From Macrostomum hystrix (lineage: Eukaryota; Animalia; Platyhelminthes), in contig CATNEN010000025.1 of NCBI GenBank assembly GCA_950097015.1, positions 7,254,001-7,318,000 on the forward strand: a DNA stretch of 64,000 bases, in the 5' to 3' direction. Of this stretch, positions 1-64,000 are shown piece by piece (the first letter of the stretch is position 1; each line of letters starts with the position of its first letter). The position numbers were made by a program, and so were the translations under genes. Under the pieces are notes generated by a model. The model was not told the DNA's origin. It was given only the letters and a program-made list of their open reading frames with translations, and ran no database searches.

Positions 1-3000
1 TCCTTCTTCTCTGGCAGTTTCTCGACTCTGGTCAGGGCGCTGCGTGGCAGCTCGCCGCTCTCAAACAGTTTCACACTCTTGCGCAGGCACTGGGCCGGTC
101 GTCTGGTTGTGGTGGTCGCAGGCACAGGCGTTGTGGTCGTCTTTCCTCCCGCCGCCGGCAGAGATGGCATCGGGAAGGTGAGCTTCTCAGCAGCTGGTGT
201 TCCGCGCGATCTGCCAGACGTGCTGGCTGCAGCGCGTGTTGTAGTCGTCAAAACGGTGGTCTTCGGCTCGTGACAGGCCTTTAGCTCAGCCTTGATTTTG
301 GTCGCCTTGCCGGGCTGCGTCTTCACTGTGACGCGAACAAACTTCGGCAGCTTCGGCAGCTCTGGCAGTGCCACGTTCTCTAGATCGCTCGGTCGCAGTG
401 CACTTCCTGGTCGAGGCGTCACCTTGTTCACCTGCACGTACTTCTCTGGCTTGTCCTCGTCGCCGACAAACACGGTCACCTCGCTCACCGAGTCGGGAGT
501 GCTGCTCGAGAGCACCACCTTCATCAGGCTGGCAGTATTTGGCAGTTTAGTTACATCGAAGGTCAGCTGAGTAACACTACCAGGCTGAACAGGTAGTCCG
601 CGACCTCCAGGCAGCACCTCGTTTCTCTCACCGACTGGGACCTCCTTCTTCTCTGGCAGTTTCTCGACTCTGGTCAGGGCGCTGCGTGGCAGCTCGCCGC
701 TCTCAAACAGTTTCACACTCTTGCGCAGGCACTGGGCCGGTCGTCTGGTTGTGGTGGTCGCAGGCACAGGCGTTGTGGTCGTCTTTCCTCCCGCCGCCGG
801 CAGAGATGGCATCGGGAAGGTGAGCTTCTCAGCAGCTGGTGTTCCGCGCGATCTGCCAGACGTGCTGGCTGCAGCGCGTGTTGTAGTCGTCAAAACGGTG
901 GTCTTCGGCTCGTGACAGGCCTTTAGCTCAGCCTTGATTTTGGTCGCCTTGCCGGGCTGCGTCTTCACTGTGACGCGAACAAACTTCGGCAGCTTCGGCA
1001 GCTCTGGCAGTGCCACGTTCTCTAGATCGCTCGGTCGCAGTGCACTTCCTGGTCGAGGCGTCACCTTGTTCACCTGCACGTACTTCTCTGGCTTGTCCTC
1101 GTCGCCGACAAACACGGTCACCTCGCTCACCGAGTCGGGAGTGCTGCTCGAGAGCACCACCTTCATCAGGCTGGCAGTATTTGGCAGTTTAGTTACATCG
1201 AAGGTCAGCTGAGTAACACTACCAGGCTGAACAGGTAGTCCGCGACCTCCAGGCAGCACCTCGTTTCTCTCACCGACTGGGACCTCCTTCTTCTCTGGCA
1301 GTTTCTCGACTCTGGTCAGGGCGCTGCGTGGCAGCTCGCCGCTCTCAAACAGTTTCACACTCTTGCGCAGGCACTGGGCCGGTCGTCTGGTTGTGGTGGT
1401 CGCAGGCACAGGCGTTGTGGTCGTCTTTCCTCCCGCCGCCGGCAGAGATGGCATCGGGAAGGTGAGCTTCTCAGCAGCTGGTGTTCCGCGCGATCTGCCA
1501 GACGTGCTGGCTGCAGCGCGTGTTGTAGTCGTCAAAACGGTGGTCTTCGGCTCGTGACAGGCCTTTAGCTCAGCCTTGATTTTGGTCGCCTTGCCGGGCT
1601 GCGTCTTCACTGTGACGCGAACAAACTTCGGCAGCTTCGGCAGCTCTGGCAGTGCCACGTTCTCTAGATCGCTCGGTCGCAGTGCACTTCCTGGTCGAGG
1701 CGTCACCTTGTTCACCTGCACGTACTTCTCTGGCTTGTCCTCGTCGCCGACAAACACGGTCACCTCGCTCACCGAGTCGGGAGTGCTGCTCGAGAGCACC
1801 ACCTTCATCAGGCTGGCAGTATTTGGCAGTTTAGTTACATCGAAGGTCAGCTGAGTAACACTACCAGGCTGAACAGGTAGTCCGCGACCTCCAGGCAGCA
1901 CCTCGTTTCTCTCACCGACTGGGACCTCCTTCTTCTCTGGCAGTTTCTCGACTCTGGTCAGGGCGCTGCGTGGCAGCTCGCCGCTCTCAAACAGTTTCAC
2001 ACTCTTGCGCAGGCACTGGGCCGGTCGTCTGGTTGTGGTGGTCGCAGGCACAGGCGTTGTGGTCGTCTTTCCTCCCGCCGCCGGCAGAGATGGCATCGGG
2101 AAGGTGAGCTTCTCAGCAGCTGGTGTTCCGCGCGATCTGCCAGACGTGCTGGCTGCAGCGCGTGTTGTAGTCGTCAAAACGGTGGTCTTCGGCTCGTGAC
2201 AGGCCTTTAGCTCAGCCTTGATTTTGGTCGCCTTGCCGGGCTGCGTCTTCACTGTGACGCGAACAAACTTCGGCAGCTTCGGCAGCTCTGGCAGTGCCAC
2301 GTTCTCTAGATCGCTCGGTCGCAGTGCACTTCCTGGTCGAGGCGTCACCTTGTTCACCTGCACGTACTTCTCTGGCTTGTCCTCGTCGCCGACAAACACG
2401 GTCACCTCGCTCACCGAGTCGGGAGTGCTGCTCGAGAGCACCACCTTCATCAGGCTGGCAGTATTTGGCAGTTTAGTTACATCGAAGGTCAGCTGAGTAA
2501 CACTACCAGGCTGAACAGGTAGTCCGCGACCTCCAGGCAGCACCTCGTTTCTCTCACCGACTGGGACCTCCTTCTTCTCTGGCAGTTTCTCGACTCTGGT
2601 CAGGGCGCTGCGTGGCAGCTCGCCGCTCTCAAACAGTTTCACACTCTTGCGCAGGCACTGGGCCGGTCGTCTGGTTGTGGTGGTCGCAGGCACAGGCGTT
2701 GTGGTCGTCTTTCCTCCCGCCGCCGGCAGAGATGGCATCGGGAAGGTGAGCTTCTCAGCAGCTGGTGTTCCGCGCGATCTGCCAGACGTGCTGGCTGCAG
2801 CGCGTGTTGTAGTCGTCAAAACGGTGGTCTTCGGCTCGTGACAGGCCTTTAGCTCAGCCTTGATTTTGGTCGCCTTGCCGGGCTGCGTCTTCACTGTGAC
2901 GCGAACAAACTTCGGCAGCTTCGGCAGCTCTGGCAGTGCCACGTTCTCTAGATCGCTCGGTCGCAGTGCACTTCCTGGTCGAGGCGTCACCTTGTTCACC

Positions 3001-6000
3001 TGCACGTACTTCTCTGGCTTGTCCTCGTCGCCGACAAACACGGTCACCTCGCTCACCGAGTCGGGAGTGCTGCTCGAGAGCACCACCTTCATCAGGCTGG
3101 CAGTATTTGGCAGTTTAGTTACATCGAAGGTCAGCTGAGTAACACTACCAGGCTGAACAGGTAGTCCGCGACCTCCAGGCAGCACCTCGTTTCTCTCACC
3201 GACTGGGACCTCCTTCTTCTCTGGCAGTTTCTCGACTCTGGTCAGGGCGCTGCGTGGCAGCTCGCCGCTCTCAAACAGTTTCACACTCTTGCGCAGGCAC
3301 TGGGCCGGTCGTCTGGTTGTGGTGGTCGCAGGCACAGGCGTTGTGGTCGTCTTTCCTCCCGCCGCCGGCAGAGATGGCATCGGGAAGGTGAGCTTCTCAG
3401 CAGCTGGTGTTCCGCGCGATCTGCCAGACGTGCTGGCTGCAGCGCGTGTTGTAGTCGTCAAAACGGTGGTCTTCGGCTCGTGACAGGCCTTTAGCTCAGC
3501 CTTGATTTTGGTCGCCTTGCCGGGCTGCGTCTTCACTGTGACGCGAACAAACTTCGGCAGCTTCGGCAGCTCTGGCAGTGCCACGTTCTCTAGATCGCTC
3601 GGTCGCAGTGCACTTCCTGGTCGAGGCGTCACCTTGTTCACCTGCACGTACTTCTCTGGCTTGTCCTCGTCGCCGACAAACACGGTCACCTCGCTCACCG
3701 AGTCGGGAGTGCTGCTCGAGAGCACCACCTTCATCAGGCTGGCAGTATTTGGCAGTTTAGTTACATCGAAGGTCAGCTGAGTAACACTACCAGGCTGAAC
3801 AGGTAGTCCGCGACCTCCAGGCAGCACCTCGTTTCTCTCACCGACTGGGACCTCCTTCTTCTCTGGCAGTTTCTCGACTCTGGTCAGGGCGCTGCGTGGC
3901 AGCTCGCCGCTCTCAAACAGTTTCACACTCTTGCGCAGGCACTGGGCCGGTCGTCTGGTTGTGGTGGTCGCAGGCACAGGCGTTGTGGTCGTCTTTCCTC
4001 CCGCCGCCGGCAGAGATGGCATCGGGAAGGTGAGCTTCTCAGCAGCTGGTGTTCCGCGCGATCTGCCAGACGTGCTGGCTGCAGCGCGTGTTGTAGTCGT
4101 CAAAACGGTGGTCTTCGGCTCGTGACAGGCCTTTAGCTCAGCCTTGATTTTGGTCGCCTTGCCGGGCTGCGTCTTCACTGTGACGCGAACAAACTTCGGC
4201 AGCTTCGGCAGCTCTGGCAGTGCCACGTTCTCTAGATCGCTCGGTCGCAGTGCACTTCCTGGTCGAGGCGTCACCTTGTTCACCTGCACGTACTTCTCTG
4301 GCTTGTCCTCGTCGCCGACAAACACGGTCACCTCGCTCACCGAGTCGGGAGTGCTGCTCGAGAGCACCACCTTCATCAGGCTGGCAGTATTTGGCAGTTT
4401 AGTTACATCGAAGGTCAGCTGAGTAACACTACCAGGCTGAACAGGTAGTCCGCGACCTCCAGGCAGCACCTCGTTTCTCTCACCGACTGGGACCTCCTTC
4501 TTCTCTGGCAGTTTCTCGACTCTGGTCAGGGCGCTGCGTGGCAGCTCGCCGCTCTCAAACAGTTTCACACTCTTGCGCAGGCACTGGGCCGGTCGTCTGG
4601 TTGTGGTGGTCGCAGGCACAGGCGTTGTGGTCGTCTTTCCTCCCGCCGCCGGCAGAGATGGCATCGGGAAGGTGAGCTTCTCAGCAGCTGGTGTTCCGCG
4701 CGATCTGCCAGACGTGCTGGCTGCAGCGCGTGTTGTAGTCGTCAAAACGGTGGTCTTCGGCTCGTGACAGGCCTTTAGCTCAGCCTTGATTTTGGTCGCC
4801 TTGCCGGGCTGCGTCTTCACTGTGACGCGAACAAACTTCGGCAGCTTCGGCAGCTCTGGCAGTGCCACGTTCTCTAGATCGCTCGGTCGCAGTGCACTTC
4901 CTGGTCGAGGCGTCACCTTGTTCACCTGCACGTACTTCTCTGGCTTGTCCTCGTCGCCGACAAACACGGTCACCTCGCTCACCGAGTCGGGAGTGCTGCT
5001 CGAGAGCACCACCTTCATCAGGCTGGCAGTATTTGGCAGTTTAGTTACATCGAAGGTCAGCTGAGTAACACTACCAGGCTGAACAGGTAGTCCGCGACCT
5101 CCAGGCAGCACCTCGTTTCTCTCACCGACTGGGACCTCCTTCTTCTCTGGCAGTTTCTCGACTCTGGTCAGGGCGCTGCGTGGCAGCTCGCCGCTCTCAA
5201 ACAGTTTCACACTCTTGCGCAGGCACTGGGCCGGTCGTCTGGTTGTGGTGGTCGCAGGCACAGGCGTTGTGGTCGTCTTTCCTCCCGCCGCCGGCAGAGA
5301 TGGCATCGGGAAGGTGAGCTTCTCAGCAGCTGGTGTTCCGCGCGATCTGCCAGACGTGCTGGCTGCAGCGCGTGTTGTAGTCGTCAAAACGGTGGTCTTC
5401 GGCTCGTGACAGGCCTTTAGCTCAGCCTTGATTTTGGTCGCCTTGCCGGGCTGCGTCTTCACTGTGACGCGAACAAACTTCGGCAGCTTCGGCAGCTCTG
5501 GCAGTGCCACGTTCTCTAGATCGCTCGGTCGCAGTGCACTTCCTGGTCGAGGCGTCACCTTGTTCACCTGCACGTACTTCTCTGGCTTGTCCTCGTCGCC
5601 GACAAACACGGTCACCTCGCTCACCGAGTCGGGAGTGCTGCTCGAGAGCACCACCTTCATCAGGCTGGCAGTATTTGGCAGTTTAGTTACATCGAAGGTC
5701 AGCTGAGTAACACTACCAGGCTGAACAGGTAGTCCGCGACCTCCAGGCAGCACCTCGTTTCTCTCACCGACTGGGACCTCCTTCTTCTCTGGCAGTTTCT
5801 CGACTCTGGTCAGGGCGCTGCGTGGCAGCTCGCCGCTCTCAAACAGTTTCACACTCTTGCGCAGGCACTGGGCCGGTCGTCTGGTTGTGGTGGTCGCAGG
5901 CACAGGCGTTGTGGTCGTCTTTCCTCCCGCCGCCGGCAGAGATGGCATCGGGAAGGTGAGCTTCTCAGCAGCTGGTGTTCCGCGCGATCTGCCAGACGTG

Positions 6001-9000
6001 CTGGCTGCAGCGCGTGTTGTAGTCGTCAAAACGGTGGTCTTCGGCTCGTGACAGGCCTTTAGCTCAGCCTTGATTTTGGTCGCCTTGCCGGGCTGCGTCT
6101 TCACTGTGACGCGAACAAACTTCGGCAGCTTCGGCAGCTCTGGCAGTGCCACGTTCTCTAGATCGCTCGGTCGCAGTGCACTTCCTGGTCGAGGCGTCAC
6201 CTTGTTCACCTGCACGTACTTCTCTGGCTTGTCCTCGTCGCCGACAAACACGGTCACCTCGCTCACCGAGTCGGGAGTGCTGCTCGAGAGCACCACCTTC
6301 ATCAGGCTGGCAGTATTTGGCAGTTTAGTTACATCGAAGGTCAGCTGAGTAACACTACCAGGCTGAACAGGTAGTCCGCGACCTCCAGGCAGCACCTCGT
6401 TTCTCTCACCGACTGGGACCTCCTTCTTCTCTGGCAGTTTCTCGACTCTGGTCAGGGCGCTGCGTGGCAGCTCGCCGCTCTCAAACAGTTTCACACTCTT
6501 GCGCAGGCACTGGGCCGGTCGTCTGGTTGTGGTGGTCGCAGGCACAGGCGTTGTGGTCGTCTTTCCTCCCGCCGCCGGCAGAGATGGCATCGGGAAGGTG
6601 AGCTTCTCAGCAGCTGGTGTTCCGCGCGATCTGCCAGACGTGCTGGCTGCAGCGCGTGTTGTAGTCGTCAAAACGGTGGTCTTCGGCTCGTGACAGGCCT
6701 TTAGCTCAGCCTTGATTTTGGTCGCCTTGCCGGGCTGCGTCTTCACTGTGACGCGAACAAACTTCGGCAGCTTCGGCAGCTCTGGCAGTGCCACGTTCTC
6801 TAGATCGCTCGGTCGCAGTGCACTTCCTGGTCGAGGCGTCACCTTGTTCACCTGCACGTACTTCTCTGGCTTGTCCTCGTCGCCGACAAACACGGTCACC
6901 TCGCTCACCGAGTCGGGAGTGCTGCTCGAGAGCACCACCTTCATCAGGCTGGCAGTATTTGGCAGTTTAGTTACATCGAAGGTCAGCTGAGTAACACTAC
7001 CAGGCTGAACAGGTAGTCCGCGACCTCCAGGCAGCACCTCGTTTCTCTCACCGACTGGGACCTCCTTCTTCTCTGGCAGTTTCTCGACTCTGGTCAGGGC
7101 GCTGCGTGGCAGCTCGCCGCTCTCAAACAGTTTCACACTCTTGCGCAGGCACTGGGCCGGTCGTCTGGTTGTGGTGGTCGCAGGCACAGGCGTTGTGGTC
7201 GTCTTTCCTCCCGCCGCCGGCAGAGATGGCATCGGGAAGGTGAGCTTCTCAGCAGCTGGTGTTCCGCGCGATCTGCCAGACGTGCTGGCTGCAGCGCGTG
7301 TTGTAGTCGTCAAAACGGTGGTCTTCGGCTCGTGACAGGCCTTTAGCTCAGCCTTGATTTTGGTCGCCTTGCCGGGCTGCGTCTTCACTGTGACGCGAAC
7401 AAACTTCGGCAGCTTCGGCAGCTCTGGCAGTGCCACGTTCTCTAGATCGCTCGGTCGCAGTGCACTTCCTGGTCGAGGCGTCACCTTGTTCACCTGCACG
7501 TACTTCTCTGGCTTGTCCTCGTCGCCGACAAACACGGTCACCTCGCTCACCGAGTCGGGAGTGCTGCTCGAGAGCACCACCTTCATCAGGCTGGCAGTAT
7601 TTGGCAGTTTAGTTACATCGAAGGTCAGCTGAGTAACACTACCAGGCTGAACAGGTAGTCCGCGACCTCCAGGCAGCACCTCGTTTCTCTCACCGACTGG
7701 GACCCTCCTTCTTCTCTGGCAGTTTCTCGACTCTGGTCAGGGCGCTGCGTGGCAGCTCGCCGCTCTCAAACAGTTTCACACTCTTGCGCAGGCACTGGGC
7801 CGGTCGTCTGGTTGTGGTGGTCGCAGGCACAGGCGTTGTGGTCGTCTTTCCTCCCGCCGCCGGCAGAGATGGCATCGGGAAGGTGAGCTTCTCAGCAGCT
7901 GGTGTTCCGCGCGATCTGCCAGACGTGCTGGCTGCAGCGCGTGTTGTAGTCGTCAAAACGGTGGTCTTCGGCTCGTGACAGGCCTTTAGCTCAGCCTTGA
8001 TTTTGGTCGCCTTGCCGGGCTGCGTCTTCACTGTGACGCGAACAAACTTCGGCAGCTTCGGCAGCTCTGGCAGTGCCACGTTCTCTAGATCGCTCGGTCG
8101 CAGTGCACTTCCTGGTCGAGGCGTCACCTTGTTCACCTGCACGTACTTCTCTGGCTTGTCCTCGTCGCCGACAAACACGGTCACCTCGCTCACCGAGTCG
8201 GGAGTGCTGCTCGAGAGCACCACCTTCATCAGGCTGGCAGTATTTGGCAGTTTAGTTACATCGAAGGTCAGCTGAGTAACACTACCAGGCTGAACAGGTA
8301 GTCCGCGACCTCCAGGCAGCACCTCGTTTCTCTCACCGACTGGGACCTCCTTCTTCTCTGGCAGTTTCTCGACTCTGGTCAGGGCGCTGCGTGGCAGCTC
8401 GCCGCTCTCAAACAGTTTCACACTCTTGCGCAGGCACTGGGCCGGTCGTCTGGTTGTGGTGGTCGCAGGCACAGGCGTTGTGGTCGTCTTTCCTCCCGCC
8501 GCCGGCAGAGATGGCATCGGGAAGGTGAGCTTCTCAGCAGCTGGTGTTCCGCGCGATCTGCCAGACGTGCTGGCTGCAGCGCGTGTTGTAGTCGTCAAAA
8601 CGGTGGTCTTCGGCTCGTGACAGGCCTTTAGCTCAGCCTTGATTTTGGTCGCCTTGCCGGGCTGCGTCTTCACTGTGACGCGAACAAACTTCGGCAGCTT
8701 CGGCAGCTCTGGCAGTGCCACGTTCTCTAGATCGCTCGGTCGCAGTGCACTTCCTGGTCGAGGCGTCACCTTGTTCACCTGCACGTACTTCTCTGGCTTG
8801 TCCTCGTCGCCGACAAACACGGTCACCTCGCTCACCGAGTCGGGAGTGCTGCTCGAGAGCACCACCTTCATCAGGCTGGCAGTATTTGGCAGTTTAGTTA
8901 CATCGAAGGTCAGCTGAGTAACACTACCAGGCTGAACAGGTAGTCCGCGACCTCCAGGCAGCACCTCGTTTCTCTCACCGACTGGGACCTCCTTCTTCTC

Positions 9001-12000
9001 TGGCAGTTTCTCGACTCTGGTCAGGGCGCTGCGTGGCAGCTCGCCGCTCTCAAACAGTTTCACACTCTTGCGCAGGCACTGGGCCGGTCGTCTGGTTGTG
9101 GTGGTCGCAGGCACAGGCGTTGTGGTCGTCTTTCCTCCCGCCGCCGGCAGAGATGGCATCGGGAAGGTGAGCTTCTCAGCAGCTGGTGTTCCGCGCGATC
9201 TGCCAGACGTGCTGGCTGCAGCGCGTGTTGTAGTCGTCAAAACGGTGGTCTTCGGCTCGTGACAGGCCTTTAGCTCAGCCTTGATTTTGGTCGCCTTGCC
9301 GGGCTGCGTCTTCACTGTGACGCGAACAAACTTCGGCAGCTTCGGCAGCTCTGGCAGTGCCACGTTCTCTAGATCGCTCGGTCGCAGTGCACTTCCTGGT
9401 CGAGGCGTCACCTTGTTCACCTGCACGTACTTCTCTGGCTTGTCCTCGTCGCCGACAAACACGGTCACCTCGCTCACCGAGTCGGGAGTGCTGCTCGAGA
9501 GCACCACCTTCATCAGGCTGGCAGTATTTGGCAGTTTAGTTACATCGAAGGTCAGCTGAGTAACACTACCAGGCTGAACAGGTAGTCCGCGACCTCCAGG
9601 CAGCACCTCGTTTCTCTCACCGACTGGGACCTCCTTCTTCTCTGGCAGTTTCTCGACTCTGGTCAGGGCGCTGCGTGGCAGCTCGCCGCTCTCAAACAGT
9701 TTCACACTCTTGCGCAGGCACTGGGCCGGTCGTCTGGTTGTGGTGGTCGCAGGCACAGGCGTTGTGGTCGTCTTTCCTCCCGCCGCCGGCAGAGATGGCA
9801 TCGGGAAGGTGAGCTTCTCAGCAGCTGGTGTTCCGCGCGATCTGCCAGACGTGCTGGCTGCAGCGCGTGTTGTAGTCGTCAAAACGGTGGTCTTCGGCTC
9901 GTGACAGGCCTTTAGCTCAGCCTTGATTTTGGTCGCCTTGCCGGGCTGCGTCTTCACTGTGACGCGAACAAACTTCGGCAGCTTCGGCAGCTCTGGCAGT
10001 GCCACGTTCTCTAGATCGCTCGGTCGCAGTGCACTTCCTGGTCGAGGCGTCACCTTGTTCACCTGCACGTACTTCTCTGGCTTGTCCTCGTCGCCGACAA
10101 ACACGGTCACCTCGCTCACCGAGTCGGGAGTGCTGCTCGAGAGCACCACCTTCATCAGGCTGGCAGTATTTGGCAGTTTAGTTACATCGAAGGTCAGCTG
10201 AGTAACACTACCAGGCTGAACAGGTAGCCCGCGACCTCCAGGCAGCACCTCGTTTCTCTCACCGACTGGGACCTCCTTCTTCTCTGGCAGTTTCTCGACT
10301 CTGGTCAGGGCGCTGCGTGGCAGCTCGCCGCTCTCAAACAGTTTCACACTCTTGCGCAGGCACTGGGCCGGTCGTCTGGTTGTGGTGGTCGCAGGCACAG
10401 GCGTTGTGGTCGTCTTTCCTCCCGCCGCCGGCAGAGATGGCATCGGGAAGGTGAGCTTCTCAGCAGCTGGTGTTCCGCGCGATCTGCCAGACGTGCTGGC
10501 TGCAGCGCGTGTTGTAGTCGTCAAAACGGTGGTCTTCGGCTCGTGACAGGCCTTTAGCTCAGCCTTGATTTTGGTCGCCTTGCCGGGCTGCGTCTTCACT
10601 GTGACGCGAACAAACTTCGGCAGCTTCGGCAGCTCTGGCAGTGCCACGTTCTCTAGATCGCTCGGTCGCAGTGCACTTCCTGGTCGAGGCGTCACCTTGT
10701 TCACCTGCACGTACTTCTCTGGCTTGTCCTCGTCGCCGACAAACACGGTCACCTCGCTCACCGAGTCGGGAGTGCTGCTCGAGAGCACCACCTTCATCAG
10801 GCTGGCAGTATTTGGCAGTTTAGTTACATCGAAGGTCAGCTGAGTAACACTACCAGGCTGAACAGGTAGTCCGCGACCTCCAGGCAGCACCTCGTTTCTC
10901 TCACCGACTGGGACCTCCTTCTTCTCTGGCAGTTTCTCGACTCTGGTCAGGGCGCTGCGTGGCAGCTCGCCGCTCTCAAACAGTTTCACACTCTTGCGCA
11001 GGCACTGGGCCGGTCGTCTGGTTGTGGTGGTCGCAGGCACAGGCGTTGTGGTCGTCTTTCCTCCCGCCGCCGGCAGAGATGGCATCGGGAAGGTGAGCTT
11101 CTCAGCAGCTGGTGTTCCGCGCGATCTGCCAGACGTGCTGGCTGCAGCGCGTGTTGTAGTCGTCAAAACGGTGGTCTTCGGCTCGTGACAGGCCTTTAGC
11201 TCAGCCTTGATTTTGGTCGCCTTGCCGGGCTGCGTCTTCACTGTGACGCGAACAAACTTCGGCAGCTTCGGCAGCTCTGGCAGTGCCACGTTCTCTAGAT
11301 CGCTCGGTCGCAGTGCACTTCCTGGTCGAGGCGTCACCTTGTTCACCTGCACGTACTTCTCTGGCTTGTCCTCGTCGCCGACAAACACGGTCACCTCGCT
11401 CACCGAGTCGGGAGTGCTGCTCGAGAGCACCACCTTCATCAGGCTGGCAGTATTTGGCAGTTTAGTTACATCGAAGGTCAGCTGAGTAACACTACCAGGC
11501 TGAACAGGTAGTCCGCGACCTCCAGGCAGCACCTCGTTTCTCTCACCGACTGGGACCTCCTTCTTCTCTGGCAGTTTCTCGACTCTGGTCAGGGCGCTGC
11601 GTGGCAGCTCGCCGCTCTCAAACAGTTTCACACTCTTGCGCAGGCACTGGGCCGGTCGTCTGGTTGTGGTGGTCGCAGGCACAGGCGTTGTGGTCGTCTT
11701 TCCTCCCGCCGCCGGCAGAGATGGCATCGGGAAGGTGAGCTTCTCAGCAGCTGGTGTTCCGCGCGATCTGCCAGACGTGCTGGCTGCAGCGCGTGTTGTA
11801 GTCGTCAAAACGGTGGTCTTCGGCTCGTGACAGGCCTTTAGCTCAGCCTTGATTTTGGTCGCCTTGCCGGGCTGCGTCTTCACTGTGACGCGAACAAACT
11901 TCGGCAGCTTCGGCAGCTCTGGCAGTGCCACGTTCTCTAGATCGCTCGGTCGCAGTGCACTTCCTGGTCGAGGCGTCACCTTGTTCACCTGCACGTACTT

Positions 12001-15000
12001 CTCTGGCTTGTCCTCGTCGCCGACAAACACGGTCACCTCGCTCACCGAGTCGGGAGTGCTGCTCGAGAGCACCACCTTCATCAGGCTGGCAGTATTTGGC
12101 AGTTTAGTTACATCGAAGGTCAGCTGAGTAACACTACCAGGCTGAACAGGTAGTCCCGCGACCTCCAGGCAGCACCTCGTTTCTCTCACCGACTGGGACC
12201 TCCTTCTTCTCTGGCAGTTTCTCGACTCTGGTCAGGGCGCTGCGTGGCAGCTCGCCGCTCTCAAACAGTTTCACACTCTTGCGCAGGCACTGGGCCGGTC
12301 GTCTGGTTGTGGTGGTCGCAGGCACAGGCGTTGTGGTCGTCTTTCCTCCCGCCGCCGGCAGAGATGGCATCGGGAAGGTGAGCTTCTCAGCAGCTGGTGT
12401 TCCGCGCGATCTGCCAGACGTGCTGGCTGCAGCGCGTGTTGTAGTCGTCAAAACGGTGGTCTTCGGCTCGTGACAGGCCTTTAGCTCAGCCTTGATTTTG
12501 GTCGCCTTGCCGGGCTGCGTCTTCACTGTGACGCGAACAAACTTCGGCAGCTTCGGCAGCTCTGGCAGTGCCACGTTCTCTAGATCGCTCGGTCGCAGTG
12601 CACTTCCTGGTCGAGGCGTCACCTTGTTCACCTGCACGTACTTCTCTGGCTTGTCCTCGTCGCCGACAAACACGGTCACCTCGCTCACCGAGTCGGGAGT
12701 GCTGCTCGAGAGCACCACCTTCATCAGGCTGGCAGTATTTGGCAGTTTAGTTACATCGAAGGTCAGCTGAGTAACACTACCAGGCTGAACAGGTAGTCCG
12801 CGACCTCCAGGCAGCACCTCGTTTCTCTCACCGACTGGGACCTCCTTCTTCTCTGGCAGTTTCTCGACTCTGGTCAGGGCGCTGCGTGGCAGCTCGCCGC
12901 TCTCAAACAGTTTCACACTCTTGCGCAGGCACTGGGCCGGTCGTCTGGTTGTGGTGGTCGCAGGCACAGGCGTTGTGGTCGTCTTTCCTCCCGCCGCCGG
13001 CAGAGATGGCATCGGGAAGGTGAGCTTCTCAGCAGCTGGTGTTCCGCGCGATCTGCCAGACGTGCTGGCTGCAGCGCGTGTTGTAGTCGTCAAAACGGTG
13101 GTCTTCGGCTCGTGACAGGCCTTTAGCTCAGCCTTGATTTTGGTCGCCTTGCCGGGCTGCGTCTTCACTGTGACGCGAACAAACTTCGGCAGCTTCGGCA
13201 GCTCTGGCAGTGCCACGTTCTCTAGATCGCTCGGTCGCAGTGCACTTCCTGGTCGAGGCGTCACCTTGTTCACCTGCACGTACTTCTCTGGCTTGTCCTC
13301 GTCGCCGACAAACACGGTCACCTCGCTCACCGAGTCGGGAGTGCTGCTCGAGAGCACCACCTTCATCAGGCTGGCAGTATTTGGCAGTTTAGTTACATCG
13401 AAGGTCAGCTGAGTAACACTACCAGGCTGAACAGGTAGTCCGCGACCTCCAGGCAGCACCTCGTTTCTCTCACCGACTGGGACCTCCTTCTTCTCTGGCA
13501 GTTTCTCGACTCTGGTCAGGGCGCTGCGTGGCAGCTCGCCGCTCTCAAACAGTTTCACACTCTTGCGCAGGCACTGGGCCGGTCGTCTGGTTGTGGTGGT
13601 CGCAGGCACAGGCGTTGTGGTCGTCTTTCCTCCCGCCGCCGGCAGAGATGGCATCGGGAAGGTGAGCTTCTCAGCAGCTGGTGTTCCGCGCGATCTGCCA
13701 GACGTGCTGGCTGCAGCGCGTGTTGTAGTCGTCAAAACGGTGGTCTTCGGCTCGTGACAGGCCTTTAGCTCAGCCTTGATTTTGGTCGCCTTGCCGGGCT
13801 GCGTCTTCACTGTGACGCGAACAAACTTCGGCAGCTTCGGCAGCTCTGGCAGTGCCACGTTCTCTAGATCGCTCGGTCGCAGTGCACTTCCTGGTCGAGG
13901 CGTCACCTTGTTCACCTGCACGTACTTCTCTGGCTTGTCCTCGTCGCCGACAAACACGGTCACCTCGCTCACCGAGTCGGGAGTGCTGCTCGAGAGCACC
14001 ACCTTCATCAGGCTGGCAGTATTTGGCAGTTTAGTTACATCGAAGGTCAGCTGAGTAACACTACCAGGCTGAACAGGTAGTCCGCGACCTCCAGGCAGCA
14101 CCTCGTTTCTCTCACCGACTGGGACCTCCTTCTTCTCTGGCAGTTTCTCGACTCTGGTCAGGGCGCTGCGTGGCAGCTCGCCGCTCTCAAACAGTTTCAC
14201 ACTCTTGCGCAGGCACTGGGCCGGTCGTCTGGTTGTGGTGGTCGCAGGCACAGGCGTTGTGGTCGTCTTTCCTCCCGCCGCCGGCAGAGATGGCATCGGG
14301 AAGGTGAGCTTCTCAGCAGCTGGTGTTCCGCGCGATCTGCCAGACGTGCTGGCTGCAGCGCGTGTTGTAGTCGTCAAAACGGTGGTCTTCGGCTCGTGAC
14401 AGGCCTTTAGCTCAGCCTTGATTTTGGTCGCCTTGCCGGGCTGCGTCTTCACTGTGACGCGAACAAACTTCGGCAGCTTCGGCAGCTCTGGCAGTGCCAC
14501 GTTCTCTAGATCGCTCGGTCGCAGTGCACTTCCTGGTCGAGGCGTCACCTTGTTCACCTGCACGTACTTCTCTGGCTTGTCCTCGTCGCCGACAAACACG
14601 GTCACCTCGCTCACCGAGTCGGGAGTGCTGCTCGAGAGCACCACCTTCATCAGGCTGGCAGTATTTGGCAGTTTAGTTACATCGAATGTCAGCTGAGTAA
14701 CACTACCAGGCTGAACAGGTAGTCCGCGACCTCCAGGCAGCACCTCGTTTCTCTCACCGACTGGGACCTCCTTCTTCTCTGGCAGTTTCTCGACTCTGGT
14801 CAGGGCGCTGCGTGGCAGCTCGCCGCTCTCAAACAGTTTCACACTCTTGCGCAGGCACTGGGCCGGTCGTCTGGTTGTGGTGGTCGCAGGCACAGGCGTT
14901 GTGGTCGTCTTTCCTCCCGCCGCCGGCAGAGATGGCATCGGGAAGGTGAGCTTCTCAGCAGCTGGTGTTCCGCGCGATCTGCCAGACGTGCTGGCTGCAG

Positions 15001-18000
15001 CGCGTGTTGTAGTCGTCAAAACGGTGGTCTTCGGCTCGTGACAGGCCTTTAGCTCAGCCTTGATTTTGGTCGCCTTGCCGAGCTGCGTCTTCACTGTGAC
15101 GCGAACAAACTTCGGCAGCTTCGGCAGCTCTGGCAGTGCCACGTTCTCTAGATCGCTCGGTCGCAGTGCACTTCCTGGTCGAGGCGTCACCTTGTTCACC
15201 TGCACGTACTTCTCTGGCTTGTCCTCGTCGCCGACAAACACGGTCACCTCGCTCACCGAGTCGGGAGTGCTGCTCGAGAGCACCACCTTCATCAGGCTGG
15301 CAGTATTTGGCAGTTTAGTTACATCGAATGTCAGCTGAGTAACACTACCAGGCTGAACAGGTAGTCCGCGACCTCCAGGCAGCACCTCGTTTCTCTCACC
15401 GACTGGGACCTCCTTCTTCTCTGGCAGTTTCTCGACTCTGGTCAGGGCGCTGCGTGGCAGCTCGCCGCTCTCAAACAGTTTCACACTCTTGCGCAGGCAC
15501 TGGGCCGGTCGTCTGGTTGTGGTGGTCGCAGGCACAGGCGTTGTGGTCGTCTTTCCTCCCGCCGCCGGCAGAGATGGCATCGGGAAGGTGAGCTTCTCAG
15601 CAGCTGGTGTTCCGCGCGATCTGCCAGACGTGCTGGCTGCAGCGCGTGTTGTAGTCGTCAAAACGGTGGTCTTCGGCTCGTGACAGGCCTTTAGCTCAGC
15701 CTTGATTTTGGTCGCATTGCCGGGCTGCGTCTTCACTGTGACGCGAACAAACTTCGGCAGCTTCGGCAGCTCTGGCAGTGCCACGTTCTCTAGATCGCTC
15801 GGTCGCAGTGCACTTCCTGGTCGAGGCGTCACCTTGTTCACCTGCACGTACTTCTCTGGCTTGTCCTCGTCGCCGACAAACACGGTTACCTCGCTCACCG
15901 AGTCGGGAGTGCTGCTCGAGAGCACCACCTTCATCAGGCTGGCAGTATTTGGCAGTTTAGTTACATCGAAGGTCAGCTGAGTAACACTACCAGGCTGAAC
16001 AGGTAGCCCGCGACCTCCAGGCAGCACCTCGTTTCTCTCACCGACTGGGACCTCCTTCTTCTCTGGCAGTTTCTCGACTCTGGTCAGGGCGCTGCGTGGC
16101 AGCTCGCCGCTCTCAAACAGTTTCACACTCTTGCGCAGGCACTGGGCCGGTCGTCTGGTTGTGGTGGTCGCAGGCACAGGCGTTGTGGTCGTCTTTCCTC
16201 CCGCCGCCGGCAGAGATGGCATCGGGAAGGTGAGCTTCTCAGCAGCTGGTGTTCCGCGCGATCTGCCAGACGTGCTGGCTGCAGCGCGTGTTGTAGTCGT
16301 CAAAACGGTGGTCTTCGGCTCGTGACAGGCCTTTAGCTCAGCCTTGATTTTGGTCGCCTTGCCGGGCTGCGTCTTCACTGTGACGCGAACAAACTTCGGC
16401 AGCTTCGGCAGCTCTGGCAGTGCCACGTTCTCTAGATCGCTCGGTCGCAGTGCACTTCCTGGTCGAGGCGTCACCTTGTTCACCTGCACGTACTTCTCTG
16501 GCTTGTCCTCGTCGCCGACAAACACGGTCACCTCGCTCACCGAGTCGGGAGTGCTGCTCGAGAGCACCACCTTCATCAGGCTGGCAGTATTTGGCAGTTT
16601 AGTTACATCGAAGGTCAGCTGAGTAACACTACCAGGCTGAACAGGTAGTCCGCGACCTCCAGGCAGCACCTCGTTTCTCTCACCGACTGGGACCTCCTTC
16701 TTCTCTGGCAGTTTCTCGACTCTGGTCAGGGCGCTGCGTGGCAGCTCGCCGCTCTCAAACAGTTTCACACTCTTGCGCAGGCACTGGGCCGGTCGTCTGG
16801 TTGTGGTGGTCGCAGGCACAGGCGTTGTGGTCGTCTTTCCTCCCGCCGCCGGCAGAGATGGCATCGGGAAGGTGAGCTTCTCAGCAGCTGGTGTTCCGCG
16901 CGATCTGCCAGACGTGCTGGCTGCAGCGCGTGTTGTAGTCGTCAAAACGGTGGTCTTCGGCTCGTGACAGGCCTTTAGCTCAGCCTTGATTTTGGTCGCC
17001 TTGCCGGGCTGCGTCTTCACTGTGACGCGAACAAACTTCGGCAGCTTCGGCAGCTCTGGCAGTGCCACGTTCTCTAGATCGCTCGGTCGCAGTGCACTTC
17101 CTGGTCGAGGCGTCACCTTGTTCACCTGCACGTACTTCTCTGGCTTGTCCTCGTCGCCGACAAACACGGTCACCTCGCTCACCGAGTCGGGAGTGCTGCT
17201 CGAGAGCACCACCTTCATCAGGCTGGCAGTATTTGGCAGTTTAGTTACATCGAAGGTCAGCTGAGTAACACTACCAGGCTGAACAGGTAGCCCGCGACCT
17301 CCAGGCAGCACCTCGTTTCTCTCACCGACTGGGACCTCCTTCTTCTCTGGCAGTTTCTCGACTCTGGTCAGGGCGCTGCGTGGCAGCTCGCCGCTCTCAA
17401 ACAGTTTCACACTCTTGCGCAGGCACTGGGCCGGTCGTCTGGTTGTGGTGGTCGCAGGCACAGGCGTTGTGGTCGTCTTTCCTCCCGCCGCCGGCAGAGA
17501 TGGCATCGGGAAGGTGAGCTTCTCAGCAGCTGGTGTTCCGCGCGATCTGCCAGACGTGCTGGCTGCAGCGCGTGTTGTAGTCGTCAAAACGGTGGTCTTC
17601 GGCTCGTGACAGGCCTTTAGCTCAGCCTTGATTTTGGTCGCCTTGCCGGGCTGCGTCTTCACTGTGACGCGAACAAACTTCGGCAGCTTCGGCAGCTCTG
17701 GCAGTGCCACGTTCTCTAGATCGCTCGGTCGCAGTGCACTTCCTGGTCGAGGCGTCACCTTGTTCACCTGCACGTACTTCTCTGGCTTGTCCTCGTCGCC
17801 GACAAACACGGTCACCTCGCTCACCGAGTCGGGAGTGCTGCTCGAGAGCACCACCTTCATCAGGCTGGCAGTATTTGGCAGTTTAGTTACATCGAATGTC
17901 AGCTGAGTAACACTACCAGGCTGAACAGGTAGTCCGCGACCTCCAGGCAGCACCTCGTTTCTCTCACCGACTGGGACCTCCTTCTTCTCTGGCAGTTTCT

Positions 18001-18712
18001 CGACTCTGGTCAGGGCGCTGCGTGGCAGCTCGCCGCTCTCAAACAGTTTCACACTCTTGCGCAGGCACTGGGCCGGTCGTCTGGTTGTGGTGGTCGCAGG
18101 CACAGGCGTTGTGGTCGTCTTTCCTCCCGCCGCCGGCAGAGATGGCATCGGGAAGGTGAGCTTCTCAGCAGCTGGTGTTCCGCGCGATCTGCCAGACGTG
18201 CTGGCTGCAGCGCGTGTTGTAGTCGTCAAAACGGTGGTCTTCGGCTCGTGACAGGCCTTTAGCTCAGCCTTGATTTTGGTCGCCTTTCCGGGCTGCGTCT
18301 TCACTGTGACGCGAACAAACTTCGGCTGCTTCGGCAGCTCTGGCAGTGCCACGTTCTCTAGATCGCTCGGTCGCAGTGCACTTCCTGGTCGAGGCGTCAC
18401 CTTGTTCACCTGCACGTACTTCTCTGGCTTGTCCTCGTCGCCGACAAACACGGTTACCTCGCTCACCGAGTCGGGAGTGCTGCTCGAGAGCACCACCTTC
18501 ATCAGGCTGGCAGTATTTGGCAGTTTAGTTACATCGAAGGTCAGCTGAGTAACACTACCAGGCTGAACAGGTAGTCCGCGACCTCCAGGCAGCACCTCGT
18601 TTCTCTCACCGACTGGGACCTCCTTCTTCTCTGGCAGTTTCTCGACTCTGGTCAGGGCGCTGCGTGGCAGCTCGCCGCTCTCAAACAGTTTCACACTCTT
18701 GCTCAGGCACTG
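1..18712 (-). repeat. Coding tandem array A: at least 29 x 642 bp (214 aa)
   Basis: Shadow ORFs recur every 642 nt from 79 to 18057 (29 copies; spacing 643 across the two insertions). Unit CLRKSVKLFESGEL...AELKAC plus a Thr-rich linker. Confidence 0.97.
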
Positions 18713-21700
18713 GGCTAGAGTTTCTATCGATATCGTTACTTTGTTTGTTGTTTTCCATTTACTAGAAACTCTAGTAGCTGGAAATGTAGTTCTTCGTCCT
18801 GTTGTTCTTCTTCCAGGCACTGACGTCACTGTATCAGCGGCAGGCGTGCCCGCCTTCCGACTGTTAGTGCCAGCTGTGCTGCGACGAGTAGCTCTCGTTG
18901 TTCTGGCTGACGCTGTCGTCCTTGGCGTCGTTGTTGTCACTGGTCGCTTCTTGAGGCAAACCTTTACATCCAATGTGATCTTCACCGGCTTCTTGGAGTC
19001 TCTTCGAATCCGCACCTCGAGCACATCCGGAGTGCGTCTGGTCGGCGTCAATCGGATCGACTCCAGGTCTTCGCGACTCAAAGGCTCGTCGTCTGGCTGC
19101 TGTGCCCTGCCAACTGGTGTCCTCTCATTTCTGGTCACTTCTGTCACCGTCACTTTTGTGATTCTCTTTGGCTTGTCGGCCGTCACCTTGATCTCGGCGA
19201 CGCGAGAGCCTCTCGGCAGTCTGCTCAGATCGATCCGGATCAGAGTGTCGCCCTTTCTCAACGGCAGGCCAGGTCTGCCTGGCAACAGAGACGTCTTTGC
19301 CGGCTCTTCGTACGGCTCATTCTGAGGTACGCGCTTCACCTCAACAACGTCCTCTGGGCGTAGAACGTTGCTGTCGAATGCCATTTTCTTCGTGCACACG
19401 CGTCTCGGCTTGCCTGTTGTCAGCGCTGGGGTCTTGGTAGTCTTTCCAGTGGTCGTCCTTGTTGTTGTTGTTGTTCCCTGAGACGACTGCCTTCTTGTTG
19501 TCCTTGTTGTGCGTCCAGTTGTTCTTCTTCCAGGCACTGATGGCATGGGGAAGGTCACTGTTTCAGCGGCAGGCGTGCCCGCCTTCCGACTGGTAGTGCC
19601 AGCTGTGCTGCGACGAGTAGCTCTCGTTGTTCTGGCTGACGCTGTCGTCCTTGGCGTCGTTGTTGTCACTGGTCGCTTCTTGAGGCAAACCTTTACCTCC
19701 AATGTGATCTTCACCGGCTTCTTGGAGTCTCTTCGAATGCGCACCTCGAGCACATCCGGAGTGCGTCTGGTCGGCGTCAATCGGATCGACTCCAGGTCTT
19801 CGCGACTCAAAGGCTCGTCGTCTGGCTGCTGTGCCCTGCCAACTGGTGTCCTCTCATTTCTGGTCACTTCTGTCACCGTCACTTTTGTGATTCTCTTTGG
19901 CTTGTCGGCCGTCACCTTGATCTCGGCGACGCGAGAGCCTCTCGGCAGTCTGCTCAGATCGATCCGGATCAGAGTGTCGCCCTTTCTCAACGGCAGGCCA
20001 GGTCTGCCTGGCAACAGAGACGTCTTTGCCGGCTCTTCGTACGGCTCATTCTGAGGTACGCGCTTCACCTCAACAACGTCCTCTGGGCGTAGAACGTTGC
20101 TGTCGAATGCCATTTTCTTCGTGCACACGCGTCTCGGCTTGCCTGTTGTCAGCGCTGGGGTCTCGGTTGTCTTTCCAGTGGTCGTCCTTGTTGTTGTTGT
20201 TGTTCCCTGAGACGACTGCCTTCTTGTTGTCCTTGTTGTGCGTCCAGTTGTTCTTCTTCCAGGCACTGATGGCATGGGGAAGGTCACTGTTTCAGCGGCA
20301 GGCGTGCCCGCCTTCCGACTGGTAGTGCCAGCTGTGCTGCGACGAGTAGCTCTCGTTGTTCTGGCTGACGCTGTCGTCCTTGGCGTCGTTGTTGTCACTG
20401 GTCGCTTCTTGAGGCAAACCTTTACCTCCAATGTGATCTTCACCGGCTTCTTGGAGTCTCTTCGAATGCGCACCTCGAGCACATCCGGAGTGCGTCTGGT
20501 CGGCGTCAATCGGATCGACTCCAGGTCTTCGCGACTCAAAGGCTCGTCGTCTGGCTGCTGTGCCCTGCCAACTGGTGTCCTCTCATTTCTGGTCACTTCT
20601 GTCACCGTCACTTTTGTGATTCTCTTTGGCTTGTCGGCCGTCACCTTGATCTCGGCGACGCGAGAGCCTCTCGGCAGTCTGCTCAGATCGATCCGGATCA
20701 GAGTGTCGCCCTTTCTCAACGGCAGGCCAGGTCTGCCTGGCAACAGAGACGTCTTTGCCGGCTCTTCGTACGGCTCATTCTGAGGTACGCGCTTCACCTC
20801 AACAACGTCCTCTGGGCGTAGAACGTTGCTGTCGAATGCCATTTTCTTCGTGCACACGCGTCTCGGCTTGCCTGTTGTCAGCGCTGGGGTCTTGGTAGTC
20901 TTTCCAGTGGTCGTCCTTGTTGTTGTTGTTGTTCCCTGAGACGACTGCCTTCTTGTTGTCCTTGTTGTGCGTCCAGTTGTTCTTCTTCCAGGCACTGATG
21001 GCATGGGGAAGGTCACTGTTTCAGCGGCAGGCGTGCCCGCCTTCCGACTGGTAGTGCCAGCTGTGCTGCGACGAGTAGCTCTCGTTGTTCTGGCTGACGC
21101 TGTCGTCCTTGGCGTCGTTGTTGTCGCTGGTCGCTTCTTGAGGCAAACCTTTACCTCCAATGTGATCTTCACCGGCTTCTTGGAGTCTCTTCGAATGCGC
21201 ATCTCGAGCACATCCGGAGTGCGTCTGGTCGGCGTCAATCGGATCGACTCCAGGTCTTCGCGACTCAAAGGCTCGTCGTCTGGCTGCTGTGCCCTGCCAA
21301 CCGGTGTCCTCTCATTTCTGGTCACTTCTGTCACCGTCACTTTTGTGATTCTCTTTGGCTTGTCGGCCGTCACTTTGATCTCTGCGACGCGAGAGCCTCT
21401 CGGCAGTCTGCTCAGATCGATCCGGATCAGAGTGTCGCCCTTTCTCAACGGCAGGCCAGGTCTGCCTGGCAACAGAGACGTCTTTGCCGGCTCTTCGTAC
21501 GGCTCATTCTGAGGTACGCGCTTCACCTCAACAACGTCCTCTGGGCGTAGAACGTTGCTGTCGAATGCCATTTTCTTCGTGCACACGCGTCTCGGCTTGC
21601 CTGTTGTCAGCGCTGGGGTCTTGGTAGTCTTTCCAGTGGTCGTCCTTGTTGTTGTTGTTGTTCCCTGAGACGACTGCCTTCTTGTTGTCCTTGTTGTGCG

Positions 21701-24700
21701 TCCAGTTGTTCTTCTTCCAGGCACTGATGGCATGGGGAAGGTCACTGTTTCAGCGGCAGGCGTGCCCGCCTTCCGACTGGTAGTGCCAGCTGTGCTGCGA
21801 CGAGTAGCTCTCGTTGTTCTGGCTGACGCTGTCGTCCTTGGCGTCGTTGTTGTCACTGGTCGCTTCTTGAGGCAAACCTTTACCTCCAATGTGATCTTCA
21901 CCGGCTTCTTGGAGTCTCTTCGAATGCGCACCTCGAGCACATCCGGAGTGCGTCTGGTCGGCGTCAATCGGATCGACTCCAGGTCTTCGCGACTCAAAGG
22001 CTCGTCGTCTGGCTGCTGTGCCCTGCCAACTGGTGTCCTCTCATTTCTGGTCACTTCTGTCACCGTCACTTTTGTGATTCTCTTTGGCTTGTCGGCCGTC
22101 ACCTTGATCTCGGCGTCGCGAGAGCCTCTCGGCAGTCTGCTCAGATCGATCCGGATCAGAGTGTCGCCCTTTCTCAACGGCAGGCCAGGTCTGCCTGGCA
22201 ACAGAGACGTCTTTGCCGGCTCTTCGTACGGCTCATTCTGAGGTACGCGCTTCACCTCAACAACGTCCTCTGGGCGTAGAACGTTGCTGTCGAATGCCAT
22301 TTTCTTCGTGCACACGCGTCTCGGCTTGCCTGTTGTCAGCGCTGGGGTCTTGGTAGTCTTTCCAGTGGTCGTCCTTGTTGTTGTTGTTGTTCCCTGAGAC
22401 GACTGCCTTCTTGTTGTCCTTGTTGTGCGTCCAGTTGTTCTTCTTCCAGGCACTGATGGCATGGGGAAGGTCACTGTTTCAGCGGCAGGCGTGCCCGCCT
22501 TCCGACTGGTAGTGCCAGCTGTGCTGCGACGAGTAGCTCTCGTTGTTCTGGCTGACGCTGTCGTCCTTGGCGTCGTTGTTGTCACTGGTCGCTTCTTGAG
22601 GCAAACCTTTACCTCCAATGTGATCTTCACCGGCTTCTTGGAGTCTCTTCGAATGCGCACCTCGAGCACATCCGGAGTGCGTCTGGTCGGCGTCAATCGG
22701 ATCGACTCCAGGTCTTCGCGACTCAAAGGCTCGTCGTCTGGCTGCTGTGCCCTGCCAACTGGTGTCCTCTCATTTCTGGTCACTTCTGTCACCGTCACTT
22801 TTGTGATTCTCTTTGGCTTGTCGGCCGTCACCTTGATCTCGGCGACGCGAGAGCCTCTCGGCAGTCTGCTCAGATCGATCCGGATCAGAGTGTCGCCCTT
22901 TCTCAACGGCAGGCCAGGTCTGCCTGGCAACAGAGACGTCTTTGCCGGCTCTTCGTACGGCTCATTCTGAGGTACGCGCTTCACCTCAACAACGTCCTCT
23001 GGGCGTAGAACGTTGCTGTCGAATGCCATTTTCTTCGTGCACACGCGTCTCGGCTTGCCTGTTGTCAGCGCTGGGGTCTTGGTAGTCTTTCCAGTGGTCG
23101 TCCTTGTTGTTGTTGTTGTTCCCTGAGACGACTGCCTTCTTGTTGTCCTTGTTATGCGTCCAGTTGTTCTTCTTCCAGGCACTGATGGCATGGGGAAGGT
23201 CACTGTTTCAGCGGCAGGCGTGCCCGCCTTCCGACTGGTAGTGCCAGCTGTGCTGCGACGAGTAGCTCTCGTTGTTCTGGCTGACGCTGTCGTCCTTGGC
23301 GTCGTTGTTGTCACTGGTCGCTTCTTGAGGCAAACCTTTACCTCCAATGTGATCTTCACCGGCTTCTTGGAGTCTCTTCGAATGCGCACCTCGAGCACAT
23401 CCGGAGTGCGTCTGGTCGGCGTCAATCGGATCGACTCCAGGTCTTCGCGACTCAAAGGCTCGTCGTCTGGCTGCTGTGCCCTGCCAACTGGTGTCCTCTC
23501 ATTTCTGGTCACTTCTGTCACCGTCACTTTTGTGATTCTCTTTGGCTTGTCGGCCGTCACCTTGATCTCGGCGACGCGAGAGCCTCTCGGCAGTCTGCTC
23601 AGATCGATCCGGATCAGAGTGTCGCCCTTTCTCAACGGCAGGCCAGGTCTGCCTGGCAACAGAGACGTCTTTGCCGGCTCTTCGTACGGCTCATTCTGAG
23701 GTACGCGCTTCACCTCAACAACGTCCTCTGGGCGTAGAACGTTGCTGTCGAATGCCATTTTCTTCGTGCACACGCGTCTCGGCTTGCCTGTTGTCAGCGC
23801 TGGGGTCTTGGTAGTCTTTCCAGTGGTCGTCCTTGTTGTTGTTGTTGTTCCCTGAGACGACTGCCTTCTTGTTGTCCTTGTTGTGCGTCCAGTTGTTCTT
23901 CTTCCAGGCACTGATGGCATGGGGAAGGTCACTGTTTCAGCGGCAGGCGTGCCCGCCTTCCGACTGGTAGTGCCAGCTGTGCTGCGACGAGTAGCTCTCG
24001 TTGTTCTGGCTGACGCTGTCGTCCTTGGCGTCGTTGTTGTCACTGGTCGCTTCTTGAGGCAAACCTTTACCTCCAATGTGATCTTCACCGGCTTCTTGGA
24101 GTCTCTTCGAATGCGCACCTCGAGCACATCCGGAGTGCGTCTGGTCGGCGTCAATCGGATCGACTCCAGGTCTTCGCGACTCAAAGGCTCGTCGTCTGGC
24201 TGCTGTGCCCTGCCAACTGGTGTCCTCTCATTTCTGGTCACTTCTGTCACCGTCACTTTTGTGATTCTCTTTGGCTTGTCGGCCGTCACCTTGATCTCGG
24301 CGACGCGAGAGCCTCTCGGCAGTCTGCTCAGATCGATCCGGATCAGAGTGTCGCCCTTTCTCAACGGCAGGCCAGGTCTGCCTGGCAACAGAGACGTCTT
24401 TGCCGGCTCTTCGTACGGCTCATTCTGAGGTACGCGCTTCACCTCAACAACGTCCTCTGGGCGTAGAACGTTGCTGTCGAATGCCATTTTCTTCGTGCAC
24501 ACGCGTCTCGGCTTGCCTGTTGTCAGCGCTGGGGTCTTGGTAGTCTTTCCAGTGGTCGTCCTTGTTGTTGTTGTTGTTCCCTGAGACGACTGCCTTCTTG
24601 TTGTCCTTGTTATGCGTCCAGTTGTTCTTCTTCCAGGCACTGATGGCATGGGGAAGGTCACTGTTTCAGCGGCAGGCGTGCCCGCCTTCCGACTGGTAGT

Positions 24701-27700
24701 GCCAGCTGTGCTGCGACGAGTAGCTCTCGTTGTTCTGGCTGACGCTGTCGTCCTTGGCGTCGTTGTTGTCACTGGTCGCTTCTTGAGGCAAACCTTTACC
24801 TCCAATGTGATCTTCACCGGCTTCTTGGAGTCTCTTCGAATGCGCACCTCGAGCACATCCGGAGTGCGTCTGGTCGGCGTCAATCGGATCGACTCCAGGT
24901 CTTCGCGACTCAAAGGCTCGTCGTCTGGCTGCTGTGCCCTGCCAACTGGTGTCCTCTCATTTCTGGTCACTTCTGTCACCGTCACTTTTGTGATTCTCTT
25001 TGGCTTGTCGGCCGTCACCTTGATCTCGGCGACGCGAGAGCCTCTCGGCAGTCTGCTCAGATCGATCCGGATCAGAGTGTCGCCCTTTCTCAACGGCAGG
25101 CCAGGTCTGCCTGGCAACAGAGACGTCTTTGCCGGCTCTTCGTACGGCTCATTCTGAGGTACGCGCTTCACCTCAACAACGTCCTCTGGGCGTAGAACGT
25201 TGCTGTCGAATGCCATTTTCTTCGTGCACACGCGTCTCGGCTTGCCTGTTGTCAGCGCTGGGGTCTTGGTAGTCTTTCCAGTGGTCGTCCTTGTTGTTGT
25301 TGTTGTTCCCTGAGACGACTGCCTTCTTGTTGTCCTTGTTGTGCGTCCAGTTGTTCTTCTTCCAGGCACTGATGGCATGGGGAAGGTCACTGTTTCAGCG
25401 GCAGGCGTGCCCGCCTTCCGACTGGTAGTGCCAGCTGTGCTGCGACGAGTAGCTCTCGTTGTTCTGGCTGACGCTGTCGTCCTTGGCGTCGTTGTTGTCA
25501 CTGGTCGCTTCTTGAGGCAAACCTTTACCTCCAATGTGATCTTCACCGGCTTCTTGGAGTCTCTTCGAATGCGCACCTCGAGCACATCCGGAGTGCGTCT
25601 GGTCGGCGTCAATCGGATCGACTCCAGGTCTTCGCGACTCAAAGGCTCGTCGTCTGGCTGCTGTGCCCTGCCAACTGGTGTCCTCTCATTTCTGGTCACT
25701 TCTGTCACCGTCACTTTTGTGATTCTCTTTGGCTTGTCGGCCGTCACCTTGATCTCGGCGACGCGAGAGCCTCTCGGCAGTCTGCTCAGATCGATCCGGA
25801 TCAGAGTGTCGCCCTTTCTCAACGGCAGGCCAGGTCTGCCTGGCAACAGAGACGTCTTTGCCGGCTCTTCGTACGGCTCATTCTGAGGTACGCGCTTCAC
25901 CTCAACAACGTCCTCTGGGCGTAGAACGTTGCTGTCGAATGCCATTTTCTTCGTGCACACGCGTCTCGGCTTGCCTGTTGTCAGCGCTGGGGTCTTGGTA
26001 GTCTTTCCAGTGGTCGTCCTTGTTGTTGTTGTTGTTCCCTGAGACGACTGCCTTCTTGTTGTCCTTGTTGTGCGTCCAGTTGTTCTTCTTCCAGGCACTG
26101 ATGGCATGGGGAAGGTCACTGTTTCAGCGGCAGGCGTGCCCGCCTTCCGACTGGTAGTGCCAGCTGTGCTGCGACGAGTAGCTCTCGTTGTTCTGGCTGA
26201 CGCTGTCGTCCTTGGCGTCGTTGTTGTCACTGGTCGCTTCTTGAGGCAAACCTTTACCTCCAATGTGATCTTCACCGGCTTCTTGGAGTCTCTTCGAATG
26301 CGCACCTCGAGCACATCCGGAGTGCGTCTGGTCGGCGTCAATCGGATCGACTCCAGGTCTTCGCGACTCAAAGGCTCGTCGTCTGGCTGCTGTGCCCTGC
26401 CAACTGGTGTCCTCTCATTTCTGGTCACTTCTGTCACCGTCACTTTTGTGATTCTCTTTGGCTTGTCGGCCGTCACCTTGATCTCGGCGACGCGAGAGCC
26501 TCTCGGCAGTCTGCTCAGATCGATCCGGATCAGAGTGTCGCCCTTTCTCAACGGCAGGCCAGGTCTGCCTGGCAACAGAGACGTCTTTGCCGGCTCTTCG
26601 TACGGCTCATTCTGAGGTACGCGCTTCACCTCAACAACGTCCTCTGGGCGTAGAACGTTGCTGTCGAATGCCATTTTCTTCGTGCACACGCGTCTCGGCT
26701 TGCCTGTTGTCAGCGCTGGGGTCTTGGTAGTCTTTCCAGTGGTCGTCCTTGTTGTTGTTGTTGTTCCCTGAGACGACTGCCTTCTTGTTGTCCTTGTTGT
26801 GCGTCCAGTTGTTCTTCTTCCAGGCACTGATGGCATGGGGAAGGTCACTGTTTCAGCGGCAGGCGTGCCCGCCTTCCGACTGGTAGTGCCAGCTGTGCTG
26901 CGACGAGTAGCTCTCGTTGTTCTGGCTGACGCTGTCGTCCTTGGCGTCGTTGTTGTCACTGGTCGCTTCTTGAGGCAAACCTTTACCTCCAATGTGATCT
27001 TCACCGGCTTCTTGGAGTCTCTTCGAATGCGCACCTCGAGCACATCCGGAGTGCGTCTGGTCGGCGTCAATCGGATCGACTCCAGGTCTTCGCGACTCAA
27101 AGGCTCGTCGTCTGGCTGCTGTGCCCTGCCAACTGGTGTCCTCTCATTTCTGGTCACTTCTGTCACCGTCACTTTTGTGATTCTCTTTGGCTTGTCGGCC
27201 GTCACCTTGATCTCGGCGACGCGAGAGCCTCTCGGCAGTCTGCTCAGATCGATCCGGATCAGAGTGTCGCCCTTTCTCAACGGCAGGCCAGGTCTGCCTG
27301 GCAACAGAGACGTCTTTGCCGGCTCTTCGTACGGCTCATTCTGAGGTACGCGCTTCACCTCAACAACGTCCTCTGGGCGTAGAACGTTGCTGTCGAATGC
27401 CATTTTCTTCGTGCACACGCGTCTCGGCTTGCCTGTTGTCAGCGCTGGGGTCTTGGTAGTCTTTCCAGTGGTCGTCCTTGTTGTTGTTGTTGTTCCCTGA
27501 GACGACTGCCTTCTTGTTGTCCTTGTTGTGCGTCCAGTTGTTCTTCTTCCAGGCACTGATGGCATGGGGAAGGTCACTGTTTCAGCGGCAGGCGTGCCCG
27601 CCTTCCGACTGGTAGTGCCAGCTGTGCTGCGACGAGTAGCTCTCGTTGTTCTGGCTGACGCTGTCGTCCTTGGCGTCGTTGTTGTCACTGGTCGCTTCTT

Positions 27701-30700
27701 GAGGCAAACCTTTACCTCCAATGTGATCTTCACCGGCTTCTTGGAGTCTCTTCGAATGCGCACCTCGAGCACATCCGGAGTGCGTCTGGTCGGCGTCAAT
27801 CGGATCGACTCCAGGTCTTCGCGACTCAAAGGCTCGTCGTCTGGCTGCTGTGCCCTGCCAACTGGTGTCCTCTCATTTCTGGTCACTTCTGTCACCGTCA
27901 CTTTTGTGATTCTCTTTGGCTTGTCGGCCGTCACCTTGATCTCGGCGACGCGAGAGCCTCTCGGCAGTCTGCTCAGATCGATCCGGATCAGAGTGTCGCC
28001 CTTTCTCAACGGCAGGCCAGGTCTGCCTGGCAACAGAGACGTCTTTGCCGGCTCTTCGTACGGCTCATTCTGAGGTACGCGCTTCACCTCAACAACGTCC
28101 TCTGGGCGTAGAACGTTGCTGTCGAATGCCATTTTCTTCGTGCACACGCGTCTCGGCTTGCCTGTTGTCAGCGCTGGGGTCTTGGTAGTCTTTCCAGTGG
28201 TCGTCCTTGTTGTTGTTGTTGTTCCCTGAGACGACTGCCTTCTTGTTGTCCTTGTTGTGCGTCCAGTTGTTCTTCTTCCAGGCACTGATGGCATGGGGAA
28301 GGTCACTGTTTCAGCGGCAGGCGTGCCCGCCTTCCGACTGGTAGTGCCAGCTGTGCTGCGACGAGTAGCTCTCGTTGTTCTGGCTGACGCTGTCGTCCTT
28401 GGCGTCGTTGTTGTCACTGGTCGCTTCTTGAGGCAAACCTTTACCTCCAATGTGATCTTCACCGGCTTCTTGGAGTCTCTTCGAATGCGCACCTCGAGCA
28501 CATCCGGAGTGCGTCTGGTCGGCGTCAATCGGATCGACTCCAGGTCTTCGCGACTCAAAGGCTCGTCGTCTGGCTGCTGTGCCCTGCCAACTGGTGTCCT
28601 CTCATTTCTGGTCACTTCTGTCACCGTCACTTTTGTGATTCTCTTTGGCTTGTCGGCCGTCACCTTGATCTCGGCGACGCGAGAGCCTCTCGGCAGTCTG
28701 CTCAGATCGATCCGGATCAGAGTGTCGCCCTTTCTCAACGGCAGGCCAGGTCTGCCTGGCAACAGAGACGTCTTTGCCGGCTCTTCGTACGGCTCATTCT
28801 GAGGTACGCGCTTCACCTCAACAACGTCCTCTGGGCGTAGAACGTTGCTGTCGAATGCCATTTTCTTCGTGCACACGCGTCTCGGCTTGCCTGTTGTCAG
28901 CGCTGGGGTCTTGGTAGTCTTTCCAGTGGTCGTCCTTGTTGTTGTTGTTGTTCCCTGAGACGACTGCCTTCTTGTTGTCCTTGTTGTGCGTCCAGTTGTT
29001 CTTCTTCCAGGCACTGATGGCATGGGGAAGGTCACTGTTTCAGCGGCAGGCGTGCCCGCCTTCCGACTGGTAGTGCCAGCTGTGCTGCGACGAGTAGCTC
29101 TCGTTGTTCTGGCTGACGCTGTCGTCCTTGGCGTCGTTGTTGTCACTGGTCGCTTCTTGAGGCAAACCTTTACCTCCAATGTGATCTTCACCGGCTTCTT
29201 GGAGTCTCTTCGAATGCGCACCTCGAGCACATCCGGAGTGCGTCTGGTCGGCGTCAATCGGATCGACTCCAGGTCTTCGCGACTCAAAGGCTCGTCGTCT
29301 GGCTGCTGTGCCCTGCCAACTGGTGTCCTCTCATTTCTGGTCACTTCTGTCACCGTCACTTTTGTGATTCTCTTTGGCTTGTCGGCCGTCACCTTGATCT
29401 CGGCGACGCGAGAGCCTCTCGGCAGTCTGCTCAGATCGATCCGGATCAGAGTGTCGCCCTTTCTCAACGGCAGGCCAGGTCTGCCTGGCAACAGAGACGT
29501 CTTTGCCGGCTCTTCGTACGGCTCATTCTGAGGTACGCGCTTCACCTCAACAACGTCCTCTGGGCGTAGAACGTTGCTGTCGAATGCCATTTTCTTCGTG
29601 CACACGCGTCTCGGCTTGCCTGTTGTCAGCGCTGGGGTCTTGGTAGTCTTTCCAGTGGTCGTCCTTGTTGTTGTTGTTGTTCCCTGAGACGACTGCCTTC
29701 TTGTTGTCCTTGTTGTGCGTCCAGTTGTTCTTCTTCCAGGCACTGATGGCATGGGGAAGGTCACTGTTTCAGCGGCAGGCGTGCCCGCCTTCCGACTGGT
29801 AGTGCCAGCTGTGCTGCGACGAGTAGCTCTCGTTGTTCTGGCTGACGCTGTCGTCCTTGGCGTCGTTGTTGTCACTGGTCGCTTCTTGAGGCAAACCTTT
29901 ACCTCCAATGTGATCTTCACCGGCTTCTTGGAGTCTCTTCGAATGCGCACCTCGAGCACATCCGGAGTGCGTCTGGTCGGCGTCAATCGGATCGACTCCA
30001 GGTCTTCGCGACTCAAAGGCTCGTCGTCTGGCTGCTGTGCCCTGCCAACTGGTGTCCTCTCATTTCTGGTCACTTCTGTCACCGTCACTTTTGTGATTCT
30101 CTTTGGCTTGTCGGCCGTCACCTTGATCTCGGCGACGCGAGAGCCTCTCGGCAGTCTGCTCAGATCGATCCGGATCAGAGTGTCGCCCTTTCTCAACGGC
30201 AGGCCAGGTCTGCCTGGCAACAGAGACGTCTTTGCCGGCTCTTCGTACGGCTCATTCTGAGGTACGCGCTTCACCTCAACAACGTCCTCTGGGCGTAGAA
30301 CGTTGCTGTCGAATGCCATTTTCTTCGTGCACACGCGTCTCGGCTTGCCTGTTGTCAGCGCTGGGGTCTTGGTAGTCTTTCCAGTGGTCGTCCTTGTTGT
30401 TGTTGTTGTTCCCTGAGACGACTGCCTTCTTGTTGTCCTTGTTGTGCGTCCAGTTGTTCTTCTTCCAGGCACTGATGGCATGGGGAAGGTCACTGTTTCA
30501 GCGGCAGGCGTGCCCGCCTTCCGACTGGTAGTGCCAGCTGTGCTGCGACGAGTAGCTCTCGTTGTTCTGGCTGACGCTGTCGTCCTTGGCGTCGTTGTTG
30601 TCACTGGTCGCTTCTTGAGGCAAACCTTTACCTCCAATGTGATCTTCACCGGCTTCTTGGAGTCTCTTCGAATGCGCACCTCGAGCACATCCGGAGTGCG

Positions 30701-33700
30701 TCTGGTCGGCGTCAATCGGATCGACTCCAGGTCTTCGCGACTCAAAGGCTCGTCGTCTGGCTGCTGTGCCCTGCCAACTGGTGTCCTCTCATTTCTGGTC
30801 ACTTCTGTCACCGTCACTTTTGTGATTCTCTTTGGCTTGTCGGCCGTCACCTTGATCTCGGCGACGCGAGAGCCTCTCGGCAGTCTGCTCAGATCGATCC
30901 GGATCAGAGTGTCGCCCTTTCTCAACGGCAGGCCAGGTCTGCCTGGCAACAGAGACGTCTTTGCCGGCTCTTCGTACGGCTCATTCTGAGGTACGCGCTT
31001 CACCTCAACAACGTCCTCTGGGCGTAGAACGTTGCTGTCGAATGCCATTTTCTTCGTGCACACGCGTCTCGGCTTGCCTGTTGTCAGCGCTGGGGTCTTG
31101 GTAGTCTTTCCAGTGGTCGTCCTTGTTGTTGTTGTTGTTCCCTGAGACGACTGCCTTCTTGTTGTCCTTGTTATGCGTCCAGTTGTTCTTCTTCCAGGCA
31201 CTGATGGCATGGGGAAGGTCACTGTTTCAGCGGCAGGCGTGCCCGCCTTCCGACTGGTAGTGCCAGCTGTGCTGCGACGAGTAGCTCTCGTTGTTCTGGC
31301 TGACGCTGTCGTCCTTGGCGTCGTTGTTGTCACTGGTCGCTTCTTGAGGCAAACCTTTACCTCCAATGTGATCTTCACCGGCTTCTTGGAGTCTCTTCGA
31401 ATGCGCACCTCGAGCACATCCGGAGTGCGTCTGGTCGGCGTCAATCGGATCGACTCCAGGTCTTCGCGACTCAAAGGCTCGTCGTCTGGCTGCTGTGCCC
31501 TGCCAACTGGTGTCCTCTCATTTCTGGTCACTTCTGTCACCGTCACTTTTGTGATTCTCTTTGGCTTGTCGGCCGTCACCTTGATCTCGGCGACGCGAGA
31601 GCCTCTCGGCAGTCTGCTCAGATCGATCCGGATCAGAGTGTCGCCCTTTCTCAACGGCAGGCCAGGTCTGCCTGGCAACAGAGACGTCTTTGCCGGCTCT
31701 TCGTACGGCTCATTCTGAGGTACGCGCTTCACCTCAACAACGTCCTCTGGGCGTAGAACGTTGCTGTCGAATGCCATTTTCTTCGTGCACACGCGTCTCG
31801 GCTTGCCTGTTGTCAGCGCTGGGGTCTTGGTAGTCTTTCCAGTGGTCGTCCTTGTTGTTGTTGTTGTTCCCTGAGACGACTGCCTTCTTGTTGTCCTTGT
31901 TATGCGTCCAGTTGTTCTTCTTCCAGGCACTGATGGCATGGGGAAGGTCACTGTTTCAGCGGCAGGCGTGCCCGCCTTCCGACTGGTAGTGCCAGCTGTG
32001 CTGCGACGAGTAGCTCTCGTTGTTCTGGCTGACGCTGTCGTCCTTGGCGTCGTTGTTGTCACTGGTCGCTTCTTGAGGCAAACCTTTACCTCCAATGTGA
32101 TCTTCACCGGCTTCTTGGAGTCTCTTCGAATGCGCACCTCGAGCACATCCGGAGTGCGTCTGGTCGGCGTCAATCGGATCGACTCCAGGTCTTCGCGACT
32201 CAAAGGCTCGTCGTCTGGCTGCTGTGCCCTGCCAACTGGTGTCCTCTCATTTCTGGTCACTTCTGTCACCGTCACTTTTGTGATTCTCTTTGGCTTGTCG
32301 GCCGTCACCTTGATCTCGGCGACGCGAGAGCCTCTCGGCAGTCTGCTCAGATCGATCCGGATCAGAGTGTCGCCCTTTCTCAACGGCAGGCCAGGTCTGC
32401 CTGGCAACAGAGACGTCTTTGCCGGCTCTTCGTACGGCTCATTCTGAGGTACGCGCTTCACCTCAACAACGTCCTCTGGGCGTAGAACGTTGCTGTCGAA
32501 TGCCATTTTCTTCGTGCACACGCGTCTCGGCTTGCCTGTTGTCAGCGCTGGGGTCTTGGTAGTCTTTCCAGTGGTCGTCCTTGTTGTTGTCGGAAGCATG
32601 GTCACTAAGCGCGAGCTTGCTTTTTTGCTAGTCGTCTGTCGGCCTGCTCTCGTCGATACCTGATTTGACTGCCTTCTTGTTGTTCGTCGTGTTGAGATAT
32701 TTTGCCAGCGACCTGTAGTTTGTTTCGTCAGTCTGTTTTTTGTTGTTGTAACTGTTGTAGCGTTTATTGTCCTAGAACATTGCTTCTTAGTTACTTTTAT
32801 GTGCTGTGGTTCAGTTGTTTGAATAAAAATAATTAATTTTGTGTACCCTTTAGGAAGTCGTATATTGTAATTTTCGCGGATTTTTCCTTGCTGTTTTCTT
32901 ACTGGGTTGTCTTTTGAGGTTGTTAGGTAATAGACAACTCTAATTGTGCTTCGGCTGGCCGGTTTTCTGAGTAGAATTTTCTTAGTGTTTTTCAGACCTA
33001 TTAGCGTGACTTTGGTATATCCAGGAAGTAGTCGGAGTAGTTTTCCCTGTAGAAGTGCTTGCCTTGCGTAAGTATCGTATGATGTGCCAAACGTTATGCT
33101 TCGGAGCAGAGCCACATTGCAGCGCTCGAGATGCTTTTCTTTACAGACGTAACTTGCTTTTCTATTGCAGATTGTTATTTTTAGCCGTGAGAGCATGTTA
33201 TTCTGATTTTTCTGTGAGTCAACTGTTATTTTGAGAAAGTTTGGTCTGGTGCGAATACCTATTGTTTTTGTCTGCGAATTTTTCACCTTTTGCTGGACAA
33301 AAGTTTTCGTGCATTGTTTCATGCTGCACTCTTCTAATTCAATGACTTTTAGTTGCCCACCGGTTCCTGACGCAACTTGTTTCAAGTCAATGTCTTTTAC
33401 TACGTCATTATTTCGTAGACTAAATTGAACAACAATTTCCGTCCTTCCTGAAGCAAGTGCGGTTCCATGGCGCAAAAGTTCCTTCTTTGCTAGTTGATTA
33501 TAGTCGTATGCACTGTCGAGTGCCATCATGCGTAAAACCTTCATCTTGTTTTTCGCATCAGATTCCGGGATTGATCTTCGGCACCTTAACTGTTTACGCT
33601 GTTCTGGCACTGCTTTCTCTCTGTGTTCTTCAACTAAAAGTTCTATTGAAACATTCAAGCGCGATTTCGTATGCAACACAGCTTTATACATATTCGTTGG

Positions 33701-34653
33701 TCGATTAATGCTGACGTCTGTTTCATTCTTACTGACTTTTAGCCTCGAAACTAGAGTCGCCTCGCCTGAACTTTCCTCGTAGATAAATGAGATGATATCG
33801 GCTTGGGGCTGCTCTGCAGTCGACCGGTCATTTCGGATGATGACCTTGCAAATTCGAAAATTGCTCGGAGCTTCAATGATTATTTCGCTTGCTCCCTGCC
33901 TCACAGTTGAGAATTTTTGTTGCGAAATCAATAGAGTTTTCTGATCGGCTGAGTACTCCCTGTTATAGGTGATGCTCTTATACACCTTTACCATGCATGC
34001 CGTTGCTGGAAGCTTTCTGCATCTCTTTTCTTTTAATTTTCCTGGACAGCCGTTGATTTCAAATCGAATCTTCATTGAGCATCTGGCCTGAATTTGAATC
34101 TTCAGCTTTTCTGCTTCGAATGGTCGCACATTCAACTTGACGAAGCAGCGGAGGCAAGAAACGCTTTTCTTTGCATTCAACAGCTGCCAGCCGTTGTTTG
34201 TGAACGCATGCAAGCGAACTGTATCCAGTCCTCTGCGATGGTTGGACTGGATTTCCAATAGCACAGAACTAACTCGGACAACAGAGCGCGAGCGCGACAG
34301 GCTTACCTCAACGACAGTTCGGCCCTCGCTAAGCAAAAATGGGCGCTTGTGTGACTCCAGCAGCTCGGCCCGACGGAACTCATGCGCCGGCACGAAATTC
34401 TCGCTGACTGTTACTTGGCTTGTCCGAATAAGTCCAGAACGAAGCAGCGGACTATTGCAGCTGACTGTGTACTTACTCTCGTCTGTGATTTTAGCCGTGA
34501 AAGGCGTGCTGGCACCACTCCTTGTACAGTTTTCCTCGTCAGAGTCGTCAGCAGCATTGCCCAGACGGCACTGGTGCTTGCCGTCGCAGATCTCCGACTT
34601 AGCAATGCAAAGGCTGGACATGCGGCATTTTTGCTTGAATGCGGGACAACGCT
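1..34653 (-). CDS. Giant exon 15 (at least 34.6 kb): LDLa, discoidin-like domains, 243-aa and 214-aa repeat arrays
   Basis: Acceptor TTTCAG|AG CGT at 34654/34653 fits phase 1. ORF track gives 7533 aa open to 12134. The same repeat protein continues in shifted frames (12189-7690, then ~7700-1) after single C insertions at ~12156 and ~7704. Confidence 0.85.
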
Positions 34654-37600
34654 CTGAAAGTGTTTTTGGAAACTCATTACTGATTTCGAAACCAGCGGAT
34701 ATTGTTAGGTAGACAGTGCATGGCTTGAAAGTCATCTTGCTAGTAATTTAACGTTTTGCAAGCATTTTTAAATACGAGCGTATGTACAAGAAGAGGCTTG
34801 ACATTTTTAGTGCGGTAGATAGAAACGAATTACAACAATGGACTGTTAAATAACTTGCTATTCAAGCAAGATTGGACCGAATCTTTCTTTTCAGTCAATT
34901 CGAGTTTTGTTCAATGTTCATGATGCTAACGGGGACTATTTAAGTAGACACTACTAGTGCTCATTGTATGCTCACCGCACGATGCCTCGTCTGATCCGTC
35001 CGCGCAGTCTGCTACTCCATCGCACACCTTCGATCTGTGCAGGCAGCTGCCCGAGCTGCGGCATGCAAACGAGTGCCCAGTGCACAGCTCTGCAAAAAAT
35101 GGTTCGAGACTAGGGTGAACTCCAACTGCTACATTGGCTAGGGCTGCATTAAATATATCGTCTTTTAATATGCGAACAGTGCTATATATAAGTATATAAA
35201 CATAGTTGTGAATGTTTAATATGACCGATCTGTACTTTTTTAAAGTTGTGAATCTTTTCAAAAGCTAATTCTGGACTTACCAGAGGTGCTCAGTCTGGTC
35301 TGCTCTATGGTGCTGTTACCATAGCAACTTCTGCTGTCGCAATTTTTCCAATTGCCATCTCGGCAGATGCTACAATGATATTTGCTCTTAAGTTACGAAA
35401 CAAAGACGAGAAATATGCCGGCCGGCCGGTCTCAGAGCCGGTCTCAGAACCGGTCTCAGAACCAGTCTCAGAGCCGGTCTCAGAACCGGTCTCAGAACCA
35501 GTCTCAGAGCCGGTCTCAGAGCCGGTCTCAGAACCGGTCTCAGAACCAGTCTCAGAGCCGGTCTCAGAGCCGGTCTCAGAACCGGTCTCAGAGCCGGCCG
35601 ACCCTGACGCCGCAAAAACCGAGGCCCAACAATGACATTTTTTCGTCATCGAATCTTACCACTGGCGGCAGCCGAGCTTGGCGGAGTCGCCAGTGCCATA
35701 GACGGCGCCCCTGTAGCGGCACACCTGGCTCGCTTCAGTGCAGCCGCCGTTGAGCTGTGTCCACTGGGCACCCATGCGGCACTGGCAGTCTGTAGTGATC
35801 AATGTGACTTTCTATATGCGTATTGTACAACTTTGTCATCCATGCACAACCTTAAGTACTCGTAGATGGGCTAGTCAAACTATGGTCTTCCTTACTCGTA
35901 CTATATGGTGGACAGAGCTTCTGAACACAGCAAGCTCAGATTCTGGCAACATTTCCTGCCACAAAAACAACACACGTCGAGCTTTACGATACGTGTCTCA
36001 GTCGCGGAGAGGCAATGGAGAGGGATTCAGACACCGCTCCTTCTCCAGGGGGCGGTGGTTGTCACTCCTCCCATCTTTCGTGCAGGGATTTAGGGCCCAC
36101 TCCTCAGCAAAGACAACAACAACAACAGCAAAAAGAAAAAGAACAAAAACAAGAACAACAAAAAGAACAACAAAAAGAACAAGAGCAACGACGACGACGA
36201 CGCCGATGACGACGGCAACAATAACGCTTCTGTGGTGGAAAGCGGACAAGGTCTCATACCGAGACCTTAACAAGCAGCCGGCAGGAGCCGGCCGAACCTG
36301 ACGTCGCAAATAAGATAGCAGCCTATTCGTGAGTGTAAAGCTTAGGACTCCAGAGTTTCCTATGCCTAGTGGCGACAAAGGGAAGAAAAACAACAACAAC
36401 AACAAAAACAACGCTTCGCTTGGCGAAGAGCTGCCAACTTGCCACCACCTCGCGGTGCCAAGCGGGCAGGAGGTCATCTGACCACCTGGCAAAGAGGCAG
36501 CTCAAAAGAAGGAAAACTGGTCGCAGTCGTATTCGCTTGCGCACACGTTCGGTGACCAAGGCCACGTCTTGCAGAGTGGCACCGGACTTACGACCCGGGG
36601 CACCTCTGTAAACAAAATCCTGCCCTCCGGGTACAATTCAGTAGGCGAAAACTGAGTCCATGAGTTGCAACCGTCTTTCCGGAACAGCTCGGTTGGCCCC
36701 CCATGCCGCAAGACGAAAAATGGTCGAAGATGAAGGCGACAATGACAACAAAAATAACAATAAAGTTTGAGTACATTGTCAAGGTTAAATTGCAGGGTCA
36801 CAGGACTTAAGCGCGAACGAAGGGCTAAATTTCCTGCTGGGGGGGTCGGTGGCAGAGCGGTCAACGAGTTTGCCTCTCGCACCACGGTCCCTAAGTTCGA
36901 TTCGGTTTACTCCCGATTCGCCGAATCCCGATTCGCCGATTCCCGATTCGCAGATTCCCGATTCGCCGAATTCCGATTCGCCGAAATTTCTGACTCGCCG
37001 AATTCCCGATTCGCCGAAATTCCTGACTCGCCGAATTCCCGATTCGCTGAAATTCCTGGCTCGAATCCTGATTCGCCGAATCCTGGTTCAATACATCTTA
37101 CTTTATCATAAATTTAAATTAAACCACATAACCATTGCCCTCTTTGAGTGTTGGTCAAATTTTGGAACTCTATTTCTATTGTATTGAAATTAATTAAAAA
37201 ACTAACTTAAATGAAATGCACTTTCTTCATTCATTAACTTGTAAACTTGCTTCTAAATTTTTTTTACTTTCTGGAACGTAGATTGAGTGAGCAAAGTAGA
37301 ACATCACACGTACTTCGGAAAAAGCGAATTGGGATTCGGCGAATCGGGAATTCGGCGAGTCAGGAATTTCGGCGAATCGGGATTCGGCGAATCGGGAATT
37401 TCGGCGAATCGGGAATCGGCGAATCGGGAATCGGCGAATCGGGATTCGGCGAATCGGGAGTAAACCGTTCGATCCCGCGGCGAGGCCACATTTATTTGGG
37501 GCGCAGCCGCGGAGAGAAGGCTTGAGGGCTTGTCGTGTAATTTACGCCAACTTTGAGGGCCAACCTCCAAGACACAGTGAGACTGTACAGTGCCTGACAA

Positions 37601-40600
37601 TGAGAAAGTCAGGGCAGATGTACACACCTGTGTGAGCGTATGCCTGCATATAGTATCTGTGTGCGTGTGTGCTCAGGAGTCAGCGAAATGGGCAGAATTG
37701 CCTCCTCACTGGCTGCGGGTCTAGTGTCACTAAATTATGTGCCACTGCCCGCAGTCCTCCTGCAAAAAATAAATAATAATAAATAATAATATCGTGATGC
37801 TTTGGCTGCGCAAAAAATGGCCAAAAATAGTGGAATAACGGGATAGCTTACTCGATTTGAGAATAGCATTTGTAAACAATGTTCTATTTAAGTGCTAAAA
37901 GCAGTAATGTTTTTCTCACCTTCACGGCACAGCGAGTCCGGCCCGGTGTTGAATACAAACGGACTCTGCAGGCGGGCACAGCTGGTGTAGTCGGTGTCCA
38001 CCGGACAGTTGTAAGCTGTACCAAAATGTTATGTTTTATATTTCTGCATACTTATCGATTCGACAGTAGCTAAGAAAATATAGTGTGGAAATAAATTATT
38101 CAATGAGTCAACATCAAAATCATAAAGAAGGAGACTCACGGCAAACTGCCGTCGAACGCCAATCCACGGTGATATTGAGTCCCGAGCACTCGTCAGCGGC
38201 GGCAGCCAACAGGCTGCAGAGACCTTCGCAGGTTGCGGCGTCCTTAACTGACTGGCGGCAGCGGCAGGCCTCGCGGAGGCAGGCGTCGTGAAGGAACTCC
38301 AGGCGGTCTTCATTCAGCATGGCCAGGCAGCCACCGAAGGGTCCTCGCTGATCACGCAGCAGGCCGCAACGGGCGAAGGACAAATCGAAGTTGCTGCGGC
38401 TCTGAACAAGCCAGGTTGTGAATGGTTGATTAGTGAATTTTCAATAGCAAATACAACTGCTCATATTACAATTCCACTGCATATGCCTTTATGCACATTT
38501 TTTTATTGTACCAGTTTGCCATTAATTTTTAAGGAATTTGTTCCATGCCGGTAATTTATTGTTTCAGGTATAAGGTCAGCCTCCGGAATACTTCGCAGAC
38601 CTCATATTCCGCGCATGCCATTTGACCCCGCTGCCTAAATACCAATTTACCATAGACTATTAGTCTAGACCATAGACTATAGCCGTGAAACGCAGAAACC
38701 ACAGACCAAGGAATATACTCGTAACTAGACTGCGCATCCCGCATTTCTTGCCTGGGCTTGATTGACCAAATTACAGTGCAAAGAAATGGCCCCTCGGTCA
38801 CAACACGGAAACGATCCGATAATTGTGCGGGGGCAAACAGATAGGTGCAGGCAAGCTTTTCTTTCCGCCTGCTCTTTTATGTAGCTATATTAAAGTGCTC
38901 TGGGCATCACGTTTGACATCGATACTAGGGACGTGTGCGACTCCACGCTAGAGGACAGTTATAGAATGGGAAGTAGAGATTGGAGTAGAGATTGGGAAGT
39001 AGGGAATGGAGTAGAGAATGGGAAGTAGGAAATGGGAAGTAGGGAATGGGAAGTAGAGATTGGAGTAGAGAATGGGAAGTATGGAATGGGAAGTAGAGAA
39101 TGGAAAGTAGGGAATCGGAAGTAGGGAATTGGAAGTAAGGAATACGAAGTAGAGAATGGGAAGTAGGGAATGGAGTAGAGAATGGGAAGTAGGGAATGGA
39201 GTAGAGAATGGGAAGTAGAGAATGGAGAGTAGAGAATTGGAAGTAGGGAATGGAAAGTAGAGAATTGGAAGTAGGGAATGGGAAGTAGGAATGGGAAGTA
39301 GGAATGGGAAGTAGAGAATGGGAAGTAGAGAATGGGAAGTAGAGAATGGGAAGTAGAGAATGGGAAGTAGGGAATGGGAAGCAGGGAATGGGAAGTAGAG
39401 AATGGAAAGTAGAGAATGGGAAGTAGAGAATGGAGAGTAGGGAATGGAAAATAGGCACAACTTTTTTAACCTCATTCGCAGTCTAGTTATATTTTTTAAT
39501 CTGTGGCTGAAACTAAAGTACTAATTACATGTAAACTATGGCTAGTAGATGCTCTCTATATTGTACGCTTAACGCATTGACGTTTCAACGATCTGCAGCC
39601 AATCCATATTGTCAATAGCGTCTTGTAAGGGACTTCAAATTGAAAAGATTTTAAATATTCTGTTCCCGCAACTTCCGCAACTCCAATGCAGTTAAATTGC
39701 GGATTACCTTGAGACAGGCCTCGTCAAAGTCCGACTCCGGGATGGCCTGTGCGTAGTCGCTGTCAAGCGTCCAACTGCGCCCGAACTCGTCCGGGCTGAG
39801 AGCTAGAAGGCCGCCTGGCGTGCGATAGTCGTCTGTGGCGTCACCGTTGAAATTGCCGCAGAGGCCGCCGAGTGGCGGGCCGCGGCGAGGACGCGTGGCG
39901 TGGATTGTGAGGCGGGTTCCTGAGGTACGGGGGCAGGTTTATTGAATCATTTCAGCTTGCCGATCATCAGAACTCTATTTCTCCCCTGGGGAAATACCAT
40001 GGGGTATTTCAAATACCCACTGCCAACTTCACGACAGCTCCCAAACCGAATAACGGATTTTCCTTAAATCCACCTTATAGGTCAAAACTTTCCACCCTTT
40101 ACAATGAACTAACTTTCAAAGCCGCCCGAGTCGGCATCGTCGAGATATTCAGCGATTCTTGTCGAAGACCCTGGTGACAAGGACAACTGACATTGCTCTG
40201 TATAAACATTTATGGCTTATCCACAATGGATTTGGAATTTGAGCCATGCACAATATGTGGCTTCGGCCCGACAGCTGACATGAAACTAATGCGTAATAGC
40301 AAGAACTGAGCATGAGCGAATTGTGCAAACCTCTATCCCAGAGGACGGACACGCCCAGCAGCAGAAAGTGCAAACCGCCCTGTGCTGGCGAGGCCGTCAG
40401 CACAACTGTCTCTCCGTTAATGTACTGCCGGCCGCTAATTATCCGACCCTGAAGGACGCGAACTTCGCCACCGTTGCCTAGCCGGATCTTCACTAGGCGG
40501 GCGCACACGGAAGGCCGGCTGCCGCAGGCGACGCTACGGCTGGTGACGCGCAGCTCCGGCAGCTGCAGTAAGAGAGTCTCGCGTGCGCCAGCGTAGTAGC

Positions 40601-43600
40601 GAAACGGCCGACCGTCGAAGCTGACATAGTAGCCGTCTCCGAATACCCGACAGCGGCCGCGGCAGGCAGCAGCGGAGCCGGCGGTGATCTTTTCCAGCCA
40701 ACGACCGCCGGAGCACACGCGCGTCCTGCACTGAGCGGTGAGGGTCGAACCTGGTGGAAGTTCGCGACTGCCATAGCGACATGGACAGTCGGCGTGCTTC
40801 ACACACTGACCCTGCGGAGACGAATGATCCGATTTATTTAGTCCATTTGGACTGCGTTAATTTTGCAATTCGCATCAATGAGACTTTCAACTCACCGCAG
40901 CGGTGGCGTACAGCCCGCTGGGACAGCGGCAATGTTCTTCGGTTCCAGCGCCGGTGTTGCAGCCTGCCGCGTTGTTACCATCGTCTGGATCTTCGCATCG
41001 GCGCGGTCGGCACTCGCCAGGCAGGGCGCGCCGCCAGGCCTGATTTTTCGGACAGGCGACTCGACTACGAGCCACTGCTGATAGTGCTGCCCGGATCGCG
41101 GGCCGGCAGACGATTAGGCCGTTCTGACACTTGCTGAAATTTTGATTCGCTCGGTGATGATAAAAGCTTTAGTTCTTACCTGGGGCGTAGCAGGGGGGCG
41201 AGGCCCTGGTATTGGCGCCCCAGAGGCACGGCGCCCCTAGAAAAAAATCCCTTCCTTCCCTCACAACTCACCATTTTTCGTCGCTACGCGAAAATTCCTC
41301 GTCGGGTTGTCGCTGCTTGCCAGTTAGAGAATCGAAGCACGTGCATTGGGATCTAGCCACACACCTGCCGTCGCTCAGTAGGTAAAGGCCACGTGGACAC
41401 TGGCAGCCGAAATAGCAGCCGCTGGGACAACGATCCGGTCTGGACAAGCTGGCGCAGGTGGTCTGGCAGGTGTTGGCACACAGGCGGAATATGGAGCCAC
41501 CACTGGGGCAGGATAGCAGAGCTGGAAATTAAATTCGAAGGTATTTAATGATTAAAATTACAAGTTTGTGCATAAAAACTCATACCTGAATATAGGACCG
41601 CAGGAAATAAGGATCTCTACAGGTACCACAAGCACAAGGCTCTCTATCGCTGACACAAGGCTCTCTACATCTGACACAAGGCTCTCTATCGCTGACACAA
41701 GGCTCTCTACATCTGACACAAGGTTCTCTATCGCTAACACAAGGCTCTCTACATCTGACACAAGTCTCTCTATCGCTGACGCAAGTCTCTCTATCGCTGA
41801 CACAAGGCCCTTTACATCTGACACAAGGCTCTCTATCGCTGACACAAGGCTCTCTATCGCTGACACAAGGCTCTCTATCGCTGACACAAGGTTCTCTACT
41901 ATTAACGTATAGCACTTGAATATTGATCACTATTTAGTCACTGGAACGGCTAAGTGCATACTACGAACCACTGGAGCAATAGCAATAGATAGCCGATAGC
42001 CAATGAGTAAATGAACTCAGTATCAAACAGGCTGCTCAGCTCACAGCACTCCTTGAGATGCGACAGGAGTCGCCAATGGATCCTGTAGCCAGATCTGGCG
42101 CAAAGCCGCATTGCGTTGAACGCGATGTAGCAGATGCTGTCGGTATGGCGCGCCGCCTCGCAGTTACGCACAAACGGCTGCAGATTCTCAGTCTGGGCGC
42201 AGAGTCTGAACTGACCGCTGTGCTGGAACAGATCGTAACAGGTGCGCACAGTTTCCCTCGAGATGCCAACTCGTTGCGGCCATCCTTCTGACAGCAATTC
42301 TAGTCCGGTCGCCAAGTAGGAGCGGGCAACTGACAGAGAATCGGCAGCGACGCTTCCCCGCCTCGGCCACAGGTCGTTTTCACTGGCGCCGTCGTAGCGG
42401 CCGCATAGGCCTCGCAAGCGTCGGGCTCCGCGTAGTCGCTTGCTGGCGGCCAGGTCGACTATGGCGCCGTTGAAATCAAGGCGCAGCAGGTCGGCTATGC
42501 GCAGGTGAATGTAGTGGCTGGTGACCCGGTGTAGCGAAAAGTCAAGGCTGAGCCGCAGATGCTGCCCAATGGCTCTGGAAGGCATTGGTAACGCGGGCTG
42601 CCTTGTGACTTGACTAAGGTTTAGGCAACCATGCAAAAAAGTAAATTGCCTAAATGTTAAAAATAAGTATCTGCTAGTTTCTGCATCCCTTGGTTTAATT
42701 TAAACTTACCTGGCGATAAATATTTGTCTCAATAATTCAAGAAAACTCTTAGACCTTGCTTTTGCTTTTGCATTTCACGATGGAAATTTATCGCAAAACT
42801 AAACATCAGCACCAGTTGGTGGCGATCGCTTTGTAATAATAACTAATAACAATAAAATGTAGAATCTGACACAACTCACAGTCTCTGACTGCGGTCGCCC
42901 AATTGGATGACAAAATCTCCAGCCTGGTCAGAACTCGACGACCAGTAGACCAGGACCCGCTGGCCCTGCCAGGAGACATCTAGACGCGCCGGATCTGTCC
43001 AGCTGAACTTCACAGCTAGCGGTATCTCGGAGTCTTGATCGGGCTTCAGGATTTCGTGGAAAAAATACAACAGGGAACATGAAAAACAAGAAAAATTCCT
43101 TATTTAAGTATCAAAATAAGTTAGCTTCCTTAAAAGTAGGACTACTATTAATTAGAACTACTGTTAGTCAATTCTAATATTTAGGCTTGATCAGTGAAAT
43201 GGGAGAAATTCGCGTCAGGCTGTCCATAGTGACCTAGTTCCACCTGTTGTAGCCCTTAAAGGTCCAGCAGTCCATCTAAATAAAGGTAGGTGACCACGGA
43301 AGACGGAGATGATGCAGGCACATTCGGGTGACATGCAGATAAATTTTGAAGGCTCGGCAAGGCCGCACTGAGGCGCAGTGCTAATTCGTGTATAGGGGTG
43401 TATGAAAAACACTAGCGCTTATGGGAAAAATCAGACCTTCGGCCAGAACAAGACTTGATTCTTGTTTCAGAAGATGTGCAAAAAGTTGGCCCATGTTCTT
43501 GAGTTTCGTGTGCTTTCGTTGCTCCGTTCGGGTGCAGTACAGAAAATTGTCTCCAGTGAGGAAATCCCCCCTGTGTAGTTCTACCGTAAAATGTGCTTAA

Positions 43601-46040
43601 TAGTTCGTATTCTAAGACTGCTTTGTTCCACAGCCCACTGTATCTAGCGTGTTCCTATAACTATGATAGAAAAATCACGAGGCTTGTGCACGAGGCTTGT
43701 GGAGTGCTTCCAAATTTAATCTACGAGCCCGTACATTAGAATAGAATGTACATTGGGCAGCCCCAGTTTAGGCCACAAAACAAATGCTTATCTCTCTTCT
43801 GTCCTCACGCGGGAGATGAATGTACATCCGCTGAATTTTAATCTACATTGCACAAGTTGTTTATCTGCCGAGCCGACACGCGCTAACCAGCTAACCTTGT
43901 ACTGACTTTATGCCATCCTATATATAGTTGGGAATGAACACTATAAGTAAGATGAAAAAGCTATATATCTATAGTCGTCTAACCTATCTGTTTATCTTAA
44001 TATACCACGAAAAAAATTGTAATCGCAGTCATGAACCTCAGTGACGTAACATAAACAAGCCTCACCTCAACCAGGTAATACTGATTGCTACTGTCCAAAA
44101 AGCTGATCTTCTGCCCGTCGAAGGTGACAACCTGGCCAGGCGAGACGTGGCAGACTCTGCCGCAGTCGGTGCTGGCGCAGCGCCAATTGTTGTTGCCAAG
44201 ACAGGAGCTTCGCGCCGAGAGAAAGAGAATGCTTAGCTGTACATCTTAATAATAATAGTATTCAAATGAGCGCGGGGCACTAAAGCATCATTTGGTGAAA
44301 GTAGACACGCAGCCAGTGAGGAGGCAACTCTGCTCCACTGACTCCTGAGCACACACGCTCACAGGTGTACAGGTTGGCCCCAAGCCTTCTCTCCGCGTCT
44401 GCGCCCCAAATGAATGTGGCCTCGCCGCGGAATCGAGTTCAGGGACCTAGAAGCCAGAGGCAAACGCTCTGCCACTCACCCCCTAGCTGTGAGTGGCAGA
44501 ATATTTACCATTGAATTTTTCCCTGCTTTATTGTTTGCTCAAATCGGAAGCGCAAAACGCACGATGATTTTTTTCACACCAGTTGTGAAAACTTTAGAAT
44601 ACGAGTGTATATGTTGTAAAACTGAGCTGGCTATTTACCAGGTCTGGCAGCCTTTAGTGAATCGCTCGCCCAGGTGGTAGATCCGGTTGCCATGACGACA
44701 CGGACATTCGGCAGCCTCGACGCAGCGGCCACGACCGTCTAGTAGGCGCGGCGGGACGCAGGCGCACAGCGGGGCGAAAGTACACATCAGCGGGGGCAGG
44801 CGGCGGAGAGCGGCGCAGCGGTCGGGACACCGGCGGTGGCAGAGGCTGTGCACTGACCAGCCTTTTAAGTGAAACAGTTTGGGATAAGAAGTCAGAATAT
44901 AAATCGGAACATTCGTAACATAAAGATCCAACTTTATTGAATCGCACTGACCATCTGTGCAGCTGACGCGGGCGCTGTTGCACTGCTGGCCGCGGGCGCT
45001 GAGCAGGAACCGCTGAGCAGTAAGGTAGGCGCCAGCTGAGCCGGTCACCTCGACGAAGGGGTCGCGCAGGCAGCCGCGGCCCAGCCGACTGTCTGGCCGG
45101 TCCAATTTACCGCAGGGGCCGCGGTTCGCCGGTCGCAGCCGGCGTTGTTGGCGCGCAGTTGCCCCCGGAGGCCGCTGTCCGGCGCACCAGCCGCTAGTCT
45201 GGCCGGCCGTCGAGTCTAGCAGCAGAGCCAGGAAGCCGTCGTCGGACCAGCGCAGGTGTACTGCGGTGCCGGACAAGTGCAGCGAGTGCTGCCGTCCGTT
45301 GTCGAAGCTGCGCAGCAGCAGCGGCACGGAGGCGGGCAGGCGATTGTCAGCGGCGTCGCCGTCTTCGTCGCCTAGGAGCAGCTCAGCCACAGTCTGGGTG
45401 TCATTACGGCCGGCAATGCCCAGCTGAAGGACTGTCAGGCTTCGGCCGCGGATGCGAACCAGATTGTCGGTGGGGCAGTGACGGACGCCGCCGAAGTGAA
45501 TCAAGATTTCCTGCATTGTGGAGCATTTTTTGTTTTGTTTAAGCGCTTCGAAAGATAATTAATGAATAACTTTCAATGCCATATAGTGCACTCGTAGACA
45601 CACAACCAAAAAGTGGTAACTGGTGGGGCTAACATTCGGTCGATTTATCAGAGCAAGTGTAAGCTGGTCGAATCAAATCAATTTCGAATTCTGAGCTAGA
45701 AGGAAAACTATAAAAATTATAACTCTACCTTCTGACAGGCGTCATCGCTGACTCCATCTTCGCCGCACTTGCCGCCGGCTCCGACGGTGCGCACGTCGAT
45801 TCTCCAGCTCAGCACCTCGGAGCTGAAGCTGGCCAGCGGAAGCTCGTCTTGCCCGGCGCCGACTGTCGGCCAGAACTGATCAGTCCAGGCTCCGCTGAAG
45901 TCCAGCAGGTGTCCCAATCCGGGCTGCACGCAATAGCTGAACTGCGTGCCGTCATTGTTGCCAGTCGCCACAGCGCCTGCCCAAGCTAGGAAGGCGAGCA
46001 GAAGTACGGCGGAAGCCAGTGGCAGCAGACGCCGCTTCAT
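1..46040 (-). CDS. Giant secreted VWD/C8/TIL-LDLa-discoidin repeat glycoprotein (gel-forming mucin / SCO-spondin-like; candidate adhesive protein); 15 exons, 3' end beyond the window
   Basis: Exons joined by hand: 46040-45729, 45510-44952, 44861-44639, 44207-44066, 43043-42880, 42601-42045, 41077-40896, 40811-40331, 39919-39708, 38401-38140, 38015-37920, 35789-35660, 35369-35281, 35089-34976, then 34653 to <1. All have GT..AG boundaries and matching phases (3523 nt = 1174 codons + 1 nt, completed by AG at 34653). Motifs seen: signal peptide, GLCGRYDG and GLCGNFNGD (VWD), C8 and TIL cysteine patterns, two LDLa modules. Confidence 0.88.
18830..32585 (-). repeat. Coding tandem array B: 19 x 729 bp (243 aa)
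   Basis: Plus-strand shadow ORFs recur every 729 nt from 19509 to 31902, plus a divergent terminal copy near 18.8-19.4 kb. The protein unit CTKKMAFDSNVL...LEVKVC plus an Arg/Thr linker repeats almost perfectly. Confidence 0.97.
34976..35789 (-). CDS. Exons 12-14 (35789-35660; 35369-35281; 35089-34976): end of TIL, VWC-like Cys segment, LDL-receptor class A module
   Basis: Translation DCQC...CRYRGAVYGTGDSAKLGCRQCICRDGNWKNC, then LDLa CTGHSFACRSSGSCLHRSKVCDGVADCADGSDEASC. Confidence 0.85.
35426..35597. repeat. 12-bp minisatellite (CCGGTCTCAGAG/A), ~14 copies, in an intron
   Basis: Directly visible. Lies inside the intron 35659-35370. Confidence 0.95.
36840..37790 (+). mobile_element. tRNA-derived SINE copy 1, interrupted by a foldback element
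   Basis: A-box TGGCAGAGCGG at ~36850 and B-box GTTCGATTC at 36895. The body resumes at 37467 (...CGCGGCGAGGCCACATT..TGGGGCGCAGCCGCGGAGAGAAGGC...) and ends in an AAT-rich tail. The body matches four other copies in the window. Confidence 0.8.
36904..37466. mobile_element. Non-autonomous foldback/MITE-like DNA transposon, 563 bp
   Basis: Termini GGTTTACTCCCGATTCGCCGAATCCCG and CGGGATTCGGCGAATCGGGAGTAAACC are inverted. The arms are built of ~15-bp CCGATTCGCCGAA subrepeats around an AT-rich spacer. Flanked by GTTCGATTC (36895-36903) and GTTCGATCC (37467-37475). Confidence 0.85.
37920..41077 (-). CDS. Exons 7-11 (41077-40896; 40811-40331; 39919-39708; 38401-38140; 38015-37920): TIL, VWD3, C8, TIL
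   Basis: Translation CRVFGDGYYVSFDGRPF, LGGLCGNFNGDATDDYRTPGG...EFGRSW, C8 RCGLL..GPFGGC...DACLREAC...VDWRSTAVC, TIL CPVDTDYTSC...CREDCQC. All GT-AG with matching phases. Confidence 0.85.
38965..39449. repeat. Purine-rich 7/14-bp minisatellite (GGGAAGTAGAGAAT)
   Basis: Directly visible; intronic. Confidence 0.95.
41630..41898. repeat. 21-bp minisatellite (ACAAGGCTCTCTATCGCTGAC), ~12 copies
   Basis: Directly visible; intronic. Confidence 0.95.
42045..44207 (-). CDS. Exons 4-6 (44207-44066; 43043-42880; 42601-42045): VWD2 and C8
   Basis: Translation CSCLGNNNWRCASTDCGRVCHVSPGQVVTFDG ... LRGLCGRYDGASENDL ... FRLCAQTENLQPFVRNC...IHWR. Phases 2-0-2-1 are consistent. Confidence 0.82.
43185..43590. 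mobile_element. Dispersed ~400-bp repeat, copy 1 (probable DNA-transposon remnant)
   Basis: Colinear and highly similar to 57445-57870 (GGCTTGATCAGTGAAAT...GTGACCTAGTTCCACCTGTTGTAGCCCTT...CCCCCTG.GTAGTTCTAC.G). Confidence 0.6.
44268..44485 (-). mobile_element. tRNA-derived SINE copy 2 (internally deleted)
   Basis: Minus strand reads GGGGGTGAGTGGCAGAGCG (A-box-like) ... AACTCGATTCCGCGGCGAGGCCACATT..TGGGGCGCAG...CACCAAATGATG tail. Confidence 0.75.
44639..45510 (-). CDS. Exons 2-3 (45510-44952; 44861-44639): degenerate VWD1 and TIL domain
   Basis: Acceptor TGCAG|GAA. The 90-nt intron 44951-44862 joins GAT G|GC TGG. TIL pattern CHRRCPDRC...C..LCAC...LLDGRGRCVEAAECPC. Confidence 0.8.
45729..46040 (-). 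CDS. Exon 1: signal peptide and start of first VWD-like domain
   Basis: ATG at 46040 gives MKRRLLPLASAVLLLAFLAWAGAVATG (basic n-region, hydrophobic h-region, small-residue cleavage site). Donor AAG|GTAGAG at 45728. Confidence 0.8.
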
Positions 46041-48478
46041 CTGCGGTCGGTTATTTGCCAAAGTTGCTACTTGGCTAGTCTGAGTTTCCTTTTTCGTTGA
46101 ACTCTAAACGCTTTTCGTGGAAGAATGCTTTGGGCTGCTCTAGTTGCGGAAGGCAGAGGTTTCGAGTGTCGATTGCAAATGAGTTGAAGTGTCTAAAGTT
46201 TTCTTTGCTTCGAAATTGACTTATTGCAGAACAAACAGGAATTGGAAGACGACTTGGGCGGGCCGACATTTTAAAAGGCGTTTTCAGCCGCGCCACAGCG
46301 GTGTGGTAGCAGCTGGGCTCTAGTGCGGCTGGGGCGGTGAAACAAAAGAGCCTTTTTTTCCAGGAAAGAAGCGAAAACTTTACGATTACGACCCATCGCC
46401 GACTGAATGGATCCAGTTTGAAAACCTAGGACCAACCCAAATAAGTTGGAGGAGGAAGTTGGCGAAGTTGAGAACCTACCAACAGAGCTTGGTTCTCGAT
46501 CTGTGCCAGCTGCTGCAGCAGTAGAATTAATGGCGCGAGTTGGTGCAACAAGGAACAATAACGGAATGGAAAATATGCTGAAAGCAACAAAACTGAAAAA
46601 CTCGATTAGCGCAGCAGTTTTGCAGCTCGCAGATTTTTGCCATCGATTTTTTTAAATCGGACTTTACTAAAAAAATCAAATGCCATAAGCCGAGCGGACC
46701 CCCGCCCACAACGTACAATGCGATCGTATAAAACACTGCGAACTGCTGCACAGGTCGCCGTTGCGACCAAGCATGCAATAAAAAACGTTTTGCAAAAGTT
46801 TTTTCTCAAGCTGACGTCTTCTAAAAATGGCACAATCTTTGAGCACAAGCGAAATCACAGCGCAGCATCGAGCAGTCGATTCGTCGTCATAAAGCGTTCC
46901 CGTAAGGTGCAAAAATGACATTCCCTAACATTTGCCCGCCTCCCTGCGCCCAGTCTGAAGCAGTTGAAAATCTATATTTACGTTCATGCAGCAATGCCTT
47001 TGCTGCAGTTTTTCGCTTTGTCTGACTGTATAGCCAGATGGATCCGGAATGAGCCGCGAATTGTCCGCAGTAAAATGCGTTCCAGAATCAGTGCGCAATC
47101 ATGAATTTGAGCCCCGCAATGTCTCCAGCTCACTGCTCAAACACCGCAGCAGTAATTTATGATGGAGTCAACCCCGATACTCTTGACAACCCCGTCTGCT
47201 TGGTCTGGGCGGAAGTCGGCCATTTATCCAGACGCTTTGAATTGATTTCTGGCAGTGTGCCCAAGTGATTTGGATAAGTGATGCAAATTTAAAAGTCCCA
47301 CCATGCCCCGGACTTAGATAATAGTGCGGTTGCACTGGTAGCCACTCTGCAACTACCTGCAGATCAACCACCTGCATATTTAAGCTATGCGTTACGGCAA
47401 GAGCCAAATTATTGTTTAAGGATTGTTGTGCTTTTGGGTGGAATAAGTCAACTCTGAGAGCAATTAGAGGTTTAGTAGGAATATATAGACGTATTATATT
47501 TCGTCTTATATATATTATATATATTATATTTCATATTAATTGTATTTTACGGTCTTTATTAATTAGTAAAAATGTAATAATTAGAGCTATCGAACAAAGA
47601 ACAAAGCTTTTTGCATGGGCGTGAAGAACTGTTCGTTGCGCATAGAGTATATAGAGTAAAGAAGTATATATTTACGCACTACGAGCGTACTCAAGCAAAG
47701 CATGCAACACATATATAAGAGCAGCGAAAGTAATAATAATTTACGAGTATTAAAGGAAATTGATTAATACCGTTTACTCAAAGCGAATTGTAACGAAGAA
47801 AATATAATAGTTATCAATGGGCTTAAAGAACACCCATTGTAGAACGAAATTGAATGAAGGCGGATGTGGGTGCGGGGGCATTGTGATGCTAGCTATATAT
47901 ACTGCAGCAAATTTATGCTTAGGACTCACTAAAAGTACAATATTTAGTTGAAGATTGAGTATAATAACGATTCCTAAATGATTGGGTCAAGGTAGGTCAG
48001 GTGCAGTCTTGGTTAAACGAGCTACTTCTTACTCGAAATTCTGTCTTTATCAACCGATCAAAAGCAAATTGGATTATTTTTCATGGAAGCTGGATTTGTG
48101 CTTCATTTATTCAGCTTGATTTCTATAAATTTGAAATACGCTAACTAACTTCTAATGACGTGGCTCTCCCACATGCCTATGCCCTCGGCCTGCCACAATG
48201 AGCATGGCCGGTGAGCAAGTTGTAAAACATGCAGCTACTGAGTCAAGACCAGATGAGGGCAGTTGTTAATTAATCACCCAGCCATTGATTCTCTGCTAGT
48301 TCTTTGACAGTGACGGAGCAATGCAGGGCAAACTGGTTCACTCCGGTTCTGCATTAGCGCCACCATGATTTTAGATTAGCGTCTGCGAAGTTTTGTCCTA
48401 GAAATGTTGCAAACATTCATAATCAGTTGTTAATTCATCCCAAACTACAGTTTCCTTCAAAAATACTCCAAACTGTGC

Positions 48479-50138
48479 TCAAGTGTTCTCAGATGACTTC
48501 TGCTTCTCTTCGATGTCGGAGCCACGCAGAGCGGTCTCTGCCTCGACGACTTCCTCGGCCAACGAAGCTCTAGCAGCTCTGCGCTCGCCTCGCCACTCAG
48601 AAATCAGCGACTGGATCCGGTGCAGGATCAGGAAGGTCAGCAGGCTGTTCTTTACCAGGAAGAAGATGCTGGCCTCGCTCACGATCCTGTACTGGACTAG
48701 CAGGTAGAAGCGGATCAGTAGGAATGGCGCATCCTGCAGCAATAGGTTGCAGACAATGGCCCACATGTCCGTGTTGAACACCAGACTGCCGAAGCTTATT
48801 GCTGAGCCGACAACGCGACGAGCGGTGAAGACAAACACAAACTGGGCCATTGCGGTCGACCAGGCCACCAGCAGCATCGTGATAATGCTAATGTTAGTCT
48901 TCAGCTTGTCTTCTTTGAAGTATTCGTACAATTCCAGGATGTCGGCCGACATTCCAATGTAGCCAATCAGCAGCGCCGATTTCTGCTCCTTGCTGATCTG
49001 CTGGCGAGGAAGGACCCAGCGGCCAATGATGAGTACGAGCAGCATCAGCTCCTCCATCAGAATGCGCGTCTCGGCTTGGAAGCTGAGCCCGGTGTCGAAT
49101 CCGAACAGCGACTGCGCGGAGAGAGAAAGATATGAGTCAACAGGATTCACCACCCGCTCTGGGCAAAAGCGAGCTTGGGAATTTCTGTCTCGCTCGCGTC
49201 TCCTAAAGCCATAGACACCAGCCAGCCGGGGAGGGGGTGAGTCGCTGAGCGGTCTAACGCTTTTGCCTCTCTCGCACCAACGTCTCTGAGTTTGATTCCG
49301 CGGCTAGGCCAAATTAATTTGGGGCGCAGCCGCGGAGAGAAGCCGTGGGAGCTTTTCTTGTAATTTACGCCACTGAGGGCCAACCTCCAAGGCACAGTGA
49401 GTATACACTGCTCGACTTGACGATGAGAAAGTCAAATAGCTTCAAATAGCTCGTATACTAGCAATTGCGGCTGGATTTTAGAATGAAAAGTCTCGGTTAT
49501 GTATTTAGCCTGCTCAAACTGCAGGAGGTGGAAAGAGCGACATTTTGTCAGAGATTATGAAATAATTTTAGTGATTGATACTTGGAACACCATCGTCTGA
49601 GGGCCTGAGTCTGCAGCAAGGGCTGAAATTTAAGGAATCAGTTGTGACAAATTTAACAGCGCCAAAGCCTGCCTACTCTCTCTGGATGAGCCGATATGTT
49701 GCGAAGGCCGTGTCCCAGCTTGTAGGCCGTGTCCTCGTTCATCACCAGCACGGTCCTGTTGGCAATCTCTTGAATCAGCACGATGTCGAATTCGGCCAGC
49801 CAGACGGGCGGAATCACACCGGCCAGGTAGAGCAGGACGCACGGACAAATCCTAGTCGAGATTGAGCATTCGTGAGTAGACAAGCGAAACTGGTCGTTGT
49901 CAAATAATCGCAATGTGACTGAAACTCACCACTTCCACTCCTTGCCTTTGAGCACCTTCCAGGTGATGACGCCCTCGATTGGCAGGAGCGCCAGTGGCAC
50001 CATGAATATCCAGTGCAGGCTGTGCTTCTGGACCGGGTTGGTCTGCAGCACACAGAAGACGCCGTGGACTACCATCATTAGGCGGGCAACTACAGAGCGG
50101 AGCAGCGCCTCCGCCACCTTGCCTCTGGTTGTGGCCAT
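48479..50138 (-). CDS. TMEM26: Transmembrane protein 26 family protein; exons 50138-49930, 49851-49677, (possible micro-exon ~49580-49610), 49111-48479
   Basis: Segments ALLRSVVARLMMVVHG...WIFMVPLALLPIEG...KGKEWKW|ICPCVLLYLAGVIPPVWLAEF and LMLLVLIIGRWVLP...LLIGYIGMSADILE...AWSTAMAQF...LQDAPFLLIRFYL...FFLVKN match the TMEM26 pattern as I recall it. GT-AG boundaries are present. Confidence 0.82.
49233..49435 (+). mobile_element. tRNA-derived SINE copy 3 (3' truncated), in TMEM26 intron
   Basis: GGGGGTGAGTCGCTGAGCGGTCTAACG...GTTTGATTCCGCGG...TTGGGGCGCAGCCGCGGAGAGAAG...GATGAGAAAGTC matches the other copies. Confidence 0.78.
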
Positions 50139-50771
50139 TGCTCCGGCTTTGGTCAGAATGGCGCTTGTCAGCCTTGCTAAAAAAGCTGAGCATTATTTAT
50201 GCGGATGTTTCAGTGCCTCGACGTGCACATCCACTCCACTCGCAGCAACTGTTCCCACCATGCGCCAATCAGCGAGGAGCAAGTGCGCCACAATGGCCTG
50301 CGGCTGGCCAATCTTGCGCGCTCCGGCCGCATGGAGTTTATTTTTCAGTAGAGCAATTAACTGCTCACCATTGAGTCTGGTGCCCCACTGGGGATAAGCA
50401 TCAATAGAAAGCCATACGCGATTTCCAAATAACGATTCTACTTGACCCCTCCTCGGTGATCACATCATGGCTGTAATTAATGCATCCCCAATGCGGCCAT
50501 CATTTCCTGAAAGCTGGGCAAGCCAGTCCAATTGATTCGTTTGCTAACAGCTGCAGCTATTAGCGGTGACAAGCGGCGAGAGGCAATTGGCCTTTTTAGA
50601 CGAAATTGCTAAATTGCTAAAATGAATTGCTAAAAGCATTATCAAATGCAACATTGGACTCATGAAGTACTAACCAAAATGAGCTCAAAAAAGAGGTCAA
50701 TTATTGTGCTAGAATTTCAGAGGTTGGCTACCTTCGGCATGCGGGCCAGATGCGGCCTTCAAAGCTCCCAA

Positions 50772-52306
50772 ATCTCGCATCTCTCCCGTGTCTTATCTCC
50801 CTCTTCTTCTCTCCCCTGTGTCATCTCTCCCGTATCTCATCTCTCCCTTCTCATCTCTCCCTTCTTATCTCTCCCTTCTTATCTATCCCTTCTTATCTCT
50901 CCCTTCTTATCTCTCCCTTCTTATCTCTCCCTTCTTATCTATCCCTTCTTATCTATCCCTTCTTATCTCTCCCATGAGTAATCTCTCCCGTATCTCACAT
51001 CACCCTTCTTATCTCCCCCATGAGTCATCTCTCCCGTATCTCATCTTCCCTTCTTATCTCTCCCCTGTGTCATCTTCCCTTCTTATCTCTCCCTTGTCAT
51101 CTTCCCTTCTTATCTATCCCCTGTGTCATCTTCCCTTCTTATCTCTCCCGTGTCATCTTCCCTTCTTATCTATCCCCTGTGTCATCTCTCCCATCTTATC
51201 TCTTCCCTGTGTCATCTCTCCCTTCTTATCTCTTCCCTGTGTCATCTCTCCCTTCTTATCTCGCCCCTGTGTCATCTCCCCCTTCTTATCTCTTCCCTGT
51301 GTCATCTCTCCCTTCTTATCTCTTCCCTGTGTCATCTCTCCCTTCTTATCTCTTCCCTGTGTCATCTCTCCCTTCTTATCTCTTCCCTGTGTCATCTCCC
51401 CCTTCTTATCTATCCCCTGTGTCATCTCTCCCATCTTATCTCTTCCCTGTGTCATCTCTCCCTTCTTATCTCTTTCCTGTGTCATCTCTCCCTTCTTATC
51501 TCTTTCCTGTGTCATCTCCCCCTTCTTATCTCTTCCCTGTGTCATCTCTCCCTTCTTATGTCTTCCCTGTGTCATCTCTCCCTTCTTATCTCGCCCCTGT
51601 GTCATCTCCCCCTTCTTATCTCTTCCCTGTGTCATCTATCCCTTCTTATGTCTTCCCTGTGTCATCTCTCCCTTCTTATCTCGCCCCTGTGTCATCTCTC
51701 CCTTCTTATCTCTTCCCTGTGTCATCTCCCCCTTCTTATCTCTTCCCTGTGTCATCTCTCCCTTCTTATCTCTTCCCTGTGTCATCTCTCCCTTCTTATC
51801 TCGCCCCTGTGTCATCTCCCCCTTCTTATCTCTTCCCTGTGTCATCTCTCCCTTCTTATCTCGCCCCTGTGTCATCTCTCCCTTCTTATCTCTTCCCTGT
51901 GTCATCTCTCCCTTCTTATCTCTTCCCTGTGTCATCTCTCCCTTCTTATCTCTTCCCTGTGTCATCTCTCCCTTCTTATCTCTTCCCTGTGTCATCTCTC
52001 CCTTCTTATCTCGCCCCTGTGTCATCTCCCCCTTCTTATCTCTTCCCTGTGTCATCTCTCCCTTCTTATCTCTTCCCTGTGTCATCTCTCCCTTCTTATC
52101 TCTTCCCTGTGTCATCTCTCCCTTCTTATCTCTTCCCTGTGTCATCTCTCCCTTCTTATCTCTTCCCTGTGTCATCTCCCCCTTCTTATCTCTTCCCTGT
52201 GTCATCTCTCCCTTCTTATCTCTTCCCTGTGTCATCTCTCCCTTCTTATCTCTTCCCTGTGTCATCTCTCCCTTCTTATCTCTTCCCTGTGTCATCTCTC
52301 CCGTAT
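50772..52306. repeat. 30-bp pyrimidine-rich minisatellite (CCCTGTGTCATCTCTCCCTTCTTATCTCTT)
   Basis: Degenerate at 50772-51170 and near-perfect 30-nt periodicity from 51170 to 52300. Confidence 0.97.
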
Positions 52307-52834
52307 CTCAAACCTCTCTTTAATCCCGCAAGGTATTGTAAGGTTGCCGACCCTGCCCCAGTGCTAGATAATTCTGGCACACATAGAAGCCTGTGAAAGC
52401 TGTTATAAATTGTGAACTTTTATACACGTACGAGCGTAATAAAGTCCCAACACAAAAGTTTTGAGACAAAAAATCGTCACATTTTTTAGTTCGCATACAT
52501 TCTCTCTCACGAGTTTGAGCCTCAGCGCGTGTACTTTGAGCTTTCACTGTTGCTGACCGCTGCTATTAAAAGAGGAATCATTTAGTTATCGCGACGGATG
52601 CTGGGATTAAGCGTTTTGCACTATTCACTGCCGATCAGTAGTCCACAGCTATTCATCATCATTGAAACTGTGAGCTGAACTGTTCTGTAAATTTGATGCT
52701 CTACAATCGCTGCTGGAATAACTCAAAGGCCTGCACTGTGTGTTTCGTTCGAGGCGGTGTCATTATTCCGACCAGCAACAAAAGTGCATACTGGACTTTT
52801 GTTAATTGAGCATTTAATAGGGTGTCATTTAGAC

Positions 52835-53120
52835 TTTGATAGGCTGTCATTGACCTTTCATATGGTGTCATGAGCCATTGATTGGGTGTCTTTGACCTTT
52901 GATAGAACGCCATTGACCTTTGATGGGGAGTCATTGACCTTTGATAGGCTGTCATTGACCTTTGATAGGCTGTCATTGACCTTTGATAGGCTGCCATTAA
53001 CCTTTGGTAGGCTGTCATTAACCTTTGATTGGCTGTCATTGACCTTTGATAGGCTGTCATTAACCTTTGATAGGCTGTCATTAACCTTTGATAGGCTGCC
53101 ATTAACATTTGATAGGGTGT
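52835..53120. repeat. 21-bp minisatellite (GATAGGCTGTCATTGACCTTT)
   Basis: Directly visible. Confidence 0.93.
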
Positions 53121-54741
53121 CATGAGTGATTGGTAGGTGTCATGAGCCATTGTCATGGGCCTTTCATTCCGCAAGCTCCTGGGGCACACACGCTCACATG
53201 GATTGGTACACATCCGCATGCTTGCACAGGTGTGTAAATCGCTTAATTTTTCCTTGTGTGGCCGTGGCCTTGCCGAGTATCTTGGCTTGAAATTATTTTT
53301 AAAGAATAAAAAGTAACTCAGAAATGTAACTTCAAAAATGCAGATTTGCTTTCAGGCTGCACAAAACTTTGGAACATGTAGCTTAAGTGTTTAAAGCTAC
53401 ATGTGGATTTGTCTAAGCGACTGATACCGATAGGTTTAAGAATTTTTTTAACATGTCGATTGACTCAATATTGAATAGAATATTGATAAATGTGTAACAC
53501 AGCTTGTCCTGATGATCATAAAAGTATATTTGCTGGTACACGCACTGGATCGCTACATGCACCAATTGTTCTTCAACAGACTATAGAAAACAAAATAAGA
53601 GGATGCCCCACATAATCCATATAAGCATGCCCATATAAAAGTACATATACATAGCAATGGGCTGAGAAAAACACCTCAAAAAGATTGTTGAGCACATGTA
53701 AGATTTGTAACACTTAAAAATGATATATTCATATATTAAAGTCAATTTTCACCAAATAGACTACTGCTCACAATAGTGTGAAGTGGCTATTGCAAGCCTT
53801 GAATTGGTTAAAGCTAATAAAAAAATCAAGCAGAATACAATCTGAATAACCTTTGTTTAAATTTTTTTTCGTAAAGTATAATTATCATATTAAAAATTTC
53901 ATAACAAAAAAATGATTCCACATAACTTTTTTCTATTTCATCATAGTCTGATTTGAAAAAAAACGACGGCAGTTTAAGGCAGTGTTTGGCCATAGACTAA
54001 ACGTATACGAAGAATTTAGTCTATGGCCAAAATACAACTCAAACCGAATAGTAAGAAAAAAAATCAATCGCGTAATTTAGATTCGGCAACAATGGTATAT
54101 GCCCTGTCTACCGTTACCAGTAGACAATTACACAATTAAAAGTACATCGACCAAACAAAGGCGATCATAATGAAATTCTAGCTTAGATCCGCAATTTTAT
54201 TTATCACAAAATCCACAGAATGCAGAATAAATAACAAACAAAAAGACGAAACTAAGTTTGTTTAACTGTACTTGCGAAAGGCAGCACATTTTCTTATAGG
54301 CTTTGGTGGTAAAATATCTAACAGCCAATCAGAAGTAACAAAATAATGTGTATAACATCGTAGAAATAATATGTATCAACGCGTACACAAACAAAGCTCT
54401 GATATTTAAAAAGGAACTAATCAAAGCAAGTTAGAGGATAGGAATTACAAGAGTACACAATTTGAGCACTAAGAAGAACAATTCCAAGTAACACAAAGCG
54501 ACAATTGGTATAAAATTTTATGCTTAATTGTAGATCTGGATACTGGATGCTGGCTACATCATTAATCAACCCTAGCAGACAAAAAACCACAATCTGAAAG
54601 TAACTATCAAGCTAAATACATCTCCAGCACAGAAGGAAGTTTGGCGCGAAAAAAGGGGAACACAAAGGAAGAAAACTAATTTTACACAATAAATATACTT
54701 CAGGCACTAATCCCAACCTCGGGAGCGAATCAGAGCTTCGA

Positions 54742-55145
54742 AAGCCAATCAGAGCCTCAGGAGCCAATCAGAGCCTCAGAAGCCAATCAGAGCCCCAGGA
54801 GCCAATCGGAGCCTCAGGAGCCAATCAGAGCCTCAGGAGCCAATCAGAGCCTCAGGAGCTAATTAGAGCGTCTGGGATCGGAGCCCCAGGAGCTAATAAG
54901 AGCGTCTGTGAGCCAATCAGAGCCCCAGGAGCTAATAAGTGCGTCTGGGAGCCAATCAGAGCCCCAGGAGCTAATAAGTGCGTCTGGGAGCCAATCAGAG
55001 CCCCAGGAGCTAATAAGTGCGTCTGGGAGCCAATCAGAGCCCCAGGAGCTAATAATCTGGGAGCCAATCAGAGCCCCAGGAGCTAATTAGTGCGTCTGGG
55101 AACCAATCAGAGCCCCAGGAGCTAATTGAAGCCAATCAGAACCCC
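54742..55145. repeat. 20/33-bp minisatellite containing GAGCCAATCAGAGC
   Basis: Directly visible; lies just downstream of the SPTLC2 stop codon. Confidence 0.92.
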
Positions 55146-55204
55146 TGGATGAGGGCCAATTAGAGCTTCGGGAGTCAGTTACAGCCTTAAGCAAAATGAG
55201 AACC

Positions 55205-58200
55205 TCAAGCGCCAACCAGAGCTTCGCCAGTGGCAGCAGGCGCCACCTTAGTGGGCGCCGGTGGTCTGACAAACTCGGCCAGCTGTGCCTCGGCCCAGGC
55301 TCGAGTCCGGTCGCGAGTCCATTCAGGCGGCTGCCTGCGGCTGTAGCGAATGCGCAGCAGGCGGCTCAGCCGGTCAATCACCTAGCGGAGGAATAAAAAT
55401 AAAAATATTATTTTGCGGGCAATAGAACATCATTTGGTGACACTAGACCCGCAGACAGCGAGGAGGCAATTCTGCCCATTTCGCTGGCTCCTAAGCACAC
55501 ACGCACATAGATATCGTGCGCAGCAACACGCTCACACAGGTGTGTACATTTGCTATGACTTTCTCATCGTCGGGCACTGTACTCTCTCACTGTGACTTGG
55601 AGGTTGGCCCTCAAGGGCGTAAATTGCACGACAAGCCCCCAAGCCTTCTCTCTGCGGCTGCGCCCCAAAACGTGGACGTGGACTCGATGCGGAATCGAGC
55701 TGAGGGACAGGCAAACTCGTTAGACCGCTCTGCCACTGACCCCCAAGCGGCGGAAAGGGAATTAGTTAATTATAGCGTCAAATTAAAATATAGATGAAAA
55801 TGGAGGTTAAATGCTGCAAGATAGGTTTTAAGGCAATCCCTCCAACACTGTCGCCTTCAACCCTACATTGCAATCATTCAATCCATTCACTGCCATTCTT
55901 CAATCCCTACACTGCTATCCTTCAATCCCTACACTGCAATCCTTCAATCCCTACACTGCTATCCTTCAATCCCTACACTGCTATCCTTCAATCCCTACAC
56001 TGCAATTCTTCAATCCCTACACTGCTATCCTTCAATCCCTACACTGCAATCCTTCAATCCCTACACTGCTATCCTTCAATCCCTACACTGCAATTCTTCA
56101 ATCCCTACACTGCTATCCTTCAATCCCTACACTGCAATCCTTCAATCCCTACACTGCTATCCTTCAATCCCTACACTGCAATCCTTCAATCCCTACACTG
56201 CTATCCTTCAATCCCTACACTGCTATCCTTCAATCCCTACACTGCAATCCTTCAATCCCTACACTGCTATCCTTCAATCCCTACACTGCTATCCTTCAAT
56301 CCCTACACTGCTATCCTTCAATCCCTACACTGCTATCCTTCAATCCCTACACTGCTATCCTTCAATCCCTACACTGCTATCCTTCAATCCCTACACTGCA
56401 ATTCTTCAATCCCTACACTGCTATCCTTCAATCCCTTCACTGCAATCCTTCAATCCCTACACTGCAATCCTTCAATCCCTACACTGCTATCCTTCAATCC
56501 CTACACTGCAATCCTTCAATCCCTACACTGCAATCCTTCAATCCCTACACTGCAATCCTTCAATCCCTACACTGCTATCCTTCAATCCCTACACTGCAAT
56601 CCTTCAATCCCTACACTGCTATCCTTCAATCCCTACACTGCTATCCTTCAATCCCTACACTGCTTTCCTTCAATCCCTACACTGCTTTCCTTCAATCCCT
56701 ACACTGCTATCCTTCAATCCCTATGTCAGAGGAATTTCAGACAAATAGAGACTCTAAAGTAAAAGTCTCCGGTCAAATTATTGTTGCCTTCAAAGATAGT
56801 CAAGAAAATACAGCAGCAACGCTCAGCGCAACAGCAGAGAAGCCGCGCGAGACATCGAAAGATACAGAAAGCCGCAGAGTACAGTCAAACCCTGGGCAGA
56901 TAATTAGAAATGCTGCACTGCAATATTCGCGAATCAAAGATTAGATTAGAGTTCAGGGCTGTAGTGGCACGATTATTAACGCACTTGTAACTGTATTTTA
57001 GGAGAGCCAGAGAACCAATTGGATCCAGTTATGGGTCAAAGGTCGCGTAGAATTCATATTTACGACCGGGTCAAAAAATTAATTTTCTATGCAGGTTTAA
57101 ATGTTCACACTAAGCAATCGAGATAAGGGCCTTGAGCAACAGCCTACTAAAGTGATCTATTGAAGCAATATTTTAAACATTGTGACGACCGCTGTTTTAA
57201 GGGTTAAAGTATAACTGATAGGATTAGATCAAAAGATAATTACTTTTGTTCTTAAAAAGCGGTATTTTATCAACTAGCGGTAATTCATTTACAGTAGGAC
57301 TATCAAGCCATTTTGCCGCCCGTTTTTATACCAAGAGGGGGGATTTTTCAAGCGCGTCTTCTGAATGCTAACAGCGTTGGGTGGTGACTGATTGGTTGAC
57401 AGACTAGGCGATAGTGTCCTGTGGTTGAGCTGCGCCTAATAGTTTGGCTTGATCAGTGAAATTAGAGAAATTCGCGTCAGGGTGTCCATAGTGACCTAGT
57501 TCCACCTGTTGTAGCCCTTGAAGGTCCAGCAGTCCGTCTAGATAAAGGTAGGTGACCACCGAGGACGGTGATGATGCAGGCACATTCGGGTGACATGCTG
57601 ATAAATTTTGAAGGCCTGGCAAGGCCGCACTGAGGCGCAGTGCTAATTCATGTATAGGGGTGTATGAAATACACTAGCGCTTATGAGAATAATCGGACCT
57701 TCGGCCAGAACCTTTGAATATCTGAAGATCTGGCTGAAGAGCTGGTGACTTGGTTCTTGTTTCAGAAGATGCGCAAAAAAGTTGGCCCGTGTTCTTGGGT
57801 TTCGTGTGCTTGCATTGCTCCATTCGGGTGCAGCACAAAACATTGTCAGGGGGGACTCCCCCCTGGGTAGTTCTACTGTTAACTAGCGTTATTTCATAAA
57901 CTAGCGTTAACTTATTAACTAGCGCGAATTCCTTAACATTGGCTCATTTAAAAGCATTCGATATTTAAAAACCATTTAGTAATTTATAAACAACAGCTAC
58001 GTTAATTTAATAACGTCCGTTAATTGTCTAACATAAGTTAATTTAGCAAAATTCGTTAATTTTTAATCTGTTAATTGAATCGCTTAGGCTAACTCAATAA
58101 GTTCCATTAAAAAAACTAGTTAATTTCTGCCTTAGAAGCTGAGCTTACCTCAACGCTTCGATCGATCATATCCAGGGTGTGCGCAGCGGACAGGCAAATC

Positions 58201-61200
58201 CGGGCCCTGGCCTCTATAATGGGTGTCGCGGGGTAGCCGACAACCACAATGCCCAGGCCGTGAGCCAGAGACAGTCGGGCGAATGCGGCCACCTTGCCGG
58301 GCATGAAAATCATGAATGGCACCACCGGACTGTCCCGATCTCCGTACACAATCAGGCCCAGCTGATGCAGCCTAGCTCGCATATACTGAGCATTCACAGC
58401 TAGCTGACGCAGCCGTCTGGGACCTTCGTCTGGCGGCCCCGCCCGGCCCAGTAGCACCTGCAGCGCGGTGAGGATCTGGGCTGCCACGGGAGCCGGCATC
58501 GAGGCGCCGTACAGGGCGCTGTGGCTGCACTGGCGGACGTGGCGAATCAGCTGACTACAGCCGGCGATGTAGCCGCCGGCTCCGCCGAAGCTCTTAGTGA
58601 AGGTGCCCATCAGGACGTCGACATCGCGCGGATCGCAGTCGTAGTAATCTACTACACCGCGGCCGCTGTTGCCGAGCGCGCCGATAGAGTGAGCCTCGTC
58701 CAAGTACAGGTAGGCCTGGTAGCGCTTCTTTAACGCTATGATCTCCGGCAGACGAACTATGCTGCCCTCCATGCTGTACACGCCTTCCACCTGGGAGCGT
58801 TGGCGATTGGTTTTTATATGTAATTTCAATTTAAATCAAAATATGTTAAAACATCAAACTGGATTCTAATCTACCTGGGTTCTAATCTACCTGCATTCTA
58901 AACTACCTGGATTCTAATCTACCTGGATTCTAAACTACCTGGATTCTAATCTACCTGGATTCTAATCCACCTGGATTCTAATCTAACTGGATTCTAATCT
59001 AGCTGGATTCTAATCTAACTGGATTCTAATCTACCTGGACTCTAATCTAACTGGATTCTAATCTAACTGGATTCTAATCTAACTGGATTCTGATCTAACT
59101 GGATTCTAATCTAACTGGATTCTAATCTAACTGGATTCTAATCTAACTAAATTCTAATCTAACTGGACTCTAATCTAACTGGATTCTAATCTAACTGGAT
59201 TCTAATCTAATAGGATTCTAATCTACCTGGATTCTAATCTAACTGGATTCTAATCTAACTGGATTCTAATCTACCTGGATTCTAATCTAACTGGATTCTA
59301 ATCTACCTGGATTCTAATCTAACTGGATTCTAATCTACCTGGATTCTAATCTACCTGGATTCTGATCTAACTGGATTCTAATCTAACTGGATTCTAATCT
59401 AACTGGATTCTAATCTAACTGGATTCTAACCTAATAGGATTCTAATCTAACTGGATTCTAATCTAACTGGACTCTAATCTAACTGGATTCTAATCTAACT
59501 GGATTCTAATCTAACTGGATTCTAATCTAACTGGATTCTAATCTAACTAGATTATAATCTAATTGGACTCTAATCTAACTGGATTCTAATCTAACTAGAT
59601 TATAATCTAATTGGACTCTAATCTAACTGGATTCTAATCTAACTGGATTCTAATCTACCTGGATTCTAATCTAACTGGATTCTAATCTAACTGGATTCTA
59701 ATCTAACTGGATTCTAATTTACTTGGATTCTAATCTACCTGGATCCCAAACTACCTGGATCCTAAACTACCTGAATCGTGGATCCTAAACTACCTGGATT
59801 CTAATCTACCTGGGTTCTAATCTACCTGGGTTCTAATCTACCTGGATTCTAAACTACCTGGATTCTAATCTACCTGGGTTCTAATCTACCTGGATTCTAA
59901 ACTACCTGGATTCTAATCTACCTGGATTCTAATCCACCTGGATTCTAATCTACGTAATCCACAATGATAACTTGACTCACAATGATAACTTGACTAATCG
60001 TAGATCATAACCTACGATAAGTTCGGATAGGATCCCGATAATTAGTTAATGCTGGACGTTATAATATATCTAATCCTGAATATAAAAAAATTACTAAAAA
60101 TGATAAACTACTAAATCCTTGATTTTAGAAACTACCTAATACTGGATAATATATTCTACCTAGTCCTTGATTATAATCTCAGTAATCCTATATTATATAC
60201 TCTATCCAATTTAGGATTATATCACCAAATACGAGATTATAGAGTACAAAATCCCCATATACTTTTAGAGGGTTAAGTAGCAGAGTGGCAAAGCTCCCAT
60301 TTTTACACCAAAATACCAGAGTTCGATTCCGCGGCGAAGCCACATTAATTTTGGGCTGCAGCAGCGGAGAGATGGCTACTCACCACAATGAGAATCTTGG
60401 AGAAAGGCCGCCTGGTTCTAGCCTGTCCATAGATGATGGCTTCGCGCAATTTCGCCTCCAAGTCGGCGGGACTGTTGTGCTTGAAAATCTTGATTGTGGC
60501 GCCCGTTAATCTGGAGCCGAGCACCAGGGAGCTGTGATTAAGTTCGTCGGACAGGATGCAACAGCCCTTGCCGACTAGGGCAGCCATGTTCAATGCGTTG
60601 GTGGCGAATCCCATGGGGAATACGATGGCATCCTCCGTGCCCAGGTATTCGGCCATTGCCCGCTCGAGTTGGTCGTGAATGCTTAGTGTGCCCACCTGAG
60701 GATATGGTGGCATGGTTGAACTTTGTACTTTTGGTCCTTTGGAGATTTTGGAGTAGAAATAGTGGTCCTCTAAAGATTTTGAAGTAGAATAGTGGTCCTC
60801 TAAAGATTTTGGAGCAGAATAGTGGTCCTCTAAAGATTTTGGAGCAGAATAGTGGTCCTCTAAAGATTTTGGAACAGAATAGTGGTCCTCTAAAGATTTT
60901 GGAGTAGAATAGTGGTCTTCTGAAGATTTTGGAGCAGAATAGTGGTCCTCTAAAGATTTTGGAGTAGAATAGTGGTCCTCTAAAGATTTTGGAGTAGAAT
61001 AGTGGTCCTCTAAAGATTTTGGAGTAGAATAGTGGTCCTCTAAAGATTTTGGAGCAGAATAGTGGTCCTCTAAAGATTTTGGAACAGAATAGTGGTCCTC
61101 TAAAGATTTTGGAGTAGAATAGTGGTCTTCTGAAGATATTGAGCGATTCACAGAAGAATAGTGGATTCTACAGTAATCTGTGGATCACAAACGGCTACCT

Positions 61201-61495
61201 CAGTGCGTGGGCTGCAGACGCCGCAGCCGAATTGTTCAGTGGCGGCGGCGGCGGCATCGGCGCATGGACCCGTGGCCTCAGCGAAGCCTAAATAATTGTA
61301 GCTACCAAAGTTCACCGCTTTAGTGGTGCTGCCCGGATAGTGAAAGTTCCAACCGTAGTCCGGACTATCACGGTCCATCACTTCGAATTCGGCGCCAGGG
61401 CAGGTAGTGATTGCCCGATTCCAACAGTCGCGAATCCGGCGATACAGATTGCGAGTGAAGAAGGACTCGAAGTTTTGGTAGAGCGGCACAAAACT
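55205..61495 (-). CDS. SPTLC2: Serine palmitoyltransferase subunit 2 (LCB2), PLP-dependent class II aminotransferase; last four exons 61495-61199, 60695-60384, 58790-58149, 55381-55205; 5' exons not located
   Basis: Segments [85 protein letters not shown] and GTFTKSFG (PLP lysine), [10 protein letters not shown], and terminal [16 protein letters not shown]. All introns are phase 0 GT-AG. Confidence 0.95.
55400..55746 (-). mobile_element. tRNA-derived SINE copy 4 (apparently near full length, ~350 bp)
   Basis: Minus strand reads GGGGGTCAGTGGCAGAGCGG (A-box) ... GCTCGATTCC (B-box-like) ... body ... GTCTAGTGTCACCAAATGATG...AAAATAATA tail. Confidence 0.82.
55853..56722. repeat. 22-bp minisatellite (ATCCTTCAATCCCTACACTGCT/A), ~39 copies
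   Basis: Directly visible; in the last SPTLC2 intron. Confidence 0.97.
57445..57870. mobile_element. Dispersed ~400-bp repeat, copy 2
   Basis: Homologous to 43185-43590, with ~30 extra nt (CTTTGAATATCTGAAGATCTGGCTGAAGAGCTGGT region). Confidence 0.6.
58858..59953. repeat. 16-bp minisatellite (GGATTCTAATCTAACT / ...CTACCT), ~68 copies
   Basis: Directly visible; SPTLC2 intron. Confidence 0.97.
60270..60375 (+). mobile_element. tRNA-derived SINE copy 5 (5' fragment)
   Basis: TAGCAGAGTGG A-box at ~60278 and GTTCGATTCC B-box at 60321, then GCGGCGAAGCCACATT..TTGGG.TGCAGC as in the other copies. Confidence 0.72.
60741..61140. repeat. 30-bp minisatellite (TTTGGAGTAGAATAGTGGTCCTCTAAAGAT), ~13 copies
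   Basis: Directly visible; inside the SPTLC2 intron 61198-60696. Confidence 0.96.
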
Positions 61496-61699
61496 CTGCG
61501 TTGCGATTCGGAAGACAAAAGCCTTAACGACTGGGATATTCAAAAGCTAATAAATACTAGTTGTACAGTTCTGTGTTAGCTTTGTTTTATGCTTCCTACT
61601 GTTTAGGGGTCCTTATGTACTGTAGTGCAACGTCACTACAGTCACTCTTGGACATGTCTTGCATGTCCTCTACAGTCCGTCCTACAACATAATCGATTA

Positions 61700-62980
61700 A
61701 AATACCTCGCAAAGTCACTACAGTCACTCTTATATAATGTGTACATGTCTTGCATGGCATCTGCAGTCACTCTTGTATAAGTGTACATGTCTTGCATGCC
61801 ATCTGCAGTCACTCTTGTATAAGTGTACATGTCTTGCATGCCATCTGCGTCACTCTTGTATAAGTGTACATGTCTTGCATGCCATCTGCAGTCACTCTTG
61901 TATAAGCGCATGTCTTGCATGGCATCTGCAGTCACTCTTGTATAAGCGCATGTCTTGCATGGCATCTGCAGTCACTCTTATATAATGTGTACTTGTCTTG
62001 CATGGCATCTGCAGTCACTCTTGTATAAGTGTACATGTCTTGCATGGCATCTGCAGTCACTCTTGTATAAGTGTACATGTCTTGCATGCCATCTGCAGTC
62101 ACTCTTGTATAAGTGTACATGTCTTGCATGCCATCTGCAGTCACTCTTGTATAAGTGTACATGTCTTGCATGCCATCTGCAGTCACTCTTGTATAAGCGC
62201 ATGTCTTGCATGGCATCTGCAGTCACTCTTGTATAAGCGCATGTCTTGCATGGCATCTGCAGTCACTCTTATATAATGTGTACTTGTCTTGCATGGCATC
62301 TGCAGTCACTCTTGTATAAGCGCATGTCTTGCATGCCATCTGCAGTCACTCTTGTATAAGCGCATGTCTTGCATGGCATCTGCAGTCACTCTTGTATAAG
62401 CGCATGTCTTGCATGCCATCTGCAGTCACTCTTGTATAAGCGCATGTCTTGCATGGCATCTGCAGTCACTCTTGTATAAGTGTACATGTCTTGCATGGCA
62501 TCTGCAGTCACTCTTGTATAAGTGTACATGTCTTGCATGGCATCTGCAGTCACTCTTGTATAAGCGCATGTCTTGCATGGCATCTGCAGTCACTCTTGTA
62601 AAGTGTACATGTCTTGCATGCCATCTGCAGTCACTCTTGTATAAGTGTACATGTCTTGCATGGCATCTGCAGTCACTCTTGTATAAGCGCATGTCTTGCA
62701 TGGCATCTGCAGTCACTCTTGTATAAGCGCATGTCTTGCATGCCATCTGCAGTCACTCTTGTATAAGCGCATGTCTTGCATGGCATCTGCAGTCACTCTT
62801 GTATAAGTGTACATGTCTTGCATGGCATCTGCAGTCACTCTTGTATAAGTGTACATGTCTTGCATGCCATCTGCAGTCACTCTTGTATAAGTGTACATGT
62901 CTTGCATGGCATCTGCAGTCACTCTTGTATAAGCGCATGTCTTGCATGCCATCTGCAGTCACTCTTGTAAAGTGTACATT
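61700..62980. repeat. 40/42-bp minisatellite (GTCACTCTTGTATAAG[TGTA/CG]CATGTCTTGCATG[G/C]CATCTGCA)
   Basis: Directly visible; two length variants are interspersed. Confidence 0.96.
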
Positions 62981-64000
62981 TACTTCTCCATAATTTGTGG
63001 ACTAGCCAGACTTATGTAGTAGCTTAAGAAATACTGATTTCTCTATTAAAAAAATAAATATTACTTTCTGCAATATAAAGAGACAACTGCAGGCAGGACA
63101 GGCTAGACTAGAGCCGACTGTGCTATTTTTAGAAACACCAGACTCAAACAGTCATTCATTGGTTTGAAAACAGCCATTCTTTCAATAGACTCTGAGTGAC
63201 AAGGCATTATGAACTAAGAAAAATCGATAAAAGGATATGCGCATAATTCCACACCAATCAATGCCTTCTTTGTCTTTTGTCTTTCAAAGCTCAATAATCA
63301 TCCGTTAATCTTTAGCAAAGAAACGTCTGTGATTTCATAGAATTTTAAATTTTTCCTAATCCACTTTAGTTTAAAAGTACAATAAGTAAAACGAGTGTTT
63401 AATGAGATCCAAGCATAAGAGATTTGCCTACAAGTTTTTATCTACAAAATTTGCATTAGTAAAAACTAATTTAAACTAATAAATCCTTAGCGAAATGTAC
63501 TTAATGAATACACGTTTGCTAGTTCCCAGCCTCCAGTTAGGCCTTGACTGGTAATACAGGTGTTGCTGCTCACACAACAGCAGAGATCGTTAAAAGTACA
63601 CGATCCTGGCATTTGCTTAACTAGTATCGTGCTGTCGATACTATTTCCTCACTTCGTATCGTCTCAGGCCAAGGCCAGCGGGTATGCCAAACCGCTATTT
63701 TTGCAATTTTTCGCTCGAGCTTTTTTCGGTGCTAATAATTACCGGTGTTGATTTGATTGATCCGGTTCGAATTAAAATTTTATGTCAAATATCAAGAAAT
63801 TTGATAAGGAGCTGGAGCATGCCAGCCCACCCTGACCCATTGGACTGAACTTATAGCCCACCCCCAACGAACTCAAACTTGGCAAAGCTGAGCTGATAAG
63901 AAGCATAATACAGTAGCGTGAGCAGTGTGGCTTCTTCAGAAACGTCTTTTGGATGCGACTGTGGAATTATATAAATTAGTCTGCACTCGCACACAGGTCA

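What the first reader, a model, noticed from the sequence alone, without database searches (positions are those of the whole stretch)
1..46040. Titin-scale secreted protein (>12,700 aa) with one coding exon of at least 34.6 kb: candidate bioadhesive 'glue' gene
Seen: the 14 small exons splice in phase onto a single uninterrupted exon covering the whole first half of the window. The head is signal peptide, 3x VWD/C8/TIL and 2x LDLa; the body is two long homogeneous arrays (19 x 243 aa and at least 29 x 214 aa). Established: multi-VWD-C8-TIL heads mediate polymerisation in gel-forming mucins, VWF and SCO-spondin, but their bodies are normally PTS low-complexity repeats, not ~200-aa folded-domain repeats. 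Inference: VWD-type domains with two central blocks of large repeats is the layout I recall for the Macrostomum lignano adhesive protein ap2. This may be that gene, an orthologue or an undescribed paralogue. The ORF track shows only disconnected fragments, so automated annotation would probably fragment it.
Basis: partly seen in the sequence, partly recalled or inferred. Interest (0 to 1): 0.75.

Follow-up and report, generated by a model that had tools for sequence, protein, structure and literature searches.

The report
Flatworm glue gene ap2, full length

Summary
The minus strand of window 1-46040 holds most of one gene of about 55 kb. It has 14 small GT-AG exons (46040-34976), then a giant exon that starts at 34653 and runs 2.4 kb past the window start.

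One claim fails. The giant exon is not uninterrupted: two 1-base insertions (CC to CCC, near 7703 and 12155) split it into three reading frames. These are probably polishing errors of a long-read assembly.

The genome's size and contig count match the published M. hystrix assembly. The head, both repeat units and the tail are collinear with database fragments of M. lignano Mlig-ap2, at 46-88% identity. The gene is single copy. It is therefore the M. hystrix orthologue, Mhtx-ap2, which was already published as N- and C-terminal fragments with tail in situ signal and an RNAi no-attachment phenotype.

Additions made here:
- repeat counts and an estimated length of about 15,400 aa;
- a C-terminal cystine knot, which completes a mucin/VWF-type polymerisation layout;
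- a confident predicted galactose-binding-like (discoidin/CBM32) jelly-roll fold for the repeat domain, present in 56 copies, each of the 52 array copies followed by a Thr-rich cationic linker.

First-stage notes on the adjacent window cover the same gene's continuation.

The parts
45729..46040 (-). Exon 1: start codon at 46040-46038, signal peptide (basic n-region, Leu/Ala-rich core), start of the first VWD-like module
   Evidence: tblastn of P0001 aa 1-96; splice scan, donor GTAGAG; translation
44639..45510 (-). Exon 2: rest of the first D-like module, with a TIL-like end
   Evidence: P0001 aa 96-373, 64% identity; Pfam TIL 21.9 bits, below cut-off; MUC2 match E 2e-5 to the TIL part
42045..44207 (-). 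Exons 3-5 (44207-44066, 43043-42880, 42574-42045): second VWD plus weak C8
   Evidence: P0001 aa 375-654, 68-81% identity; Pfam VWD 21.7 and C8 17.9 bits in exon 5; splice scan
40896..41521 (-). Exons 6-7 (41521-41272, 41133-40896): TIL and a Cys-rich spacer
   Evidence: Pfam TIL 45 bits; splice scan
37920..40811 (-). Exons 8-11 (40811-40331, 39919-39708, 38401-38140, 38015-37920): third VWD, C8, start of a Cys-rich TIL-like part
   Evidence: Pfam VWD 25.4 and 25.0 bits, C8 37.8 bits; P0001 aa 815-1161, 68-81% identity
34976..35789 (-). Exons 12-14 (35789-35660, 35369-35281, 35089-34976): Cys-rich part and first LDLa
   Evidence: Pfam Ldl_recept_a 43 bits; splice scan
1..34653 (-). In-window part of the giant exon. 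The acceptor precedes 34653 (intron phase 1) and the exon continues to about -2378 outside the window.
   Evidence: Splice scan; stop-free pieces; donor CCA|GTAAGT in L007
34526..34648 (-). Second LDLa
   Evidence: Pfam 19.7 bits, below cut-off, with the typical Cys/acidic pattern in the translation
32777..34459 (-). Four diverged single copies (D1-D4) of the repeat domain, each bounded by Cys
   Evidence: Alignment A1, 17-27% identity to the RP-1 domain
18710..32518 (-). RP-1 array: 19 units of 243 aa, each a 147-aa jelly-roll domain plus a 96-aa Thr/Ser-rich basic linker
   Evidence: 126/147 identity to the Mlig RP-1 domain
1..18709 (-). RP-2 array: 29 complete units of 214 aa in the window (33 in all), each a 153-aa domain plus a 61-aa linker
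   Evidence: 115/153 identity to the Mlig RP-2 domain
7702..7705 (-). Frame break 1: one extra C in a CC run (+ strand); the unit 7063-7705 is 643 bp
12154..12157 (-). Frame break 2: one extra C in a CC run (+ strand); the unit 11558-12200 is 643 bp

Best explanation
The locus is the single-copy orthologue of Macrostomum lignano adhesion protein 2 (ap2) in a second Macrostomum species, almost certainly M. hystrix (Mhtx-ap2). It encodes a secreted protein of about 15,400 aa.

Shown here:
- An N-terminal signal peptide and a head homologous to the D1-D2-D'D3 assemblies of VWF and gel-forming mucins, followed by two LDLa domains.
- A body of 56 copies of one roughly 150-aa domain (4 diverged copies, 19 in RP-1, 33 in RP-2). 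The domain is predicted with high confidence to be a galactose-binding-like (discoidin/CBM32/DOC) jelly roll.
- After each of the 52 array copies, a 60-96-aa Thr/Ser/Pro-rich, strongly basic linker; the four diverged copies are joined by only short spacers.
- A tail of TSP-1 and TIL domains, a short PTS stretch, and a C-terminal cystine knot.

Taken from published experiments: ap2 is made in the adhesive gland cells of the tail plate, stored in the rim of the glue vesicles, O-glycosylated (PNA-reactive Gal-beta1,3-GalNAc) and left on the substrate. Its knock-down abolishes attachment, in M. hystrix as well.

Inferred: the molecule polymerises end to end as mucins and VWF do, with tail-to-tail dimers through the cystine knot and head-to-head links through the D assemblies. 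This would give long glycosylated cationic strings of lectin-fold beads that coat the surface and offer many weak contacts. The cationic ap1 then ties them to the animal.

The two frame breaks are most likely residual single-base errors of the canu/Arrow/Pilon assembly inside near-identical repeats, not real lesions.
For: Identity:
- P0001 matches at E 6e-233 and is printed as Mlig-ap2 in the 2019 supplement.
- P0003 and P0004 carry the two antibody epitopes of that paper.
- The exons and the tail are collinear with the M. lignano fragments.
- RP-1 and RP-2 domains are 86% and 75% identical between the species, while RP-1 versus RP-2 within the species is 25%.
- The gene is single copy.
- The genome statistics equal those of the M. 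hystrix assembly.
- A three-VWD head is published for M. hystrix ap2a.

Architecture:
- Pfam hits for the head, body start and tail.
- Cys_knot at 29.9 bits against a cut-off of 24.
- P0001 against PDB: VWF residues 660-1133 align to P0001 664-1136; MUC5AC, MUC2 and FCGBP match at E 1e-56 to 1e-76.

Fold:
- AlphaFold2 with 11 sequences gives pLDDT 89.4 and pTM 0.85.
- VIA-align gives Z 10-11 with 120-130 of 147 residues aligned, and the best-scoring rows are mostly of the CBM32 / F5/8-C / DOC kind.
- Foldseek agrees at TM 0.5-0.57.

Linkers: 34-42% Thr+Ser and pI about 12.

Function: PMC6410801 and PMC8621496.

Frame breaks: both are CC to CCC changes in units that are otherwise identical to their neighbours. 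All three pieces stay stop-free for 4.5 to 22 kb. The assembly method is given.
Against: - The species name rests on matching assembly statistics and on the published domain pattern. The M. hystrix transcripts OK245468 and OK245469 could not be compared (not in the protein database hits, not in the supplements).
- No read or RNA data were available, so the frame breaks could be real.
- The cystine knot has no significant match among solved structures by sequence; the best relevant hit is bursicon at E 0.07.
- No VWD4 or VWC domains of true gel-forming mucins were found in the tail.
- Polymerisation and any ligand of the jelly-roll domain are untested.
- Free galactose and PNA did not disturb attachment in M. 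lignano, which argues against a simple galactose-lectin step.
- The perfect identity of the units may be partly an effect of polishing with multiply mapped reads.
Confidence: 0.88

Rival explanations
1. The two frame breaks are real, so in the sequenced inbred line the gene encodes a truncated protein (head, RP-1 and about 10 RP-2 units, with no tail) or is a young pseudogene.
For: The assembled sequence does contain the two insertions, and no read data were checked.
Against: The gene is single copy, and ap2 knock-down abolishes attachment in M. hystrix, so a working copy is expected. About 14.5 kb downstream of the first break remains stop-free in the shifted frames, and the tail exons are intact and 66-82% identical to M. 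lignano. Both changes are one-base extensions of a homopolymer inside identical repeats, which is the typical residual error of canu/Arrow/Pilon assemblies. M. lignano database models show similar out-of-frame stretches.
Confidence: 0.07
2. It is a paralogue of ap2, or a general gel-forming mucin used for mucus or another secretion, and not the glue gene tested by RNAi.
For: The head and the cystine knot are of the mucin/VWF type, and expression was not examined here.
Against: Head exon 2 and the unique region occur only once in the genome. Both repeat types are specific orthologues of Mlig-ap2 RP-1 and RP-2. In 1.84 billion representative proteins, the domain was found only in M. lignano ap2 fragments and in five short unnamed fragments.
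Confidence: 0.03
3. The window is from another Macrostomum species or a close macrostomid, not M. hystrix. The gene would still be an ap2 orthologue.
For: No sequence named M. hystrix was compared directly.
Against: The genome's 220,453,370 bases in exactly 42 contigs match the published figures of about 220 Mb and 42 contigs. The extra N-terminal VWD module is reported for M. hystrix and M. spirale.
Confidence: 0.05

Closest known systems
[quoted passage not shown] 2019, PMC6410801)
   Same: The order of parts is the same: signal peptide, VWD/C8/TIL, LDLa, a unique region, RP-1 array, RP-2 array, TIL/TSP-1 tail. Identity by part is 46-83% for the head exons, 51-53% for the unique region, 86% for the RP-1 domain, 75% for the RP-2 domain and 66-82% for the tail. 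The conserved linker motif EK(L/V)TFPMPS is shared.
   Different: Unit sizes and numbers differ: 19 x 243 and 33 x 214 aa here, against 21 x 255 and 25 x 221 aa. The linkers diverge more than the domains (about 64-73% identity, with indels). The antibody epitopes are not conserved. The estimated length is about 15,400 aa against 14,794 aa.
Mhtx-ap2a / Mhtx-ap2b transcripts of M. hystrix (OK245468, OK245469; Pjeta et al. 2021, PMC8621496)
   Same: Probably the same gene. The published domain pattern (three VWD, extra TIL before the LDLa domains, a TIL/TSP-1 tail) fits this locus. The published tail in situ signal and RNAi loss of attachment apply to it.
   Different: The transcripts cover only the two ends, and the authors state that the repeat core could not be assembled. 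The window and its flank give the core, the exon structure and the cystine knot. The sequences could not be compared here.
Gel-forming mucins and von Willebrand factor (MUC2, MUC5AC, MUC5B, VWF, FCGBP)
   Same: The N-terminal D assemblies are homologous and nearly co-numbered with VWF. The VWD ends carry GLCG-type motifs. There are Thr/Ser/Pro-rich O-glycosylated stretches and a C-terminal cystine knot.
   Different: The centre is not a plain PTS region but 52 folded jelly-roll domains alternating with short PTS-like basic linkers. The tail has TSP-1 and TIL domains instead of D4, VWC or A domains. The product is a substrate glue, not mucus or a clotting factor.
SCO-spondin
   Same: It uses the same set of domains: VWD, C8, TIL, LDLa, TSP-1 and a C-terminal cystine knot.
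   Different: SCO-spondin has long TSP-1/LDLa arrays and no jelly-roll repeat arrays. No direct sequence comparison was made here, so this resemblance is from general knowledge.
Discoidin / F5/8 type C / CBM32 / DOC (galactose-binding domain-like fold)
   Same: The predicted fold of the repeat domain matches at Z 10-11, rmsd about 3 A, over 120-130 of 147 residues. Many of the matched modules bind galactose or GalNAc.
   Different: There is no sequence-level membership: no Pfam hit, and 8-19% identity in the structural alignments. A single Cys sits at each end of the domain. The ligand, if any, is unknown.

Membership tests
Macrostomum ap2 adhesive proteins | N-terminal signal peptide, VWD/C8/TIL modules and LDLa domain(s) | tested here: met
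   Pfam by exon; collinear with P0001. The first VWD module is supported only by homology to Mlig-ap2.
Macrostomum ap2 adhesive proteins | Two central tandem arrays, RP-1 then RP-2, homologous in sequence to those of Mlig-ap2 | tested here: met
   19 x 243 aa and 33 x 214 aa. Domain identity to Mlig units is 126/147 and 115/153. The Mlig fragments carry the published epitopes.
Macrostomum ap2 adhesive proteins | C-terminal region with TIL and TSP-1 domains | tested here: met
   Found in L007, outside the window; collinear with P0002.
Macrostomum ap2 adhesive proteins | Expression in adhesive gland cells and loss of attachment on RNAi | not testable with these tools
   Published for M. hystrix ap2 fragments (PMC8621496). 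That those fragments map to this locus is inferred from single-copy status.
Macrostomum ap2 adhesive proteins | PNA-reactive O-glycosylation (Gal-beta1,3-GalNAc) | not testable with these tools
   The linkers are 34-42% Thr+Ser. PNA staining of M. hystrix vesicles is published.
Gel-forming mucin / VWF superfamily | N-terminal D1-D2-D'D3 assemblies | tested here: met
   The orthologue P0001 matches VWF, MUC5AC, MUC2 and FCGBP at E 1e-56 to 1e-76, with VWF 660-1133 aligned to 664-1136. The window's exons are collinear with P0001. The joined window head itself was not searched.
Gel-forming mucin / VWF superfamily | C-terminal cystine knot | tested here: met
   Pfam Cys_knot at 29.9 bits, cut-off 24, for L007:963-1325:-. 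UniRef names the M. lignano orthologue 'CTCK domain-containing'. There is no significant PDB sequence match.
Gel-forming mucin / VWF superfamily | Long central low-complexity PTS domain; C-terminal D4 and VWC domains | tested here: not met
   The centre is folded domains alternating with 61-96-aa linkers, and only about 500 aa of PTS-like sequence follow RP-2. No VWD or VWC hit was found in the tail pieces.
Gel-forming mucin / VWF superfamily | Disulfide-linked multimers | not testable with these tools
   Inferred from the domains only.
Discoidin / F5/8 type C / CBM32 | Galactose-binding-like beta jelly-roll fold | tested here: met
   The model has pLDDT 89.4, VIA Z 10-11 and Foldseek TM 0.5-0.57. 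This is a predicted structure, not a solved one.
Discoidin / F5/8 type C / CBM32 | Sequence match to the family profile | tested here: not met
   No Pfam family above noise for the repeat units. The Atlas gave no hit.

The most novel reading that the evidence does not exclude
ap2 is a mucin/VWF-style end-to-end disulfide polymer whose 56 lectin-fold (CBM32/discoidin-like) beads bind glycans: either the Gal-beta1,3-GalNAc on the neighbouring linkers of other ap2 chains, or sugars of the conditioning film on submerged surfaces. The glue would then set by multivalent protein-glycan cross-links, a curing principle not so far described for an animal adhesive.
Probability: 0.12. Interest if true: 0.6.

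Novelty: already known. Interest (0 to 1): 0.3.

Why it matters
Flatworm ap2 is the surface-binding half of one of the few temporary underwater glues that has been dissected genetically. The authors of the comparative study wrote that the repeat cores of ap2 outside M. lignano could not be assembled and needed good genomes. This locus supplies a second full-length ap2.

- It shows that the two repeat types are old (they are shared by two distant Macrostomum species), while unit number, linker length and linker sequence change and the units are homogenised within a species.
- The cystine knot together with the D assemblies gives a testable polymerisation model.
- The confident jelly-roll model gives a defined, small, expressible domain for binding and structural work.

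None of this changes what kind of gene it is.

Tried and rejected
- The two Mlig-ap2 antibody epitopes were not found in the window, even with 6 substitutions allowed. That ruled out M. lignano itself.
- Pfam on the repeat units gave only sub-threshold noise, summed over the repeats (PDZ_Tricorn, TcfC and others); these hits were rejected.
- The ESM Atlas gave nothing for the repeat domain.
- A single-sequence AlphaFold model was poor, at pLDDT 60.
- The word search with one RP-1 unit found nothing in the 134-425 aa length range.
- In the full-library search, the bacterial hits P0005, P0007, P0008 and P0013 cover only part of the profile in repetitive beta-strand proteins. They were rejected as relatives after reading P0005, P0007 and P0008.
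- The supplements of PMC8621496 hold no sequences.
- P0015-P0017 do not reach the junction between RP-2 and the tail. The exon or exons there rest on open frames, Pfam and splice motifs only.
Full report
**What is in the sequence**

On the minus strand, the first 34.7 kb of the window are open, but not in one frame. There are three stop-free pieces: 12137-34747 (7537 codons), 7693-12231 (1513 codons), and a piece from beyond the window start to 7736 (2578 codons in the window, 3372 with the flank).

- The DNA is two tandem arrays of near-identical units: period 729 bp between about 18.7 and 32.5 kb, and period 642 bp from the window start to 18.7 kb.
- Anchoring every 642-bp unit showed 30 units of 642 bp and two of 643 bp (7063-7705 and 11558-12200).
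- Each odd unit has one extra C in a CC run of the + strand, at 7702-7705 and 12154-12157, and is otherwise identical to its neighbours.
- These two insertions are the only reason for the frame changes.

**Exon model**

The M. lignano protein P0001 (see below) aligns collinearly to 46040-34977 in 14 blocks and then runs into the giant exon. A scan for GT/GC...AG pairs that keep the frame and best fit P0001 gave canonical GT-AG borders for all 14 introns.

- The exons are 46040-45729, 45510-44639, 44207-44066, 43043-42880, 42574-42045, 41521-41272, 41133-40896, 40811-40331, 39919-39708, 38401-38140, 38015-37920, 35789-35660, 35369-35281 and 35089-34976. The giant exon then starts at 34653, in phase 1.
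- The head is 3892 nt (about 1297 aa).
- Pfam by exon gave VWD (exons 5, 8, 9), C8 (exon 10 strong, exon 5 weak), TIL (exon 6 strong, exon 2 weak) and LDLa (exon 14 strong, start of the giant exon weak).
- The first D-like module has no VWD hit of its own.

**The body**

- After the second LDLa come four diverged, Cys-bounded domains, D1-D4 (34459-32777).
- RP-1 follows: 19 units of 243 aa (32518-18710). Eighteen units differ by at most two residues; the last has a shortened linker.
- RP-2 follows: 214-aa units, 29 complete in the window and 33 in all.
- Each unit is a 147-153-aa domain with one Cys at each end, followed by a linker of 96 or 61 aa that is 34-42% Thr+Ser with pI about 12.
- D1-D4 and the RP-1 and RP-2 domains align with each other at 17-27% identity. 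The protein therefore has 56 copies of one domain.

**The rest of the gene**

The window is G000 contig 25, 7254001-7318000, and I fetched the 40 kb before it.

- The giant exon ends at a CCA|GTAAGT donor 2378 bases before the window start. It is followed by an intron of about 103 nt with a TTTTAG acceptor. A further 63-nt in-frame intron just upstream is possible.
- Downstream exons encode two TSP-1 domains, a TIL, about 500 aa of Pro/Thr/Ser-rich sequence with three IRGTAAPD motifs, three TSP-1, a TIL, more TSP-1, a TIL, and a last exon that Pfam calls Cys_knot (29.9 bits, cut-off 24).
- The stop codon (TGA) lies 9038-9040 bases before the window start.
- The gene spans about 55 kb and encodes roughly 15,400 aa (1297 + about 12,340 + about 1,800; my estimate).
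- A LINE-type element lies beyond it.

**Identity**

- The word search with the unique region returned one protein: M. lignano BOX15_Mlig010037g1 (P0001, 2093 aa, E 6e-233, 51% identity).
- The same residues are printed as Mlig-ap2 in the supplement of Wunderer et al. 2019.
- The tail returned BOX15_Mlig021174g1 (P0002, 66% identity), collinear over eight blocks at up to 82% identity.
- A profile of the six domain copies, run against 1.84 billion representative proteins, found 13 proteins. Four are M. lignano ap2 fragments (P0003, P0001, P0004, P0006). Five are short unnamed fragments that align over the whole domain. Four are bacterial repeat proteins that match only part of the profile, which I reject as relatives.
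- P0004 carries the published anti-ap2 epitope of RP-1, and P0003 carries that of RP-2 25 times.
- Between the two species the RP-1 domain is 126/147 identical and the RP-2 domain 115/153. The linkers are 60/94 and 44/60 identical, with length changes. RP-1 versus RP-2 within this genome is only 37/147.
- The two repeat types therefore predate the split of the species, and units are homogenised within each array.
- Head exon 2 and the unique region occur once in the genome, so this is the orthologue.

**Species**

G000 has 220,453,370 bases in 42 contigs. Wiberg et al. 2023 report about 220 Mb in 42 contigs for M. hystrix. Pjeta et al. 2021 report an extra N-terminal VWD-TIL-C8 module for M. 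hystrix ap2a, describe ap2a and ap2b fragments only, and show tail in situ signal and complete loss of attachment on ap2 RNAi in that species. I could not compare OK245468 and OK245469 directly.

**Frame breaks**

The assembly was made with canu and polished with Arrow and Pilon. One-base homopolymer errors that short reads cannot correct inside identical repeats are expected from such a pipeline; that expectation is my own knowledge. Everything downstream remains open and conserved, the gene is single copy, and it is needed for attachment. I therefore rate the breaks as errors, at about 0.9.

**Fold and mechanism**

- With the 11-sequence alignment A2, AlphaFold2 gave pLDDT 89.4 and pTM 0.85 for the RP-1 domain; the single-sequence model reached only pLDDT 60.
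- Foldseek ranked DOC, CBM32, discoidin and neuropilin b1 domains first, at TM 0.5-0.57.
- The independent VIA-align search gave Z 10-11 over 120-130 residues, and the best-scoring rows are mostly of that fold.
- The orthologous head matches VWF, MUC5AC, MUC2 and FCGBP D assemblies nearly residue number for residue number.
- Together with the cystine knot, this gives the layout that polymerises mucins and VWF.
- None of the three flatworm papers read here mentions a cystine knot or a discoidin-like fold.
- Polymerisation and any glycan binding remain inference. Free galactose and PNA had no effect on attachment in M. lignano.

**Verdict**

The gene is already known in kind and, from fragments, in this species. 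The increments made here are the full-length structure, the cystine knot and the fold.

Noticed in passing
window 48482-49303 (-): An open frame with a strong Pfam Tmem26 match (145.7 bits, C-terminal half of the profile). It is probably an exon of a TMEM26-like gene just upstream of ap2.
   Followed up: partly
window 58116-58829 and 60348-61184 (-): Two exons of a class I/II aminotransferase gene (Pfam 89.8 and 37.8 bits). A 16-bp x 68 minisatellite (58853-59952) lies in the intron between them.
   Followed up: partly
window 50779-52302 (+): A 1.5-kb CT-rich minisatellite (30-bp unit x 50) is open in all three + frames and has strong GC and AT skew. The long ORFs there are by-products of the repeat, and the 'extensin' hit is far below cut-off.
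   Followed up: partly
window 36911-37083 and 37324-37459: Two 15-bp minisatellite arrays in intron 11 of ap2 appear, by eye, to be reverse complements of each other. They lie about 240 bp apart, so the pre-mRNA or the DNA could form a long hairpin there.
   Followed up: no
window 35425-35597, 38964-39455, 41633-41898; also 52805-53123, 54717-55149, 55854-56723, 60732-61141, 61721-62979: Minisatellites are unusually dense in the ap2 introns and in the intergenic DNA (units of 12 to 42 bp, 12 to 40 copies). The 12-bp array of intron 12 has look-alikes on contig 38.
   Followed up: no
L005:1958-5818 (-), that is 14-18 kb before the window start: A LINE-type retrotransposon with endonuclease, reverse transcriptase and RNase H open frames lies just downstream of the ap2 stop codon.
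   Followed up: no
P0003, P0004, P0006, P0016, P0017 (M. lignano database proteins): The public M. lignano models of ap2 are fragments, automatically named 'Microtubule-associated protein futsch', 'Protein abnormal spindle', 'C2 domain-containing' and 'AHD domain-containing'. P0003 and P0004, the two that were read, contain out-of-frame stretches, so the same assembly problem exists there.
   Followed up: partly
P0009, P0010, P0011, P0012, P0014: Five unnamed proteins of 154-191 aa, the three traced being on short (0.7-1.2 kb) Logan or ENA contigs, align over the whole repeat domain. They share both boundary Cys and a Thr run after the second Cys, at 23-28% identity. They are probably ap2-like repeat units of other flatworms. 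Their source could not be traced.
   Followed up: partly
window 19509-32447 (+): A ladder of identical 181-aa ORFs runs on the strand opposite RP-1. They are antisense by-products of the repeat, not genes.
   Followed up: yes
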